DNA of 64,000 nt, taken from positions 128,001 through 192,000 of the forward strand of contig CAWAOD010000003.1 in NCBI GenBank assembly GCA_963783575.1, written 5' to 3'. The notes below the pieces were generated by a model that saw only the letters and a list, made by a program, of their open reading frames with translations, made no database searches and had not been told where the DNA came from. Positions 1-64,000 of this stretch are shown here, piece by piece; position 1 is the first letter of the stretch; every line of letters starts with the position of its first letter. This DNA is from an uncultured Spirochaetota bacterium (GTDB lineage Bacteria; Spirochaetota; Brevinematia; Brevinematales; JAOACQ01). The position numbers were made by a program, and so were the translations under genes.

Positions 1-1573
1 GCTGAACAGGCAGGAATTATCAGAAGCTTTTTCGGCCTACCTGGGAATGAATCCGGATAAGAATAATTTCCGGTTCATGGATTATCTTCTTCAGCTTCAA
101 TATTCGCTCAGCAAGGATGAAGATTTTTACATCAGCAGCAAAATGACAATTGAATTCCTGAAAGGCAATAAAAATTCAGCTGTTAAAGGGCTGATGAAAT
201 TTTATGAGCAAAAAAAAGCATCGCTGAAAACCGTTAGGCTACTCGTTACATACCTTAATTTGACAGGAAAATACAACTCAGCTTTGAGTATCTTAAAAAA
301 TGAAATTTTAAATGAGTATTCTCTCTATGATGATTACATCAATGTATTAACAAAGCTTGGAAAATTTGAGAACCTTTATGCCTGGTACCTGTCAAAATCC
401 GGTAATCCGGCTTTTCTGAGGAATCATGAGGATGAAATATTCCGTATACTTTTGCGCAATAATTTAAATCTGGCAAAAAAAATGGCTGAATATTCGATAC
501 GGAATAATAAGAATTATCATTTCGTTTATCTTTCCGGGCTTATTGATCTTAACGGAGGGGATGAGTCTACCGCTTACAGAAAATTTTTAGATGTTGAACT
601 TAATGATCCTTATTCTTTTGAATGGATCGTGTCAAAGCAATATGAGGAAGCCTTACGGACAAATTATTTTCAGATTTACCGGGAAGAATTGAATAAAAAA
701 ATCGAAAATCTTTCCACTCAATCCAATAAGACTGATCTATCAGCATTTTTAGCCGTTAATGAATCTGAGGATGGCAATTTTCATGGAACTGATCCCTGGA
801 TAAATGAGATCGAATTATTCAGGCAGAAAATTAATGGAAGCCTGACTGCTGTTTCGAATGAACAATTGGATCCTTATGAAAAATATGTTAAGTCAGGGGA
901 CAGCCAAATTTGCGGCTTTATCCCGGAATTATCCGGTATGATGGAAGCAAATATAAATGATAATGCCTTAAAAGCCAGGGCTGTTTACTATTACAGGGAC
1001 TGGTTTAAATCGATTCATTTGAACAGCCTTATCTTAAGCAGGCTGAATTCATACACAGAAATGCTTATGGGTTATAATAATTATTATCTAATGCTTGATA
1101 AAAACCTCCAGAAAGACCTGTTTCCCGTAGATCTTTTCGAAAGCGTCAATTCGGTTATCGGAGATACAAATCAGTCATACTGGGTTTTGTCGGCATTCAG
1201 GCAGGAGAGTTATTTTAACTATTCCGCCGTTTCACGCACAGGAGCAATTGGAATTTCCCAGCTTATGCCCGCAACGGCCGAAACTTTAAAACAAAGGCTG
1301 GGGAAAGAAGAATTGAGCATCTATGACTCAATGGATAATATCAATCTTGGAGCGGAATTTTTCAGGATTTTATTTAAAAAATACGGCGGAAATATCGCTT
1401 ATTCTTTAGCCGCTTATAATGCCGGTGAAACAACTGTAAATGCCTGGAGAAAAAAGTATCCTTACCGTAATGAACTCTGGTTTGAATGCCTGGATTATAA
1501 CGAGACAAGGGAATATATTAAAAATATTTATATCGCCAGGTTTTTTTACAGCAGAATATATAATAGCCACTAG
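1..1573 (+). CDS. Soluble lytic transglycosylase (SLT domain at C-terminus); 5' end probably lies outside the window
   Basis: SLT motifs RQES (catalytic Glu), GISQLMP, AAYNAG, ETREYI; the frame is open from base 2, upstream of the ATG at 47. Confidence 0.85.
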   Translation, partial: LNRQELSEAFSAYLGMNPDKNNFRFMDYLLQLQYSLSKDEDFYISSKMTIEFLKGNKNSAVKGLMKFYEQKKASLKTVRLLVTYLNLTGKYNSALSILKNEILNEYSLYDDYINVLTKLGKFENLYAWYLSKSGNPAFLRNHEDEIFRILLRNNLNLAKKMAEYSIRNNKNYHFVYLSGLIDLNGGDESTAYRKFLDVELNDPYSFEWIVSKQYEEALRTNYFQIYREELNKKIENLSTQSNKTDLSAFLAVNESEDGNFHGTDPWINEIELFRQKINGSLTAVSNEQLDPYEKYVKSGDSQICGFIPELSGMMEANINDNALKARAVYYYRDWFKSIHLNSLILSRLNSYTEMLMGYNNYYLMLDKNLQKDLFPVDLFESVNSVIGDTNQSYWVLSAFRQESYFNYSAVSRTGAIGISQLMPATAETLKQRLGKEELSIYDSMDNINLGAEFFRILFKKYGGNIAYSLAAYNAGETTVNAWRKKYPYRNELWFECLDYNETREYIKNIYIARFFYSRIYNSH

Positions 1574-1608
1574 TCGCTAGCTGAAAGCGGTTTATTATTG
1601 TTTTGTTT

Positions 1609-2031
1609 TTAATGCCCATTATGCTTTTTCTTTTTTTTAACCTGCTTTAATTCAAATTTCATTTTTTGAATTGCTTCTTTTTCTTCACGGCCAATTTTTT
1701 TCACCTCGATTTTACCGGCTTCTCTTTCTTTTTTAATCGCATCATAGGCTTTTTTTGTTCCCGCTTTTGATTTGAGTTCTTTTGAAGCCATCCTTTGAAG
1801 CCTTTTCGGATTTATAACGCTGATATCATCCGGCATAATATCATTTTCCACTTTAACAGGTTTTGAATAGTTAAGCTTGATTTTATTATTTTTAATCAAT
1901 GTATATACTTCAAGATCGGTCGGTTCAGAACCGAAAACCCATCTCGCAGCCGAATAATGTCCATCTTCGATTTTCTCAAATAATCCGACCCAGAATGGGT
2001 CCTCAAAATGTACTAATATTTTGGTATACAT
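1609..2031 (-). CDS. yjdF: YjdF family protein (DUF2992)
   Basis: Motifs VHFEDPFWVGLFE, FGSEPTD, INPKRLQR and a C-terminal KKKKKHNGH; GGAGG RBS at 2036-2040 favours ATG 2031 over the track start at 2145. Confidence 0.85.
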   Translation of the reverse strand: MYTKILVHFEDPFWVGLFEKIEDGHYSAARWVFGSEPTDLEVYTLIKNNKIKLNYSKPVKVENDIMPDDISVINPKRLQRMASKELKSKAGTKKAYDAIKKEREAGKIEVKKIGREEKEAIQKMKFELKQVKKKKKHNGH

Positions 2032-2051
2032 AAAACCTCCAGTTTGTAAAC

Positions 2052-2148
2052 GGTATGAAACGGACATCCCCTGGAGGAAGGTTACTGACATATTACTTTT
2101 TGATCTATGCATCCGGACTACCAACCGGATAGTGTTTTTATCCATACC
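2052..2148 (-). ncRNA. yjdF (azaaromatic) riboswitch
   Basis: Minus strand reads ggtatggaTAAAAACACtatcCGGTTGGTAGTCCGGATGCAT...TGTCAGTAACCTTCCtccaGGGGATGTCCgtttcatacc, matching the yjdF RNA consensus as I recall it. P1 (ggtatgga/tttcatacc) closes just before the yjdF RBS. Confidence 0.9.
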
Positions 2149-2237
2149 AATAAATCACTTATTTCCTTTAGTTAATAACTTTATTAATAACTTTTTTTTA
2201 AAACCTCCTTATATTGAGATATTGAGACTTAGAAAAT

Positions 2238-3971
2238 TTACATATCAAGGAAATCCTTGCCGGAGAAGAGATATCTTTTGATCTTCCTTGTCGATGTTTT
2301 CTCGAATTCATCCCTTCTGATACGCCAGCCGCGGATTTTTTTATAATCGGCAAGTTTTGAAGAAACTTCTTTTATATGCTTGTCAATCATTTCCTCAATT
2401 AATTCATCTGTAATCTTGATCGAATTGATGCTTCCGTAAGTATCGAAATATTCATAATTAGGCACCACATAAGCGTAAATATTTTCACCTTTGCTGTGTT
2501 CGGCTTCAGGAACGCCCACAATCAAGGATTCCAGGACAAACGGGCTGTTGTTAAGCTGTTCCTCAATCTCTTCGGGATAAACATTCTTTCCGCCAGCGGT
2601 AACAATAATATTCTTTTTTCTTCCCGTAACGTATAGATAACCCTCGTTATCAATCTTCCCGATGTCGCCTGTGTAAAGCCAGCCGTTTTTATCAAGAATT
2701 TCTTTTGTGGCCTTCGGGTTTTTATAATATCCCCTCATCACATTCGGCCCTCTAACAAGGATTTCGCCATTTCCTTCGATATCTTCTGAATCTATCCGTA
2801 CTTCAACGAGCTCGATAGGGATACCGACGGATTCATTTTTAACTTTCCTGTCAAGGCGGTTTACCGCAACCACCGGCGATGCTTCGGTAAGGCCGTATCC
2901 GTTAAGCAGTGTCAGCCCGAGTGTTTCAAAGCCTTTGGCAACCTTATAATTCAAAGGAGCGGCTCCTGAAACGGCGAATTTTACTCCGTCTAGAAAGGCT
3001 TTTTTCCTCAAAAACTTAAATATGGATTTACCGGCGTTATTATTTGTGAATTTATTGAGCCCGGTTGTCAGATAGTAAAGGCCCATTATAAGCTGCTTGA
3101 GAATAATTGGAAGATTACGTAGCTGCCTCATAATACCCTCGTAAAGTTTCTCAAAAATCAAAGGCACTCCGATCATAATCGTAACGCCGGTTTCCTTTAT
3201 GTTTGCAAGCATTTTATTCGGCTTCAGGCTTTCGGCATAAGTCAGTGTTCCGCCGACATAGAGAACCGTCATTTCAACTGCAAATTCGAAAGTATGATGC
3301 AGTGGAAGTAAGGAAAGTATTGTGTCTGTCGGTCCTATCGGAACGGCCCTGCACAGGTAATTAAACTGGTGGGCAAAATTTTTATGCGAAAGCAGAACGC
3401 CCTTTGGATTTCCCATTGTTCCGGAAGTATAAATCAGGGACGCGATATCATTCTCTTTTACGTCATTGAATTTTACTTTTGAGACATACTTTGCCCCTTC
3501 ATCAATGATCTGCGAAAAAAATTTGATTTTTTTGTCGGAACGTATCAGGTGCGGCACATCATCGAATAGAATGAATTCGTTAACAAACTTCATAAGCTCC
3601 GGTTCGCCGGAAATATTTTCATATAGAGATTTCGAAATGAAAATGATTCTGGCCTTGCAGTCCATTATCAGGTTTTTAACTTCCAGGTCTGACAGGCGTG
3701 CGTCCAGAGGAACGGCCCACACACCTTTGGCGACAATACCCAGGTAAGCCATCAGCCATTCCGGCCTGTTTTCCGAATATATCGCAACCATATGGCCGCG
3801 GCGCATATGTTTGACTTTGTCAAAATAAGCGGCAATATATTTGGCGTTTTTTTGATAATCTTCAAATGTAAATTTCCTATATTCTCCAGTGTCGTCTTTC
3901 ATCTGGCTGACTACCTTATCGCCGAAAATGCCTATATAATCGACAAGAGCCTGAATAGTCTTAATCTCCAT
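2238..3971 (-). CDS. Long-chain fatty acid-CoA ligase (AMP-dependent synthetase)
   Basis: AMP-binding motifs IYTSGTMGNPKG, GYGLTE, GWLYTGDIG, GRKKNIIVTAGGKNVYPEEIE. Confidence 0.9.
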   Translation of the reverse strand: MEIKTIQALVDYIGIFGDKVVSQMKDDTGEYRKFTFEDYQKNAKYIAAYFDKVKHMRRGHMVAIYSENRPEWLMAYLGIVAKGVWAVPLDARLSDLEVKNLIMDCKARIIFISKSLYENISGEPELMKFVNEFILFDDVPHLIRSDKKIKFFSQIIDEGAKYVSKVKFNDVKENDIASLIYTSGTMGNPKGVLLSHKNFAHQFNYLCRAVPIGPTDTILSLLPLHHTFEFAVEMTVLYVGGTLTYAESLKPNKMLANIKETGVTIMIGVPLIFEKLYEGIMRQLRNLPIILKQLIMGLYYLTTGLNKFTNNNAGKSIFKFLRKKAFLDGVKFAVSGAAPLNYKVAKGFETLGLTLLNGYGLTEASPVVAVNRLDRKVKNESVGIPIELVEVRIDSEDIEGNGEILVRGPNVMRGYYKNPKATKEILDKNGWLYTGDIGKIDNEGYLYVTGRKKNIIVTAGGKNVYPEEIEEQLNNSPFVLESLIVGVPEAEHSKGENIYAYVVPNYEYFDTYGSINSIKITDELIEEMIDKHIKEVSSKLADYKKIRGWRIRRDEFEKTSTRKIKRYLFSGKDFLDM

Positions 3972-4122
3972 ACCTATTCCTCCAAATTACCAGTCTGCCA
4001 CTTAATTATTTTACAAATAATCATAATTATTTTACCAATAATATATTTTTCATGCAAGAATGAGTATGGTTTTGTTTTTTTTAATAATTTGATATATAAT
4101 AAAATAAAGGAAGTAAACGTAT

Positions 4123-4482
4123 ATGAAAGGAATAATGATATTTTCGGCAACGATTTTATTCATAATATCGTTGTCGGCCCTTTCAGCCTGCCCTGACACA
4201 GACCTTGGAAACGGCAGCAATAGATATATAACAACACCGTCGGACAGGCAGACCGTAAGGGGTATTCAGACCATTGCCGTAACTCCGCCCGATAAGTTTT
4301 CCATCGACCATGTAGATTTCTTCATTGATGCTATTTTAAAGAAAACAGTATCCCAATCACCGTATACATATGAATGGGATACTCAAAATTACACAAACGG
4401 GCAGCACCAGATTTCGGTAAATTTATACAGCGTCGACGGGACCACCCTATCGGATGCAATTACCGTTTATGTCAATAATTAA
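4123..4482 (+). CDS. Small lipoprotein with bacterial Ig-like domain
   Basis: Signal peptide ending LSAC; VDFFID...PYTYEWDT...NGQHQISV...ITVYVNN Ig-like pattern. Confidence 0.7.
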   Translation: MKGIMIFSATILFIISLSALSACPDTDLGNGSNRYITTPSDRQTVRGIQTIAVTPPDKFSIDHVDFFIDAILKKTVSQSPYTYEWDTQNYTNGQHQISVNLYSVDGTTLSDAITVYVNN

Positions 4483-4527
4483 CAAAAAATTCGGCAGAAT
4501 TTAAAATAATTTTGGAAGGATATTGAT

Positions 4528-5442
4528 TTGGTTTTGGAAAGATTGTCCGGAATACTGCCGGTAAACAAAAGTCCGGGAATGGGATCATACGACGTTATTA
4601 GAAAAATCAAGCGGATACTTCCCCCGGAATTGAAAAAGGAAAAGATCGGTCATGGCGGTACGCTTGACAATCTGGCTGACGGCGTTCTCCTGATACTTTT
4701 CGGCGAAGCGACAAAAGCTTTTGATTTTCTTTTAAATTCCGACAAGGTTTACCTAGCATCGGTACAATTCGGCGCTTTTACCAAAACCGATGATGCCGAA
4801 GGAAGTTTCATCAAAACTTTTGAGAAGAAAGCGTCTATAGCGGATATTGAGGGAATATTGCCGAAATTTATCGGTGAGATCAGCCAAGTTCCACCTGAAT
4901 ACTCCGCTTTAAGGGTGAACGGAAAAAGAAGCTATGACCTGGCCAGGGAAAATAAAAGCATTGAATTAAAACCCCGGCTTGTGAATATTAAAGATATTCA
5001 GATTAAGAATTTTGATAATCGGATGCAGCTTCTTACATTGAAAATAACATGCTCGTCCGGAACTTACATCCGCAGCATCGCCAGGGATATGGGTGCTGAG
5101 CTTGGATGCGGAGGTTATATCTCCGGGCTTACCCGCCTGAAAAGCGGAGGTATAAATATTGAAGATTGCATAACGCTGGAAGATTTGGGTAATGAGATAA
5201 TGCCGAAAATTGAACTTGAAAAAAAAATGATAGGGCTCTGCAGAGCGGTCCAGCTCCCGGAACTTGAAGTTAAAATGGATAAAGAATATATAAGGAATGG
5301 AAAATTACTTGACAATGAGGTTTTTACTTCTGCCCCGGTTAATAACGGACTTTATAAAATAATCAAAGACGATGTTTTGCTTGCCGTGATTGAGAAGAAA
5401 AATAAAATCTACAAATACCTCCGGGTGTTTAATGAACTGTAA
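4528..5442 (+). CDS. truB: tRNA pseudouridine(55) synthase
   Basis: KIGHGGTLD catalytic motif, QVPPEYSALRVNGKRSYDLAR, CSSGTYIRSIARDMG; TTG start after AAGGA. Confidence 0.95.
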   Translation: MVLERLSGILPVNKSPGMGSYDVIRKIKRILPPELKKEKIGHGGTLDNLADGVLLILFGEATKAFDFLLNSDKVYLASVQFGAFTKTDDAEGSFIKTFEKKASIADIEGILPKFIGEISQVPPEYSALRVNGKRSYDLARENKSIELKPRLVNIKDIQIKNFDNRMQLLTLKITCSSGTYIRSIARDMGAELGCGGYISGLTRLKSGGINIEDCITLEDLGNEIMPKIELEKKMIGLCRAVQLPELEVKMDKEYIRNGKLLDNEVFTSAPVNNGLYKIIKDDVLLAVIEKKNKIYKYLRVFNEL

Positions 5443-6748
5443 GCGGTCAATCCTCCTCATCAATCCGCACATAGAAGATTTCGCGGCTTACGACCATTTT
5501 TCCAAACCGCTCGGGCTTATATGGCTCGCTTCATATTTAAAAGAACATTTCACCCTGCACTTTGTAAATGCGCTGAACAGGCTCCATTCATCATTGCCGA
5601 AAATGAGGTTCAAGGAAGGAGGCACAGGCGATTTCCAAAAAATAGAAATTGAAAAACCGGCTTTATTGAAAGATATACCAAGAAGATTCAAGCGTTACGG
5701 TTTAAGCGGCTTGTCTTTTACAAATGAACTTAAATCGCTTCCCGAACCTCCTGATTATGTCTTCATAACATCCGGTATGACATATTGGTATACTGGTCTT
5801 GAGTACACAATTAGCCTTGTTAAGGATGTATACCCGGATTCAAAAATATTTTTAGGTGGAATTTACGCCTCACTCCTTCCCGAACATGCAGCGAAACGGA
5901 AGGGCGCTGATTTTATCAACCCGTTTCAGGATATGGATAAAACCCTGGGCTTTCTCGAAAATATTCTTCAAGTTAAATTTTCACGCGGGTATAAACCGCC
6001 TTCTTATGATTTGCTTGGCGAATATTATTATGCCCCGCTTATGACTTCATCGGGCTGCGTATTTAACTGCAAATATTGTGCATCAAGCTACCTGTCCGAA
6101 TTCCGTCAGTTCCCTGCCGATATGATCACCGATGAAATAATTCACCTTAATAATGATTTTTCCGTTGAGAATTTCGCTTTTTACGATGACGCGCTTCTTG
6201 TTAATTCGTTAAGCCATATCGACAGGATACTTGAGGGATTTTTAGAAAGAAGAGGCGGCAATGTATCGTTTTACACTCCTAATGGCCTGCATATAAGGTA
6301 TCTGACCGAAAAAACGGCACGTCTGATGAAAGAATCCGGATTTAAGGATATCAGGCTATCCCTGGAATCCTATGACCCGGGTTTTAACAGTATTGAAGGT
6401 GATAAAGCCCGTATGGACGAATTCCGCCTTGCTATGGAAATTCTCTATTACGCCGGTTTTGAGAGAAAAAATATTAAAGCCTATTCTCTCCTGAATGTCC
6501 CGGGTCAATCCTTTAAATCGGTTGAAAAAACAATGGAGGCTGTTTATTCCGCCGGTGCTTTACCGATGCTTGCTTTTTATTCCCCTATCCCTCACACTCC
6601 GGACTTTAAAAAAGCCATGCAGATTAGCGGCGTCAATGAGCCGCTTTTCCAAAATAACAATGTCTATTTATACCGGAACGGGTTCGATATTGAACATCTC
6701 AATTATCTTAAGCAGATGGAATTGAGGTACAGGAAAGAAGAAATATGA
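5432..6748 (+). CDS. B12-binding-domain radical SAM protein
   Basis: CxxxCxxC (CVFNCKYC), N-terminal LLINP..PLGL..LAS, FYDDALL, TPNGLH; ATG 5432 overlaps the truB stop. Confidence 0.85.
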   Translation: MNCKRSILLINPHIEDFAAYDHFSKPLGLIWLASYLKEHFTLHFVNALNRLHSSLPKMRFKEGGTGDFQKIEIEKPALLKDIPRRFKRYGLSGLSFTNELKSLPEPPDYVFITSGMTYWYTGLEYTISLVKDVYPDSKIFLGGIYASLLPEHAAKRKGADFINPFQDMDKTLGFLENILQVKFSRGYKPPSYDLLGEYYYAPLMTSSGCVFNCKYCASSYLSEFRQFPADMITDEIIHLNNDFSVENFAFYDDALLVNSLSHIDRILEGFLERRGGNVSFYTPNGLHIRYLTEKTARLMKESGFKDIRLSLESYDPGFNSIEGDKARMDEFRLAMEILYYAGFERKNIKAYSLLNVPGQSFKSVEKTMEAVYSAGALPMLAFYSPIPHTPDFKKAMQISGVNEPLFQNNNVYLYRNGFDIEHLNYLKQMELRYRKEEI

Positions 6749-6754
6749 TGCCGC

Positions 6755-6847
6755 AGAGCCACGTATAACATCGTGTTATTTGGCGAACTAATGTTCGCCA
6801 CTGGCTTATATATTAAAGAGTGGATATAATGGCGCATCCTTGCGCCC
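6755..6847 (-). repeat. Three-hairpin dispersed element, copy A
   Basis: Minus strand: GGCGCA-agga-TGCGCC, ~30 nt, TGGCGAAC-atta-GTTCGCCA, ATAACA-cga-TGTTAT. Confidence 0.8.
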
Positions 6848-7147
6848 AGAGTTCATGCCGAGCCCGTCGAAGCACGGTTTCCATAGCGTAGATATCTGCT
6901 TATTAAATATTGAATTATCCGATTTTTATTAAACATTCTTATTTCATTCAATAGCGGGACAATAGACAATCGTTTTAACCTTCAAGCTAAGAAGCAATAG
7001 GAGCACGGACAATTTTGCTGAAAAATAATGTGAAATGGCGCTAATGCTGCAGAGGCATTAAAGCAGACTTATTTTATTGCTAAAGATTATTGGAAACTGC
7101 TACAGGAAAAAGAATCACTGGTATAACCTACAAATCAAACAATCAAT

Positions 7148-7236
7148 GGGAGCAGGATGCTCCATAACATTCTCCCAATAGTTAAAAGCTAGCCGAACGC
7201 TAGTTCGGCAGCGACACGATGTTGCAAAGAAGCTCT
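7148..7236 (+). repeat. Three-hairpin dispersed element, copy B
   Basis: GGAGCA-gga-TGCTCC, 28 nt, GCCGAAC-gcta-GTTCGGC, GCGACA-cga-TGTTGC. Confidence 0.8.
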
Positions 7237-7257
7237 TAAATAATTTTATTTTTTCTA

Positions 7258-7286
7258 TTGACATATGATTTTTTATGAATTATGAT
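7258..7286 (+). promoter_or_regulatory. Sigma70-type promoter upstream of the DUF6429-SWIM-cas region
   Basis: TTGACA (7258-7263), 17 bp spacer, TATGAT (7281-7286). Confidence 0.6.
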
Positions 7287-7465
7287 TAAGCGTTTGAAAT
7301 CAGTTGGATGCTATTCTGACAGAATGGTATTGATAAAATAATAAATAAAATGATTCCTTTCAAGAAACTAAGGCCATACCAAAGGTTTCTGGTTTTACCT
7401 TCAGTACCGATTTACTCAAAAATAATCATAACGGACCATTAATTATTATGAACCGGGAGGCGTTC

Positions 7466-7684
7466 ATGGATTATAACAAAGAAAAAGCGGACGAAGTATG
7501 CCTGGCTCTTCTGATTTTGACATCATTTGAGGAAAAGGGAATAATAAAAGACGAACCCATTCGTAAAGCATGGAAAGGGATGGCATGGGAAGTCCTGGGC
7601 AGGCTTTATGAAAAAGGGTATATCAGCGATCCGAAGAATAAAAACGGGGAAAGGATTAGTATACTTCGACTGCACTCTGTATAA
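7466..7684 (+). pseudogene. DUF6429 family protein, apparently C-terminally truncated
   Basis: MDYNKEKADEVCLALLILT...RKAWKGMAWEVLGRLYEKGYISDPKNK resembles DUF6429. The usual KSVxLTEEG tail is missing and a REP-like CTTCGACTGCACTC (~7664-7677) lies there. GGAGG RBS at 7456. Confidence 0.6.
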
Positions 7685-7761
7685 ACTCTGCCTCTGAGGA
7701 AGTATGGACTAGGGATTTGATGTTTTTTAACAGGAAAAAGGAACGGGGAGGAGAGAAAAAA

Positions 7762-9415
7762 ATGAAATTTACCGAAAAAGATATTCAAGCGATTACTTCG
7801 GAACAGTCATACCTGCGCGGTGTTGAATATTATCATGATGGCCTGGTTGAAATAACTGAACTGGCAAATGATTTTGTCCGGGCTGAAGTGGAAGGGTCGA
7901 TCACTTATATAGTGAAAGTGAACCTGAAAGATCTTGAGGATTATTCCTGCACCTGTCCATACGACCTGGGGGGAGCCTGCAAACATATCGCGGCAGTGCT
8001 TCTTGATGTACTGGAACAGCAGCATGCCGGTAAAATATCTTCCGTCATAAAGACCCCGGCTGCAGCGGAAACCACGGATGATATACTGAAAAAAGTATCT
8101 CTGGAAAAGTTGAGGAAATTCCTTAAAAAGGAAATGGATGATAATCCGGACATAAAAGACAGGTTTCTAATCCTTTTTGGTGAATTTTCTTCAAAAGAGA
8201 ACAGTCGGACGGTTGAGTATTACAGGAAAAAAATGACCAAATCCATGGAGGAATATGACCGGTACCATAGTTATATCTTATACAACGCTCCGGATTTCGA
8301 CCGTTTTTATAAAGAAGCAGACATCTGGATGTCAAAAAAACAAGCCTCTGGAAGCGATGAAAATTTACCGGGCGGCGGCGGAAAGTATAGCTGCGGTATC
8401 TGCAGGTGTGGATGATTCCGACGGGTATTTTTCGGATGAGTTTGAGTTTGCCGTCTCAGAATTCACGGATATAGCCGCCGGCCTGGATTTACAGGAAAAA
8501 AAGAATGCGATGGAATATCTATTTGACAGATATATCCGGAATGACCCGGACTACTATCAGGAATATTATGATAATGCGCTGAGAATACTGGCCGAAGGAA
8601 AGCAAGAGCTTCTCATCTGGGAAAACCTTTTGAAACCTTATTTTGAGAAAATACCGCAGGAAGGAGTGGAGGAAATCAATTATCAGGAACATGATATTTT
8701 GGATTCATGGCTCTGGATTCAGGACGGTCTGGATAGAAAAGAAGAGGTAAATAAAATATATGAAAATTATTACCACGTCAGCAGCATGATTTTCGAAAAG
8801 TATCTGGAGAAACTAATCGGGGCCGGTGAACCGGAAAAAGCGAAAGATATCGCCGAGGAGAGGGAGCCGCATTTATTTCCACGTGCGCAAATTGCGGCGC
8901 GCGAGTTTTTGGTTTCCTATTATAAAGGAAAAGACTGGGAAAAGTATTATGAAAAAATGGAGAAGCTGTTCAAGAGCAGTTCCGGATGGAATTATTATGA
9001 TGAAATGAAGAAGTCGCTTCCCCGTGAGATATGGGACAAAAAACTTCCCGATTTAATCGAATATATGAAAAAGAATTCTCATTATACGACATTGATTGAC
9101 CTGTATATCCGGGAAAACAGGAAAACCGAGGCGCTGGAAACGCTTCTCAAACAGTCGTGGACGGAGCCTCTGGCGAAATATCTGAAGACACTGGGTGATG
9201 TAAATCCCGGCTTATATTTTGAGGCGTTCAGGAAAGCCATAGAACCGCGGACTAAAGACGCTTCCTCCAGGGGGCATTATCGGAATGTGGCGGCATGGCT
9301 AAAAAAAATGAAGACTCTTAAAGGGCAGGAGAGAAAATTTCGGGATTTTTTGGATGAAATCAAAAGAAATAATACCCGCAGACCGGCTTTTTTGGAAGAA
9401 TTGAAGGGAATATAA
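7762..9415 (+). CDS. SWIM zinc-finger domain protein with helical C-terminus (split by +1 frameshift at A7 run 8334-8340)
   Basis: SYLRGVEYY...AEVEGS.TY.V...YSCTCPYDLGGACKHIAAVL (CxC..CxH SWIM) and C-terminal RRPAFLEEL; removing one A joins IWMSK to NKPLEAMK. Confidence 0.8.
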
Positions 9416-9454
9416 AAATAATGTTGACATTAAGATAAAAGAAGGGGGAAGTGA

Positions 9455-11971
9455 ATGGAGAAGGAAAGGGAGTTTATAGCGCATTATAGGGAAAAAGATA
9501 AGAAACCTCAAACTGTAGCAGAACATTTACTACAAGTTTCCCAAAAAACTGGTAAATTTGCATCAATAATCGGTTTAAAGGAAGTTGGAGAACTTATCGG
9601 TTTGCTTCATGATCTAGGAAAATACAGTGAAGAATTTCAAAATTATATTGGATCGGCAACGGGATTAATTGATATTGATGAAGAAAATTATGTTGATAAA
9701 ATCGGGAAGAAAGGAAAAATTGACCATTCCAGCGCAGGAGCGCAGGTAATTTTTGAATATTTTTTTCCTAAAGGCCCAGAGGGTCTGATTATCGGTCAAT
9801 TTTTATCTCTGTGCATAGCTTCACATCATTCAGGATTAATTGACTGCATTGAACCGGATGGAACAAATAATTTCAGTCGTCGTTTAAGTAAATCGGAAGA
9901 AAAGACTCACAAAAACGAGGCTATGAATAATATTTCCGATGATTTAAAACAAAAATTAAATAAGTTATTATCTGATGAAACTGTTGTCAATCAATTAGTC
10001 TGCAAGCTTAAGAATTTAATAGACAAAAATAACGATTCAAAAGAAACTTTTAATTTCAAGAGAGGTTTATTGATTCGCTTTCTTTTTAGCTGTCTGGTTG
10101 ATGCCGATCGTCTGGATTCAGCAGCTTTTGAAAAACCGGTAGGAACTATGTTTAGAAATTATGGGGATTATACCTCCTGGGATATTTTAATTGAAAGGCT
10201 GAATCAAAAAATCATCGAATTTGACGCTAAGGTAAATAGAAATAAAGTGGATCGGATCAGAAAAGAAATATCCGATGACTGCTATTCTTTTGCTGATCAT
10301 ACAAATGGAATTTATCAATTGACAGTCCCAACAGGCGGGGGGAAAACTCTTTCCAGTTTAAGGTTTGCTCTTTGCCATGCAAGACGGAATAAAATGGATA
10401 GAGTTGTTTATATTGTTCCTTTCACTACCATTATCGACCAAAATGCAGAAGAAGCAAGAAAAATTCTGGAGGATCGGGATTCAAAAGGAAAATATTTGAA
10501 CCGCGTAGTATTGGAACATCATTCAAACTTAACACCGGAAGAAGAGAACTGGACACAAAAGTTATTATCGGAAGACTGGGATGCGCCGGTTGTATTTACA
10601 ACCAGTGTTCAATTTTTAGAATGTTTGTTTGGATTCGGTACCAGAAGTGCAAGAAGAATGCACCAGCTGGCTAATTCGGTAATTATTTTTGATGAGATTC
10701 AAACTATACCGATAAGGTGTGTTCATCTTTTTAATATTGCTCTTCGCTTTCTGGTTCAGAATTGTGGATCGACGGCAGTACTTTGCACTGCGACTCAACC
10801 GCTCCTTGATTTATCTAAAATAAAACCGGAATATAAAACTCGCTCTTTATCCATCATGCCAGAACAACAGATGATGAAAGATGTGAATAAGCTTTTTAAG
10901 AATTTGAATCGGGTTGAGGTATTTTATAAGAGAATAGCTGGAGGCTGGACAGATATCGATGTAAAAGATTTGGTTCTGGAAGAACTTCAGGAAACGGGAA
11001 GTGTCTTGATAGTTGTTAATACAAAAAAATCGGCAAAAACATTGTATAAAACTATCCTGAATGAAAACCGGGGAAAAACTTTTCATTTGAGTACCGATAT
11101 GTGCCCCAGACACAGAATGATCGTTTTGAAGTATATTAAAAGACGTCTGAAAAAAGAACCTATTATTTGTATTAGCACACAATTGATAGAAGCCGGTGTT
11201 GATATTGATTTTGGGTCGGTTATCCGTTATCTGGCCGGTTTAGACTCCATTGCGCAGGCGGCTGGACGCTGTAACCGTGAAAACAGATTATGCGATTCCG
11301 AAGGGAATTTAAAACCCGGCCGGGTTTTTATTATTAATCCGATAGATGAAAATCTTGATAAACTTGAGAATATCAGTATAGGCAAAGAAATAACGGAACG
11401 TGTATTAAATGCGTATAAAAATACACCGAATAGTTTTGATAACAATATACTGGGACCAAAGGCTATGGAACTTTATTATCAATATTATTTTTATGAACGG
11501 CAGAATAAAATGAATTATCCTGTTGGAAAAAATTCGGAAGCTGGCAGGGAGGATAATTTATTTAACTTATTATCAGTCAACAGCCTGTCTGTTAAAAATT
11601 ACTGGAAAAACAATAATGATACATCACCGAACATACCGCTGAAACAGGCTTTTATGACCTCTGCGAAAGAATTTCGTGCATTTGATTTACCCACAAGAAG
11701 CTTGATTGTGCCTTTCGGAAGAATGGGAAAAAAGATAATAAATGAACTTTGTGCTTCACCGGATATGGAAAAAGAATTTAAACTTCGTAAAAAAGCACAG
11801 AGGTATTCAATTAATTTGTTTCCCTATATTTTCGATAAGTTGATTAAGAAGGGGGCTATTCATGAAGTTCAGAAAGGAGCAGGCATATATATTCTGGACA
11901 AACAATATTACAGCAATCAATTTGGACTGAGCGAAGAACCTGTCAACGAAATGGAATTTTTAAACATATAA
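9455..11971 (+). CDS. cas3: CRISPR-associated helicase/nuclease Cas3
   Basis: HD domain (QTVAEHL, LLHDLGK, IDHS, SHHSGL, LVDADRLD); SF2 motifs PTGGGKT, DEIQ, TAT, STQLIEAGVDID, QAAGRCNRE. Confidence 0.95.
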   Translation: MEKEREFIAHYREKDKKPQTVAEHLLQVSQKTGKFASIIGLKEVGELIGLLHDLGKYSEEFQNYIGSATGLIDIDEENYVDKIGKKGKIDHSSAGAQVIFEYFFPKGPEGLIIGQFLSLCIASHHSGLIDCIEPDGTNNFSRRLSKSEEKTHKNEAMNNISDDLKQKLNKLLSDETVVNQLVCKLKNLIDKNNDSKETFNFKRGLLIRFLFSCLVDADRLDSAAFEKPVGTMFRNYGDYTSWDILIERLNQKIIEFDAKVNRNKVDRIRKEISDDCYSFADHTNGIYQLTVPTGGGKTLSSLRFALCHARRNKMDRVVYIVPFTTIIDQNAEEARKILEDRDSKGKYLNRVVLEHHSNLTPEEENWTQKLLSEDWDAPVVFTTSVQFLECLFGFGTRSARRMHQLANSVIIFDEIQTIPIRCVHLFNIALRFLVQNCGSTAVLCTATQPLLDLSKIKPEYKTRSLSIMPEQQMMKDVNKLFKNLNRVEVFYKRIAGGWTDIDVKDLVLEELQETGSVLIVVNTKKSAKTLYKTILNENRGKTFHLSTDMCPRHRMIVLKYIKRRLKKEPIICISTQLIEAGVDIDFGSVIRYLAGLDSIAQAAGRCNRENRLCDSEGNLKPGRVFIINPIDENLDKLENISIGKEITERVLNAYKNTPNSFDNNILGPKAMELYYQYYFYERQNKMNYPVGKNSEAGREDNLFNLLSVNSLSVKNYWKNNNDTSPNIPLKQAFMTSAKEFRAFDLPTRSLIVPFGRMGKKIINELCASPDMEKEFKLRKKAQRYSINLFPYIFDKLIKKGAIHEVQKGAGIYILDKQYYSNQFGLSEEPVNEMEFLNI

Positions 11972-11981
11972 GGGGTGACAT

Positions 11982-12768
11982 ATGGAAAACAGAATCAGAA
12001 ACACGGTTGAATTCAAGGTATCCGGTAAATATGCCCTGTTTACCGACCCACTCACAAAAATCGGCGGTGAAAAATGTTCCTACCAAATTCCAACCTACGA
12101 AGCTCTAAAGGGCATTCTCAGTTCCGTTTACTGGAAACCCACAATTATCTGGATTATTGACAGAATGCGGGTAATAAAACGCATCAAAACCCAGACCAGG
12201 AGTATGAAACCTCTGAATTATGGAGGTGTATATCCAACGGCTAGAGATTTAAGCAAAAAAGAAGAACCATTTAACTCATTGTCAATTTATACTTATCTTG
12301 CCGATGTGGAATATCAGGTTCAGGCGCATTTTATATGGAACAAGTATCGGGAGGATATGACGAAAGACAGGAATGAAAATAAGCACCATTGCGTTGCCCG
12401 CAGGATGATCGAGCGCGGTGGCAGGCGGGATATTTTTCTGGGAACACGGGAGTGCCAGGGATATGTAGAGCCTTGTGTATTCGATAAAGAAACGGGATTT
12501 TATGACAATTATGGTGAACTTTCTTTTGACCTGATGTTTCATGGATTTGATTATCCGGATGAGATCGGAGAACCGAAACTTTACTCACGGTTTTGGAGGC
12601 CGAAGATGATAAACGGAATTATTGATTTTATCAACCCGGATGAAAAAAACGATAATCGTCATGAAACGGAAGTTTGTCAGAAGAATGACCGCAAAACCTC
12701 TGGCTTCAAACGGACTTGAAGAAGAAGGCTTGTTGGAAGGTTGTGAAAATAAGGAGGCGGAAATATGA
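11982..12768 (+). CDS. cas5: Type I-C Cas5c (Cas5d); +1 frameshift at A7 run 12643-12649 near the 3' end
   Basis: ALFTDPLTKIGGEKCSYQIPTYEALKGIL..YWKPT, GGRRDIFLGTRECQGYV. Removing one A gives KRKFVRRMTAKP..GLEEEGLLEG ending at a TGA that overlaps the cas8c ATG. Confidence 0.9.
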
Positions 12769-14726
12769 GCTGGATTCAAAAGCTCTATGATACCTATGAA
12801 GCATGTCAACCTGTGATTGGAAAGGATATTAAAAATCCGCTTTTGCCAATATGCCACATTTTACAAAAGGTTCAAATTGAGATTACAATTGATAACGAGG
12901 GCAATTTTATTAAAGCAGAACCAATATATAACGAAAACGAAGCAAAAACAATAATTCCTTGTACAGAAAACTCCGCAAGCAGAACAAATAGTCCAGCACC
13001 ACACGCGCTTTGTGATAAATTACAATATGTTGCGGCAGATTATAAGGAATTTGGCGGAGAAAAAAAATCATATTATAGTGATTATCTAAAACTGTTAGAG
13101 TCCTGGTGTAAATCAGAATTCAAACATCCGAAAGCTGTAGCTGTCTTTGAGTATATTAAAAAATGCCGAATAATTGCGGACTTAGTGGATTCTAAGGTTT
13201 TTTATGCTAAAGATGGAAAATTAATGAAAAAGTGGGAAGGAGAAAAAAAGGATAAGCCAAAACTGTTTACAATTTTCCAAAATCAGACTTGGCAAGCTGA
13301 GTCATTTATACGATGGATTATTATAAAACCGGGAGAACTCCAGACAAAAACTTGGACTGATGAATCTCTCTGGAAAAGCTGGATAGATTATTATTCAAAT
13401 TTAAGAAATGAAAAAGGATTCTGTTATGTAAAAGGAACTTCCTTATTACTTACAGACTTACACTCAAGGTACATCAGGAAAGAGGGAGATGGAGCAAAAT
13501 TAATTTCTTCTAATGACACATCTGGCTATACCTTCCGTGGTCGGTTCTTAAATGCAGATCAAGCCAGTGGAGTCAGTTTGGAAGTTTCCCAAAAGGCGCA
13601 TCTTGCATTGCAATGGCTAATAAGGCGGCAGGGGAAGATTTTTTATGTCAAAGGTGATAATGGAAAGTTTGAACCCGCTTTAACTATTGTTGCTTGGTCA
13701 ATTTCCGAAAATCAAACTCCTGATTTAATAATGGTTGATACCTCTGGGATAATAGGTGAAGACGATTTGCCAAGTGATGAAGCATCGTTAGCCTATACCG
13801 CCCAGGATTTTGCTTTAAAATTGAACAAAAAAATTTCCGGTTACAGTCAAAATCTGAGAGATACAAAAGGTGTAGTTGTGATGGGTCTGGATTCCGCCAC
13901 TCCCGGACGTATGGCAATCACTTTTTATAGAGAATTGACCAGTTCGGAATTCCTGGATCGGGTAGAAAACTGGCACAAGACCTGTTCCTGGATTCATGAT
14001 TATGGTGTAAAAGAAATAGATAAAGATGGTAAAATGGAGAAATCTTACTATCGGTTCGTCGGCGCTCCATCTCCTGATGACATTGCACTGGCAGCCTACG
14101 GCAGGCATTTGGATGATAAACTCCGTAAATCGACCGTGGAAAAGCTTTTACCGTGCATCATTGACGGGCAAAAATTGCCAAAAGGTCTGGTAGAGTCGGC
14201 GATCAGTCGTGCGAGTAACAGGGTTGGAATGAAAAATTGGGAATGGAACAAAACGCTCAGCATTGCCTGCGCGCTTTATAGAAAATATTACGAGAATGAA
14301 AATTATAACGGAAAGGAGGGTTTTGATATGGCACTTGAAGAAAACCGAAGAACCAGGGATTATCTTTACGGAAGGCTTCTAGCACTTGCAGACAGGCTGG
14401 AGGAATATGCGTTAAGCAAATCAGGAGAAAAAAGGGCGACAAACGCCGCAAGATATATGCAGCAATTTGCTAACCGTCCCAATAAGACATGGCAGCAGAT
14501 TGAGACGGCATTATCTCCTTATCTTGCAAGACTAGGAGGCAGGGCAATCTGGTATAAAGATTTGGTAGATGAAGTAATGGGCAAATTCGATTCAGTCGAG
14601 AGCTTTACGTTAGATAAACCATTAACTGGTGAATTCTTATTGGGCTATCATTGTCAAAGAGAAAAGCTAAAACCATCAAAAAAAGAAGAAAATCAGGATG
14701 ATTTTTCTGAAAAACAAGAAAGTTGA
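12765..14726 (+). CDS. cas8c: Type I-C large subunit Cas8c (Csd1)
   Basis: MSWIQKLYDTY, TIIPCTENSASRT..PHALCDKLQYVA, AKLISSND..GYTFRGRF, LDSATPGRMAI, DYLYGRLLA, EFLLGYHCQR. Confidence 0.95.
   Translation: MSWIQKLYDTYEACQPVIGKDIKNPLLPICHILQKVQIEITIDNEGNFIKAEPIYNENEAKTIIPCTENSASRTNSPAPHALCDKLQYVAADYKEFGGEKKSYYSDYLKLLESWCKSEFKHPKAVAVFEYIKKCRIIADLVDSKVFYAKDGKLMKKWEGEKKDKPKLFTIFQNQTWQAESFIRWIIIKPGELQTKTWTDESLWKSWIDYYSNLRNEKGFCYVKGTSLLLTDLHSRYIRKEGDGAKLISSNDTSGYTFRGRFLNADQASGVSLEVSQKAHLALQWLIRRQGKIFYVKGDNGKFEPALTIVAWSISENQTPDLIMVDTSGIIGEDDLPSDEASLAYTAQDFALKLNKKISGYSQNLRDTKGVVVMGLDSATPGRMAITFYRELTSSEFLDRVENWHKTCSWIHDYGVKEIDKDGKMEKSYYRFVGAPSPDDIALAAYGRHLDDKLRKSTVEKLLPCIIDGQKLPKGLVESAISRASNRVGMKNWEWNKTLSIACALYRKYYENENYNGKEGFDMALEENRRTRDYLYGRLLALADRLEEYALSKSGEKRATNAARYMQQFANRPNKTWQQIETALSPYLARLGGRAIWYKDLVDEVMGKFDSVESFTLDKPLTGEFLLGYHCQREKLKPSKKEENQDDFSEKQES
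14328..14726 (+). CDS. cas11: Cas11c small subunit translated from an internal start in cas8c
   Basis: AAGGAGG RBS at 14313-14319 and in-frame ATG 14328 (MALEENRRTRDYLYGRLLA), giving 132 aa; internal Cas11 translation is established for type I-C. Confidence 0.8.
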   Translation: MALEENRRTRDYLYGRLLALADRLEEYALSKSGEKRATNAARYMQQFANRPNKTWQQIETALSPYLARLGGRAIWYKDLVDEVMGKFDSVESFTLDKPLTGEFLLGYHCQREKLKPSKKEENQDDFSEKQES

Positions 14727-14740
14727 AATAACGGAAGCAC

Positions 14741-14808
14741 CCGGTCATTGAGCGGAGTCGAAATGACCGGTAGATATTTGACGGGCACCTCGGCTCCGCT
14801 CGGTGTCC
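14741..14808. repeat. REP-like hairpin doublet between cas8c and cas7
   Basis: CCGGTCATT-gagcggagtcga-AATGACCGG, 12 nt, GGGCACC-tcggctccgctc-GGTGTCC. Confidence 0.8.
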
Positions 14809-14841
14809 AAATATAATAACAATTTTAAGGAGGAATTTTAT

Positions 14842-15805
14842 ATGGAAACTCTGAAAAACAAAATTGATTTCGCGGTAATTATCAGTGTCAAGAACGCCAA
14901 TCCGAACGGCGACCCACTCAATGGGAACCGTCCCAGGGTCAATTATGAAGGCGAAGGCGAGATTTCCGATGTCTGCATCAAGCGGAAAATCAGAAATAGA
15001 TTGATGGAAGCAGTTGAAACCGATGAAAAATGTGAACCAAAAATTAAAGATGGAAAGCCAATTTACAAATATAAAGTATTTGTCCAGCCGGATGATAATC
15101 GTTTAGATGATTATCGGAGCCTGCGTTCACGTGCGGAAGGCGAATTGAAAGGCATTGATATGAAAGATGATAAAAAGTACCGTGAAGAAGCCTGTAAGAA
15201 ATGGATTGATGTCCGTGCATTCGGGCAGGTGTTTGCCTATAAAGGTGGCAGTAAGAAAGGCAAGAAAGAAACAGAAGGTGAAGAGGAAAAAGGAGATGAT
15301 AAAGGGGTTTCGATAGGTATACGAGGCCCGGTTTCAATTCATTCCGCATTCTCGAAAGCTCTCGTGAATGATCGAGTATCAAGTATTCAAATAACAAAAA
15401 GCGTTAGTGGAGAAGGAGATAGCGGTAAGCGTGGTTCCGATACAATGGGTATGAAACATCGGGTAGATCATGGAATTTATGTATTCTATGGGGCTATGAA
15501 TCCACAGCTTGCAAAATTGCCGCATGGTACTGGCTTCAGTGACGATGATGCAAAAGCGATTAAAGAGACTTTAATTAAATTGTTCCAGAATGACGCTTCA
15601 TCGGCGCGTCCGGAAGGGAAGCATGGAAGTCGTAAAATTGTACTGGTGGCAGCATAATTGTGCTTCCGGGCAATATTCATCAGCTAAAGTTCACCGATCG
15701 TTGACGGTAGAACCAAAAAGTGATAATCCGAAATCGATTGAGGATTATGAGATAAAATTATCAGAATTGCCTGGTTTAAAGCCGGAAATATTGGATGGTT
15801 TATAA
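14842..15805 (+). CDS. cas7: Type I-C Cas7 (Csd2); +1 frameshift at GGG 15616-15618
   Basis: NANPNGDPLNGNRPR, SDVCIKRKIRN, WIDVRAFGQVF, IRGPVSI, DTMGMKH. Removing one base joins NDASSARPEG to SMEVVKLYWWQH..GQYSSAKVH. AAGGAGG RBS. Confidence 0.92.
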
Positions 15806-15840
15806 ATTTTCTCGAAATACTATAGGTTTTCTACTTTCCC

Positions 15841-15886
15841 TTCAGGATTGTACGGAGCAGTCGCGACTGCTCCGTACAATCCTGAA
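15841..15886. repeat. Perfect 46-bp palindrome (GTAG/GTAC-type REP-like) between cas7 and cas4
   Basis: TTCAGGATTGTACGGAGCAGTCG|CGACTGCTCCGTACAATCCTGAA is exactly self-complementary. Confidence 0.85.
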
Positions 15887-15940
15887 AGGCATAATGCGGC
15901 AAGGGTTCCTTAAGTAATATAATAAAAAGGAGGCCATCCA

Positions 15941-16589
15941 ATGCCCTATCCCGAATCCGATCTAATCGCCATCTCCGCACTCCAGCATTACATCTTCTGC
16001 CCCCGCCAGTGCGCGCTGATACATATCGAGCAGGCCTGGGAAGAGAACAGTTTAACCGCCGAGGGAAGAAACCTCCACGACCGCGCACATGGCGATTCGG
16101 CCGAAACCCGTCCGGATTGCCGGAGGATTTTTTGGCATGCCATTGAGGTCGCTGGAACTGGGTCTAACAGGAAAGGCCGACTGCGTAATGGAGACGCCGG
16201 AGGGTAAGTATATTCCACTTGAATATAAGCGCGGGAGGCCGAAAGTAAAAGAAATGGACACCGTCCAGCTCTGCGCGCAGGCTTTTTGCCTGGAGGAAAT
16301 GACGGGGAAAAACATTGAAGAGGGATTTATCTATTATTTCCGGATTAAAAAAAGGCTGCATGTTAATATCGATAAACCTTTAAGGGACTTGACGGAACAG
16401 ACTGTCCGCGGCATACGGACAATGATGGAAAGCGGCAGAACACCGCCGCCGGAATATTCCAAACGCTGCGAATCGTGCTCTCTGGAGGAACAATGCCTGC
16501 CGGAAGCGGTAGGTAAGAAAAAATCCGTGAAGAAATATATCGTGAAAATGTTGGCGGATGATATTTCTAAAGTAAATATAGGAGGCTGA
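15941..16589 (+). CDS. cas4: Cas4 nuclease; +1 frameshift at T6 run 16128-16133
   Basis: ISALQHYIFCPRQCALIHIEQAWEEN, GKADCV..PLEYKRGRPK, VQLCAQAFCLEEM, CESCSLEEQC; removing one T joins RRIF to GMPLRS. Confidence 0.92.
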
Positions 16590-16591
16590 AT

Positions 16592-16978
16592 ATGCCTTAT
16601 ATGTATATACTTGAATGCTCTGACGGGACCTATTATACTGGAAGTACATGGGATTTGGAAAAAAGATTGGATGAGCATAATAGTGGTGCCTCGGAGCCGC
16701 CAAGCGGCCGGGGAGCAAATTATACCAGGAAAAGACTGCCGGTAAAAATTGTTTATTTTGAACAATTTGAACGGATTGAATCTGCTTTTAAACGGGAAAA
16801 GCAAATTCAAAATTGGAGCCATGTGAAAAAGAAGGCTCTTATAGATGCAAATATTAATTTAATCCATAAATTTGCTATTTGCAGAAACCAAAGCCGGTCT
16901 CCGAGCGTAGTCGAGGAGCCGGATGATACGAAATGGTCGTCTCGGCTTCGCTCGACGACCGATATAAAAGGAAATTAG
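16592..16978 (+). CDS. Small GIY-YIG nuclease family protein (UPF0213-like) inserted between cas4 and cas1
   Basis: YMYILECSDGTYYTGST.DLEKRLDEHN..GANYTRKRLPV..AFKREKQIQNWSHVKKKALI; GGAGG RBS inside the cas4 3' end. Confidence 0.9.
   Translation: MPYMYILECSDGTYYTGSTWDLEKRLDEHNSGASEPPSGRGANYTRKRLPVKIVYFEQFERIESAFKREKQIQNWSHVKKKALIDANINLIHKFAICRNQSRSPSVVEEPDDTKWSSRLRSTTDIKGN
16894..16960. repeat. REP-like hairpin doublet in the GIY-YIG 3' end
   Basis: CCGGTCTCC-gagcgtagtcga-GGAGCCGG, 12 nt, GGTCGTC-tcggcttcgctc-GACGACC; same architecture as 14741-14808. Confidence 0.8.
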
Positions 16979-16980
16979 TC

Positions 16981-18012
16981 ATGAAACGCCTTCTCAACAC
17001 TTTATTTGTAACCACACAGAAAACCTACATGAGAAAACAGGGGGAAACACTGGTTGTCCAGCAGGGAAAGGACATTCTGCTTCAACTGCCGCTGATCAAT
17101 CTTTCAAGTATCGTCTGCTTCGGAAATATCCGCATCAGCCCTTTCCTGCTTGGGAATTGCCCGAAATACGGGATCAGTGTGAGTTTCCTGTCCCAATACG
17201 GCAAATTTCTCGCGCGTGTACAGGGTCCGGTATCCGGCAATGTACTGCTCAGGCGTGCCCAATACCGGATGACGGACGATTCTAAAATCTGTGCTGATAT
17301 TATCCGAAATATAGTCATCGGAAAGATTTCCAACTGCAGGACAGTTCTGCAAAGGGCGCAAAGAGACCATGCAGGTAAAATCGATGAAGCTAAAGTCAAT
17401 AGCGCTGTCGAATCACTGGAAAGGGCAATGAACAAAGCCATGGAAGCGAAAGAAGCGGATGTATTGCGTGGAATTGAAGGTGATGCGGCCCGTGAATATT
17501 TTGGAGTATTCAATGAATTAGTCGTCACACAAAAAAATGATTTTACATTTAATGAACGTTCAAGAAGGCCGCCGCTGGACAGGGTTAATGCTCTTTTGTC
17601 CTTTGTTTATACCCTGCTTTATCATGATATGCGCTCTGTACTGGAATCTACCGGGCTTGATCCGGCAGTCGGTTTTCTGCACCGCGACCGGCCGGGGAGA
17701 TTGTCGCTCGCTCTTGATTTGATGGAGGAATTCCGGCCGTATTTTGCGGACAGGCTTGTTTTGTCATTGATAAATCTTAAACAGATCGAACCGAGACAAT
17801 TCAGAATTCTGGAAAACGGCGCCGTTTTAATGAATGATGCGGCAAGGAAAACGGTTTTAGCAGCTTATCAAAAGCGCAAGCAGGATTCGATCAGGCATCC
17901 ATTTGTTGACAATGATATGCACATCGGCCTGTTATTTCATACGCAGGCTCTTCTTCTGGCAAGGTATATCCGGGGAGATATTGATGGCTACCCGCCTTTT
18001 ATCTGGAGGTAA
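16981..18012 (+). CDS. cas1: Type I-C Cas1
   Basis: MKRLLNTLFVTTQ, GPVSGNVLLRRAQY, LRGIEGDAAREYF, RSRRPPLDRVNALLSF, GFLHRDRPGR.SLALDLMEEFR, YPPFIWR. Confidence 0.96.
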   Translation: MKRLLNTLFVTTQKTYMRKQGETLVVQQGKDILLQLPLINLSSIVCFGNIRISPFLLGNCPKYGISVSFLSQYGKFLARVQGPVSGNVLLRRAQYRMTDDSKICADIIRNIVIGKISNCRTVLQRAQRDHAGKIDEAKVNSAVESLERAMNKAMEAKEADVLRGIEGDAAREYFGVFNELVVTQKNDFTFNERSRRPPLDRVNALLSFVYTLLYHDMRSVLESTGLDPAVGFLHRDRPGRLSLALDLMEEFRPYFADRLVLSLINLKQIEPRQFRILENGAVLMNDAARKTVLAAYQKRKQDSIRHPFVDNDMHIGLLFHTQALLLARYIRGDIDGYPPFIWR

Positions 18013-18014
18013 TT

Positions 18015-18302
18015 ATGATGGTTCTGGTCAGTTATGATGTTGCGGAGGATGAGCTTGGTAAAAAAAGACTCAGGCATGTTGCAAAAATCTGCAAAAACTT
18101 CGGGCAGAGGGTTCAGTATTCCGTATTCGAATGCCTGGTAGATCCCGCCCAATGGGCTAAAATGAAAGATGAACTGATCCGGGAAATTAACCCGAAGTTC
18201 GACAGTCTCCGATTTTATTTTCTTGGGGCTAACTGGAAAAAGAGGGTTGAACACCTCGGGGCAAAAAAGAGTTACGACCCGGAAGGTCTTCTATTAGTTT
18301 AA
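18015..18302 (+). CDS. cas2: Cas2
   Basis: VLVSYDV..KRLRHVAKICKNFGQRVQYSVFEC..DSLRFYFLG. Confidence 0.96.
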   Translation: MMVLVSYDVAEDELGKKRLRHVAKICKNFGQRVQYSVFECLVDPAQWAKMKDELIREINPKFDSLRFYFLGANWKKRVEHLGAKKSYDPEGLLLV

Positions 18303-18476
18303 TGCGCGAACTACAGGGAAACATAAATTTGCATTTTATTGAGGTTATAGAACTATAGGCTATATATGAAAATAAAAAGGATTACAAAACGGATAAATAA
18401 TTTCTTTGATAATTTCTGTGGCTTCGCGGAAACAGCAATATAATATTTTGTTATATATGAAAATATCTTATATACA
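18303..18476 (+). promoter_or_regulatory. CRISPR leader
   Basis: AT-rich 174 bp between cas2 and repeat 1, with inverted GCGCGAAC (18304) ... CTTCGCG (18422) motifs as commonly seen in I-C leaders. Confidence 0.8.
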
Positions 18477-19900
<1,424 letters not shown>

Positions 19901-20204
19901 GCCACTAATTACACGAATAGATTCTACTGGTGTTCACTAATTCTTATTAATTAGGGCAACTTGTGGTGAGCTATTCCAAATCCATTTTTGGCTAAGTTTC
20001 TTCATGGCTTCCCGCCTTCCTGTGAAAAACACGTATATGCCCGATAGAAATATTCGATTAGAAGTTGAAAAAAGTATGTAAGAACCTGAAGAGCCATAAA
20101 TTTTATAGTTAAAAAAAAGTTTTTAATACAGTCATTGCCTTCTTTTTTTGAAAGAATATTAAATATAATATAAAATATTGAGCTGATTTTAATTAGGAAA
20201 TATT

Positions 20205-22493
20205 ATGAACAGTCGGATAGTATTTAAATTATGCCTGACATTTCTTTTTATATTTATCTTTGGTTTGAGCTACGCAGCAAATATATCACTTGATGCATCT
20301 TTATATCAATCGGGCAGCAAATTCTTTTTAAAAATCGTTAATAAATCAAGTACACAATTCAGCACCGCGGGTTTGACATGGTATTTTAATACCGAACAGG
20401 CCGCGGCGCCTTTTCAATATACAATCGCCCCTTTTGAGACAAGGGATTTCGAAATTCCTGTCTCACCGCCTGCCGTTCAGGGAAGTTATAATCTACTTGC
20501 CGTATTGAATTATATGAATGAAAACTCTGCCTGTTCGGTCCTTGCTGGCAGGGTTGTAAGTTTCGGCGCCGAATCGCCGATTAAACCTGACGCCGCTATT
20601 AATGCCCCTCCGGTATTTAAAGAAGGAATAATTTCAATTAAAATGAACAACCCGGACGCAGTTACTACTGTCAGGGCTTTTTTCCCGGACCAGCTGCAGG
20701 TAATGGATACTTTAACAAATGGAAATACTATAAGTTATAAAATTTCAAATAAAAATCCCTCAATGAATAACTCGGCGGATATTTATGTTTTATTCGAAAA
20801 ATCCGGTATTAACGGCAACACCCCCATACATTCAGCTGGTTTTATATCTAAAACAATTAAGATGGGCCCTTTTTATACAATTCTAAATCAATCGATCATT
20901 TTCTGGTTTATAGCCACCCCTATTTTCCTTCTGGTATTTTCAATTATTTTCGCGGCCGGGTATTTTTACAAAAAGAAGGGAAAACCGGAAAAAGGGGAAT
21001 TGATACAGTACGTGTCTTTAATATTGTTCATATCTTTCTTTACGCGATTTTTTATCTATAATTACCCGTTCAATACATTCTGGGATGAGAATTACCATGT
21101 CGCCTCGGCGCAGAAATATATCGGTCATGTAATGTTCATGGAACCTCACCCGCCGCTTGGCAAAATGCTGATTTCGCTGGGTGAAATAATTTTGAATCCC
21201 AACCAGGGAATCGATACTTCTTCTTTTCTGACTACGGATTACATCACGACATTCCCTGACGGTTACTCGTTTCTTGGCGTCCGTTTTATACCGACACTCC
21301 TTTCGGTTCTTTCCTCAGTTCTTTTTTTCCTTATTTTGTTTTATTTATCAAAACATCTTCAGTATTCTTTCCTATTCAGCACACTATTCCTGTTCGACAA
21401 CGGTTTGATAATACACACCCGCTCGGCAATGCTTGAAGGCACCCAACTATTTTTCATCCTGCTGGCGGCTCTTTATTTTGTCATCATTTTTGCTAAAGCC
21501 GGTAAGAGGAAATGGACTGAATATTTATACCTTGGCTTGCTTACCGGCCTTGCCGTTTCCGTAAAATTAAACAGCATGGTTCTGCTTCTTCTTTTTGCCT
21601 GCCTTATCATTAAAGAGTATTTTAATGAAATTAAAGATTTGCCTTGGAAAAATTTAACAAATAAAGATGCGAGCGGAATATTTAAGACTTTATTTCGGGT
21701 CATGAAAGAATTTTTAATTAAAGCCGGCGTTTCACTGGCGGGGATCGCGTTTGTATTTCTGCTGGTTTATTATATCCATTTCTCTCTTGGTGAAAGAGTG
21801 CTATCCGGCCGTTATTACAGGGCTACAGATCAGTATAAGCTTATAATAAGCTCCGGGCAAACTGCAAACCCATTTAATTTTCCGATTATGCTCAGGGACA
21901 ACCTTGAGTACACCCATAACTATGAAAAAGGCGTTCCGCAATGGGATCCCTCAAAAAAAGACGAGAATGGAAGCCCTGCGATAGGATGGCCGGTTGGCTA
22001 TAAAAGCATTAATTACCGGTGGGAAAAATTCGGCGGTAAAGTCTCATATTTCTATTTTCAGGGTAACCCTGTCGTATGGTGGGCAGCGCTGGCGGGAATA
22101 ATCCTGTCGGCAGCTCTTATAATAAGCAGATATGTTTTCGGTTTCATGAAAAAAGACAATGAAAAACTAAATATGATCCTTGTTTTCACCCTGCTCTATT
22201 GCGCATATATGGGGGCTGTCCTCCGGATTACCAGGGTGATGTATCTTTATCATTATTTGATTCCTTTGATCTTTTCCCTGATTTTGTTTTATCTGCTGTT
22301 TTTATATTTATTCAAGGAATTGATTGAAAAAAATGACAAAGTTTTATATTATACGGTTATTCTTTTTTCAGCCGAAGTTTTTGCTGCGTACCTTTTTTTC
22401 GGTCCGTTAACATACGGATTACCGCTTTCTGCTGCCGATTTCATCAAAAGGGCCTGGCTGAAAGTCTGGGATTTGCATTATATTTATTTTTAA
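20205..22493 (+). CDS. Phospholipid-carrier-dependent glycosyltransferase (PMT/GT39-like) with extra N-terminal extracytoplasmic domain
   Basis: FWDENYHV (DE motif), EPHPPLGKMLI, GLAVSVK, GNPVVWW, RVMYLYHYLIPL, PLTYG; signal peptide plus ~200 aa beta-rich domain in front. Confidence 0.8.
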   Translation: MNSRIVFKLCLTFLFIFIFGLSYAANISLDASLYQSGSKFFLKIVNKSSTQFSTAGLTWYFNTEQAAAPFQYTIAPFETRDFEIPVSPPAVQGSYNLLAVLNYMNENSACSVLAGRVVSFGAESPIKPDAAINAPPVFKEGIISIKMNNPDAVTTVRAFFPDQLQVMDTLTNGNTISYKISNKNPSMNNSADIYVLFEKSGINGNTPIHSAGFISKTIKMGPFYTILNQSIIFWFIATPIFLLVFSIIFAAGYFYKKKGKPEKGELIQYVSLILFISFFTRFFIYNYPFNTFWDENYHVASAQKYIGHVMFMEPHPPLGKMLISLGEIILNPNQGIDTSSFLTTDYITTFPDGYSFLGVRFIPTLLSVLSSVLFFLILFYLSKHLQYSFLFSTLFLFDNGLIIHTRSAMLEGTQLFFILLAALYFVIIFAKAGKRKWTEYLYLGLLTGLAVSVKLNSMVLLLLFACLIIKEYFNEIKDLPWKNLTNKDASGIFKTLFRVMKEFLIKAGVSLAGIAFVFLLVYYIHFSLGERVLSGRYYRATDQYKLIISSGQTANPFNFPIMLRDNLEYTHNYEKGVPQWDPSKKDENGSPAIGWPVGYKSINYRWEKFGGKVSYFYFQGNPVVWWAALAGIILSAALIISRYVFGFMKKDNEKLNMILVFTLLYCAYMGAVLRITRVMYLYHYLIPLIFSLILFYLLFLYLFKELIEKNDKVLYYTVILFSAEVFAAYLFFGPLTYGLPLSAADFIKRAWLKVWDLHYIYF

Positions 22494-22593
22494 CAAGCAT
22501 GCAAGCATAATGCTTTTAATAAATTTATAGAAGAGTTCTGACTTTGATACATTGAGGTTCTGCCTCAAGTGTACTTTAAAAACCGAGGTTTTA

Positions 22594-23163
22594 ATGGATC
22601 ATATCCTGAAACTGAGAAACGGATTTTTATGCCTGTTGATTCTGTTTGCTTTATTTATGATTTATAAAATGCGGCCGCGGATTTCTTTTATAAACCCGAT
22701 AAAAATGCAATTGATAAAACAGAAGGGAAATATAAAAAGACTGGCCGATCCTCAAAATATTGATTTTGAAGTAAATTATAGAATCCCGACCGTGGATTTT
22801 GTGGAAGGAACCGAACTTTATCATAAAAAGCTAGGCCCGCTCGGCTTCCAGAACGATTTTTTCCTGGATATTACTTCAAAATTCATCGTTCTGAAAGAAG
22901 GGAATTACGAGTTCAGCATAGCCTCGGACGACGGTTTTCAGTTCTGGGTAAATGATAACCTGATAGGAGAATTCCTTGATAACAGGTCATTAGCGACAAA
23001 CCAGTTCAGTCTTTATTTGAAGCCGGGGGATTATTCATTCAGGATTTATTATTACCAGGGTTACGGCAGAATGGGCCTGTATGCCGGTTACAAATATACC
23101 GGCGATAACAGATATTATATAGTTGGAGAAAATTCGCCGTTTATGCGATTCCATGAAAAATAG
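22594..23163 (+). CDS. Membrane-anchored PA14 domain protein
   Basis: GNYEFSIASDDGFQFWVND...YSFRIYYYQGYG PA14 signature; N-terminal TM helix. Confidence 0.8.
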   Translation: MDHILKLRNGFLCLLILFALFMIYKMRPRISFINPIKMQLIKQKGNIKRLADPQNIDFEVNYRIPTVDFVEGTELYHKKLGPLGFQNDFFLDITSKFIVLKEGNYEFSIASDDGFQFWVNDNLIGEFLDNRSLATNQFSLYLKPGDYSFRIYYYQGYGRMGLYAGYKYTGDNRYYIVGENSPFMRFHEK

Positions 23164-23220
23164 CCCGTTTAAAAATAATCGGAAAGCTTATGAAAACAAT
23201 TCATTAGGAGTAAATTAATT

Positions 23221-24183
23221 ATGGGAGAATATTATCTTGATTTTGAAAAACCGATACAGGAGATAGAACAAAGCATTTCAGACCTGAAAGCTGTTGATAA
23301 GAAAGAGAAAAATGTCGACTTTTCAATCGAAATTGCCGAACTTGAAAAACAGAGGAATTTTATTCTGGAAACTATTTATAAAAATTTGACGCCCTGGCAG
23401 GTTGTCCAGGTTGCAAGGCATCCTGAACGGCCGCTTTTAACTGACTATATCAAAGGCATTTTCGACAGCTTCCTCGAATTTCATGGAGACAGGCTTTTTA
23501 AGGACGATAAATCAATAATAACCGGCTTTGCCAGTCTCGGCGGTGAGAATTATGTAATTATCGGACAGGAAAAAGGAAGAACCACTAAAGACAAAATTTT
23601 CAGGAACTTTGGAATGCCTCAGCCCGAGGGTTACCGCAAGGCGCTGAGGGCAATGAAGCTTGCTGAAAAATTCCATAAACCTATCCTTTCATTTGTAGAC
23701 ACTCCGGCAGCATATCCGGGGATGGAGAGCGAGGAAAGGGGCCAGGGAGAAGCAATCGCTAAAAATCTTTTTGAGATGTCCGCATTAAAAACTCCGATAA
23801 TCGTTACGGTGCTTGGAGAAGGTGGAAGCGGCGGAGCGCTTGCCATTGCGATTGGGGACCGCGTTCTTATGCTGGAAAATGCAATCTACTCCGTTATTCC
23901 CCCAGAAGGCTGCGCGTCAATTCTATGGAAAGACGCCGGAAAAAAGGAAAAAGCGGCTAAAGCGCTTAAATTGACGTCAAAAGATCTGCTTAAACTGGAT
24001 ATAATCGAGGAAATAATACCGGAACCACTCGGCGGAGCTCACAGGAATTTTAATGATACCCTTCAAAATGTAAAAGAAGCTATTTTAAAAAATATTGCCG
24101 AGATCAAAAAAATACCCATAAATAAGCTTGTACAGAAGAGATATGAACGATTCAGGAAACTTGGAAGGTATAATGAAGGATAA
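23221..24183 (+). CDS. accA: Acetyl-CoA carboxylase carboxyltransferase alpha subunit
   Basis: LDFEKPI, LTPWQVVQVARHPERP, RNFGMPQPEGYRKALR, GEGGSGGALA, SVIPPEGCASILW. Confidence 0.97.
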   Translation: MGEYYLDFEKPIQEIEQSISDLKAVDKKEKNVDFSIEIAELEKQRNFILETIYKNLTPWQVVQVARHPERPLLTDYIKGIFDSFLEFHGDRLFKDDKSIITGFASLGGENYVIIGQEKGRTTKDKIFRNFGMPQPEGYRKALRAMKLAEKFHKPILSFVDTPAAYPGMESEERGQGEAIAKNLFEMSALKTPIIVTVLGEGGSGGALAIAIGDRVLMLENAIYSVIPPEGCASILWKDAGKKEKAAKALKLTSKDLLKLDIIEEIIPEPLGGAHRNFNDTLQNVKEAILKNIAEIKKIPINKLVQKRYERFRKLGRYNEG

Positions 24184-24215
24184 GAATATATATTTTTTCT
24201 TGGAGGAAAACAGAT

Positions 24216-25983
24216 ATGTCAAAATTGACAGATGAATTATTAACGATGGAAGGACATAATTCCATTTTTGAACAGGAAATCCGAAAATTAAAAGTACCGG
24301 TCTGCAGTATTTTTTTAAAAAACAGTAAAATATTGCCCGCGTCATTCACAAAGGCTATGAAAACTCTTGGAACCGGTGATGTTGAAAATGTCAATAAAGA
24401 ATTTCCAAAAACCGTTAAAATGACCGAAAACCGCGTACTTGAAGGTAAAAATTCAGATAACGCACCGGCTTCGGGAAAAAAGAGTGGCCGTTTTATTTTC
24501 GGGAGGACCGGCGGCTGGCGGTCATAATGTAATAGTTGGGCTGATCAAGGTTCTTGGAAAGGATAATAAGTTATTCGGCGTTCAGGGCGGACCGAAGGGA
24601 TTGATTGACGGCAAGCTTTTTGAAATAAAAGAAGAAGATATTCTTCAGGTCATAAATACCGGCGGTTTTGATTTTCTCGGCTCCGACAGGACCAAGATCA
24701 AAACCGATGAACAGTTCGCAGCAGTTAAAAAAACGGCAAAAGATTTTCAATTGAACGGTATTGTTGTTGTCGGCGGAGACGACTCAAATACAAATGCCGC
24801 GATACTCGCCGAACTTCTATATGACGAAGGCGTGCAGGTTATCGGAGTGCCTAAAACAATCGACGGCGATCTTCAAATGGGCGACATGCTCCCGATATCC
24901 TTCGGTTTCGATACTGCCACTAAAATTTATGCCGAAATGGTGGGAAATATACTTCAGGATACGCCATCATCCAGAAAATACTGGCATTTTATTAAGCTTA
25001 TGGGCAGATCGGCCAGTCACGTGGCTTTGGAAGTTGCCCTCCAGACAAAACCAGCTATAACATTGATTTCTGAGGAAGTCGAAGAAAAGAAAATGTCTCT
25101 TTCGGAAATTGTGGCAAATATCTGCGATACCGTGGCAAAGCGCGCGGCAAAAGGAATTAATCACGGCGTTGTTGTGGTACCGGAAGGATTGATTGAGTTT
25201 ATACCGGAAATGAAAGATCTAATCGCGGAACTCAATGAAATAATTGCTGAGTTCGGCGAAGATTTAAGCAGGATAGCTTTCTTTGAGGGCAAAAAAGATT
25301 TCCTGTATAAAAAAATGACTGCCGATTCGGCAAAACTTATGGCATCACTGCCCGATGAATTTGAAAAGATGCTTCTCCTGGACAGGGATTCCCATGGCAA
25401 CCTTCAGGTTTCCCAAATACCGACAGAAAGGCTTTTGATCCAGATGGCTGAGGAAAAGCTTCAGGAAATGAAGCGCCATCCTGATGAATTCAAGCATCTT
25501 AACCTGAACCAGGGTGAGGCAAAGAAATTCATGGAATCAAAATTCGCTACAAATTCACACTTTTTCGGTTATGAAGGCCGCTGCGGCGCACCGACATTGT
25601 TTGACGCCGCATATACCCTCAACCTCGGATTAACAGCCGGTTCACTTATTCTGGACGGAAGAACGGGATACATTGCTTCCATTTCCGATCTTGATAAGGG
25701 CGGGAAGGTTCTTGCGCTTCCATTAACGGGTCTTTTGAATATCGAAAGAAGGCATGGGAAAAATGAGATGGTAATTAAAAAGGGCCTGGTTGAAACCGGT
25801 TCCCCCGCTTTCCAGTATTTTGCGAACCGCCGCAGCGAATGGGCTGCTAAAGATTATTTTACAAGCCCCGGCCCAAGACAGCTCTGGGGCCCCGTATCAA
25901 AACAGCTTCCGATGACCATAGCGCTTAACCGCTATTACGATTCAATCAGGTTTGACCTGGGCGCTGAAACAAAAATAGGCTGA
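24216..25983 (+). CDS. pfp: PPi-dependent phosphofructokinase, long type; +1 frameshift at A6 run 24476-24481
   Basis: VLFSGGPAAGGHNVI, GGDDSNTNAA, PKTIDGDL, KLMGRSASH, FFGYEGRC; removing one A joins ASGK to RVAVLFSGG. Confidence 0.92.
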
Positions 25984-26025
25984 GTTTAATAATAAGTTTA
26001 ATCCGCATATTTATTTATTTGAACA

Positions 26026-26877
26026 TTATTGATTGTGATTCAACGTAAATGATATGCGGGTTTTGTACAAATCCGCAAGATCCTTTTCATCCTCTATGAT
26101 CAATGTATCTTCAGAGTGTGCTTTTGAATATCCTCTGAAAAAGTAGTTTATACCGCCGCCTCCCGGTTCGCCCTTCCAGGCTTTGATATTGAGCTTCTGC
26201 TCATAGAAATTCTTTACATTTTCCATTGAATCACGAGTCAAAAAGTAATGATAAAAAATCCCGCCTCCAATAGTCGATGAACGGGATGAATCATATACCG
26301 ATTCCGGAAATTTGGAAACGCCGAGTTCATCTTCGGAGGGAATAATATTTGGAACCGATTTTGAATAAGTTTTACCCATAATGCCAACCTGGGTATTATA
26401 ACCTTTTTTATAGTAAAAATTACATATTGTGATTTCAATAAAATTAATATCCCCGCCCGGGCTTTTCCTGTACCAATGAAAAGTATGGACAACGCCTCCG
26501 GAAACTGTCATGGACTCATAATACACAGGTGTCGAATCTCCGGGTTTTAGCAAAAGGGGATCGACAGAAATCCACTTTTGATAGTTCATATTAACACCAT
26601 TCAATTTTTTTAAATAAAACCCATATACGATATCCCTTTTTTCCGCGGTAATATAACAGTTTGTAAAACCGTCTTTAACCGGCGGGTTTCCCGGCAGTGC
26701 CCTAAGAGTTTCCTGAATAATCCCGCCTAAACTATAGGGTTTTGGCTGTTCATAAATTTCAGAACCCGGGAATAAGGGTATGTTTATATCAGAGTATTGT
26801 ACCTGATCTGCAATTATCGGAGATTTAATCAAAACTAAAAAGACCGCTAAAGCAACAGGAAAAAATATTTTTATCAT
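26026..26877 (-). CDS. Hypothetical secreted protein (two loosely repeated domains)
   Basis: Signal peptide; IPLFPGSE..T.E.RDIVYGFY.KKL and VSKFPESV..TRDSMENVKNFYEQKL; GGAG RBS before ATG 26877. Confidence 0.6.
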   Translation of the reverse strand: MIKIFFPVALAVFLVLIKSPIIADQVQYSDINIPLFPGSEIYEQPKPYSLGGIIQETLRALPGNPPVKDGFTNCYITAEKRDIVYGFYLKKLNGVNMNYQKWISVDPLLLKPGDSTPVYYESMTVSGGVVHTFHWYRKSPGGDINFIEITICNFYYKKGYNTQVGIMGKTYSKSVPNIIPSEDELGVSKFPESVYDSSRSSTIGGGIFYHYFLTRDSMENVKNFYEQKLNIKAWKGEPGGGGINYFFRGYSKAHSEDTLIIEDEKDLADLYKTRISFTLNHNQ

Positions 26878-27026
26878 ATTCAAACTCCCAAAATTCATTT
26901 TTTCAGAACAGCCTGATTGTTTGTTTAATGGCCATCTAATAATTATATACTAAATTTAATATTCTGTATAATCTTCTTCCACAAAAAAGAATTTTTTTAA
27001 TAAATTTGGAAGGAATGAAATAAATT

Positions 27027-27488
27027 TTATGCCTGTCTTAAAGTTTCTATGTCAATTTTGTCCATTTTAAGCATCGCCGAAAAGGCTCTTTTTGATTTCT
27101 CAGGATCCTTATTATTCATTATCTCGCCTAAAGCAGCCGGAACAATCTGCCAAGAGAGGCCATATTTATCTTTCAGCCAGCCGCATTGTCCCGTTTTTCC
27201 GCCTTCCGAAAGCTTCTCCCACATTTCATCCACTTCATCCTGATTCTTACAATTTACAAACAGAGATATTGCTTCAGTGAAAGGAAATTGAGGGCCGCCG
27301 TCTATCGCCATAAAATCCTGGCCATCAAGCTGGAATACAGCGGTCAAAACCTTCCCCTTTTGTTCCGGTACATCATCTCCATATCGAGTAATGCTAACAA
27401 TCTTGGAATTTTTAAAGATAGAAACATAAAAATTGATAGCCTCTTCGGCTTTACCGTCAAACCACAGGAATGGAGTTATTTTTTTCAT
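27027..27488 (-). CDS. VOC / PhnB-like (3-demethylubiquinone-9 3-methyltransferase family) protein
   Basis: KITPFLWFDGKAEEAINFY, FTEAISLFVNC, QCGWLKDKYGLSWQIVP; AGGAGG RBS. Confidence 0.92.
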   Translation of the reverse strand: MKKITPFLWFDGKAEEAINFYVSIFKNSKIVSITRYGDDVPEQKGKVLTAVFQLDGQDFMAIDGGPQFPFTEAISLFVNCKNQDEVDEMWEKLSEGGKTGQCGWLKDKYGLSWQIVPAALGEIMNNKDPEKSKRAFSAMLKMDKIDIETLRQA

Positions 27489-27716
27489 ACAATTACCTCC
27501 TGGATTGAGTATATTGGCAGCCTTCATAATCAATCCATTTTTCAATTTAAAAATTAGCATAATAAATTCATTTTGACAAGTTGAAAGGTTTAAATTACTA
27601 AGATAAAAAATTTAAATCGGCGGGTAAGGAAAAGTAAAGTAAATAATTTCAAATTTAGACATTTTGTTAGCATATTTCAAACCCGGTAATCACTTTACTA
27701 ACACCGTGAGTGCATA

Positions 27717-27920
27717 TTAATTTTTGCCTTTTTGCATCCTCCAAGCGCCCAGGTTTAGAATGATGCCTACTACGAAAGCAATTGCACCGTTAATAACCCA
27801 TAGCATTTTCCCCGACATAACGCTGCCCGGAAGAACATTAATCCCCTGGAGAAACCATATTAAACCCATTAATGCCAATAAAATACCTATTATAATGATT
27901 ACAATTTTTAAAATTTTGAT
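27717..27920 (-). CDS. Small two-TM membrane protein (67 aa), not in the ORF track, apparent ATC start
   Basis: AGGAGG-6 nt-ATC then KILKIVIIIIGILLALMGLIWFLQGINVLPGSVMSGKMLWVINGAIAFVVGIILNLGAWRMQKGKN*. Confidence 0.7.
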   Translation of the reverse strand: MKILKIVIIIIGILLALMGLIWFLQGINVLPGSVMSGKMLWVINGAIAFVVGIILNLGAWRMQKGKN

Positions 27921-28038
27921 ATTGCACCTCCTAAATTTTAAATATTTTATCTTAAATGATATATTAATGTCAATAATTTTTGAAATAATTTAATTATAAT
28001 TTTTTATTTAAATAAAATACGGCAGCCCAAGTAAGCTC

Positions 28039-28118
28039 GGGAGCACGGATGCTCCATGAAATCCTCTCTTTAGCCAATAAAACCGCCGAACGATAGTTCG
28101 GCAGCGCAACGATTGCGC
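28039..28118 (+). repeat. Three-hairpin dispersed element, copy C
   Basis: GGAGCA-cgga-TGCTCC, 29 nt, GCCGAAC-gata-GTTCGGC, GCGCAA-cga-TTGCGC; abuts the stop codon at 28119. Confidence 0.8.
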
Positions 28119-29636
28119 CTAGAACCCCCAATACAACTCTGCTCCAACATTATACATATAAAACCCGAGCTCCCCCGGGTATCTGCCCAGCTCCTTACCG
28201 TAATAGGTCAGGTTCAATTTCAGATGAGCGTAAGTTAACGGAAATGCGAAATAGGAAATGGTCCTGATCCAGGATATTTTTTCAAGCCAGGCAAAAGTTA
28301 AATGAAGCGTTGCGCCCAGAGTAGGATAGCCCTGGTTTATACCTGCACCGATATGCAGCGTATCGAATAAAATTTTTGAATCAATGCCAAGATGAAGTTT
28401 TGAAAAAAAAGACACCGGATAAGTATAAAACATATCATCCATTTGAAAATAAATTGCCGGTTCATTTACAAACAATGTAACAATGTCCGGGAGCAGAAAA
28501 GTGTATTTCATACCTAGTGAAAGATCCGGAGGCAGCCAGCCTAATTGTTTTGACTTTGTCCAGTAAATTGGAGACAAAATGTCCGAAAGTTTAGCCGCAA
28601 TTGTAAACTCTTCAGTTACTGCCTTTGTCATTCCTATATCCAGTGCTGTTCCCCAGCCTTCCTTAACGATATTACCGTTAAGAAAAGGCGATATATCAAA
28701 TACGTTTGATGAAGTATTGTAGCGCTGAACATAATTTGTTATTTCCGATGTAAACTCCATGTAATCCTGAAGATTGGAAGCTTCTCCGGTAAGCAAATAA
28801 TATCCCCTTAAGGTAAAACCAAGGTTGAATTTCTCAATGAAGGGAAGCGTCATTTCACCTCCGCCAAGTGAAACAGCGGCGCCGGTCTGAAAATTCAATT
28901 TTATCACAGGATCATTCAGGAAAAAAACCAGGCTTCTGTCTGTTCCGAGAAGCCCCGCATAACCGTCCAGTGTTGTGTAAGCGCAAAAACCTATACCGTT
29001 TCTATACAATGACAGCCAGTTTAAATTATACATTGCGTAACCGCCGAGCTGGTCATACTGAAGGATATACGGCATGGCATTGGTCAAGTTGCCTTGCTGA
29101 CCGGATTTATCGAAGAGCGGGTATAAGTCAAGCATACCCAGCGAAAGGAAATTGAGATAACTTATTAAATCGGAGAAATTGAAAATATTTAAAACCGGCA
29201 GAGGGATGGTTGAATTTAAATCCGCATTTGACAATGAGCCTTTCAATTGAGGAATGGCTTTGCGGGATGCGTTCAGAAAATCCGATGTAAAACCGATTCC
29301 GGTGTAGGAATCAAGAATAAAAATCCTTCCGGGATGATAGTTGATTTCAAAGGCTTTCGGATCATACGCGACATCTATCGGATCGGGTATCATTTCTTCA
29401 AAACCGTTAATGTCATTCCGGTCTGGCTCATCGCTTTCCATAAAAAGCCTCGAATCAGTCTTGATTCTACCGTATTCAACCATTAACGCAGGGTTATTGA
29501 TCCCCGTAAAAGGCCCGTCTTTATCAAAAAGAGTGACTCCTCCGATAAATCCGGTATCCATTGACTCGAGATCAAGAGAATAGAAAATCGAAGCGCAGGT
29601 AAAGAAAATAAATAAAAAAAATATTATAAGTTTCAT
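28119..29636 (-). CDS. Putative outer-membrane beta-barrel protein (TraF/FadL-like fold)
   Basis: Signal peptide, early NNPAL motif, amphipathic strands (GWGTALDIGM, KLHLGID, GINQGYPTLG, YYGKELG.YPG), C-terminal YWGF. Confidence 0.55.
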   Translation of the reverse strand: MKLIIFFLFIFFTCASIFYSLDLESMDTGFIGGVTLFDKDGPFTGINNPALMVEYGRIKTDSRLFMESDEPDRNDINGFEEMIPDPIDVAYDPKAFEINYHPGRIFILDSYTGIGFTSDFLNASRKAIPQLKGSLSNADLNSTIPLPVLNIFNFSDLISYLNFLSLGMLDLYPLFDKSGQQGNLTNAMPYILQYDQLGGYAMYNLNWLSLYRNGIGFCAYTTLDGYAGLLGTDRSLVFFLNDPVIKLNFQTGAAVSLGGGEMTLPFIEKFNLGFTLRGYYLLTGEASNLQDYMEFTSEITNYVQRYNTSSNVFDISPFLNGNIVKEGWGTALDIGMTKAVTEEFTIAAKLSDILSPIYWTKSKQLGWLPPDLSLGMKYTFLLPDIVTLFVNEPAIYFQMDDMFYTYPVSFFSKLHLGIDSKILFDTLHIGAGINQGYPTLGATLHLTFAWLEKISWIRTISYFAFPLTYAHLKLNLTYYGKELGRYPGELGFYMYNVGAELYWGF

Positions 29637-29652
29637 ATAATATTACTTCAAA

Positions 29653-30021
29653 TCATTGCAGATCGTTAATCAAATTACTCGCATTGGTCACATCCGGCGA
29701 ATTTACTACATTGCTTATCTGCGCCAGCGAATTGCTGATGATAAAAGTCACCGTATTTGAATCATTAATCAGATTATTGGACAAAATCGTGATCTCATTG
29801 CTGATTTCAATAAGATCATTTGACAATTTTGTGAAATTTGAATTAGGGATGAATGACGGAGGAATATCAGTATTGGTATCAAAATAATACATTAAATTAG
29901 TATTAGTTATGTTTAACGGATCATTAGTCAAACTAACTAAATTACTTATTTTATTAATGTTGCTAATAGCATTATTTGCCAGAACACTAGCTTGATTTGA
30001 TAAGTCCGGCAAGTTAGTCAT
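29653..30021 (-). CDS. Asn-rich hypothetical protein; possibly the frameshifted C-terminus of the upstream lipoprotein
   Basis: TAATG overlap with the upstream stop, no RBS; adding one G to the G5 run (~30043-30047) fuses the two ORFs. Confidence 0.45.
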   Translation of the reverse strand: MTNLPDLSNQASVLANNAISNINKISNLVSLTNDPLNITNTNLMYYFDTNTDIPPSFIPNSNFTKLSNDLIEISNEITILSNNLINDSNTVTFIISNSLAQISNVVNSPDVTNASNLINDLQ

Positions 30022-31151
30022 TATATCGTAAATAAAGAGGAGCCCCCTTTAATTCCGCCGTTTGTACCGAATGTGTTATGAGTATTCCATGGCGTAGGAT
30101 TATAATTGCCTATACTTGTAATATAATTATAACTCCCTACGATAACAAAATGAAAATTGTTCATAACCTTACCGATAGCATCAGGCACTAATTTTCCAGT
30201 ATTTAACCTTTTAAAATAATTTGTCAAAATGCTCCTCGCGTTTGTATTGCTCATAGCATCCATAATTTCATCATAAAGATCGGCATAACCGTTATTTGTC
30301 CGGTAACCGTAGTCAGCATTAATCATTTTGAGATAATTTGAAGGTCTTATAACCGTATTATCTATTTTATCAGCGTAAGACAAATTATTAAAAACAAATT
30401 TATCAATCCCCATAACCTTTTCAATATTTTCATGGGCATTGGACAATTTATCAAGATTGGTTAAAACATCATTGGTTGAGAAGTTTGTCGATATGTTAGT
30501 CGTATCCATCAAATTAGAGATGATTTTATTATAATCGAAATTTGGGACCACATTCATGTTATCATTGGAAACAATTATGTAATCGTTGCTGTCGGCATAG
30601 ATTGAATTCCCGTCAGAATCCAGAAGATCAAGAAACAATGATGACATGTAAGCCATAAGAAGGATCTGGTTAATCTCCATATTATCGGGCGGGACAGCCT
30701 TATCGCCCTGGCCGTTTATTATGCCGTTGGGACTGTCAAGGACTCCGATTATATCCTTAAAAACCGTGGAAGTAGAGTACTTCATTAATATTTTTCCAGC
30801 ATCATCGGTATTAAGGGCATTGATTATATCGGCAGTTGTTTTTAACTCCCGCATTGAAAGATATATCAGTAAATCGGGCAGGAAAACCCTCATTTTTGTC
30901 CTGGCATAACCGAGGCGGGCCTTTGAATTTCCCGGATTTAAATTAATCGCGTTGGAATATTCTATCAAAGCCGCCGGATAATTTTGCTGGTTGTAATATT
31001 GATCTCCTCTCTGCGTATAATCTGAAGCCGAATAGCCTTCCATCGGCGGATTTATAGCCACAAATACATTGCAGGAAACTATTAATAAAAGTATAAAAAA
31101 AATGAATATGATATAGGCATAAAAAAAGAAGCCTTTTTTAAAACCGGACAT
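30021..31151 (-). CDS. Lipoprotein with N-terminal TPR motif
   Basis: Lipobox-like IVSC; YTQRGDQYYNQQNYPAALIEYSNAINLNPGNSKARLGYA TPR. Confidence 0.65.
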   Translation of the reverse strand: MSGFKKGFFFYAYIIFIFFILLLIVSCNVFVAINPPMEGYSASDYTQRGDQYYNQQNYPAALIEYSNAINLNPGNSKARLGYARTKMRVFLPDLLIYLSMRELKTTADIINALNTDDAGKILMKYSTSTVFKDIIGVLDSPNGIINGQGDKAVPPDNMEINQILLMAYMSSLFLDLLDSDGNSIYADSNDYIIVSNDNMNVVPNFDYNKIISNLMDTTNISTNFSTNDVLTNLDKLSNAHENIEKVMGIDKFVFNNLSYADKIDNTVIRPSNYLKMINADYGYRTNNGYADLYDEIMDAMSNTNARSILTNYFKRLNTGKLVPDAIGKVMNNFHFVIVGSYNYITSIGNYNPTPWNTHNTFGTNGGIKGGSSLFTI

Positions 31152-31172
31152 TTATAACTGCTCCTTTTCAGA

Positions 31173-31814
31173 TCATTTGACTACGGAATTGGTTCCTGAA
31201 TTTGAGTCATTTGTCTTATTATCATTTTTTACAGGTGCTATCGTATTTATTATATAATTCAGAACTTCGTCGGTTCTGCCGGAAATTGTTGAAAGCCAGT
31301 AGTTATAACCTGTTTCCCTGTTGTGCAGGTTGACATCTATAACAATATAACTGGAAAAGAAATTCTTATCGAATTGAAAATATTCTATATCACCGCTTAA
31401 AATTATATTAATTTCTTTTATCATATTTAAATTGTAAAATATATACGATCCGTCATTAACGCTGGTAACTTTTAATGTGCCTTCCTGCTCCCTGCTGTCC
31501 CTTGATGTTCGGATGCTGTTGGCAAGCCCGTAATTAAAAACCTTAATGCCGGCTTTCATCAGCCTTTTTTTCAGCTCCAAATTGACAAAATGTTTAATTT
31601 CAACCGGATCTTCATTTTTTGCCAGCAGGTTATCCGATCCGAAATCATCAAACAGAACGGATGAAACAAGAACATCGCCGCTATAAGGCATGTCAACCAT
31701 CATTACTGTTTTGGAGGAAAAATTATAATTTTTCAGGCTTCCTCCGTAAAAATATACAAAAACGGTAAAAATCATAAATAAAGCTGCTATACCAGTATTA
31801 AAAATCCTTATCAT
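31173..31814 (-). CDS. Hypothetical membrane-anchored protein
   Basis: 213-aa ORF with GGAGG RBS and N-terminal TM helix, in operon. Confidence 0.55.
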   Translation of the reverse strand: MIRIFNTGIAALFMIFTVFVYFYGGSLKNYNFSSKTVMMVDMPYSGDVLVSSVLFDDFGSDNLLAKNEDPVEIKHFVNLELKKRLMKAGIKVFNYGLANSIRTSRDSREQEGTLKVTSVNDGSYIFYNLNMIKEINIILSGDIEYFQFDKNFFSSYIVIDVNLHNRETGYNYWLSTISGRTDEVLNYIINTIAPVKNDNKTNDSNSGTNSVVK

Positions 31815-31826
31815 AAAAAATCCTCC

Positions 31827-32321
31827 TCAAAATTTCTTGATTTTAAATTCAAAACTGAAATCCCAGCCTAATCTTCCGATAAATAAAGGCAGGACAGTTA
31901 ATTCATAATATACCTTGAATCCGATGTAAAAGTTTCTGAAAACCGGTATTTGAATCCCGGCTCCAGCCGGAAAAGATAATCCCGGATAATTTATTAATAC
32001 TTTGTAACCAAGGAAAATAAAGGGATTTAACAATTCATCTGATATAAAAAACAGCCCCGGTTGAAATTGAGTGACCGGGAAATACTCAACTATGCTTCCT
32101 ATACTGAATTCATTATTAAATGGATTATAGCGGAAATAAACCGGTTTGATAGGCAGGAATAGCCAATCTTTTACAGTAAAGATCGGAGCCGTAAAAATAT
32201 CATAAGGGCCGTAAGCCAGTTCAACCCCGCGAAATTGAGGCTTTACATCCTCAAAAAAATCAAAACAATAAACAGGGCTTGATATTAATATAGATAATAA
32301 AATAAATTTAAAAATTTTCAT
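31827..32321 (-). CDS. Hypothetical secreted protein, possible small beta-barrel
   Basis: Signal peptide, aromatic alternating strands (NPFIFLGYK, AGAGIQIP, FYIGFKVYY, GWDFSFEFK), terminal F. Confidence 0.5.
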   Translation of the reverse strand: MKIFKFILLSILISSPVYCFDFFEDVKPQFRGVELAYGPYDIFTAPIFTVKDWLFLPIKPVYFRYNPFNNEFSIGSIVEYFPVTQFQPGLFFISDELLNPFIFLGYKVLINYPGLSFPAGAGIQIPVFRNFYIGFKVYYELTVLPLFIGRLGWDFSFEFKIKKF

Positions 32322-32723
32322 ATTATCCCTTAATCAACCTGTTATTTTTTTACTTAATCGTGACAGAACATTGATTATAGTAAAAGCAAATATTGAGATA
32401 GTCAAATTATCAATATTAATACAAAATGTGATAATATTAATATATGGGTAATTACGCTTAAATATTGATGAAATTTTTGTATTTCTTCCATATACACTTT
32501 CAAAAACTTAAGGGCAGTTCCGTTTTATTAAAAAAACTAGTTCTAATAAAATTTTCGAACTGCCTTATATATAATACTTATCATTTTAACGACTTATGAA
32601 AATTTTACTACAAAATTATTTATCTTAACTATTTTATTCTTAATAAATAATATTATAATTCATTTATAAAAATAGAATTTTGTATTATAATGAATGGAAA
32701 AAAATGAGGAGGTGTTTTACACT

Positions 32724-34397
32724 ATGCGAAGCGATTTGGTTAAAAAAGGGTTTCAAAGAGCGCCCCACAGATCTTTATTCAGGGCAATGGGATTTGATGA
32801 CTGGGAATTGAAAAGACCTATCATTGGAATCGCAAATTCCTTTAATGAATGCATTCCGGGTCATATTCATTTGAATAAATTGGCGGACGCCGTGAAAAAA
32901 GGGATCTACTCGGCCGGGGGTATGCCGATGGAATTTAATACCATCGGTATCTGCGACGGTATCGCAATGGGCCATATCGGTATGAAATATTCCCTTCCTT
33001 CAAGGGAATTGATAGCCGATTCGGTGGAGACAATGGTCCAGGCTTACCAGTTCGACGGGTTAGTTATGATTGCATCCTGTGATAAAATTATACCTGGTAT
33101 GCTTATCGCGGCCATGCGGCTGAATATACCTGCGATTTTTATAAGCGGCGGGCCTATGCTACCGGGCAACCTTGGAAAGAAAACTCAGATTGACCTGAAC
33201 GATGTTTTTGTAGCTGTCGGCCAGTATGCAAGTAAGAAGATGTCCGAAGAGGAAATGCATGTCCTTGAATGCGATGCCTGCCCAGGCGGAGGCTCCTGCG
33301 CCGGCATGTTTACGGCAAATACCATGAGCAATCTCAGTGAAGCGCTTGGAATAGGGCTTCCTTTTAACGGCAGCATTCCTGCAGTATTCTCCGGAAGGGA
33401 AATGCTTGCGAAAAAAGCCGGCCTGAAGATTGTTGAATTGGTGGAAAAGGATATCAAAGCCAGGGACATTATGACAAAAAAGGCGTTCGAGAATGCGATC
33501 GCCCTTGATATGGCTCTCGGCGGATCAACCAATACAGCCCTGCATCTTCCCGCAATTGCTTATTACGGAGATATAGACTTAGAGTTAAAAGATTTTATAC
33601 CGTTTACTGAAAAAATCCCTCATCTTACATCGATGGCCCCTGCGGGACCTCACCACATCCTTGATTTGTACAACGCAGGCGGCGTTCCAGCGGTTCTCTC
33701 GGAACTGGCGAAAAAGAACCTGATACATCTGGATACAATGACCGTTAATGGGAAGAAACTCGGTGAAACTTTAAAAGAATACAAAGCCGGGGTTAAGGAT
33801 TATGACATCATCCGGTCTATTGATAAACCGGTTCATGAAACCGGCGGTCTGGCTGTTTTGACCGGTAACCTGGCTCCCGACGGAGCCATAGTAAAACAGG
33901 CCGCCGTTGCGCCGGAGATGATGCGGCATAAAGGCCCGGCGAGGGTTTTTGACAGCGAAGAGGCCGCAAGCGAAGCTATTCTGGGGAACAGGATTAAAAA
34001 GGGAGATGTGATTGTTATCCGGTACGAAGGCCCGAAAGGAGGCCCCGGTATGCGGGAAATGCTTTCCCCTACTTCAACCGTTGCCGGAATGGGGCTGGAT
34101 AAGGATGTAGCTCTCATAACTGACGGCCGTTTCAGCGGAGCAACAAAAGGGGCTTCGATCGGCCATATTTCTCCCGAAGCCGCTGCCGGCGGTTTGATTG
34201 GACTGATTGAAGAAGGAGATCTTATTGAGATTGATATAATCAATAAAAAAATTAATCTTCTTGTGGATGAGTCCAAGATTGAGGCAAGAAAGAAGAAATG
34301 GGTTCCTCATCCTCCCAAGATATTAAGCGGTTATGTCGCCAGGTATTCAAAAATGGTTACCTCGGCAAACAAAGGCGCCGTTTACGAGAGTAAATAA
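32724..34397 (+). CDS. ilvD: Dihydroxy-acid dehydratase
   Basis: [82 protein letters not shown] before ATG 32724. Confidence 0.97.
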
Positions 34398-34447
34398 TCA
34401 AAGCAGGGGTGTATTTAGCCCCTGCCAAAATATTCCGCAGGGTTGAA

Positions 34448-34855
34448 ATGATGATAAAAACTATAATTATCACTGGAATGATTTTTATTTTATTCTCCAT
34501 AGAGTATTGCGAGGGAAAAAACGAAGACAAATTTATGCTGTATGTGATTAAAATAACCGGACCTTTAAAAAGAGACGAGTTTTATACCGCTAGATATGCA
34601 ATGCTTTATTATGAATATAAATGGAATAAAAATGTATCTTTATTTGAAGATTACGAATGGAATTTTGCAGTTAAAAATGCCGCAAAAAGGGCTAAGACAA
34701 AATCCCTAAATTCAATTGTTCATATTGAGAAATGGGGTGAGAAATTTTTAAAAACAACAATTCAATTGACAAGAAAATCCCTTGAAGGCCTTGATAAATT
34801 TATCGGGGAAAAAATGGGAGAAACAGAGGCCTCAAGACATACCGATAAAGAATGA
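34448..34855 (+). CDS. Hypothetical protein with signal peptide
   Basis: ORF with N-terminal hydrophobic segment, in operon after ilvD. Confidence 0.5.
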   Translation: MMIKTIIITGMIFILFSIEYCEGKNEDKFMLYVIKITGPLKRDEFYTARYAMLYYEYKWNKNVSLFEDYEWNFAVKNAAKRAKTKSLNSIVHIEKWGEKFLKTTIQLTRKSLEGLDKFIGEKMGETEASRHTDKE

Positions 34856-34877
34856 ATAATTATAAGGGAGGATTATT

Positions 34878-35894
34878 ATGGACTCCTATCAGCAATTTTT
34901 TCAGGGTGTCAGAGGTTCTTTCAACGGGTCGTCTAATATTTTGTCATTTTTAATCTTTATTGTAGTTCTGGGAGTTTTGATCATTATAATCAGGGCATTT
35001 TACAAATATTATCAATCCTATTTAAAGGCCAGACTCGTTCTTAATGCCCAAGCGAATTCGACAACCCTTCAAAAGCATGTTCAGGAATTTAATCCTTTAC
35101 AGAAAAAGGCGGTTTATGATATTATCGGGGAATTCAAGAAAAAGGAGATGATAGCCCAAACAATTCCGGTAACCATCCTTGAAAAGTATTCGGAATATTT
35201 CTATCATCAGGTTGACCGGCTTAAAATCAGCAATACCCTTGCAAACAGAATGGCGATGCAGATATTTCCGATAACAGTCAATTCCAACATTGAAATTCAA
35301 ATATTCCAGGATGAAAAGCTTTATGTATTCGATAGAAAAGTGATAGTTTCCAACAATAATGCCGTTGTAGTGAACAGTCTTGAAGGCCATGATGTCAGGA
35401 TCATCAAAGGAATGCCGGTTTATTTATTCTATACGGCAAGCAATCAATGTATATCAGGTGTGTCGTCAGTTGTGAATAATATTCCGAACGATAGGATGAT
35501 CCTGTCATATCCTAAAAATCTCAAAGTCTCCGATGTCCGGAGATTCATAAGAATACCTCTTACAAATGTTGAAGGCAAACTTGCAACAACCATAACAAGA
35601 AGCAGTATGAATCCTCAGGAAATCAAGATAACGCTGAAAGATATCAGTCTGGAAGGCGCCAGGATACAGGCCAACGCAGTTCTCAAAAAAAATTATATCT
35701 ATAAACTGAGCTTTCAGGATACTGGAATTGCCGGGTATAATTTTCAGGATATTGAGTGCGCAGTTTCAAAAAGCTTATTGGGCGATAATATTTTTGAATA
35801 TGGCCTGTCATTTATCTACCTTGATATCGAGACAAGGGAAAAACTTGTCGGATACCTTAAAGATCTTGCCAACAGGATGAAATTTAAAAAGTGA
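34878..35894 (+). CDS. PilZ-domain (YcgR/flagellar brake-like) c-di-GMP-binding membrane protein
   Basis: RRFIRIP (RxxxR) and DISLEGA (DxSxxG) motifs, YGLSF; N-terminal TM helix. Confidence 0.8.
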   Translation: MDSYQQFFQGVRGSFNGSSNILSFLIFIVVLGVLIIIIRAFYKYYQSYLKARLVLNAQANSTTLQKHVQEFNPLQKKAVYDIIGEFKKKEMIAQTIPVTILEKYSEYFYHQVDRLKISNTLANRMAMQIFPITVNSNIEIQIFQDEKLYVFDRKVIVSNNNAVVVNSLEGHDVRIIKGMPVYLFYTASNQCISGVSSVVNNIPNDRMILSYPKNLKVSDVRRFIRIPLTNVEGKLATTITRSSMNPQEIKITLKDISLEGARIQANAVLKKNYIYKLSFQDTGIAGYNFQDIECAVSKSLLGDNIFEYGLSFIYLDIETREKLVGYLKDLANRMKFKK

Positions 35895-35903
35895 CCGCCC
35901 AAT

Positions 35904-36677
35904 ATGATACATAAAAAAAGTGACAGCCGCAAGGTTTATGAAAATTTCTCAAAATATTACGACCTGTATGTTCGGAATTTTTCCGAAGATATACCTATTT
36001 ATTTATCATTTTGCGGCAAAGATGATAAAATTCTGGAAATCGGCTGCGGTTCAGGTAGAATCCTAAGCCATTTTCTTAAAAACGGTTATGCAATCACCGG
36101 TGTTGATATTTCACAGGAAATGCTTGATCTGTCGGAATCAAAGCTCAAAAATTATATTATTAATGGGAAACTAAAACTTAAAAATCATGATTTCAGATTT
36201 TCCCCGTTTAAAGAAAGTTTTAATATGATTATGGTTACCTGGTATACGTTCAACTATATACTTGATAAAAAAGAACAGGAAAGTTTCCTGAAAAATATTT
36301 ATTTGTCTTTAAACACCGGCGGGAAATTAATTGCAGACCTTTTTTATCCCCGGACATATTCCAGACCGGAAATAGAAAACAAATGGACGGAAACGGAAAT
36401 AAGTTATAATGAATTTAAAATTCTATTGAGGGATAAAAGAAAAGTTGAAAATGGGATTGAAGAAAGGATACAAGAATTCATAAAAAATGGGACTGAAGAA
36501 GAAATTATAACATACAGAATATTTATAGATAAGGATACAATCAGGCAATTATTGAAAGACGCGGCTTTTACCGGAATTAAAATCACGGATGGCTATTCTC
36601 CCGATGGTTTTCATGAAGCTTTGCAAGGTGAAAAAGCCTTCAAAAATTTTATAATTACCGCAATAAAAAATAAATAA
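35904..36677 (+). CDS. Class I SAM-dependent methyltransferase
   Basis: ILEIGCGSGR, ITGVDISQEML, GGKLIAD. Confidence 0.88.
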   Translation: MIHKKSDSRKVYENFSKYYDLYVRNFSEDIPIYLSFCGKDDKILEIGCGSGRILSHFLKNGYAITGVDISQEMLDLSESKLKNYIINGKLKLKNHDFRFSPFKESFNMIMVTWYTFNYILDKKEQESFLKNIYLSLNTGGKLIADLFYPRTYSRPEIENKWTETEISYNEFKILLRDKRKVENGIEERIQEFIKNGTEEEIITYRIFIDKDTIRQLLKDAAFTGIKITDGYSPDGFHEALQGEKAFKNFIITAIKNK

Positions 36678-36693
36678 TTTCAGATATATAAAT

Positions 36694-37950
36694 CTATTTA
36701 AGTACTGCCGCCATTTCTCCAAGACTACCCTGAGATTGATCTCCGTTTGAGAGGTTGCGCAGGGTATAAATTCCTTTTTTAACCTCATCTTCCCCGACAA
36801 ACAGTGCATATTTCGCCTTCATTGAATCGGCCGATTTAAGATGCTTTTTAAGCGAGGAATAACGGTATTCGGTTACAGCCGAAATATTCTTTTTCCTTAA
36901 GTTTGATACTATCTCAAGTGCTTTCATCCTGAATTCCTCGCCTATAAATGCGACATATACAGTTGGCGGAATATAATACCCGGTTTTTCCCGGTCCTCGG
37001 TTTTCAAGCATAAGGGCCAATCTTTCCATACCTATGGCAAATCCAGCCGCCGGAGTATCCATCCCGCCAAGGTCTTTTATTAAATAATCATAACGTCCGC
37101 CCGCCGAGACAGTGCTTTGCGCTCCGGCATTTGAAGCTTTGACTTCAAATACGGTTCGGTTGTAATAATCCAGGCCCCGTACAAGCCTGGGATCAATCAG
37201 GTAAGGGATTTTCAATACTTCAAGTCCTTTCTTGACGCTGTTAAAATGGGCTTCACAGTCTGTGCATAATGAATCGATCATAACCGGAGCGTCCTTTAAA
37301 AACGGCGCGCATTTTTCCTCCTTGCAGTCGAGGATGCGCAGGGGATTGGATCCGAATCTTTTTTTACAGTCCTCGCACATTAAACCGATTTTACCTGAAA
37401 AATAATCTTTCAGGTTTTCAAGATGTTGCGGTCGGCAAACTCTGCATCCGATAGAATTTATGTATATTGTAACATCGGAAATTCCCAATTGATCGAAAAT
37501 GTCATGGTTTAATTTTATAAGTTCGACATCAACAAAGGGATTTCCGTCACCGAGATATTCCGCGCCATACTGTATAAATTGCCTGTATCTTCCGGCCTGC
37601 GGATTTTCAGCGCGGAACATCGGGCCGGAGTAGTAAAGCCGGGAGGCATATCCCTGCATAGAAAGCCCGTTTTCCAGGTAAAGCCTTACAGCGGAAGCCG
37701 TTCCTTCGGGCCGCAAAGCTATCTGCCTGTGTCCCCTGTCTTCGAATACATACATTTCCTTTTTTACAACAATATCCGAAGAATCGCCGACTCCCCGGAT
37801 AAACAAATTGGCATACTCGATCACAGGAAAGACAACTTTTTTATATCCATAATCCGATAGTATTTTCCCCAGTTTATCTTCAATGAAGCTGTAAAAATCA
37901 GACTCATCCGGCGGAATATCATAAGTTCCCTTTAATTTAACATAGTCCAT
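36694..37950 (-). CDS. hisS: Histidine-tRNA ligase
   Basis: KGTYDIPP, LRPEGTAS, MFRAENPQAGRYRQF, LVRGLDYY, GGRYD, GFAIGMERL. Confidence 0.97.
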   Translation of the reverse strand: MDYVKLKGTYDIPPDESDFYSFIEDKLGKILSDYGYKKVVFPVIEYANLFIRGVGDSSDIVVKKEMYVFEDRGHRQIALRPEGTASAVRLYLENGLSMQGYASRLYYSGPMFRAENPQAGRYRQFIQYGAEYLGDGNPFVDVELIKLNHDIFDQLGISDVTIYINSIGCRVCRPQHLENLKDYFSGKIGLMCEDCKKRFGSNPLRILDCKEEKCAPFLKDAPVMIDSLCTDCEAHFNSVKKGLEVLKIPYLIDPRLVRGLDYYNRTVFEVKASNAGAQSTVSAGGRYDYLIKDLGGMDTPAAGFAIGMERLALMLENRGPGKTGYYIPPTVYVAFIGEEFRMKALEIVSNLRKKNISAVTEYRYSSLKKHLKSADSMKAKYALFVGEDEVKKGIYTLRNLSNGDQSQGSLGEMAAVLK

Positions 37951-37983
37951 CTGCAACTCCTTGATGTAGTTGTCAAACTAGAT

Positions 37984-38012
37984 ATAATAAAATAAAATAT
38001 TCCGAATGTCAA
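37984..38012 (-). promoter_or_regulatory. Sigma70-type promoter of hisS
   Basis: Minus strand TTGACA (38012-38007), 17 bp, TATTAT (37989-37984). Confidence 0.55.
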
Positions 38013-38025
38013 ACAAGCGTGCCCT

Positions 38026-38108
38026 GCGACATCGTGCCGCTTGGTGAACTTGCGTTCGCCACTGTCTTTATGCTGCTTGAAGAGCCCTCATGGAGCATCC
38101 ATACTCCA
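38026..38108 (-). repeat. Three-hairpin dispersed element, copy D
   Basis: Minus strand TGGAGTA-tgga-TGCTCCA, 29 nt, TGGCGAAC-gcaa-GTTCACCA, GCGGCA-cga-TGTCGC. Confidence 0.8.
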
Positions 38109-38423
38109 CTTCTGGCTTTGTGTCATCGTGTAGCTAAAGCTCTCAATGCGCGTCGGTGCGCGGTTGGTTAGCCCTTAAGCAAGCTCAGGACAGGCTTGAC
38201 GAATCACTGGGCAGGCTGCTTGACCTAAACTATCATTATATCAGTTCTTTGGAAGTAAATATGGATCAAGCATCATGCCTGGAAAAATTATGTTTAAAAA
38301 TCTTGATTTATAACAAATTTAATAGATAATATATAGTACTTAAAAAATTATGATTCTGCAAGGATTTAATAATATTAATGTAAGGTATCGGATACCGTCA
38401 TAATTAAAGGAGATTAAATCAGA

Positions 38424-40316
38424 ATGGGAATTCTGGAGCAAAAAAAAACAAAACTTGGGGTAAACAACCTTGATTTTAATGAGCAGAAGGAACTTTATGA
38501 AGGTTTTGTAAATGTTGGAGGAAAAGTTGTAAAACTTCAGCAGGATCCGAATCACAAAATAAATACCAAACTCTCAAGATATATAGAAGCAAAAGAAGAA
38601 ACCGAGAAAAAAAGGCTTCTTCAGGAAGAAAAGAAAAAAAGCGATGAGATTGCCCATCAAAAAATGCTGGCTGAAAAGGAAAAAATAAAAAAAATGGTGG
38701 AAGAATCCAGAAAGAATCAAAGGATGTTAAAACCGCCGGTTATCCAGGAAAATAAAGCGGAAGCGCCCGACGAACCCAATCCTACACAGGATTATTTCAG
38801 CAGGCTTGCAGCTGTACTAGTCTGCATAATTTATGGTATTTTCAATATATTCGGTAAAAGATTCTCAAAAAAATTCCTCAACATAACATATTATGATCTT
38901 CAGAACGGATTAATCGAAGCCAAGCAAATCCTTGCTTCAATCATACACCAGGATAAAAGTTTTTCATCCCATATTAAGGATAGTCTTGCATCGACAGGTT
39001 TCCCATATTATTATGAGCTTTTATACAGATTCGACGAAATCTACGATCCGGATGTTTTTAACACCTTAAAAGATTTAAAAGCTGTTTCGGATCCGATCGC
39101 CAGGGGTAAGACTGCTTTTATCAAATTATTTAAAAAAATACTAATTCTAAACCGGTATCACCCGTCAATAAATATCGCATTTGAAAAGGCGCTCTCATAT
39201 GAGAAAGAATTGAGAAAAATGGATGAATCCATATTCTCGGCAAATTATAAAAAGCTCAATAAAATATATACATTCATCTTTTTGAATTATTTACCAAAAA
39301 TTCTTAACCTTGTTGATTTTTATTTTAAAGATGAAATCTTCCATGGCAAAAAAATAAAGTATAGGGATTTTATCAATATCGTACCCGAAGATATGATAGG
39401 TTTCTATACCAAATTGTGGGCAGAGGAGGAAGTAAAAGAAAAACTTAAACTTGAACAGGAGGAAAGGCAAAAAGCGCTCGAAGAGCAGGAAAAATTGAAG
39501 CAGGAGAAGGAGAAGGGCGACATGCCTCCATTATCCGAAGCGGAAAAAATTGCACAACTTAAGAATCTTCCTGATTCTGTAGGAAACGGCATCAGGATTA
39601 TTGAGGAAAACCTTAATTTTAAAGAGATATTAAGTTTCTATCATTATTCGAAAGACCCCAGAGAAATAATGCCGATCAATGACAAGGTCTTCCTGACATT
39701 TTCAATAATGGAATTTTTTGATAAAGAGTTTTCTTTTCTCTTTGTTACAAGCAGCGTTCAATTTAATATTATTTCCGATAAAGGCCAGAGAATCGATATC
39801 CGCAACAATTTAAAAGACATTTACTTTCATACGGATGATATATATAAAAGTATAAATGAATATATAAAGATATTGCATGAAATAAGAAAAAATAATACTA
39901 ACACATATATGCTTGCCAAAGAACAATATACAAAACTCCAGCAGCTCAGCCTGCAGAGAAGCCAACTCTCAAAACTAATCAGAAGACAATCGGGACAGTT
40001 GTTTGAAAACTTTAAAAACCAGTTTAAGATAATTGTAGATGACTATAATTATGACAGAAGGATTATCCAGAACCCGGAAGATATCCAGAGTTTTGATACA
40101 AGAATTCTAGGAAAGAAAATATCTCACAGGCAGAGAATCATAGAGGTGTTTAATAACGGGTTTTCTGTGGCTTCGGCTCTTCATTATCTGGTAAACGAGG
40201 GCGAATTGAGCGGAATTTCAATAGAAATAAAACAGCCGGTATTCCTGAAATTTGAAATACCCGCAGAAAATGAAAACTTAAATGAAAACACACAGCTATC
40301 GGATTTTCCTCAATAA
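38424..40316 (+). CDS. Large helical/coiled-coil hypothetical protein
   Basis: 630-aa ORF with AAGGAG RBS and two charged coiled-coil segments; no recognised motif. Confidence 0.6.
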   Translation: MGILEQKKTKLGVNNLDFNEQKELYEGFVNVGGKVVKLQQDPNHKINTKLSRYIEAKEETEKKRLLQEEKKKSDEIAHQKMLAEKEKIKKMVEESRKNQRMLKPPVIQENKAEAPDEPNPTQDYFSRLAAVLVCIIYGIFNIFGKRFSKKFLNITYYDLQNGLIEAKQILASIIHQDKSFSSHIKDSLASTGFPYYYELLYRFDEIYDPDVFNTLKDLKAVSDPIARGKTAFIKLFKKILILNRYHPSINIAFEKALSYEKELRKMDESIFSANYKKLNKIYTFIFLNYLPKILNLVDFYFKDEIFHGKKIKYRDFINIVPEDMIGFYTKLWAEEEVKEKLKLEQEERQKALEEQEKLKQEKEKGDMPPLSEAEKIAQLKNLPDSVGNGIRIIEENLNFKEILSFYHYSKDPREIMPINDKVFLTFSIMEFFDKEFSFLFVTSSVQFNIISDKGQRIDIRNNLKDIYFHTDDIYKSINEYIKILHEIRKNNTNTYMLAKEQYTKLQQLSLQRSQLSKLIRRQSGQLFENFKNQFKIIVDDYNYDRRIIQNPEDIQSFDTRILGKKISHRQRIIEVFNNGFSVASALHYLVNEGELSGISIEIKQPVFLKFEIPAENENLNENTQLSDFPQ

Positions 40317-40599
40317 TAAATTTTAGCAATTTAAAGCCAAAACTGTTAAAAAAAGTATTTCATTCTAAAATCAATTCAAACTAATTAAACTATCATGGAA
40401 CTTGATTAAAGTTTTAATTTAAAGAATAAAATTAGCAATGGAAATAGTAAAAAACTAAAATTTGTTAATATTTGTTTTTTTTATGAACATTTTGTTAAAA
40501 TATTTGATAATAAGTCAGGTATTTGCCTTAAATTATTTATGCTTGACTTTTTATCCTATTGCTATTAAGATAAATAAATAAAAATTTCTGGAGGATTCT

Positions 40600-41058
40600 A
40601 TGCCTAACAGTTATATTATTTTCCTGATCATTTTTATAATATTACTTACAGTATTTGCTTATTTCTGTACTAAAAATGGCTTTATCAGATCATTATATTT
40701 ATTTTTAAGATTCGCTGTTCCAATGTTTTTATCTGGAGTGATAGTTTTTATATCCAGGTTTATTTCAAAGGTTGAGCTGATAAAATATATTATCGGCATT
40801 ATCGGTACTGTTATTTTCTTCCTTGTTTTATTTAATGTTTTCGTTTTACCGGAAAAAAACAAAAAGATGGGAATAATAAATTATTTTCTTGGATTTGTTA
40901 TAGGAATTGCGATAGGCTGGCTTATTGCAGGTTTTGTTGTAATTTATCTGGATTTTTTTAATATTATCATAATACATAATATTATATCCAGTTCTTTTTA
41001 TACTGCAATTATTACTCCTGTAAAGTGGATTTTATTCCTTGATTTTATTAAATTTTAA
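40600..41058 (+). CDS. CvpA (colicin V production)-like membrane protein
   Basis: Four TM helices; KNGFIRSL (G..rGfi.e-like) and INYFLGFVIGIAIG (dr.lG...G-like). Promoter TTGACT-17-TAAGAT at 40543-40571. Confidence 0.55.
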   Translation: MPNSYIIFLIIFIILLTVFAYFCTKNGFIRSLYLFLRFAVPMFLSGVIVFISRFISKVELIKYIIGIIGTVIFFLVLFNVFVLPEKNKKMGIINYFLGFVIGIAIGWLIAGFVVIYLDFFNIIIIHNIISSSFYTAIITPVKWILFLDFIKF

Positions 41059-41070
41059 TATATGAATTAA

Positions 41071-41275
41071 ATTCCTGGGGTATTCGTGTAGAATGGATAT
41101 TTTCGGGTTCTATATCCATATAAAAGGGATTCCGATCTCCATGTGGAATTGCTTCTCTTTTCCGGCTCTTTATGAACCGATTGAGGGGAAACAGGAAGTA
41201 TGGGTACGAATTCCGCCTTGTAAAAAGGAACCGGAAAAACGGTTTTCTTACGGTACCCCGGGTTTATAATATATA
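41071..41275 (+). ncRNA. ssrS: Probable 6S RNA
   Basis: ~205-nt intergenic rod: CCTGGGGTAT/GTACCCCGGG closing stem, TTTTCGGGTTCT/GGAACCGGAAAA, central A-rich bubble, GGGATTC/GAATTCC, CCATGT/GTATGG, CTTCTC/GAGGGG, apical CGGCTC/GAACCG. G-U pairs fit the + strand. Confidence 0.75.
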
Positions 41276-41285
41276 ATAAAGAGGT

Positions 41286-41585
41286 ATGAATATGGATCAA
41301 TTTTCTCTCGCAAAAATGTATATTGACGCTGTAAAAAATGATTCTATTGAATCGACTATCCTTGTTAAGCTACCGGAATTAGTTACCTGTAACGATTGGA
41401 CAAGAGTTGAGATTATTGGAACAGTAAATTATCTTTCGGATAGAACAAAAATAGTATATAACGGACTGCTGGTAAAACATGCCGGCGGATTATATTATAT
41501 GAAGAAAAAGATTACAGACGCACTGGGCGATATCGATAAAAGGTTTAAAAATATAAAGAAAAACGTAAGGGTTATTACCGAATAA
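41286..41585 (+). CDS. Small hypothetical protein
   Basis: 99-aa ORF with GAGG RBS; no recognised motif. Confidence 0.55.
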   Translation: MNMDQFSLAKMYIDAVKNDSIESTILVKLPELVTCNDWTRVEIIGTVNYLSDRTKIVYNGLLVKHAGGLYYMKKKITDALGDIDKRFKNIKKNVRVITE

Positions 41586-41593
41586 AATCATTC

Positions 41594-42931
41594 CTATATT
41601 ATTCCATTAACAATTTCCTTGAATTTCCTGCCCCTTTCCTCATAATTGTTAAACATATCAAAGCTTGAACATCCCGGTGATAAAAGGATTATATCGCCTT
41701 CAACCGATGATGAATAAGCGTTCTGGACCGCATCCTTCAAATCATTAGCCATAAAAAACGGCTGAAAATCAAGTTCATTTTTTAACTTTCCGGCTGCTTC
41801 GCCGATCAAAATCAGTTTTTTAAGCTTGCTTTTCACCAGATTCTGAAGCGGCTTGAAATCCAATCCCTTGTCCCTTCCTCCGGCGATGAGGATTATGGGC
41901 CTTTCAAAACTCTGCAATGCTTTGTTGAGAGAGTTCACTGTTGTTGACTTTGAGTCGTTATAATATTCTGCACCATTGATCTCTTTGACAAACTCAAGGC
42001 GGTGTTCAAGCCCCTCAAATGAGCTCAGCGTTTTTTTAATCGCGTCATCGGAAATTGATAGTGTCCCGGCAATCAGTATTGCCGCCATTGCGTTCTCAAT
42101 ATTATGTACGCCCTTCAAGGGTATTGAATCACGTTTTAAGTATTCTCCGCCTTTATAATAAACCGTCCCATCCTTAAAATAACAATCAGCTTTATCGGAT
42201 TGAGAACTGAATGTCAGTATTTTTGAACGAATCCCTGCTTTAAGCCTCTCAAAATAAGGCGAATCCAGGTTTAAAACGGCATAATCATTGCTTCCCTGGT
42301 TTTTAAATATATTTTTTTTAGCAGAAAGGTAAGAGCCCATAGAATCGTAGCGGTCAAGGTGGTCTTCGGCTATATTAAGAACGGCGGCAACCCGGGGATG
42401 AAAATCCCTCACCGCTTCAAGTTGAAAACTTGATAATTCCAGAACTAAAATCGAATCCCGATCAACGGCATGATAATGCTCAAATATCGGAACTCCGACA
42501 TTGCCTCCGATCAAAGCTTTTCTTTCCTGTTTAACAATTTCATAAACAAGCGTTGTTGTTGTGGTTTTACCGTCAGTGCCAGTAATACCTACATAAGTTA
42601 TATCCGGAATAAGTCGGTAAAAAAACTCAATATCGCCTACTACAGGAATTCCCCTGTTCTTTGCTTCCCTCACGACCGGTATTGACATAGGAACTCCCGG
42701 GCTTATCAAAATTAAATCGGGCTGGGTAAGATCGAGCAATTCAATCGATTGTGTCCCGAGATAACCTTCAACAGGTCCCAATTTCTGCAGTTCATTGAGG
42801 AGGGATAGTTTTTCATCATCGTTCTGCGAATCCGATATCGCAATTTCATTCCCCATTTCAAGAAGGATCCTGGCGGCGGAAAATGAAGTCCGTTTTGTGA
42901 ATCCGAGGATCAGGATTTTTTTTGATGTCAT
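41594..42931 (-). CDS. murD: UDP-N-acetylmuramoyl-L-alanine--D-glutamate ligase
   Basis: ISPGVP, GITGTDGKTTTT, LELSSFQL, EDHLDRY, EHRLE, YYNDSKST, LLSPGCSSFDMF.NYEERG. Confidence 0.97.
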   Translation of the reverse strand: MTSKKILILGFTKRTSFSAARILLEMGNEIAISDSQNDDEKLSLLNELQKLGPVEGYLGTQSIELLDLTQPDLILISPGVPMSIPVVREAKNRGIPVVGDIEFFYRLIPDITYVGITGTDGKTTTTTLVYEIVKQERKALIGGNVGVPIFEHYHAVDRDSILVLELSSFQLEAVRDFHPRVAAVLNIAEDHLDRYDSMGSYLSAKKNIFKNQGSNDYAVLNLDSPYFERLKAGIRSKILTFSSQSDKADCYFKDGTVYYKGGEYLKRDSIPLKGVHNIENAMAAILIAGTLSISDDAIKKTLSSFEGLEHRLEFVKEINGAEYYNDSKSTTVNSLNKALQSFERPIILIAGGRDKGLDFKPLQNLVKSKLKKLILIGEAAGKLKNELDFQPFFMANDLKDAVQNAYSSSVEGDIILLSPGCSSFDMFNNYEERGRKFKEIVNGII

Positions 42932-43184
42932 GGTGAAATCCTAAAATTATTAATTAAAATATTTTTCAGATCAATAATATAACACAGCGGCGTAGGAAAA
43001 GCAAATGGCGGGATAATTCCAGTGCATGGTATAATTTGAATTTATACACTTTCTTTTTTATAATAGAGTTTGACTTGAATCCATTTTCCTGACTTTTTAA
43101 ACTCCGATAACCGGAAAGAAAAAGGAGAAAATCAATCGCTGTTTTCAATTTATACACAACAAACAAGATGGAGGATCACACTTT

Positions 43185-44174
43185 ATGAAGAAATGCTTGA
43201 TTATTTTTATTTTCATAATACCGGCACTTGCAATTATTAATTCCTGTACAACGCTGTTTGAGGCCGCAGTAAAGGATGATACAGCTTTTATCAAAAATTA
43301 CAGGGGCGACATCGATGCCAGGGACAAAATTAATGATACTGCATTGATGAAAGCGGCAGGCTCCGGCAGCACAGAAGCGGTTAAAGCTTTGATAAAAGCG
43401 GGGGCAAATGTCAATCTGACTGACAGGAATGGCCGGACGGCTTTAATTTTAGCGGCAAAAATCGGCCGGACTGAAGCGGTTAAAGAATTGATCGCGGCAA
43501 AGGCCGATATCAACGCGGCGGACAGGGATGGCTTTACGGCTTTGATGTGGGCTGCCGTTTTTAAATATACAGATACCGTTAAAGCATTGCTGGAAGGAGG
43601 AGCCGATGTCAGCATAATGAATAAAAACAGGGACATGGCGTTATCTATGGCTTATACGATTAATAATAACGGTGAAGTCATTAAGCTTCTGGAAGACACC
43701 CACAGATTATCCGACCCCTTGTTAAATGCAGCCGGATCAGATGACGCCGCTTTTATCAAAAATTTTAAAGGCAACATTAACGAGAGGGATAAAAACGGCG
43801 ATACGGCTTTGATTATTGCGGCTAAAAAAGATTATTACGATCTGGTTAAAGCCTTAATTGATGAAGGAGCAAATGTCAATACGACGGATCATCAGGGTAA
43901 TACAGCCTTGATTTTCGCTTCACAGAACGGCAATACGGATATGGTTAAAGCTCTGACCGGTGCAAAAGCCGATGTTAACGCCGCGGATAGTGAAGGCTTT
44001 ACCGTTTTGATGTACGCTGTCGCTTTTGAGCGAACTGACACAATAAAAGAACTGCTCAATGCCGGGGCAACTGTCAACACCGTCAATAAAAACGGCATTA
44101 ATGCCATGATTCTTGTGGAAGCAATCGGGAACAGTGATATTATCGATCTTCTTACAGCGGCAGGAGCAAAATGA
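43185..44174 (+). CDS. Ankyrin-repeat lipoprotein
   Basis: Signal ending INSC; repeated G.TAL..AA..G....VK.LI..GA.VN motifs arranged as two ~155-aa blocks. Confidence 0.92.
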   Translation: MKKCLIIFIFIIPALAIINSCTTLFEAAVKDDTAFIKNYRGDIDARDKINDTALMKAAGSGSTEAVKALIKAGANVNLTDRNGRTALILAAKIGRTEAVKELIAAKADINAADRDGFTALMWAAVFKYTDTVKALLEGGADVSIMNKNRDMALSMAYTINNNGEVIKLLEDTHRLSDPLLNAAGSDDAAFIKNFKGNINERDKNGDTALIIAAKKDYYDLVKALIDEGANVNTTDHQGNTALIFASQNGNTDMVKALTGAKADVNAADSEGFTVLMYAVAFERTDTIKELLNAGATVNTVNKNGINAMILVEAIGNSDIIDLLTAAGAK

Positions 44175-44184
44175 GAGCAGGCTT

Positions 44185-45498
44185 ATGAATAAAAAATTAT
44201 TGGTTAAAATAATAATAATCGTCGCCGCCATTGTACCTGTAATCTTTTTTTTCTGGAATATCCATCTTTACGCGGTAAATATCCCATATAACGATGACTT
44301 CGATACGGTCTTCGGATTTATGAACGCCTATTCAAGGCCGCATATGTTCATCGAAAGGTTCAATATGATTTTTGCATTCTGGAACGACCACAGGCAGCCT
44401 TTTAATAAAATAGTTACTTTACTGATGAACGGTTTTTTCGGGAATATAAATATCAAAACGATGATTTATATCGGCAACGCAGGACTTCTGATCATTATCT
44501 TCTGCCTGTATAAAATGTTCCAGTCGGAAAATAAACTACTGTTCTTCCTTCCGGCAATATTTTTATTTTTTCAGCCAGGTTATGCCGAGAATATTTATTT
44601 CGGCATGGCCTCATTGACAAATTTTTATGTGATGGCATTCGGATACCTTTCTGTATTATTGCTTACCCGAAATTATAAACCGTTCCCGGTATTTATAATT
44701 GCTTTGCTTTTATCTGCCGCCGCATATTTTACACAGGGGAATGGAATTTTATTCCTGGGAACAGGCTTTCTTATACTTATTTATTTGAGAAAATGGAAGG
44801 AAAGCGCAGTATGGGCGCTGATATCAGCCGGCCTGTTCTTATTTTACCGTTTTTATCCGGGTGGAAATACCGCAGCTATTCATTCCGGCTTAAAAATACC
44901 CGGGATTAACTGGCTCTATTTTTTCAATTTTATCGGCAACACTTTCGGGGCTTCAACAACCGGTTATTATTCAAAATCCGGCATAGGTATGATAAAATTT
45001 ATTTCATCTTTCGCTCCTTTTATAATAGGATTGATAACTGTCGCTTATTTCATGATAATCAGCGTATTCCGCTATTATAAAAAAAATCCGGCCCTTTACT
45101 CGGTATTTTTATTCCTTATTTTATCAGCCCTGGGAGCATCGATTGTAAGGGCGAACGATCTGGGAATCGACCAGGCGTTCACATCGAGATACCGCGTGGT
45201 AACAATACAATTTATAATAGTCGGTTATTTATCAATAATTGAAATCATTAAGAGTACAAAGTTGAAAAACATTGTTTTAACAGTATCGCTTATTTTATCA
45301 ATTTTATTCTGCGGGCTGATGTATAAGCTTAAATATAATCCAATCAAAGAACACAGGAACGACCTGGTTACAAGCCTCACAAAGTGGCGTGAAACCGGAA
45401 AGGGGCTTTACCCGCTCGCCCATCCCAATCCATATGCCAATGAAATATTGAAAGAAGCGGTTAAAAATAATTTTTACAGGATACCTGATATTAAGTAA
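44185..45498 (+). CDS. Multi-pass membrane protein, probable GT-C-type (GtrII-like) glycosyltransferase
   Basis: AVNIPYNDDF acidic loop after TM1, WNDHR, ~11 TM helices, TSRY; operon with GtrB-like and GtrA genes. Confidence 0.55.
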   Translation: MNKKLLVKIIIIVAAIVPVIFFFWNIHLYAVNIPYNDDFDTVFGFMNAYSRPHMFIERFNMIFAFWNDHRQPFNKIVTLLMNGFFGNINIKTMIYIGNAGLLIIIFCLYKMFQSENKLLFFLPAIFLFFQPGYAENIYFGMASLTNFYVMAFGYLSVLLLTRNYKPFPVFIIALLLSAAAYFTQGNGILFLGTGFLILIYLRKWKESAVWALISAGLFLFYRFYPGGNTAAIHSGLKIPGINWLYFFNFIGNTFGASTTGYYSKSGIGMIKFISSFAPFIIGLITVAYFMIISVFRYYKKNPALYSVFLFLILSALGASIVRANDLGIDQAFTSRYRVVTIQFIIVGYLSIIEIIKSTKLKNIVLTVSLILSILFCGLMYKLKYNPIKEHRNDLVTSLTKWRETGKGLYPLAHPNPYANEILKEAVKNNFYRIPDIK

Positions 45499-45517
45499 AA
45501 CGAGGAGCTTTAAAATT

Positions 45518-46456
45518 ATGCGTACAGCGTTGATAATACCGGCCTTTAACGAAGAACAGACAATCGTTGGGGTGATTGAAGAATTTCATAAGGAATTACC
45601 CGAGGCTCATATCTGCGTAATCGATAATAATTCCACCGATAAAACCGGTGAAAACGCAGGCGAGGCGTTAAAAAAAACCGGTAATAACTGGAGCCTTCTG
45701 TTCGAAAAAAGGCAGGGTAAGGCTTTTGCAGTCAGAAGGGCTTTTCAGGAAACGGACGCCGATATTTATGTAATGGTTGACGCGGATTCTACATATCCCT
45801 CAAAGGATGTGATTCGGCTTGTCAGGCCGGTTATTGAAAACGAAGCCGATATGACGGTTGGCGACCGTATTTCAAAAGGTATTTATAAAAATCAAAATAA
45901 AAGGGCTTTTCATAATTTCGGTAACCAGCTCGTTAAAAACCTGATCAATTTTATTTTTAAGTCGGGCCTCAATGATATTATGAGCGGTTACAGGGCTTTC
46001 AGCAGGAAATTTATACTGAACTTCCCGGTAATGAGTAAGGGTTTTGAAATCGAGACTGAAATGACCCTCCATGCCCTGGATAAAAGGTTCAGGATTCTGG
46101 AAATACCTGTCGAATATTATGAAAGGCCTTCGGGAAGCTTTTCAAAATTGAACACATTTAAAGACGGCTATAATGTTCTCAAAAAAGTAACCCAGATATT
46201 CAAGGATTTTAAACCGCTGCAATTTTTCGGGCTTATGTCACTCTTATGTGTTTTATCCGGCTTTATTATCGGAACACCTGTGATTATTGAGTATATCCAG
46301 GCTAAATATGTTTTTAAAGTTCCATCGGCGATTCTATCAACAGGACTTATGATCCTTGGAATGCTCTTTTTTTCTGTCGGCCTGATACTTGATACTGTTG
46401 TTAAAATCCATAAATTCGATTACGAATTGAAGCTGAACCGTTATGGAAAAAATTAA
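45518..46456 (+). CDS. GT2 glycosyltransferase (GtrB/polyprenol-phosphate glycosyltransferase-like)
   Basis: IIPAFNEE, IDNNSTD, QGK, VMVDADSTY, DIMSGYRAFSR, FEIETEMT; two C-terminal TM helices. Confidence 0.9.
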   Translation: MRTALIIPAFNEEQTIVGVIEEFHKELPEAHICVIDNNSTDKTGENAGEALKKTGNNWSLLFEKRQGKAFAVRRAFQETDADIYVMVDADSTYPSKDVIRLVRPVIENEADMTVGDRISKGIYKNQNKRAFHNFGNQLVKNLINFIFKSGLNDIMSGYRAFSRKFILNFPVMSKGFEIETEMTLHALDKRFRILEIPVEYYERPSGSFSKLNTFKDGYNVLKKVTQIFKDFKPLQFFGLMSLLCVLSGFIIGTPVIIEYIQAKYVFKVPSAILSTGLMILGMLFFSVGLILDTVVKIHKFDYELKLNRYGKN

Positions 46457-46919
46457 AAAGCCGATTGGTACGTCGAAAAGCAATTCTTTGAAAGCCGTTT
46501 TTACCCGTCTAAAAGCAATTATTACAGATAAATACTTAAAACCGGAAACTATATATCAGATTTCCCGTTTTATTATTACCGGGATTCTAGCGGCCGGTGT
46601 TGATTACGGGGTGTACATAGCTCTTTTCGGACATGCGGGGATTGTGTACGCAAAGGCGATTTCATTTGTAACCGCAACGGTCTTTACTTATATTGTCAAT
46701 AAATTCTGGACATTCGAGCGGAAGCACTTCAGCGCGGGGGAAGCCGCCCGGTTTATCGGATTATATATTTTGTCCATGATACTTAATACGGCCATTAATA
46801 AAGCCGCTTTTTTATTGTCGGGAAGCAAACCGATTGGATTCATTTTCGCGACAGGATTTTGCGCGGTATTTAATTTTCTGGGTCTGAAGCTTTTCGTTTT
46901 CGGCAAACATAAAGGGTGA
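46443..46919 (+). CDS. GtrA family flippase
   Basis: QISRFIITG..VDYGVY, YIVNKFWTF, FNFLGLKLFVF. Confidence 0.88.
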   Translation: MEKIKKPIGTSKSNSLKAVFTRLKAIITDKYLKPETIYQISRFIITGILAAGVDYGVYIALFGHAGIVYAKAISFVTATVFTYIVNKFWTFERKHFSAGEAARFIGLYILSMILNTAINKAAFLLSGSKPIGFIFATGFCAVFNFLGLKLFVFGKHKG

Positions 46920-46930
46920 TCTGTATTTTA

Positions 46931-48727
46931 TTACTCAGTCTTTTTTGAAACAATCCTGAACCCTTTCAATATACTGTTTCCTCTCAATTCAATCCCTTTT
47001 CCAAGATTCCATTCATAAAGAGTAGTGCAGGGAAACGGATCATACCAGGCAAGATAAGAAGTACCGGCCGTATATATTGTCAGTGAAAAGCCATCGCTGC
47101 TGAGCACATGCTCTTCCGGCCGCGCAGGGTCTTTCCCGTAATCCGCGGGTAAAATGATCCTCTGAAGCACAACAGCAGGCAGCTCCTTCCCATAAAGATC
47201 GTCCCTTCGTCCGCTGAAAAAATACCTGTTGAATAAAAATACTTCAAATAAAACCGTCAATATTATAACAACAGATGAAAAAGCCGGTATAAACCGTTTA
47301 TTATGAAATCCTGCCTTATAAATAATTAGCACCGGAGCGATCTGGAATATGAAGAAAAGTAAATAAAAAGCCGCACCGTAACGGATATCCGGAGCGGTCA
47401 TAGCAAGAAATATAATTGAGAAATAAAGCATTATTATAAACCAGAAATATTTCTTAAATTCCGCAAGATAATTATGGATTAACCCCGGTTTGAAAATCAA
47501 TCTTAAAAGATAGAAAAAAATAACCAGGACATAAAGTGAAAGTAAGGGATACAATATTATTTTATACTGAAAATAAATAGATTTCAGCCAGTATTGAACA
47601 TACTGCCATAACGGCATCTTTTCGATTGGATGAGACCACTGTACCAGGCCTGCGATATCATCCTTCAGCAGTGTCCCGGGCAGTTTCCAGTCGAATCCGG
47701 AAATACCTGTAAAATATACCGGATAAATCATATAACCTGATATTATGACATTCCTGATTATCCATGGCAGTATAATTATAATGCTGATAATCAGGCTTGT
47801 AATTAAAGCTCTGACATTCTTTTTTAAAATAAGTCCGATTATCAAAGGAATTGATAAAATCAGAATAGGCAAGCTTGAAAGCTTTAGGGTTAAAATAAAA
47901 ACAGATAAGAATAAAAGAGTAAATAATTCTAAATCATTATCTCTAGTTCCCGATACATTGTAATCATTTTTAAGACTGAGAAATCTAATGAAAATAATAA
48001 CAATAAAAACTGCAGGCGCCGTATCAGTCCCCGGTGATGACACAAAGTTCAGGAACAGATAAATAAGAAAAGGGAAAGTCAACAATCCAATTACCTCAGA
48101 TATTATATCTCTATTTTTCCCGGCCCTGTTTAAACAGGAAATTAAAAATAATGAACCCAGAACAAGGATAAAGCCATTCAGTACATGAAAAGATTGAATC
48201 TTTAAAAACGAAAAGCTGAAAAGGGCACTTGCAACCAGCCAATTGCTGTTGTATGCAAAATGCTTATTCAGGTTTCCAAGGCCGGGTATGACGGGAAAAT
48301 TTTCTATCCATCGTATCGCCTGTGCGTGGTAAGAAGCCGTATCGTAATTTTTCGGGATATAGGCTGATGTTTCAAATAAAATAACAAGAAAAAGTATAAT
48401 AAATAACGCAACAGACCAAATATTCAGCCCTTTTATATATTTTAATTGATTCCCAAGATAATGTTTAATAAATTTATAATCAATAAAAACATAGACAAAA
48501 ACAATGATTAAAATAACAATATTAACAGCCAGGCCGATTTTCATAAAAATAGAAAAATATGATGCTGCTGTTGTAATAAAGCAAAGCCCAAATCCGGTAA
48601 TAATAGTAGATGGGATTTTATCATTCAGGCCTGTCTTTAGGGCTCCTCCAATAATTCGGACGCACATCAGCCCGGTAAAGAAAGAGACTACGGAAATATA
48701 TGTCCAGATAATTGCTGTAACAAGCAT
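46931..48727 (-). CDS. LIC_10190-family-like multi-pass membrane protein
   Basis: YDTASYHAQAIRWIE..VIPGLGNL..HFAYNS, SSPGTD, TLKLS, RNVIISGY..YP, APDIRYG; GGAG RBS before ATG 48727. Confidence 0.7.
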   Translation of the reverse strand: MLVTAIIWTYISVVSFFTGLMCVRIIGGALKTGLNDKIPSTIITGFGLCFITTAASYFSIFMKIGLAVNIVILIIVFVYVFIDYKFIKHYLGNQLKYIKGLNIWSVALFIILFLVILFETSAYIPKNYDTASYHAQAIRWIENFPVIPGLGNLNKHFAYNSNWLVASALFSFSFLKIQSFHVLNGFILVLGSLFLISCLNRAGKNRDIISEVIGLLTFPFLIYLFLNFVSSPGTDTAPAVFIVIIFIRFLSLKNDYNVSGTRDNDLELFTLLFLSVFILTLKLSSLPILILSIPLIIGLILKKNVRALITSLIISIIIILPWIIRNVIISGYMIYPVYFTGISGFDWKLPGTLLKDDIAGLVQWSHPIEKMPLWQYVQYWLKSIYFQYKIILYPLLSLYVLVIFFYLLRLIFKPGLIHNYLAEFKKYFWFIIMLYFSIIFLAMTAPDIRYGAAFYLLFFIFQIAPVLIIYKAGFHNKRFIPAFSSVVIILTVLFEVFLFNRYFFSGRRDDLYGKELPAVVLQRIILPADYGKDPARPEEHVLSSDGFSLTIYTAGTSYLAWYDPFPCTTLYEWNLGKGIELRGNSILKGFRIVSKKTE

Positions 48728-48853
48728 AAGGTTCTCCGGCAATAAGTTTTTAAGGTTTTATTTTATCATTACTCCGGTTTAGAATCAATTCTTTGAGAAT
48801 TTACAGTTTAAATGCTAAAATAAATGGTGAATAGGAATTGAATAGGAAATTTT

Positions 48854-50137
48854 ATGAATGCATTAAACACGGTTATAACGATTCTGTATTTGTTTTTCAA
48901 TCTTGCCCTGCCGAAAGCGGGAACAAAAATCGGGTACCTGCCCCTTTATGTTTCTTTGATTATCACGCTATGTGTTGTTTTTCCTGTCATTCTACATAAT
49001 TTCATTAAATACTTCAGGGCTAAACAGGAAAGGGTCCTGGCCGTTTATCTGTTTTCTTTTATTTTTGTATGGATTATTGATTTCACCGTTTATCCGAAAC
49101 CAGCAAATTTTAATTATATCATTACAGACCAGCTTCCCTTTTTTTTCGGCATTATATCGGCGTTTTTTTTCTTATTCCCGAAGTATATCCCTGTGAAATT
49201 AAAATTATTCAGAAATATCATACTTGTATGTTTTTTTCTTGTAACAATCTATGGTTTTATCCAGAAGATCTTCGGGGATATCCGTACTCTTATACCAGGC
49301 ATCACTTATAATTATGCCGAAACCATCAGGTTTAAAGACAATAATTCCCCAAACATCTGGGCAAAACACAATTATATCGAATCCAATGGCTGGCTGAAGC
49401 TTGCTTCTACCTATCAAAACGGAAACCTTTTCGGTGTCAATTACCTGATGATGGCTTGGTTCGCGCTTTATTTTCTGTCTTTAAACAAAAAGATTTTAAG
49501 CAGAATCCTGTTTTACTTATCATTTGCAGCATTTCTGGCAATATGCATAATGACTGCTTCAAGCACAGTTTATATAGGACTTTTATTTTCACTCTTGCTT
49601 TATTATATTTACCTTATTATTCAGATTTATAAATCGGATGAAAAGAGAAAGGCTCTGAAAATATTCTTTTTTATCTCAATCCCTGTCATTCTGGTGATCG
49701 GATTATTTATAATAATGAATTCATCCAGGAATATGCAGATTTTATTAAATCAAAAACTTCTTCAGAGAAATTTCCTGGGCGACAACCGTGTAACAATATT
49801 CTATTCATATTGCCGGTATTTATGGGAAAACAAACTTATCTATAAATTTCTGTTCGGTTCATATTTTATAACACCTTCCGGTATGGGAGCTTATGAAATC
49901 GTACCCGCAAATATTTTTGTAAATTTCGGAATACTTTTTACAGGCGTATTTGTCTTTTTTATCTGGTATATAATGAAGAATCTGAAATTCACAATCTATA
50001 ATATCGGTCTTTTTACATATATCCTGGCGTCGTTTATGGACGGCGGCTTCTGGCTGCCTCCCACGCCTTTCAATTTTTTTTCGCTTATAGGTTTCAGTTA
50101 TTTTGTTCTCTCAAAAAAAGACGGGAAAAGTGAATAG
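48854..50137 (+). CDS. Putative O-antigen polymerase/ligase (Wzy/WaaL-like)
   Basis: ~11 TM helices, YGFIQKIFG, STYQNGNLFG, located among polysaccharide genes. Confidence 0.55.
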   Translation: MNALNTVITILYLFFNLALPKAGTKIGYLPLYVSLIITLCVVFPVILHNFIKYFRAKQERVLAVYLFSFIFVWIIDFTVYPKPANFNYIITDQLPFFFGIISAFFFLFPKYIPVKLKLFRNIILVCFFLVTIYGFIQKIFGDIRTLIPGITYNYAETIRFKDNNSPNIWAKHNYIESNGWLKLASTYQNGNLFGVNYLMMAWFALYFLSLNKKILSRILFYLSFAAFLAICIMTASSTVYIGLLFSLLLYYIYLIIQIYKSDEKRKALKIFFFISIPVILVIGLFIIMNSSRNMQILLNQKLLQRNFLGDNRVTIFYSYCRYLWENKLIYKFLFGSYFITPSGMGAYEIVPANIFVNFGILFTGVFVFFIWYIMKNLKFTIYNIGLFTYILASFMDGGFWLPPTPFNFFSLIGFSYFVLSKKDGKSE

Positions 50138-50238
50138 GATAATCTTGAGTCATCCCTCCGCTCTAAATGACAATCATAGTCTGTAAATATAGGTTGGTTG
50201 ATTTTATTAATCATAAGTTTAGGATGGGTTAGATGATA

Positions 50239-51273
50239 CTAGATAATCAGTCCGTATATCATATTAATAATGGAGGCAAGGGTATCGTAAACTAGTGCTA
50301 CAGCCGCGGCTGAAAGGACATAGAAGCATGCGGCCTGTAAATAATCGCGGTAAAGCTGGCGAAGATTCCTAAAAGCCACCCCAAAGCTTGCCGTTATGAT
50401 CAGAAGAAAAATCAGCGCAATGTAATAAGCAATTTTATTGTATACGATATTGCCAAGATGGAAAAAATTTATTTTAGAAGAATAGACATAGTCATTATAA
50501 CGGAATATTTCAAAAAGGCTTGCTATTTTTGAAGATGCCTCCGAGCTTAAGGCAAATATTCCGTCTGCGTCGTAAACTATTGGAATCATCTTAATCCCGC
50601 TGATTTTTCTGGTATTTGAAAACTTGCCGCCGGAATAATTATAATATAGAGGGCTGACAGCATAAAGGTCAGTATCGATTAGCTTGGCTTTCTCTGCCGT
50701 AACGATGTAATCTATTTGCTTTTTCGGTGTGTAAGCTATCAACCGAAAACCTTCAATATAATAGCATCCGTTACCGTTATACATTTTCTGGAAATATACA
50801 TAACTCGTTCCCATAGAAAAGGCGATGTCCTTTTTCACGGACATATATTTAAGATTATCAAATTCAGAAATTAAAAATTTGCTGCCGGAAGTATCCCTGA
50901 TTTTTATTTTTGCGCTAAGATGCTCCGTTTTAAGGTTTGATTGAAGACCGGCAGAATCGTAAAGCCTTGGTACCGCCAATTCCTGAAAGGCTATTGCCCC
51001 TCCCATTACAATGATTATATACAGGATTATGAAAAAACCAAGAGTAGCGCTTGATACCGGGTTCTGAAGCTCAGATTTATTCTGGAAAACCAGGGGCCAG
51101 AGAATACTGAGCCCCGCTATAAAGGGCAGAAAAAATATAAGATCCGATGCTGATTCGTATAAAAGCCAGATTTTATCAAGTTTCTCAACTCTTATATGAA
51201 AAATTAGAGATAATATAATAACAAATAAGCACAGAATAATCAGATGAGCCAGGAAAGTATTGAATTTTCTCAT
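50239..51273 (-). CDS. Hypothetical membrane protein (3 TM, extracytoplasmic domain, 2-3 TM)
   Basis: Hydrophobic pattern; FQELAVP after TM3 is reminiscent of LptF/G; GAGG RBS. Confidence 0.5.
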   Translation of the reverse strand: MRKFNTFLAHLIILCLFVIILSLIFHIRVEKLDKIWLLYESASDLIFFLPFIAGLSILWPLVFQNKSELQNPVSSATLGFFIILYIIIVMGGAIAFQELAVPRLYDSAGLQSNLKTEHLSAKIKIRDTSGSKFLISEFDNLKYMSVKKDIAFSMGTSYVYFQKMYNGNGCYYIEGFRLIAYTPKKQIDYIVTAEKAKLIDTDLYAVSPLYYNYSGGKFSNTRKISGIKMIPIVYDADGIFALSSEASSKIASLFEIFRYNDYVYSSKINFFHLGNIVYNKIAYYIALIFLLIITASFGVAFRNLRQLYRDYLQAACFYVLSAAAVALVYDTLASIINMIYGLII

Positions 51274-51289
51274 ATTAACCTCAATAGTA

Positions 51290-52294
51290 TTACCGGTTAC
51301 CGGTTCTTTTAAGCATAAGGTCTTTCAACGAAAGAAGACCGTAGCCTATTAATGCGGAAAAAAGACCGACAAACAGGCTGGGAATAATAACACTAAACAA
51401 ACCGTTCTTAATCCCGAATTTTATTAAAGCTATAAGGCTTAAAAAATACGGCAATCCCAGAAACATCAATATTGAAGCGGCCATTAGCGTTGCATAGGTT
51501 AAGATAAGAATCTGCTTGTCATTTATGAAACAGGCAATACCGCAAACAATGGAAAAAAAACCGGTACTGAGAAGTAATATTGCCAAAGCGGACAAAACCG
51601 CGCCTCCATCTAAAAAGGTCGTATAAAAAATGTCTTTCAGCTTTTTTAAATAACTTATATAGTTATCAAACAAAAACTGTGAAATACCTGTATCTTTCAT
51701 CTCCATCACAGGCTCTTTCCTTGGAATGGAAAAAGCTGAAGATTGCTTATAAAACCCGCTATCGCCGATATACTGATAGGTATTCACATTAACCGCATTA
51801 TTTTTAACACGCCAATCGCTAATAAAATAAGCATTTTTATAAAATAAAATTCCATTACCGGGAGATTTCCCGTCCTTCTTTTCTATAAAAATTTTATAAT
51901 CCCCTACCGCATTAATCATATCATCACGAATTTCCGGCCTATAATACTGCTGAACGGGTTTGGGAAGGATCAAGAAATCAAAGTTGATAAAGAAGAATAT
52001 GAGAAGCAGAACGGTATTCAATGCGGAAATTATAGGAATCATCCTTATATTGAATTTAATATCATTCCCGATGGAACAGAAATAAAAAAAACAGGCAATA
52101 ATGATTATAAACGGAAACGAATAAACAATAAAAAAACCGTAATTTTTTAAGGCCTCAATTAGAACATCAGTATCACCTTTAAACTTTAAAAAAACGAGAA
52201 TCTCAAAAAGATATAATAACAAACCGCCGAGAAAAAAAAGAATAGTCTTAAGGAAAGTGAAAAAATATTTTCTTAAAGATAATAAATAAACCAA
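51290..52294 (-). CDS. Hypothetical membrane protein (3 TM, extracytoplasmic domain, 3 TM)
   Basis: Hydrophobic pattern; GGAGG RBS before TTG 52294 (track start 52318). Confidence 0.5.
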   Translation of the reverse strand: MVYLLSLRKYFFTFLKTILFFLGGLLLYLFEILVFLKFKGDTDVLIEALKNYGFFIVYSFPFIIIIACFFYFCSIGNDIKFNIRMIPIISALNTVLLLIFFFINFDFLILPKPVQQYYRPEIRDDMINAVGDYKIFIEKKDGKSPGNGILFYKNAYFISDWRVKNNAVNVNTYQYIGDSGFYKQSSAFSIPRKEPVMEMKDTGISQFLFDNYISYLKKLKDIFYTTFLDGGAVLSALAILLLSTGFFSIVCGIACFINDKQILILTYATLMAASILMFLGLPYFLSLIALIKFGIKNGLFSVIIPSLFVGLFSALIGYGLLSLKDLMLKRTGNR

Positions 52295-52607
52295 AAAAAC
52301 CTCCCATAAAAACCACACTAAGGTATATATCGGAAAGTTGTTCGGATAAAATTGAGTAAAATCTTATAAAAAGTCATTTTATCTTTAATCTGAGTTTTCC
52401 GGTTTTCCAAAAAAAAAACAATATAAGAATTATTTTTATTCACTCATATGATAGTTAAGCTTTTGAAAAATGTAAAGAGGTAAATAGTTCCAAAAGGAAT
52501 ATATGCAAATATTTATATTCATATTTGCATATCGGCAATGTTTCTGATAAAATAAATAATAAAACAATCTGGAAATAATCCAAGAAAAAACTAGTGGGCA
52601 AACGGCA

Positions 52608-53726
52608 ATGAATGTTGTTATGATATCCGGCGATTGGCCGCCATCGATTTCCGGCGTAGCAGACGCGATGAAAATCTACGCCGATTATTTTTTTAGGAAC
52701 AAAGCCGGTAATTTCATTGTAATAACAACCGAAGGCAATAATTTAAACCCGTTCCTTAACCGGGAATTTAAAATATTTGACTGCGTAAAAAACTGGACTT
52801 TCGGAGACTTAAGAATAATACTTAAAATTTTAATGCAAATCAAACCCGATGTTGTTCATATCCAATATCCGTTAACAGTATATAAAAAAAAACTTTTTAT
52901 CAATTTTCTACCAATGATGCTGAAATTTTACAGGTTTAAGACTGTCATCACTATTCATGAATATTCATATAATCTAAGTATTAAAGGCAGGATGCGATTA
53001 TGGCCGACAATCCTCTTCTCAAATTTTATTCTTGTTGCCGAACCGGTCTACATACGGCATATAAAGAAAATATTTCCCTGGAAGATGGTTGAAACCATTA
53101 ATATTGCATCGAACGTTCCGCCATCATTATTAACGATGAGGGAAAAGGCTGATTTGAGAAGAAAAATTACTGGCGGTGAAAATACTATTTTGCTTGGTCA
53201 TTTTGGGTTTATTAATAGGAATAAAATTCTTTCCCCACTGCTGGCTGTTTTAAAGCGTCTAAACCTAAACGGAAGAAAAGCAAAGCTTATATTTATCGGT
53301 GACATTGGCACTGATTCCGGCCATATAAATAATTTACATGATGAAATCAAAAGTCTTTCGATTGAAAACGACTGTATATTTACAGGGCACCTGGAGGATT
53401 ACCGGGCAGCGGATTATTTATCAGTTCTTGATTTTGCGGTACTCCTGTTTCAAAGCGGTTTATCTGCCAGAAACGCAACATTTCTCGCGGCAATGAGCCA
53501 GGGAATAAAAATTATCACAACTGTAAACCCACTTTACAAGCTTGAAAATGAAAACATATTTTTTGTAGAAAATAATAAAGATATTGAAGAAAAACTTTAT
53601 CAAATTATTAATGAAAAAATAGGTTTACAAACAAAGTATATTGGAGCTGAATTTTATAATAACGGATGGATTAGATATCTTGAAAAGCATCTGGAAGTTT
53701 ATAACAGGATTAATAAAAAAATTTAA
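52608..53726 (+). CDS. GT4 family glycosyltransferase
   Basis: WPPSISGVAD, PDVVHIQYP, VITIHEY, HFGFINRNK, GLSARNATFLAAMSQG. Confidence 0.85.
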   Translation: MNVVMISGDWPPSISGVADAMKIYADYFFRNKAGNFIVITTEGNNLNPFLNREFKIFDCVKNWTFGDLRIILKILMQIKPDVVHIQYPLTVYKKKLFINFLPMMLKFYRFKTVITIHEYSYNLSIKGRMRLWPTILFSNFILVAEPVYIRHIKKIFPWKMVETINIASNVPPSLLTMREKADLRRKITGGENTILLGHFGFINRNKILSPLLAVLKRLNLNGRKAKLIFIGDIGTDSGHINNLHDEIKSLSIENDCIFTGHLEDYRAADYLSVLDFAVLLFQSGLSARNATFLAAMSQGIKIITTVNPLYKLENENIFFVENNKDIEEKLYQIINEKIGLQTKYIGAEFYNNGWIRYLEKHLEVYNRINKKI

Positions 53727-53735
53727 GGGGTATAT

Positions 53736-55528
53736 ATGGATAAACGAAATCCCGGAATTTATCTCAATCATATCGGTTTTTTAACTGATACACGAAAACG
53801 TTTTGTGACAGACGATATAGAGGCTGGATATTTTGAAATACAGGATATGGCTGTAAATACAAAGGAAGAATTCGGTGAATTTGAAAACTGGAAGACAATT
53901 TTCAGGGGAGATTTAATACAATCTACAACGGATATGGGAAAATTCCTCACCGGGGATTTTTCAACTTTAAAAACGCCAGGGGTTTACCGCATATTGATCC
54001 CGGAAACAGGATTAAGGTCATATATATTTTTAATAAGCGATGGGGCTTACACGCTGATCCCCGATCTTTTTCTTAACTTTATACACATCCGCCGTTCCGG
54101 CGCCTTCGATCACCCTTACCGGGGCCCTTCACATCTTGACGACGGTATCAGGAACGACACAAAAGAACCCTATCCTCTTAAAGGGGGATGGTATGATGCC
54201 GGAGATCTGCGTAAATGGATGACTCATGCCAATTACCCTGTTTTTGGATTTCTTGATTTTTCTAAACGGAAAGAGTTTTTAAGGTCTGCCCTGGCCGATG
54301 AAAATATCAGCCGGAATGACTGGATTACCGAGAGCGCATGGGCGATAAATTATATTTTATCAATGCAGGATAAAGAAAGCGGGCAATTTTTCGAGGAGAC
54401 AGGCGGTGGAGGCGAAGCCCGAAGATACAGCGGCATGTCCTGGTGGTACGACAATCATTCGGGATGTTATGCGGACAACTCTCAGAATTATTTTACAGAT
54501 AATAAGCCCGGCTCCGGTGATGAACGCATCATTCGAACTGATTATAACCCGATTGTCCAGTATATTTCAATTGTAACGCTCTGCAAGTTCGCAAAAGCCG
54601 TAGAAAAAGAAAAACCTGAATTCACAAAAGAATGCCTTGAATCGGCCCGCCGGGCATGGATATACACAAACAGTAAGAAGGATGACGATCCTCTGCATAA
54701 ATGGACTTCTGTCAGGGCATGGAGACTTTCCGCCCATCTGGAGCTTTATTTGAACAAAATTTGCGGTCAAAATGAAATCATTTCGTCATACACAGAAATT
54801 GAGGAATGTTTCAGCGGTAATATCGGATATTTTATGATGGAGAAAGATGGCAAGGAGCCATATCGCGGTATAATACATTCAGCTTTCCCAATATTGGCCC
54901 TGTGTGATTTTGTTGAGAATTTTTCCACTGCCCCTGAAACCTTAAGGGCTAAAGAACTGCTTATGAAAATTATTGACCGATATGCAATACCGCTGACGCT
55001 TACAAATCCTTTCGGAATCATTCCTTACGGGCTCTTCTCCGCAGAGAATACGCCGGTTGATTACTATCATAAATGGAAAAACGGAGTTTTCTACCGTTTT
55101 TCATGCCGGTTCATTCGACTCAAAGGGTAAGCCATGGATTGTCCAGCCACTGGACCCAGTGGGCGCATACTTTATCCCGCTGCGCAGGTATTTTGAACCG
55201 GCCGGAATTGAAAGACGCGGCATGGGACCAGCTTTACTGGCTCTTCGGTGGAAATCCCCTGAACGCCTGTATGGTGAGCGGCATCGGTTATAATAATCCA
55301 ATGCCCCACTCAAGGTTTTATGGGATGATCCCCGGCGGTTTTATGATAGGACCGCGCGGAAATGAAAATGATGAAATCAGTATTGATCTTGAGCGATATG
55401 CGGAATGGGCAACAACAGAGTATTGGAATTATCCTGTCGGGAATACTCTGCAGGCCTTTCACAGGCTTTTCCCGGATCGTTTTGATCCCGATAAAAAATT
55501 GGGTATAACAAACCCGAATATTTCATAA
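53736..55528 (+). CDS. Glycoside hydrolase family 9 with N-terminal Ig-like domain; -1 frameshift at T5 run 55097-55101
   Basis: IYLNHIGF, GDFSTLKTPGVYRI, KGGWYDAGDLRK, WLFGGNPLNACMVSGIGYN, WATTEYW; adding one T joins FYRF to FMPVH. Confidence 0.82.
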
Positions 55529-57379
55529 CTTATAGAATTGGAACCTGTTTTTCCCGAGAGATTTGGCAATATAAAGCGCCTGATCTGCTTTATGAAGAAG
55601 CTCTTCCGGTTCTTCACCGTCACTGGGAAATATGCTGATTCCTATACTGGCAGTGATAATTATATCATCAGAATTAATCCGGTAAGGAAGATTAATTTCA
55701 TGAAGGATCTTTTCAGCTAAAACTTTTATTGATTTTTTTCTTATAATAAAAGGCAGCAACACAGCAAATTCATCACCGCCAAGCCGGCAGGTTATATCAC
55801 TATCCCTAAGGCAACTTTTTAGTCTTAATGCGGCATGTTTCAAAAGAATATCACCGGTCGCATGGCTGTATTTATCGTTCACCTTCTTAAATTCATCCAG
55901 ATCCATAAAAAGTACGGCCAGAAGGTATTTTTTCGAATATGCCTGGTTAAATGAAAGCTGAAGATGTTTCATAAACAGGATACGGTTGGCTAAACCGGTT
56001 AAAGGGTAATGTTCCGCCTGGTATTTAAAATTCTCCTCCCTTTCAACTCTTTCGGTAATATCCATAAAAAATATAACAACTGTATTTATTTTTACAGGCA
56101 AAGTATGGATTTCAAATATCCTGGGTTCTCCATCAATATAATAATTAAAACGGTCTAATTTCAGCATGCCCCCTTCATTTAATATCCGGTTGATTTCATT
56201 AATGAAATCAATACTTACAAGTTCCGGATAAATTTCCACAATATTTTTGTTGTAATATTTTTTGGTATCCGCATGAAGAATTGAATCGGCAGCCTGATTG
56301 CTTTCAACAATCAATAACTGCCCATGCTGATCCTGTTCCACTAAAAAAGCCCCTATCGGCGCCGAATCTATTATCTGCCTAAGGTTGATTTCCGATTGCC
56401 GAAGCGCTTCTTCAGTCTTTTTCCAGGCGGTAATATCCTTATCAACACCTCTGAAGCCTGTCAGGTTATTATCCTTATCCAGAATCGGGCTGGCATTTGT
56501 GAGGAAAAACACAGGTTTCCCGCTCTTATGAATGTACCTATGCATCATTTCCGTTATACTTCCCTTATCTTTTCTTGCAGAATTAAAAATATTACGGAGT
56601 GCCGATAAATCATCCTCCGGGCATAGATCAAAAGGAGACATCCCAATCAGCTCTTCCGGGGAATACCCCAGCAAATCAATTGTTCTGCCGCTTGTATACT
56701 GATAATTCCAGTATTTATCAACTTCCCATATAATATCGTTACTGCTGAAGGCTATATCCTTTAACCTTTGTTCTGAGTTATGAAGCTCAAAATTCTTTTG
56801 AAGTATCGTATTATAATTCCTGGCCCGCAGGTATTCAAAAAAAGCTGATATAGCGTAAACCGCGAAAAATGAGCACATATATCTAATTTTATAATGGAAA
56901 TCATATTTTTGCGCATACGGCAGTGAATCGATATTAAAAAAGATTATCACCAGAAACATATATGATAAAACCAGGATTGATCCTTCCAATGGCCCAAGAA
57001 GGAATAAGACAAAGAGGGGAAATGGATAAGTCCAGAGAGTGCCTGTCTGAAATATGCCGCCTGTGTATACCAGATATAAAAAAAGCAGCCCCATTACATA
57101 AACACCAAGCCGGCCGTATAAGTCATAATTTCTTGTTATTGTGAGGGCAACTGCTAACAGGCACAGCACGAAAGCGGTGATTAGCTCCAATACTCCGATT
57201 AACCTGTGCCCTATAAAAAGGATATAGATACCATATGGGACTAAAATAAAAAAACAAACAAAAAAAGCGAAATATAACAGGATAATTTTTGAAAGACGCT
57301 CCAGGTTTTCCAGATCAGCAGTATTATTTGATGAATCCCCGAAAATCACCTTCAGCAGGTTTACCGTTTTAATTGACAT
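55523..57379 (-). CDS. Membrane-bound PAS-PAS-GGDEF diguanylate cyclase
   Basis: N-terminal TM region, PAS (IIWEVD..LLGYSPEELIG..GFRGVDKDIT), LTGLANR, DLDEFKKVND, RDSD I-site, RLGGDEF. Confidence 0.92.
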   Translation of the reverse strand: MSIKTVNLLKVIFGDSSNNTADLENLERLSKIILLYFAFFVCFFILVPYGIYILFIGHRLIGVLELITAFVLCLLAVALTITRNYDLYGRLGVYVMGLLFLYLVYTGGIFQTGTLWTYPFPLFVLFLLGPLEGSILVLSYMFLVIIFFNIDSLPYAQKYDFHYKIRYMCSFFAVYAISAFFEYLRARNYNTILQKNFELHNSEQRLKDIAFSSNDIIWEVDKYWNYQYTSGRTIDLLGYSPEELIGMSPFDLCPEDDLSALRNIFNSARKDKGSITEMMHRYIHKSGKPVFFLTNASPILDKDNNLTGFRGVDKDITAWKKTEEALRQSEINLRQIIDSAPIGAFLVEQDQHGQLLIVESNQAADSILHADTKKYYNKNIVEIYPELVSIDFINEINRILNEGGMLKLDRFNYYIDGEPRIFEIHTLPVKINTVVIFFMDITERVEREENFKYQAEHYPLTGLANRILFMKHLQLSFNQAYSKKYLLAVLFMDLDEFKKVNDKYSHATGDILLKHAALRLKSCLRDSDITCRLGGDEFAVLLPFIIRKKSIKVLAEKILHEINLPYRINSDDIIITASIGISIFPSDGEEPEELLHKADQALYIAKSLGKNRFQFYKL

Positions 57380-57550
57380 GCGCCCCCCTGACCCAACCGC
57401 ATATTTAATTTTTGTTAATACCGGAAAAACATCTGTTAATTATTATTAAATATACCCCCGTTAATAGAAACATTAATTATATAATAATATGAATGTGAAG
57501 ATAAGTAAATAATATTTGAAAGTTTATTTTGATAGTAATGAAGCATGTAC

Positions 57551-57699
57551 GGGTTCACTGAAAATTAGCATAAATCTTAAAATGTTTAATAAACAGTATT
57601 TTATTGGTGTCATATCTTATTTTATAACAATGAGTTATAAATGCAATTAGAAAAGGTTGGTTATAGTTTTCAAATTTTAACTCATTTTTCAGTGAACCC
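57551..57699. mobile_element. Putative 149-bp MITE
   Basis: 14-bp perfect terminal inverted repeats GGGTTCACTGAAAA / TTTTCAGTGAACCC, AT-rich non-coding interior, near-direct flanks ATGTAC / ATGTTC. Confidence 0.55.
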
Positions 57700-57722
57700 A
57701 TGTTCGGCAGAAAATGATGGTT

Positions 57723-58911
57723 TTACTTTTCATGCCAGGCAGTCTGTTCTGAATTTTCTACGCTTTTTATGCTGAAACTGCCTATCTTATTTTTGGCAGC
57801 GGTTCTGATCGAGAAAAGAGAGCCGGAACGCTTGACACAATCTCCGGAAAAGTATTCTTTACTCCAACAGCCGCCGGCAAACCGGTTTAATAATTCTCCA
57901 AGCTCTTTTTCATTGCCTTCGGGAAAAATCAAACGGCTGTCACCTAAAACCCCGGGTATTTCCCCCCGATGAAGAACCGATAACCGGAGTGCCGCAGGCC
58001 TGGCATTCGATAATAACCCTTCCGAACTGCTCTTTCCACCAGGATTTTGTTTTTGAAGGAAGAACCAGCACATCCAGACAATTATAAAAATATGGAAGTT
58101 TATCTATACCAAGGCTCCCCAGGAAATATACATAATCCTGGCAGCCTTCATTCAGAATTAGTTTTCTCAATTCTTCAATATAATTCTCATTGCCTGCGCC
58201 AGCAATGTATAATGAGAAATTTCCAACCAATCCTTTAATATACTTGAGTGATAATATCAGGGTATCAATTCCCTTCTCTTCAGCAATCCGGGCTGCGAAC
58301 CCGATTTTAAATTTCTTACCCGCCATTTCCGGAAAATACCTTATAGATTCTTCAAAAGGCATTGGTTTGAATCTATCTGTATTAACAAAATACGTGGTTT
58401 TATAAAGTTTATTCCCCGCTCCCTTATCTTTATAAATACCAATTCCATCTTTTGATACAACGGCAAGCCTGAATATTTTTCGTAAAACGAACTTTTCAAA
58501 CCATTTATATGGTACAGGATGCCTGACGGGAAGATTTTCATCCGATTCTATTGATATTTTCGCTTTAGGAACAAATAACCCACACAACAGCATAATTTCA
58601 AAACAGGCAGATGAAAACGGTTCTTCTTTAATATAAATAAAATCAGGCCTGGCTTTCAAAAGTATAAAAACAATTTTAAAAATGTTAAGGTAAAAAAAAG
58701 ATCGGATATGATTTGTAAAAACGGTTTTCAAAGGATAAATTCGGTAATTTCTATCGATAGAATCATCTCTTTGAAAATATTGTTTTTTGGAACTCTCAAT
58801 CCATTTTTCCGCCGTAATTACAGTTAATTCCGTTCCCTGCCGAGCAATTTCCTTGAATAAATAACGGTATTCCTTTTCAACACCCGCATGCCATATGTAT
58901 AGCAATTTCAA
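57723..58911 (-). CDS. GT4 family glycosyltransferase; +1 frameshift at G6 run (57962-57967)
   Basis: IGFAARIAEEKGI, DVLVLPSKT..WKEQFGRVIIECQACGTPVIGSSSG; removing one G continues EIPGVLGD..IFPEGN. Confidence 0.88.
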
Positions 58912-58913
58912 AT

Positions 58914-60359
58914 TTAACTCCTTTTTATAAACGGATTCAGCCTGCTTTTGTAAATCTCGCCCAGAAGGCTTTCCTTAAGAAGGGTCAATACTCCAAGATA
59001 AACAATCATTCCGGCGGTTCCTGCTATTATGAAATCTAACAGGTAAAAAAAGTTCAGCCTTTTACAGAGGATAATTACTGCAGCCATCGGTACCGCTGAA
59101 ATGAGGTAGTACAGATTTTCATGGTCAAGAAAGCCTTTTTTTAAATACTGCCAGCCAAAAGCCACCTGTAATATACAGACTAAAAACTGGGAAAGAATAA
59201 GCGCAAGGGCAGACCCGTTCTGTTTCATGACCGGTATGAACAGAATATTAAGAACCAAAGAAACAATAATGCCCATAATGATGCAGAACAGATATTTTCT
59301 TTCCTGCCCGGTCGAATATAGTGTCTGTTCTCCTGTTAATCTTGCAAGCCCGGTTAATACTAAGATTGGACTCATTATTTTTATGGTATCTACTGAATTT
59401 GTAAATTTAATGCCCCCAAAAAAAAGAGCGAGATAATCAGAAAGAAAAATAGCGCATACGCAAAAAGGAATTGAAAGAAGAAAAATGAATTTCATTGATT
59501 TGTTTAAAATGGAATGGATATTATCGATTTTATTATTACTGAAATAATTTGATATCCTGGGCATTAATACCGTTGAAATAGAGGTTATAAATATGAGTAT
59601 TGTCTGCAGGACTTTATCCGCAAGCGAGTAATATCCGACATCCTTATCGCCCGTCATAAAACCCAGGATAACTTTTTCAAGTCCAAGGGATAAGGAAAAA
59701 ATTATCAGAAAGGTGGTAAGGAGATAGGGCATATGTTTTTTCAGCGAAAGGCTTCTCCATTGCAATTTAACAATGTTTTTTAAGTTGAAGCAATTTACAA
59801 CATCCGCACCTATGACCGGGATCAGGCTGACTGCGGCATATTTGACAAAATCGTCATTCCTCAATACGGCTATAAAAATCATTGCGGTGCTTATGACTTT
59901 TAAAATGCTGTTCCTCAGAGAAATATAAGGATACTTTTCGAGGCCTGAATAAAGCCAGTCCATTGAGAGGGGATTCAACAGGATGCTTGCCCCAAAAACA
60001 AGATACAGCGGTAATTCACTTCGAATTTTCGGAACAAATAAAAGCAGTAAAATGTAAAATATTAATGATATTACAGTAAAAATTATACTTATAAAAAAAA
60101 GCTCTGAAAATACCCGGTCTAATTTTTCCCTGTCGTTCCTGGCTTTAGCGATTTCACGCATTCCGTAAAGCGGAAGTCCGAGACTGGAAATAAGTAAAAA
60201 ATAATTGGCTATAGACGCGGCAAAGTTTACCATGCCGAAGCTTTCAGGGCCCAATACCCTGGTTATGTAAGGATATGTTATAAGTGAAAGAAAAGTGTTT
60301 ATAAAACTCATTGTAACATTATAGATATAATTCTTTCTGATAGAAGGAATTTGTTTCAT
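58914..60359 (-). CDS. Wzx-type polysaccharide flippase
   Basis: SIRKNYIYN..ITYPYITRVLGPESFG, LGLPLYGMREIA, WLYSGLE, VGYYSLADK, VLMPRIS; ATG 60359 with GGAG. Confidence 0.9.
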   Translation of the reverse strand: MKQIPSIRKNYIYNVTMSFINTFLSLITYPYITRVLGPESFGMVNFAASIANYFLLISSLGLPLYGMREIAKARNDREKLDRVFSELFFISIIFTVISLIFYILLLLFVPKIRSELPLYLVFGASILLNPLSMDWLYSGLEKYPYISLRNSILKVISTAMIFIAVLRNDDFVKYAAVSLIPVIGADVVNCFNLKNIVKLQWRSLSLKKHMPYLLTTFLIIFSLSLGLEKVILGFMTGDKDVGYYSLADKVLQTILIFITSISTVLMPRISNYFSNNKIDNIHSILNKSMKFIFLLSIPFCVCAIFLSDYLALFFGGIKFTNSVDTIKIMSPILVLTGLARLTGEQTLYSTGQERKYLFCIIMGIIVSLVLNILFIPVMKQNGSALALILSQFLVCILQVAFGWQYLKKGFLDHENLYYLISAVPMAAVIILCKRLNFFYLLDFIIAGTAGMIVYLGVLTLLKESLLGEIYKSRLNPFIKRS

Positions 60360-60581
60360 AATTCTCCCGGCGGACGGATAATTTATTTGATCTATCTGGT
60401 AAAACGGCATATATGATATCAAAAGGTTTGATGAAAGTCAATTTGCGGCAGAAAATATTGAAAACCACAAAGATCATAAATCAGATTTTAATCCGCTTGT
60501 AAAATTTAATAATAATATATTAAAACGATGCCGGAGTCAAATGATGACTGGAAAAATACAAAAATAAAATAAAAATTTCTC

Positions 60582-60627
60582 TTGACAATCATAATGAATA
60601 ATGATATAATATATCTAAACGATATAT
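60582..60627 (+). promoter_or_regulatory. Consensus sigma70 promoter with overlapping inverted-repeat operator (PadR operon)
   Basis: TTGACA (60582-60587), 17 bp, TATAAT (60605-60610); ATATATC-taaac-GATATAT at 60609-60627. Confidence 0.75.
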
Positions 60628-60638
60628 ATAGGATCGAT

Positions 60639-61145
60639 ATGTTAGAACAATGTATTTTAGGTTTTTTAAATTATAAGCCGATGACCGGATACGAAATTAA
60701 AGGGTTTATGGGAAACAGCACGCAGCATTTTATGTTCGCAAGTTACGGAAGCATTTATCCTGCGCTGCGCCGGCTGGAAAAAAGGAAATGGATTGAATCG
60801 GCTCAAAAGGTTGAAAACGGCCGGATGAAAATCACCTACTCCATAACAGACGAAGGTAAAAGCGAATTTATAAACTGGCTTTCATCCGAATGGAACTTTA
60901 ATAATGGGATAGAAGGAATGCTTTTACACATTTTTTTCGGCAGTTTTTTACCGACCGAAAAAATTAAATTAAAATTTGAGGAGCTGATTCAAGCCATTGA
61001 AAAAAGACGCCAGGATTTGTGCGCCATTGAAACAACTATTCCGGAAAACCATGAGAATTCGTTTGAATATGCAACCCTTGTTTTTGGTAAGGATTTTTAT
61101 GCTTTTACAGAAAATTGGCTATCGGAATTTATAAAGAAAATTTAA
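60639..61145 (+). CDS. PadR family transcriptional regulator
   Basis: ILGFLNYKPMTGYEIK..ASYGSIYPALRRLE..YSITDEGK.EF..WL. Confidence 0.92.
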   Translation: MLEQCILGFLNYKPMTGYEIKGFMGNSTQHFMFASYGSIYPALRRLEKRKWIESAQKVENGRMKITYSITDEGKSEFINWLSSEWNFNNGIEGMLLHIFFGSFLPTEKIKLKFEELIQAIEKRRQDLCAIETTIPENHENSFEYATLVFGKDFYAFTENWLSEFIKKI

Positions 61146-61302
61146 TGAAAGAAAGTATTTTCTATTGGAATTCCCTCGTAAGAGCTCGGGATAAGCTCCA
61201 CATAGCTGAGATGAATTAACCTGATCAAGCGGCCTGTCCTGAGCACGACGAAGGGGCACGCTTGTTAAAGTCTGTATAGAACAAATTTCAGGAGGCAATG
61301 GT

Positions 61303-62187
61303 ATGGATCCAATTTTCATTGAAAAAGAAACCTGCAGAAAGTGCGGATTATGCGCCGAAGTTTGCCCTAACAAAATAATCAAAAAGAATGAAAATAAAAA
61401 TTTGGAAATTCAGCCGGACAGAATAGAACTCTGTTTTAAATGCGGCCAATGTATGGCTATATGCCCTACAAAATCAATAAATATTGAGGGATTATCATAC
61501 TTAAAAGATTTTTTTGATCTTCCAAAACAGGAATCTTATGAAGAGGGATTTTTTAATCTTCTCTATTCAAGAAGAGCTGTCAGAAACTTTTCTAACAGGC
61601 CTGTAACCAGAGATGCCTTGGAAAAAATCGTTAAAGCAATATCATTTGCCCCTCCTGGTTTTCCTCCTATTAAAACCGAACTTATAGTTATACAAAATAA
61701 GCAGTTAATAGAAAAGGCTTTGCCTTATATGATCGAATTATTTGATTTTCTTGTAAAAGCTATGGGTAACCCGGTAATTAGAATGTTTATTAAAAAGGAG
61801 ACCGGCAAAAAGCGCTTTGCAACCATGAGAAAGCATTTGATACCCATGATGATTAAAAGACTGCCTTTTTTGAAAAACGGTTCGGAAAACACCATAACAC
61901 GTGATGCCCCGGCAATGATCCTCTTTCTGGCAAACCGTGACGGTGAAGATATCAGGGAAGATATTTTTATTGCCGCCAGTTTTGGTATCCTAGCCGCTCA
62001 TGCAATTGGTTTAGGCGGTTCAATTATGGACATCATACCGCCGGCAATTGAAAAAAAGAAAGAACTTAGAAAATTGTTTAATGTATCGGATGATCAGGAG
62101 GTTGTAGCATCAATAATTATAGGTTATCCTAAATATAAATACCAGAGGGGAATAAACAGAAAAATAAAAAACATTAAATGGCTATAA
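61303..62187 (+). CDS. Nitroreductase with N-terminal 2x[4Fe-4S] ferredoxin domain
   Basis: CRKCGLCAEVCP, CFKCGQCMAICP, RRAVRNFS, LAAHAIGLG, IIGYP. Confidence 0.9.
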   Translation: MDPIFIEKETCRKCGLCAEVCPNKIIKKNENKNLEIQPDRIELCFKCGQCMAICPTKSINIEGLSYLKDFFDLPKQESYEEGFFNLLYSRRAVRNFSNRPVTRDALEKIVKAISFAPPGFPPIKTELIVIQNKQLIEKALPYMIELFDFLVKAMGNPVIRMFIKKETGKKRFATMRKHLIPMMIKRLPFLKNGSENTITRDAPAMILFLANRDGEDIREDIFIAASFGILAAHAIGLGGSIMDIIPPAIEKKKELRKLFNVSDDQEVVASIIIGYPKYKYQRGINRKIKNIKWL

Positions 62188-62219
62188 ATTATAATTTAAT
62201 TATAGATAGGAGTATGCAC

Positions 62220-62780
62220 ATGAAAGCAGTAATCATTTCTGATAAGGAGTTTCAGAACGCGCTTTATCAAAAACTTAAAAAACAAACAACCGGGTTTTTA
62301 ATAGATAAAGTCTTTGAGACAGAAACCATAGATATTGGAAGGGAAGATCTCGCATTCTGCATGGGGTGCTTCGGCTGCTGGATTGAAAAGCCCGGTGAAT
62401 GTGTAATCAATGATAAGATATCACAGATCAACCGGAAGTTTATTAACAGTGATGTTGTAATTTATCTCAATCCAGTGACCTTTGGACAGTTCAGCGCCAA
62501 TATCAAAAATGCTATCGACAGATGGCTACCCAATATTCTTCCTTTCTTTATAAGAAGGCCCGATGGTTCAACAATGCATCCCTCCAGATATGATTCACTT
62601 CCAAAACAAATTATCATCGGATACGGTGAGGACCTTTCAGAGGATGATATTAAGCTTTTTATAGATATTATAGAAAAACATAGAAGAAATATTGAAGTTT
62701 TAATTTATCAAAATAACAGCAAAGATATTTCCGAAGAATTGAATAAAATAAACCTTGAAAAGGTGGGTAAAAACTTATGA
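62220..62780 (+). CDS. Flavodoxin-fold / iron-sulfur flavoprotein-like protein
   Basis: CMGCFGCWIEKPGECVIND, PVTFGQFSANIKNAIDR. Confidence 0.82.
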   Translation: MKAVIISDKEFQNALYQKLKKQTTGFLIDKVFETETIDIGREDLAFCMGCFGCWIEKPGECVINDKISQINRKFINSDVVIYLNPVTFGQFSANIKNAIDRWLPNILPFFIRRPDGSTMHPSRYDSLPKQIIIGYGEDLSEDDIKLFIDIIEKHRRNIEVLIYQNNSKDISEELNKINLEKVGKNL

Positions 62781-63448
62781 GAAGTATTGTTTTAATAGAC
62801 GGAAGTCCTAAGATTAAAGAAAGTTCATTATCAAAACATCTTGCTGAAATGGCGGGAAGTTATATTGATAATTCCTATGCCGAGAAAACATATATAAATG
62901 TCCGGCAAAGTATGATAAAACATATTACTCAATCTGATTTTGAAAAAATGTCTGAGGCCGAAGCCATAATTATTACCTTCCCTCTTTACATATTCTGCAT
63001 GCCGGGTATCTTAACCAGGTTTTTACAGGATTATTATCAATTCTTTCTGATACAAGGAAAAACATCAAATAACCCGAAAGTATATGCAATTGTAAACTGC
63101 GGATTTCCCGAACCTGAAATAAATTTTGAGGCTGTGAGGGTTATCAGGAGTTTTTGCCTTCATATTAACGCCAATTTCCGTTTCGGTATAATGATCGGCG
63201 GAGGAGGAATGCTGATTGATGCCCTGGATGCTCCCTTTATGAAAAAGACACTGGATAAATTGAGCAATTCCTTTATAACAATAGCAAAGGATATTAAAAC
63301 CAATAGCGTGGAAAGGCTTAATAACATTAATATTACCATGAATTTCCCGGGATGGCTTTATCTGTTCATGGCCAGCAGAGGCTGGTTTAGCATGGCCCGT
63401 CAGAATGGTCTCAAAAAAAAGGAACTTTATAATAAGCCATATCTGTAA
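62777..63448 (+). CDS. Flavodoxin-like NAD(P)H-dependent oxidoreductase
   Basis: IDGSPK, FPLYIFCMP, VNCGFPE, IGGGGM. Confidence 0.78.
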   Translation: MRSIVLIDGSPKIKESSLSKHLAEMAGSYIDNSYAEKTYINVRQSMIKHITQSDFEKMSEAEAIIITFPLYIFCMPGILTRFLQDYYQFFLIQGKTSNNPKVYAIVNCGFPEPEINFEAVRVIRSFCLHINANFRFGIMIGGGGMLIDALDAPFMKKTLDKLSNSFITIAKDIKTNSVERLNNINITMNFPGWLYLFMASRGWFSMARQNGLKKKELYNKPYL

Positions 63449-64000
63449 AAGAGGATAGTTCATTATGAATAGATGTATTTTATTCTCCCGAATTTTATCT
63501 TTTAATATTATAATTCTTTATTCATGCTCGTATGTCTGGGCTGCTTCAGCTGATAATTTCATCCGATTTCTTCCCGAATCGAATCTATAGCGGCTTTCCG
63601 GACTGGAATCACTAACGAATACTTCCTTGTTTTGGGAACAAATCTGTCAATAATGAGATATAGTTTCCAACCGAAATAATCTGGATAAATTATGAAATTG
63701 ATTCCGGAAATAATGACTTCAAAAAGCAAAAACCCTTCACACTGATATCGTCAATATTCAATATCCTCAACATATCAAATTTTATTTGATTAAAGACTTT
63801 TTTGACAGAATCAACGTTAGTATATAAACTTTACAAACTGAAATTTGAAAATCAAAACCCGATTTTTAAAGAAATAATATTCCAAATTCCGGAGGATTAA
63901 TTTGTTTAAAAAATGGATTTTTTTATTCGCCGTTATACTTATTAATACCGGTTTTTCTAATTATTCACATGGAATAAAAGCTGATAGCATTAATATTGAA

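Follow-up and report, generated by a model that had tools for sequence, protein, structure and literature searches.

Four copies of a repeat composed of three hairpins (H1, H2, and H3) occur in the 64-kb window, i.e., the whole stretch of DNA that was analyzed, and they raise the question of whether such a repeat functions as an RNA, perhaps as a target of CsrA, or is a small mobile DNA element. The places and the three-hairpin layout claimed for these copies in the initial annotation were all verified in the sequence (Table 1). A covariance model run on the window returned exactly c1 to c4 with scores of 72 to 95 bits, values that belong to members of the model's own training set, and the best other match scored 15 bits. 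The H1-H2 linkers spanned 31, 28, 29, and 31 nt in c1 to c4, respectively, and c1 and c2 were arranged back-to-back. The nearest relative of c1 (at C9:537800 of the source genome, G000) was 93% identical, and its H1 was interrupted by an IS1182-like element and a MITE; c1 thus represents the empty state. Other repeats contributed to the surroundings: the short palindromic repeat fused to c1 is, judging by resemblance, presumably CGTC/NTS-like, and the terminal motif behind the IS1182-like remnant belongs to a larger second family of about 220 nt that is weakly TwoAYGGAY-like. None of the 20 CRISPR spacers in the window had a match elsewhere in the genome.

Table 1. Copies of the three-hairpin repeat and associated features in the 64-kb window
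Feature	Position	Strand	Details
Radical-SAM gene stop	6746..6748		16 nt before the H3 foot of c1
Copy c1	6756..6856	(-)	H1 6846-6831, H2 6799-6782, H3 6779-6765
Short palindromic repeat, other family	6858..6872	(+)	mosaic neighbor, joined to c1 next to H1
Half H1-type hairpin, then IS1182-like end remnant	7000..7031	(+)	hairpin 7000-7010; remnant 7011-7031, 20/21 nt matching the end of an IS1182-like element that targets ANGGAY loops
Terminal motif of second repeat family	7032..7047	(+)	frequent neighbor of the three-hairpin element
Copy c2	7139..7234	(+)	H1 7149-7163, H2 7192-7209, H3 7211-7225
Junction tetranucleotide of c2	7226..7229	(-)	CTTT
Copy c3	28030..28127	(+)	H1 28040-28055, H2 28085-28102, H3 28104-28118
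Junction tetranucleotide of c3	28119..28122	(-)	CTAG, immediately at the H3 foot
505-aa ORF	28119..29636	(-)	stop codon is the TAG inside the CTAG of c3
Copy c4	38017..38117	(-)	H1 38107-38092, H2 38060-38043, H3 38040-38026; upstream of hisS
Junction tetranucleotide of c4	38022..38025	(+)	CCCT
Short palindromic repeat, family as at 6858-6872	38180..38198	(-)	part of the mosaic next to H1 of c4

Extent and distribution of the family

The whole-genome covariance-model search (E < 0.01) that had been proposed as a check yielded 117 matches of ∼95 bases in 89 clusters, and when the genome was reversed, no match reached E ≤ 1. The description as a four-copy element consequently holds for the window and not for the genome, and the same is true of the statement that all copies are intergenic, since six copies (five whole, one partial) were located within an IS1182 transposase gene. 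Both rRNA spacers contained one copy each, after tRNA-Ala. Convergent gene pairs were enriched, holding 22 of 83 copies versus 14.6% of the intergenic length, and the genes beside copies were mostly housekeeping genes, not cassettes. Arrays were mostly head-to-tail, with members that were mostly unrelated to each other: similarity among the mosaic copies is only about 63%, adjacent copies were as similar as random pairs (0.65 versus 0.63; 19 pairs, p = 0.51), and the hairpin modules are nearly unlinked, pairing locally, varying independently, and being shuffled between copies.

Among the other genomes searched, only the same genus carried the repeat; the covariance model was positive for 1 of 60 other genomes in a first set and for none of 149 in a second, the two sets overlapping and 67 or 27 candidates being scored per genome. 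The same-genus genome G001 gave four matches, a handful compared with more than 100 in the source genome. Two of the four lie on a contig that is 92% identical to C6 of the source genome and may represent binning carry-over. Exact patterns gave no match in viral contigs; 41 single matches, none with H1, in 185,579 genomes; and, in metagenomes, first none and then at least 120, with no real copy among the matches listed; very near genomes may be missing from these collections. Rfam provided nothing at the gathering level over the copies, in agreement with the initial view that the element cannot be assigned to a known family, and its E-value mode, applied to 10 loci, gave one overlapping match, which scored 19 bits where 58.6 would be required. 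No relevant paper was listed when the literature was searched for the H1 loop together with repeats; a closer relative may exist among the supplementary repeat consensi of bioRxiv 10.64898/2026.09.22.753630 and PMC6006769. The repeat is a real, uncatalogued, structure-conserving dispersed family that, within the collections searched, did not extend beyond one uncultured genus.

Fold conservation and the CsrA motif

The compensatory stem changes reported for the window extended to the family. In 51 of the roughly 117 copies, 91.4% of the cells at stem positions were paired, 14 of 19 pairs, spread over the three stems, had changed on both sides, and none of 500 shuffles reached the observed covariation; a slid control was biased because the structure was derived from the same sequences. 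Conservation of structure is thus upheld, whereas selection for it is weaker than it looks: at three junctions the host bases formed one arm of H3 and the opposite arm matched them, and template switching, which perfects short inverted repeats (PMC5941160), can match arms without selection. Stem covariation can therefore include host-derived bases, which calls for caution in the discovery of RNA motifs. The orientation bias of G-U pairs, put forward as an argument for RNA, fared worse. Three of four non-Watson-Crick pairs in c1 to c4 were G-T on the strand chosen in the initial annotation, but the bias vanished over 85 nonredundant copies (57 G-T versus 74 A-C; 17 versus 29 in single-mismatch helices, p = 0.10), so it was a small-sample effect and the argument was not supported. 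The polarity of the loops was fixed, with no inverted H1 or H3 loop in 117 copies, and the H2 loop was GNNA, a stable DNA loop, in 42 of 54 cases and GNRA in only 8 of 54. An intrinsic terminator was rejected (TTTT run after H2 in 8/85 copies and after H3 in 0/85), as was a mini-ORF starting from the ATG in H1, whose length ranged from 1 to 87 codons and was not conserved.

The initial annotation had suggested that the copies could be distributed CsrA sinks. In such a scheme, transcripts of the GGA strand, with one site per H1, would jointly titrate CsrA. The H1 apex does fit the SELEX consensus for this protein (PMC4347634): CA(N)GGAYG was present in 55 of 85 copies and the longer ACA(N)GGATGT in 30, the GGA was nearly invariant, and the genome contained 93 CA(N)GGAYG hairpins versus 4, 9, 9, and 34 for control loops. 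In CsrB/RsmZ-type sinks, such a loop is accompanied by several sites per transcript and a conserved strand. The element offers a single site per unit, and the GGA strand was not favored as sense (19 versus 27 opposite in co-directional gene pairs); behind stops and tRNA-Ala, the sense strand was the opposite of the GGA strand. H3 has a GGA in only 3 of 85 copies, yet it is conserved as strongly as H1, which itself was frequently broken by insertions. The csrA gene is present and lies directly after fliW, and FliW is a protein antagonist of CsrA. With the missing G-U bias and the low copy number in the same-genus genome added, a CsrA sink is unlikely, and the joint-titration scheme seems to us very improbable.

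A close precedent for the H1 motif is TwoAYGGAY (RF01731), likewise dispersed in variable copy number with an A(N)GGAY loop, suspected of mobility, and proposed to bind CsrA, though untested (PMC4333381; bioRxiv 10.64898/2026.09.22.753630). That family differs in having a basal stem that unites its two AYGGAY hairpins, such motifs being generally paired (PMC4333381), and divergent doublets, as opposed to one GGA loop, no such stem, and mostly head-to-tail arrays here. The RF01731 model (cut-off 43 bits) gave three sub-threshold matches, all on a different, adjoining repeat. GGA-loop repeats like TwoAYGGAY are usually called CsrA sponges on the motif alone.

Junctions and landing sites

The two ends of the repeat behaved differently. 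At the H3 end, conservation ceased sharply four bases beyond the hairpin, and C-Y-N-(T/G) adjoined this end in 31 of 43 independent contexts, against a background of 5.4%; these contexts came from the 74 copies whose H3 was intact. The H1 end was loose, with conservation fading over about 16 nt and differing flanks. No direct or inverted duplication of the flanks exceeded controls in 92 clusters, and neither an end-to-end closing stem nor terminal inverted repeats were found in the flanks and ends of the copies. The sharp end, the 4-nt motif, and the lack of duplication are all consistent with the HUH/REP-type nuclease that the initial annotation had offered as its alternative.

Stop codons of long ORFs lay within 15 nt of the H3 end in 19 of 85 copies, compared with 3.6% for random placement, and within that distance of the H1 end in only two. 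A TAG at the H3 foot was a real stop in 5 of 6 copies versus 4.5% of TAGs. Several of these stops predate the element: the position was ancestral for citrate synthase (5/5 homologues) and for the L027 gene (4/4), which we take to be hydrogenase-subunit-like; a presumably endonuclease-IV-like gene had an equal end in 4 of 5 homologues. Four of seven H3-side genes with a G001 match had an ancestral stop, and the remaining three had differing C-termini that are uninformative on its position, as are the variable C-termini of the homologues of the radical-SAM gene beside c1 and the acetyl-CoA synthase-like gene, which had no homologue among 42 genomes. Capture of neighboring gene ends, copying of the linker from local DNA, and a significant preference for one replication strand (p 0.09-0.77, in a genome with weak GC skew) were not found. 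Because copies often start behind stops without duplicating the landing site, they probably represent a small DNA element that is mobile.

Empty and filled sites could be compared in the IS1182 gene and the tRNA-Ala spacer, and in the few pairs examined the four junction bases were host-derived. One site had lost about 25 to 28 host bases, and the lone coding-region site was missing a small host hairpin relative to the C16 allele. At the IS1182 site, about 8 nt are common to element and host, and simple joining at this microhomology would explain the site equally well. At the tRNA junction, an AAC triplet is common to host and element, and AAC also occurs at two other junctions. This triplet, the absence of duplication, and a genome with putative cassette arrays and a putative reverse transcriptase of the intron type would suit a retroelement or an attC-like site for single-strand recombination, served by an integron-like recombinase or a group II intron reverse transcriptase. 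We hold that origin to be highly improbable, as an integron attC is an end-to-end hairpin with paired AAC/GTT boxes after a cassette gene, whereas the element lacks an end-to-end stem, has modules that pair and vary on their own, joins citrate synthase at the stem foot without GTT/AAC, and neighbors mostly housekeeping genes.

Taken together with its distribution, the repeat is likely a genus-level DNA element moved as a folded single strand by a trans-acting HUH-type (Y1/RAYT-like) enzyme. The strand opposite that of the initial annotation would be cut at the H3 foot and ligated to the host on the 3' side of a C-Y-N-(T/G), and the loose H1 end would carry donor flank, so that BIME-like mosaics with other repeats arise. 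Successive joins or deletions in the direction of the gene may have been purged until a stop codon was reached; alternatively, the exposed nontemplate strand behind the stop may be preferred. Mismatched arms could then be corrected by template switching or selected by pairing. The GGA loop is probably a DNA-level recognition mark common to several local repeat families, and the IS1182-like lineage uses it as a target. A bolder version, which we consider improbable, makes the inner arm of H3 a built-in guide that pairs with the host: an unknown single-strand transposase would deliver the element to the nontemplate strand at the end of translation, and A(N)GGAY would be the DNA address of many TwoAYGGAY-like repeats, read by the mobilizer and parasitized by the IS1182 lineage, and no CsrA site. 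H3 would then be completed only upon insertion. No guide positions covarying with the junction tetranucleotide were found, and module shuffling could hide them.

A spread without any dedicated enzyme is rather improbable. Host recombination and microhomology joins would distribute the repeat, template switching would polish it (PMC5941160), and copies would be retained behind stops for a role at mRNA ends or in translation like that of Escherichia coli REPs, the opposite-strand transcript stabilizing the mRNA end or tuning translation. The constant end, flanked by the 4-nt motif in 31 of 43 contexts that are unrelated, the invariant loop polarity, and the insertion into a transposase gene are left unexplained by such joins; the copies are also not intrinsic terminators, and the orthologous sites in G001 are without the element. 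The 3 to 8 nt shared at the two best junctions, the shuffled modules, and the enrichment between convergent genes would all fit an enzyme-free spread, and the 15-nt distance to stops equals the window reported for REPs (PMC12306157).

Known systems, candidate enzymes, and IS1182-like insertions

Whether the repeat specifically belongs with nonautonomous REP/BIME/PATE-like DNA elements and owes its movement to an HUH-type enzyme is, in our judgment, evenly balanced. REP/BIME/REPIN sequences with RAYT are likewise short, imperfect, intergenic palindromes in lineage-specific, clustered mosaics, often just behind stops and without target duplication (PMC3479197, PMC6006769, and PMC3733652); REP doublets differ from three distinct hairpins in a fixed order. 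The GT[AG]G that characterizes REP, 0 to 2 nt 5' of a hairpin foot, is not conserved at the feet of the element's hairpins. On the opposite strand, a degenerate tetranucleotide is seen 7 nt ahead of H1 (GTGG in 13/85, GTAG in 6/85). The four conserved bases of the element are host-derived where testable, unlike those of REP, and a different REP accompanies the local RAYT. Insertions of IS200/IS605 elements lie next to a motif of four or five nucleotides, and these elements give rise to PATEs, which carry no genes (PMC10055086; PMC3479197). PATEs share with the element the lack of genes, hairpins near both ends, and a 4-nt motif at one sharp end that stays in the host without duplication (PMC10055086). 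The element's second end is imprecise and without an element-encoded motif, its copies are mosaic and dissimilar, guide-target covariation was not seen, though module shuffling could mask it, and no TnpA-IS200/TnpB partner was found here. NTS/SRM repeats with Ssn GIY-YIG proteins resemble the element in being polarized hairpin repeats recognized as ssDNA (PMC11893778), and the genome studied here has small GIY-YIG genes of its own; they are flanked by other repeats, and none of the four loci examined of five was flanked by the element, the fifth being a 621-aa frame.

A nuclease or transposase gene flanked by the best copies, which the initial annotation had suggested seeking, was not found. 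The only Y1 genes found in the source genome were two broken RAYT-like genes that carry their own palindromes and not the three-hairpin repeat; this lineage was flanked by a different REP in the source genome and at 8 of 11 related loci. Copies of the element lay 0.3 to 0.8 kb from both genes (on C4 after discounting an IS), within larger mosaics. Searches returned no TnpB in the genome, no TnpA-IS200 or autonomous TnpA/TnpB element with the same ends, no RAYT relative in viral contigs, and no IS91-type gene, the last in a search whose control also gave no match. As the genome is 90% complete, the cognate enzyme may be missing from the assembly. The family supplies testable junction rules, namely that one end is exact, that a 4-nt motif of the host adjoins it, that nothing is duplicated, and that insertion is behind ancestral stops.

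The other transposases at hand are of the IS1182 type. A-N-G-G-A-Y loops, H1 included, are the insertion targets of an IS1182-like transposon and of a MITE of 149 bp. At least three IS1182-like families are multicopy in the genome, each targeting one hairpin class, and this, along with the host hairpin lost relative to C16, invites the idea that an IS1182-type DDE transposase moves the element, either as a passenger or as a derivative that has lost the ends. IS1272/TnSha1 would provide a model, inserting into hairpins with partial target deletion and no duplication (PMC4923244). We view the passenger explanation as quite improbable, however, as classical DDE-mobilized MITEs have terminal inverted repeats and target duplications and the element lacks both, along with a closing stem. 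The IS lineage that disrupts H1 makes 6-bp duplications, which the element never does. Both this lineage and TnSha1 direct an IS1182-like transposase into hairpins; they differ in that the local one produces the 6-bp duplication at an A-H-G-G-A-Y consensus, and TnSha1 shows no duplication and no primary consensus (PMC4923244). The few papers listed by a narrow literature search gave no account of the 6-bp A-H-G-G-A-Y habit. An IS1182-like lineage that reads the GGA loop as DNA has a 538-aa transposase open to cloning and assay, and its habit of inserting into these loops, with the same duplication and consensus, was retained in a second genus.

The repeat family and its range

Sequence inspection bore out the four window copies and the H1-linker-H2-H3 layout described in the initial annotation, and these were the sole strong model matches in the window. 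The family is a real multicopy repeat, but "four-copy" was an undercount. A profile built from these copies (one iteration, threshold E<0.01) gave 117 matches, falling into 89 clusters, in the source genome G000 (4.9 Mb, 18 contigs, 90% complete; the window is C3:128001-192000). The reversed genome, used as control, had no match at E≤1. No Rfam family covers the element. Counting was based on the 85 copies less than 95% identical, out of 90 full-length matches; mean core identity between non-neighboring copies was 63%.

The model search, in which a limited number of candidates was scored per genome, detected the element in one same-genus genome, G001 (1.6 Mb, 57% complete; 4 strong and 2 weak matches), and had no match among the 59 other genomes of one set or the 149 of a second. 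When genomes, metagenomes, and viral contigs were scanned with sequence patterns, all of the matches listed were chance ones. Of the four strong G001 matches, two came from a contig that shares 92% identity with G000. Sites orthologous to G000 copies were empty in G001 and in another genus, which suggests that this lineage acquired its copies recently.

The H1, H2, and H3 stem types were freely combined, and identities of H1, linker, H2, and H3 were barely correlated (rho 0.18 or less), although a star-like history would lower rho too. Clusters of two or three copies (24 of 89) were mostly head-to-tail, and neighbors were no more alike than random pairs, save three pairs. The element frequently adjoined a larger repeat of ∼220 nt whose ends carry inverted motifs; in some copies of this larger repeat it was inserted near one end. 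That repeat holds all three weak TwoAYGGAY matches of G000; the element is not TwoAYGGAY as described in bioRxiv 10.64898/2026.09.22.753630 and PMC4333381.

Junctions, landing sites, and stems

Beyond H3, four bases were conserved (A-N-R-G on the strand read from H1 to H3), after which conservation stopped. On the opposite strand, C-Y-N-(T/G) immediately preceded the H3 stem in 31 of 43 independent flank contexts, derived from the 74 of 85 copies having intact H3 (background 5.4%). At the H1 side, conservation faded across ∼16 nt and merged into other repeats. No flank duplication of any length exceeded controls among 92 clusters, a test that left out four of five near-identical IS-borne copies, and no closing stem of the element was found.

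By crude longest-ORF calls, 19 of 85 copies had, on the opposite strand, the stop of an ORF of at least 100 codons no more than 15 nt from the H3 foot (the base of its stem), compared with 3.6% expected from random intergenic placement and 2 of 85 at the other end of the element. Six copies had TAG at the foot, a real stop in five of them, including window copy c3; 4.5% of available TAGs are stops. REPs also occur within 15 nt of stops (PMC12306157), a point in favor of enzyme-free spread by microhomology in which copies are retained because they serve at mRNA 3' ends, a route that we consider rather unlikely. The end residue of citrate synthase was the same in 5/5 homologues, the next base being the H3 start, and the stop position was ancestral in 4/4 homologues for the gene at locus L027 and 4/5 for that at L366. 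Among seven genes with a G001 match, four had the ancestral stop and three differed at the C-terminus. Judged from these homologues, the stop codon behind which the element lies is ancestral where testable, so that the four junction bases at such sites are host DNA.

Six copies lay inside an IS1182 transposase gene, where, relative to intact alleles, about 25–28 host bases were replaced, with up to 8 bases common with the H3 end. The six interrupted IS1182 copies (the L004, L005, L040 type) nevertheless still spread, so the intact copy at G000 C16:116046-117530 probably mobilized them in trans. That the element is itself an IS1182 passenger (PMC4923244) is quite improbable.

The proposed stem covariation held: for 51 of the 85 copies and three stems, 91.4% of stem cells were paired and 14 of 19 pairs had changed on both sides, exceeding 500/500 shuffles. 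The claimed G-U bias applies to the window copies, with 3 of 4 non-Watson-Crick pairs, and is lost across the family as a whole, which has 57 G-T versus 74 A-C. The H1-to-H3 strand was favored by RNA folding energies in 39/85 copies and by DNA energies in 54/85. Loop polarity was flipped in 0 of 117 copies, which suggests a strand-specific reader. In both rRNA spacers of G000, one copy follows tRNA-Ala; G001 lacks it there. The four bases past the tRNA end, common to G001 and G000 and not shared by two other genomes, form with the last tRNA base the H3 outer arm in G000, and the inner arm is its exact, non-canonical complement. Outer arms likewise included two gene-end bases at L027 and four, including the ancestral stop, at L366, with matching inner arms. 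Two observations call for caution here: the L366 stem type was found also at a site without a stop, and the L027 inner arm was repeated in its tandem neighbor. Either the site was chosen by pairing or the arms were corrected later by template switching, a process known to make short inverted repeats perfect (PMC5941160). In both cases, covariation alone is no proof of selection on an RNA.

The H1 GGA loop as a DNA target

The suggestion of distributed CsrA sinks was right in that H1 fits the CsrA consensus (PMC4347634), but the case for a sink is weak because each unit has one site, there is no sense-strand preference, and csrA directly follows fliW in G000; we regard a sink as highly improbable. 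G000 has 93 hairpins with the H1-type loop (45 in the element, 29 elsewhere intergenic) versus 4, 9, 9, and 34 for control loops, and this loop also tops hairpins of other repeat families.

The H1 loop is demonstrably a DNA target, because IS and MITE copies and a palindrome of another family insert in it. The IS encodes a 538-aa IS1182-like transposase (216 bits, under the family cut-off of 270), and a MITE of 148–149 bp with related ends has 20 paired copies in G000. Their insertions duplicated a 6-bp target that often lay within a hairpin loop. Over 48 flanks, its consensus was A-H-G-G-A-Y, with counts of 44 for the first A, 46 and 41 for the two Gs, 37 for the second A, and 37 for Y; two flank pairs looked like 5-bp duplications. 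The element accounts for 0.2% of the genome, and its H1 held five of the 24 IS and MITE copies. ANGGAY was also present on 10/10 flanks of five relatives from another genus (51% protein identity). The short palindrome, inserted several times in the H1 loop, is in turn targeted by an IS1182 of 494 aa, nearly always at the palindrome's centre.

Coordinates of mobile elements, repeats, and neighboring features
Feature	Location	Remarks
IS with 538-aa transposase	G000 C9:332047-333896, C9:535797-537646, C13:248248-250097, C16:108402-110251	1,850 bp, 4 copies
Remnant IS end	window 7011-7031	1,850-bp IS lineage
IS1182-like relatives	G011 (other genus) loci L230, L233, L235, L237, L238
494-aa IS1182	e.g., L007:1440-2921	35 related ORFs in G000
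Another IS1182	L004, L005, L040	in attC-like cassette junctions
∼220-nt repeat	G000 C4:95651-95871; L101-L103	at least ten more; weak TwoAYGGAY scores
Broken RAYT-like genes	L001:1400-1990; L009:927-2765	own long palindromes, one inside gene
Long-H2 variant	L006:3562-3682; G000 C9:333896	22-nt expansion in loop
12.7-kb contig	L098 (G001 C3)	92% identical to end of G000 C6 (other G001 genes about 70–75%); likely binned from G000 lineage
Small protein-coding gene	L251:1100-1460 (G001 rRNA spacer)	between tRNA-Ala and 23S, the element's place in G000; product presumably four-helix-bundle-like
Short palindromic repeats	L010:3050-3100, about 4285-4310	rRNA spacer and apparently inside 23S gene
Five co-directional ORFs	window 28119-32321 (-)	end at c3; no Pfam match

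Candidate enzymes and routes of spread

The only HUH transposases found in G000 were two broken RAYT-like Y1 genes. Element copies occurred within 0.8 kb of both, and both genes, with 8 of 11 related loci, were flanked by a different palindrome. An IS4-family element was inserted at the centre of this RAYT-associated palindrome in several places. No TnpB was found in G000, nor an IS91-type gene, for which the search control was equally silent. Since the RAYT loci bear another palindrome, TnpB was not found, and the small GIY-YIG genes are accompanied by other repeats, no mobilizer was assigned in this 90% complete genome; the nuclease or transposase gene flanked by element copies that the initial annotation proposed to seek was not found by the Y1, TnpB, and GIY-YIG searches.

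Whatever its exact kind, the element is very probably a mobile DNA repeat. The HUH/REP-type alternative raised at the outset fits its single precise end adjoining a tetranucleotide of the host, lack of duplication, strand-polar hairpins, and mosaic growth. An HUH-type enzyme would cut and rejoin the element as a single strand, as in IS200/IS605 or TnpA-REP systems (PMC10055086, PMC3479197, and PMC6006769); by this analogy, we give such movement an even chance. An integrase or RT route is most unlikely. The element works similarly to REP/BIME and PATE; unlike them, it has no GTAG foot or cognate RAYT, and its second end is loose (for REP/RAYT, see also PMC3733652). The comparison further covered NTS/SRM repeats with Ssn GIY-YIG nucleases (PMC11893778). 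The interest of the element lies in the rules that its junctions follow, in stems built partly from host bases, and in the IS lineage that targets ANGGAY.

Elsewhere in the window are a CRISPR-Cas locus (9455-19850; cas3, cas5, csd1, cas7, cas4, cas1; 21 repeats at 18477-19846) in which a small GIY-YIG gene, accompanied by palindromes of its own, is inserted between cas4 and cas1 (16592-16978), an Azaaromatic riboswitch (2044-2151, minus strand), and a 6S RNA (41069-41268, plus strand).

Follow-up and report, generated by a model that had tools for sequence, protein, structure and literature searches.

A stand-alone GIY-YIG nuclease gene and the hairpin repeats beside it constitute a cognate pair that travels together through many bacterial phyla, and the evidence for this pairing is strong. 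In the window, by which we mean the whole 64-kb stretch of DNA analyzed, the gene separates cas4 from cas1 in a type I-C CRISPR operon (Table 1). At type I-C junctions the cassette of nuclease and cognate repeats is probably a passenger; we predict that its enzyme nicks beside the hairpin in single-stranded DNA (ssDNA). Our best reading is that the protein may be an Ssn-like ssDNA nuclease from a separate branch; by analogy with Ssn, members of its clade would bind and cut their hairpins and move with them.

The gene is tightly coupled on both sides, as an earlier note on this DNA had described: a ribosome-binding site (AGGAGG, 16580-16585) lies inside the end of cas4, whose stop codon occupies 16587-16589, and the GIY-YIG stop is 2 nt ahead of the cas1 ATG at 16981. 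In same-family operons, the cas1 start occupies the position of the window's GIY-YIG ATG, so the cassette is inserted exactly at the cas1 start. The product is a single-domain GIY-YIG protein of <150 aa with the catalytic Tyr, Tyr, Arg, His, and Glu; Pfam reports GIY-YIG alone, and the fold matches are likewise GIY-YIG. Residues Y5, Y15, G17, R25, H29, and E69 are invariant across the clade, the catalytic residues are unchanged in 69 homologues, and a C-terminal C-x-N motif is present. The conserved domain covers residues 1-100 and ends near 16890-16891, while residues 101-128 are a read-through of the hairpin doublet; the coupling to cas1 thereby runs via a 28-residue non-conserved tail with a pLDDT of about 50 in a structure prediction. 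In the assembly, cas7 and cas4 are each broken over two frames, and short identical pieces in one DNA sequencing run span neither the insert nor the frameshifts; no RNA run was listed as containing the sequence.

Both hairpin doublets noticed previously are real. The motif GAGCGNAGYCGA occurs in four exact copies and one 1-mismatch copy (7666) in 64 kb, where 0.74 are expected; five copies were attained in 0/100 shuffles, and the doublets fold with z = -4.3 and -2.8. The 12-nt linker thought to be common to both doublets is shared in length, but the two linkers differ in sequence. The loops are complementary solely because each doublet pairs a repeat with an inverted copy of itself. A kissing-loop or other special loop-loop arrangement is out, the second loop being the first repeat on the other strand. 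Hairpin unit 4 forms the right end of the cassette, like the downstream minus-strand copy in most relatives; the window cassette carries hairpins on its 3′ side only, with no 5′ hairpin, and 45/80 relatives have the upstream one, a mismatch that counts against our reading. Within the source genome, 4/9 exact motif copies fall in the 9-kb cas operon. This genome also encodes a second paralogue of the nuclease, accompanied by variant hairpins (G000:C11:87583). Four degenerate single copies, also listed in the earlier note, can still be assigned to the wider family as decayed copies, but they are weak, their folding (z -0.8 to +1.3) never exceeding that of shuffled sequence. A loose genome-wide detector of the generalized hairpin gave 38 matches, compared with 20 when the genome was reversed, and its output was kept out of the counts. 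Across 11 sources, the window and 10 further loci, the hairpins match no Rfam family. A "COG2827 RNA motif" was considered as the identity of the hairpin and dropped, with no match in Rfam and nothing relevant in a literature search.

Table 1. Features of the window, with positions counted from its first nucleotide
Feature	Position	Strand	Remarks
Degenerate copy of variant loop type	6860..6871	+	GAGCYYGTCGAA; weak
Degenerate core-type copy	7666..7677	-	one mismatch; no fold above chance
Type I-C operon	9455..18302	+	cas3, cas5c, cas8c, cas7, cas4, (GIY-YIG), cas1, cas2
Doublet at cas8c/cas7	14741-14808		
Hairpin unit 1, cas8c/cas7 junction	14741..14770	+	CGGT tag, 9-bp stem, GAGCGGAGTCGA
Hairpin unit 2 (inverted copy), cas8c/cas7 junction	14783..14808	-	GAGCGGAGCCGA
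Ribosome-binding site at cas4 end and ATG of GIY-YIG gene	16580..16594	+	
Stand-alone GIY-YIG nuclease gene	16592..16978	+	128 aa; Pfam GIY-YIG E 1.7e-14
Doublet at 3′ end of GIY-YIG gene	16894-16960		
Hairpin unit 3	16894..16922	+	CGGT tag, stem, GAGCGTAGTCGA
Hairpin unit 4 (inverted copy)	16935..16961	-	CGGT tag, stem, GAGCGAAGCCGA
CRISPR array	18478..19847	+	21 repeats and 20 spacers
Degenerate variant-type copy	38172..38189	-	weak
Degenerate variant-type copy	61238..61254	+	weak

The relatives of the nuclease define the repeat more fully. Each unit consists of a 5′ CGNT tag, a covarying stem of 4-6 bp, a constant GA/CGA internal loop, and a GCGNAGY tip, with C at position -8 in 201/285 units and G at -7 in 244/285. 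Stem positions are paired in 91% of 792 cells, and stem covariation is 0.643 against 0.251 when shuffled (0/500) and at most 0.165 when slid. GCGNAGC is a stable mini-hairpin specific to DNA and much less stable as RNA, according to the sections of PMC13037366 considered here. Oriented, inverted hairpins with an unpaired 5′ tag flank the gene in relatives, whereas the window has them on the 3′ side alone.

The proposal that a GIY-YIG clade is paired with these repeats in the manner of RAYT and REP has strong support from how often the two occur together, from where the repeats lie, and from stem covariation. With the motif counted at -500..0 or +250..+800 from the gene start, 50 of the 80 relatives, which come from many phyla, have the 12-mer within 500 nt, and 41 of them have it on both sides and facing the gene; these loci are non-independent and include clusters of Geobacter, Methylococcaceae, and cyanobacteria. 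The reversed motif was found in 0/80 of the same flanks, and the core motif in 0/49 cases beside distant GIY-YIG genes from viral contigs, so that the association suggested by the earlier note stands. Motif density near the relatives' genes is 2.78 copies per kb vs 0.147 further out, and 73/80 relatives carry a hairpin when variant loops are allowed. The nearest upstream copy is on the plus strand in 43/45, and the nearest downstream copy is on the minus strand in 38/46. Hairpin type also tracks the nuclease C-terminus, with a C-x-N tail in 59/62 core-type nucleases vs 0/29 variant-type ones, counts that do not separate out kinship; an independent-pairs test of this relationship rests on just 2 supported pairs. 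The first tree was built by a quick method from 109 rows, with 11 rows lacking the start motif dropped and 9 duplicate or broken loci skipped. In phages we found no clade members, just distant homologues (34-51%).

The relatives reside mainly outside CRISPR loci. Type I restriction-modification operons house 27/80, with hsdS directly downstream in 25 loci and hsdM upstream in 2 more. Neither a Cas protein nor a Y1 transposase family appears among the 143 nearest ORFs of the 80 loci, and tblastn for Cas within 4 kb gave no match in any of them. Further loci from two other phyla agree (7/13 in hsd operons, 0/13 with Cas). Across three sets, relatives are near cas in 0/80, 2/29, and 0/13 loci. 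Besides the window's gene, two clade members adjoin cas3, and neither adjoins cas4 or cas1; homologues are thus not found mostly or stably in cas loci. Copies also occur at gyrB/gyrA-type, ssb/helicase, and many unrelated junctions. No near-identical strain pair with and without the insert was found.

Type I-C gene junctions nonetheless show a real tendency to collect the cassette and its hairpins. Clade copies lie within 10 kb of cas1 in 2/19 cases vs 0.155 expected (P about 0.011; both genomes belong to one family). This enrichment, like the share of exact copies in the window's operon, exceeds the expectation for a random passenger and to that extent speaks against a passenger reading. In genome G005, hairpins occur at four I-C junctions, which hold 6 of its 17 copies, and this 99% complete genome has no match to the clade profile. 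Its distant I-C operon bears a two-unit doublet before cas7 in the orientation opposite to the window's. Compared with the window, the upstream gene is 64% and cas1 73% identical, whereas cas3/5/7 are only 26-31% identical; the latter are 58-76% identical to those of G181, and the hairpins stand at the module borders. The clade is present at 0/42 other cas4/cas1 junctions, three same-family operons included; 36 of them are direct, and the remaining 6 carry inserts belonging to three other cassettes, giving four unrelated cassettes among the 43 operons examined. Empty cas4-cas1 sites are found in G005 and G006 (two operons), with cas1 65-79% identical. Another operon, in one metagenomic strain, has a true Ssn-type gene with CGTC hairpins at cas4/cas1. 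The expected link of the clade with cas genes therefore survives as a weak enrichment at I-C junctions, but not as co-occurrence with cas4-cas1. Most I-C operons examined are without hairpins, and I-C junctions also host toxin-antitoxin, RhuM, Bro-N, and MNT-HEPN cassettes.

We envisage the following route to this distribution. The nuclease would recognize the hairpin as ssDNA and cut one strand next to it, much as SsnA acts on NTS repeats; the hairpin-bearing ssDNA could be the lagging strand or incoming or recombining DNA. The nick ends might copy the repeat and carry the gene into new junctions, and loss of the gene would leave doublets such as those at cas8c/cas7 in the window and at the four junctions in G005. 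Favored landing sites would be the junctions of long, horizontally exchanged DNA-defense operons, hsdM/hsdS far above cas, probably because a promoterless cassette can draw there on existing transcription and on a ribosome-binding site ahead of it, and because these loci recombine often.

The same junction bias could arise if the host had domesticated the pair to diversify its specificity modules, with hairpins marking exchangeable borders (hsdM/hsdS; cas3/cas5, cas8c/cas7, cas7/cas4, cas4/cas1) and the nuclease nicking ssDNA to steer recombination. The clustering at hsdM/hsdS and at four different I-C junctions fits such a device, as does the mosaic of G005 relative to the window and G181, and the sections of PMC11893778 considered here describe SsnA altering the recombination of NTS-bearing DNA in vivo. 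We nevertheless regard it as unlikely: mosaicism of I-C modules is common without hairpins, which most of these operons lack, the other cassettes at those junctions point to a general landing site, and copies at gyrB/gyrA-type, ssb/helicase, and many unrelated junctions do not fit. A wider version, to which we likewise give only a small chance, holds that these enzymes are a second family of programmable ssDNA nucleases, as yet undescribed, whose target is a bulged hairpin capped by the ultra-stable GCGNAGC mini-hairpin and whose specificity is set by the C-terminal motif, and that bacteria use such pairs, from this branch and from true Ssn, to mark and reshuffle the module borders of immune operons (hsdS; the Cascade, Cas3, and Cas4-Cas1-Cas2 blocks). 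Were the junction bias selected rather than incidental, it would provide a mechanism for reshuffling immune-system modules.

Less probable still is an action of the hairpins as RNA on the operon transcript: they would serve as REP-like stabilizers or as processing sites, shifting subunit ratios in favor of Cas7, for instance, and the nuclease gene would simply hitchhike. In favor, multi-subunit operons carry the doublets at their internal gene borders, directly ahead of cas7 in two distant operons, and REPs are reported to occur mainly 3′ of coding sequences and to be plausibly transcribed (PMC3733652, in the part compared). Against it, copies occur in both orientations with respect to the transcript, the doublet ahead of cas7 runs one way in the window and the other way in G005, the fold of the conserved tip is specific to DNA, and the 11 sources yielded no Rfam family. 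Very unlikely, too, is mobilization of the hairpins as ends by another enzyme, RAYT or IS200 TnpA, with the GIY-YIG gene as cargo. Y1 transposase-family genes exist in G000 (2) and G005 (5), the doublets look like REPIN/REP dimers, and some genomes retain hairpins although they lack a close nuclease; yet 0/7 of these Y1/RAYT-type genes lie within 1.5 kb of a core hairpin, the one inspected has different palindromes of its own, the neighbors of relatives include no Y1 family, and the counts above, which do not correct for kinship, tie hairpin type to the nuclease's C-terminal motif. The role in CRISPR adaptation raised in the earlier note is not supported, and we consider it highly improbable that the nuclease produces prespacers for Cas4-Cas1-Cas2 or trims them. 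Translational coupling to cas4 and cas1, the independent Ssn-type gene at a cas4/cas1 junction, and the mild enrichment near cas1 would suit such a role, but same-family cas4-cas1 pairs do without the gene, other cas-linked members adjoin cas3, and the 80 cross-phylum relatives are never near cas. Neither PADLOC nor NCBIfam has a model for the nuclease, none of the 20 spacers carries the hairpin core, derives from hairpin DNA, or is self-targeting, and Cas4 is already on hand for trimming. The passenger reading that we prefer carries a warning: even a small nuclease gene in tight coupling with its cas neighbors may be no more than a passenger.

Literature searches found no prior description of the repeat (the cyanobacterial small dispersed repeats of Elhai 2008 were outside the comparison), no paper joining GIY-YIG to "repetitive extragenic palindromic," the motif strings in unrelated papers only, and nothing relevant among the top matches for GIY-YIG with cas4/cas1 or with hsdS/hairpin. 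Among known proteins, the stand-alone GIY-YIG proteins of the UPF0213/YazA/YhbQ group (PDB 1zg2, 1ywl) give the best PDB sequence and fold matches (E 2.5e-12 and 2.4e-5) and share one minimal domain with the window nuclease. The UPF0213-like genes examined have no flanking hairpins (L131, L307, L308; core 0/49), however, and against the clade profile they score 81-129 bits, where full-length clade members reach 157-202. In an unrooted tree, ten UPF0213-like rows group in a branch supported at 98/94 that excludes the window nuclease; monophyly of the clade itself is unsupported there (27/0).

RAYT (TnpA-REP) is a small nuclease gene bracketed by its repeats, which form inverted doublets and are recognized as ssDNA hairpins. 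A nuclease gene with its own inverted doublets is common to REP/REPIN with RAYT and to the window pair. RAYT, however, is an HUH Y1 tyrosine transposase, whereas the window nuclease has a GIY-YIG hydrolase fold, so covalent strand transfer would not be expected. RAYT/REPIN REPs are GTAG-tagged, window-type repeats carry CGNT, and the RAYT genes of G000 and G005 come with repeats other than the core hairpin.

The CGTC REP families (Di Nocera et al. 2013, PMC3733652, compared in part) are, like the window repeat, tagged dimer-forming palindromes, often near replication/repair genes and with no dedicated transposase found. They have stems of 8-9 bp, loops of 4-5 nt, and a CCA tail, in contrast to the structured 12-nt loop of the window repeat; the text portion compared, consensus figures excluded, contains neither GIY-YIG nor the GAGCG string. 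With the CGTC tag in 4/247 distinct units and a loop of 12 nt, our repeat falls outside the CGTC REP definition. Two copies elsewhere in the source genome join a GTC-ATCC start to the window-type loop, and judging from these, the two kinds of repeat look related.

The closest counterpart is Ssn/NTS (SsnA, Neisseria meningitidis; PMC11893778, compared in part), likewise a single-domain GIY-YIG protein of ~100 aa in a hairpin-gene-hairpin layout, with inverted oriented repeats dispersed genome-wide and an unpaired 5′ tag, CGTC there and CGNT in the window clade. The system anticipated by the earlier note is thus new in its branch and hairpin type, but not in kind. The window nuclease appears to lie outside the Ssn clade (cd10448): it is 32-36% identical to NTS-flanked Ssn-type proteins, seven of which form a 100/100 branch without it (six obtained via exact NTS matches and one from a cas operon, SsnA itself being outside the set). 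The SRM pattern is absent from the window and from all 80 relative flanks (0/80) while detecting 80/80 NTS loci as a positive control, and the NTS pattern is likewise found in 0/80 flanks. The activity that defines Ssn is sequence-specific cutting of ssDNA on the 5′ side of the hairpin, with dsDNA and RNA left intact. SsnA requires the stem sequence and can cut without the loop, whereas in the window clade it is the loop that stays constant and the stem that varies freely; this difference and the separate branch speak against the analogy with Ssn. The hsdM/hsdS bias and the recurrence in cas operons go unmentioned in the sections of the Ssn paper compared. The pairing of nuclease and hairpin described for Ssn in 2025 is here extended to a separate branch, spread over many phyla, in which recognition would follow other rules, a constant structured loop on a free stem, and the hairpin offers a concrete assay substrate for a GIY-YIG group that may include a new site-specific ssDNA cutter.

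In the window, the genome (G000, an uncultured Spirochaetota bacterium; 4.9 Mb in 18 contigs) encodes a type I-C operon in the order cas3-cas5c-cas8c-cas7-cas4-cas1-cas2 with an array of 21 repeats, and a 128-codon GIY-YIG gene is placed between cas4 and cas1. An earlier note, whose coordinates were all confirmed, took this gene and the nearby hairpins for a RAYT/REP-like pair captured by the cas operon that might feed prespacers. The gene and hairpins are a real feature. Pfam assigns the nuclease to GIY-YIG and no other family, NCBIfam and PADLOC give no match, and the closest solved structures are UPF0213 proteins, followed by Slx1 and UvrC. The enzyme is likely active because all 69 homologues aligned (of 120 listed) retain Y5, Y15, G17, R25, H29, and E69. 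The conserved domain stops near residue 100, and the final 28 residues, modelled with low confidence, are read-through of a hairpin doublet; therefore, the proposed tight coupling to cas1 survives as a 2-nt gap but not as a conserved feature. Seven residues (about 33-39) are extra relative to most homologues; the DNA encoding them forms a small GC hairpin (z -1.65) similar to the tip of variant hairpins (those with another loop tip) and may be an in-frame inserted repeat remnant. Elsewhere in G000, variant GAGTGAT...GTATCGAG hairpins flank a paralogous nuclease on either side; a further nuclease copy is truncated at its 5' end, and variant-type hairpins are numerous and dispersed across the genome.

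The repeat core, GAGCGNAGYCGA, has four exact copies in the window, in two doublets, and five matches against 0.74 expected when one mismatch is allowed; G000 holds nine exact copies, four inside the type I-C operon, and two of the reversed control. Each doublet pairs a repeat with an inverted copy placed after it, which is why the loops are complementary, as claimed, though as one repeat on opposite strands; folding of the doublet into a single long hairpin is therefore possible as well. The 12-nt linker reported as shared is equal in length but not in sequence. Stem pairing was scored on 101 aligned rows (99 distinct units), the window contributing its four and every other locus no more than two: 91% of stem cells are paired, and the covariation score of 0.643 is reached by 0 of 500 shuffles, with slid controls at or below 0.165. 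A C-G-N-T tag is conserved 5' of the stem (C in 201 and G in 244 of 285 units), and variant loops retain GAG...CGA around the different tip. The mid-loop GCGNAGY, closed by G-T in 60 units and G-C in 39, agrees with the DNA mini-hairpin GCGNAGC, and on this literature precedent (PMC13037366), not a folding-tool prediction, the tip would fold likewise.

This oriented, structured repeat brackets one nuclease branch across phyla. We kept 80 of 208 loci of the clade found in GTDB genomes, spanning Proteobacteria, cyanobacteria, Bacteroidota, Geobacter, Chloroflexota, spirochaetes, and others. The anticipated co-occurrence of clade and motif is borne out: 50 of the 80 loci (both sides at 41) have an exact 12-mer no more than 500 nt upstream of the start or 250-800 nt past it, and the reversed motif is in the flanks of none. 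Core density is 2.78 copies/kb near the gene versus 0.147 farther away. Of the closest upstream copies, 43/45 are plus-strand, and of the closest downstream ones 38/46 are minus-strand; the copies form an inverted terminal layout around the gene. Counting variants, hairpins occur at 73/80 loci, most loci without the 12-mer carrying variant loops, and no core was found beside distant GIY-YIG genes of viral contigs (0/49). A C-x-N protein end accompanies core hairpins in 59/62 cases and variant hairpins in 0/29 (raw counts; a test for phylogenetic independence had two supported pairs), and G000 itself encodes one nuclease of each pairing.

Co-occurrence with cas genes fared otherwise. Among the 143 nearest ORFs at the 80 loci, Pfam finds no Cas family, and tblastn with the window's Cas proteins gives no match within 4 kb. 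Instead, hsdS stands immediately 3' at 25/80 loci and hsdM 5' at two more, with gyrB|gyrA-type junctions at three and ssb|helicase at two. Thirteen loci from two additional phyla include seven in hsd operons and none with Cas within 1.5 kb. In the host phylum (301 genomes; clade in 43, cas1 in 115), cas genes neighbor 2/29 clade loci and restriction-modification genes 6/29; 2/19 clade copies lie within 10 kb of cas1 against 0.155 expected (P ~0.011, both genomes being of one family). At the first of the two clade loci next to cas genes, in genome G175, the clade gene is just 5' of cas3; four hairpins flank it, and a fifth follows cas7. At the second, in G181, variant hairpins accompany a clade gene that separates cas3 from cas5. 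At L001, L021, L022, L026, L053, L054, L068, L103, and L360, which are non-defence loci, the cassette or doublets adjoin gyrase/topoisomerase, ssb and helicase, uvrA, or a helix-hairpin-helix protein; such DNA-handling neighbors appear to be frequent.

Empty sites are found in the same family as the window. Genomes G005 and G006 (two operons) have cas4 directly abutting a cas1 that shares 65-79% identity with that of the window, and the window GIY-YIG ATG occupies the cas1-ATG position behind the same cas4-end ribosome-binding site. At 42 other cas4 + cas1 loci, 36 junctions are direct and six carry inserts from three events: a RhuM gene, a putative toxin-antitoxin cassette of two genes (judged by reading its sequence) with a duplicated cas1 start at its borders, and a GIY-YIG gene of another kind. 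The last, in a type I-C operon (L312, also L309-L311 and L313, five contigs that look like one strain), groups with NTS-flanked, SsnA-type (Ssn) proteins with 100/100 support; about ten CGTC/TGTC-ATTCC hairpins, which the SRM repeat pattern from the literature misses, surround it in L312. Cassettes in two I-C operons, L170 (G235) and L324, are bordered by a duplicated ribosome-binding site plus the start of cas1 or cas4, respectively, which suggests insertion via recombination at gene starts. The clade profile finds no match in G005, where 6 of 17 core copies lie at cas3|cas5, cas8c|cas7, cas7|end, and array|cas4; two stems of its cas7 doublet are identical to the window's in reversed orientation, the cas7 being only 28% identical. 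Most other fetched I-C operons have no hairpin copy. The G005 locus (L359 on C27, L098 on C19) is a mosaic with hairpins at four junctions: its upstream gene remnant is 64%, cas1 73%, and cas3/5/7 26-31% identical to the window, and cas3/5/7 58-76% identical to G181.

The window's cas7, cas4, and upstream SWIM gene each occupy two frames, and two neighboring spacers differ by small indels alone. These look like long-read assembly errors, with locus decay as the alternative; reads of the one DNA run found do not bridge the sites. The N-terminal part of the SWIM gene matches PADLOC PDC-S62 (E 1e-14), and G005 too has a SWIM-gene remnant ahead of cas3. A near-perfect palindrome between cas7 and cas4, single-copy in G000 and unrelated to the GAGCG repeat, is possibly a REP from another family.

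Features of the window and related loci
Feature	Position	Strand	Remark
Azaaromatic (yjdF) riboswitch	2044-2151	-	Rfam
SWIM zinc-finger gene	7717-9415		immediately 5' of cas3
Split frames (SWIM gene, cas7, cas4)	~8300, ~15620, ~16130		
Hairpin doublet	14741-14808		
Palindrome	15838-15889		26-bp arms, zero spacer, folding z -11.8
GIY-YIG gene	16592-16978		
Extra-residue stretch	16688-16710		
Hairpin doublet	16894-16960		
Near-identical spacers	19386-19480		
6S RNA	41069-41268	+	Rfam
Paralogous nuclease (L095)	G000:C11:87583-87900		
Truncated nuclease copy	G000:C3:331366-331494		
Ssn-type gene	L312 4750-5850		
Cassette	L170 3090-3930		
Cassette	L324 1400-4000		

We consider it probable that the pair is an Ssn-like nuclease/hairpin cassette able to land at several kinds of permissive site, I-C junctions among them. 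Defence operons and DNA-handling operons have each taken it up at gene junctions, in independent insertions. According to PMC11893778, SsnA of Neisseria meningitidis binds NTS solely in single-stranded form, and its cut falls a few bases 5' of the hairpin. By analogy, single strands that become exposed would be nicked next to the tag by the window enzyme; if the two ends were nicked on opposite strands, hairpin-gene-hairpin could be freed or its copying primed, and repair could spread lone hairpins and doublets that persist after gene loss. Type I-C junctions, among several such sites, would supply expression to the promoterless cassette.

That the pair is maintained by selection to shuffle modules of defence systems is unlikely. 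That the hairpins function at the RNA level is quite improbable, the RNA form of GCGNAGC being far less stable (PMC13037366). Mobilization by a RAYT is more doubtful still: none of seven Y1 genes has the hairpin, and no Y1 transposase family occurs among the neighboring ORFs. A CRISPR function is unlikely, and that the nuclease acts in spacer acquisition is very improbable; the motif is absent from all 20 spacers of the window array.

Of the RAYT/REP-like pairing, what stands is that nuclease and repeat travel together; the window pair is not of that kind. The cassette reading places it nearest Ssn/NTS, which works alike, although the window system is not a member: its protein falls outside the Ssn branch (32-36% identity), the SRM pattern occurs in 0/80 clade flanks (positive control 80/80), and the clade repeat has a constant loop, whereas the stem is constant in NTS. 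On UPF0213, hsdS, and cas loci, the accessible part of PMC11893778 is silent where it treats the Ssn genes. We found no published account of the clade repeat, most subscription literature being outside the search's reach. The repeat does not fit the CGTC family as described in the literature, but the tag suggests that the two share ancestry.
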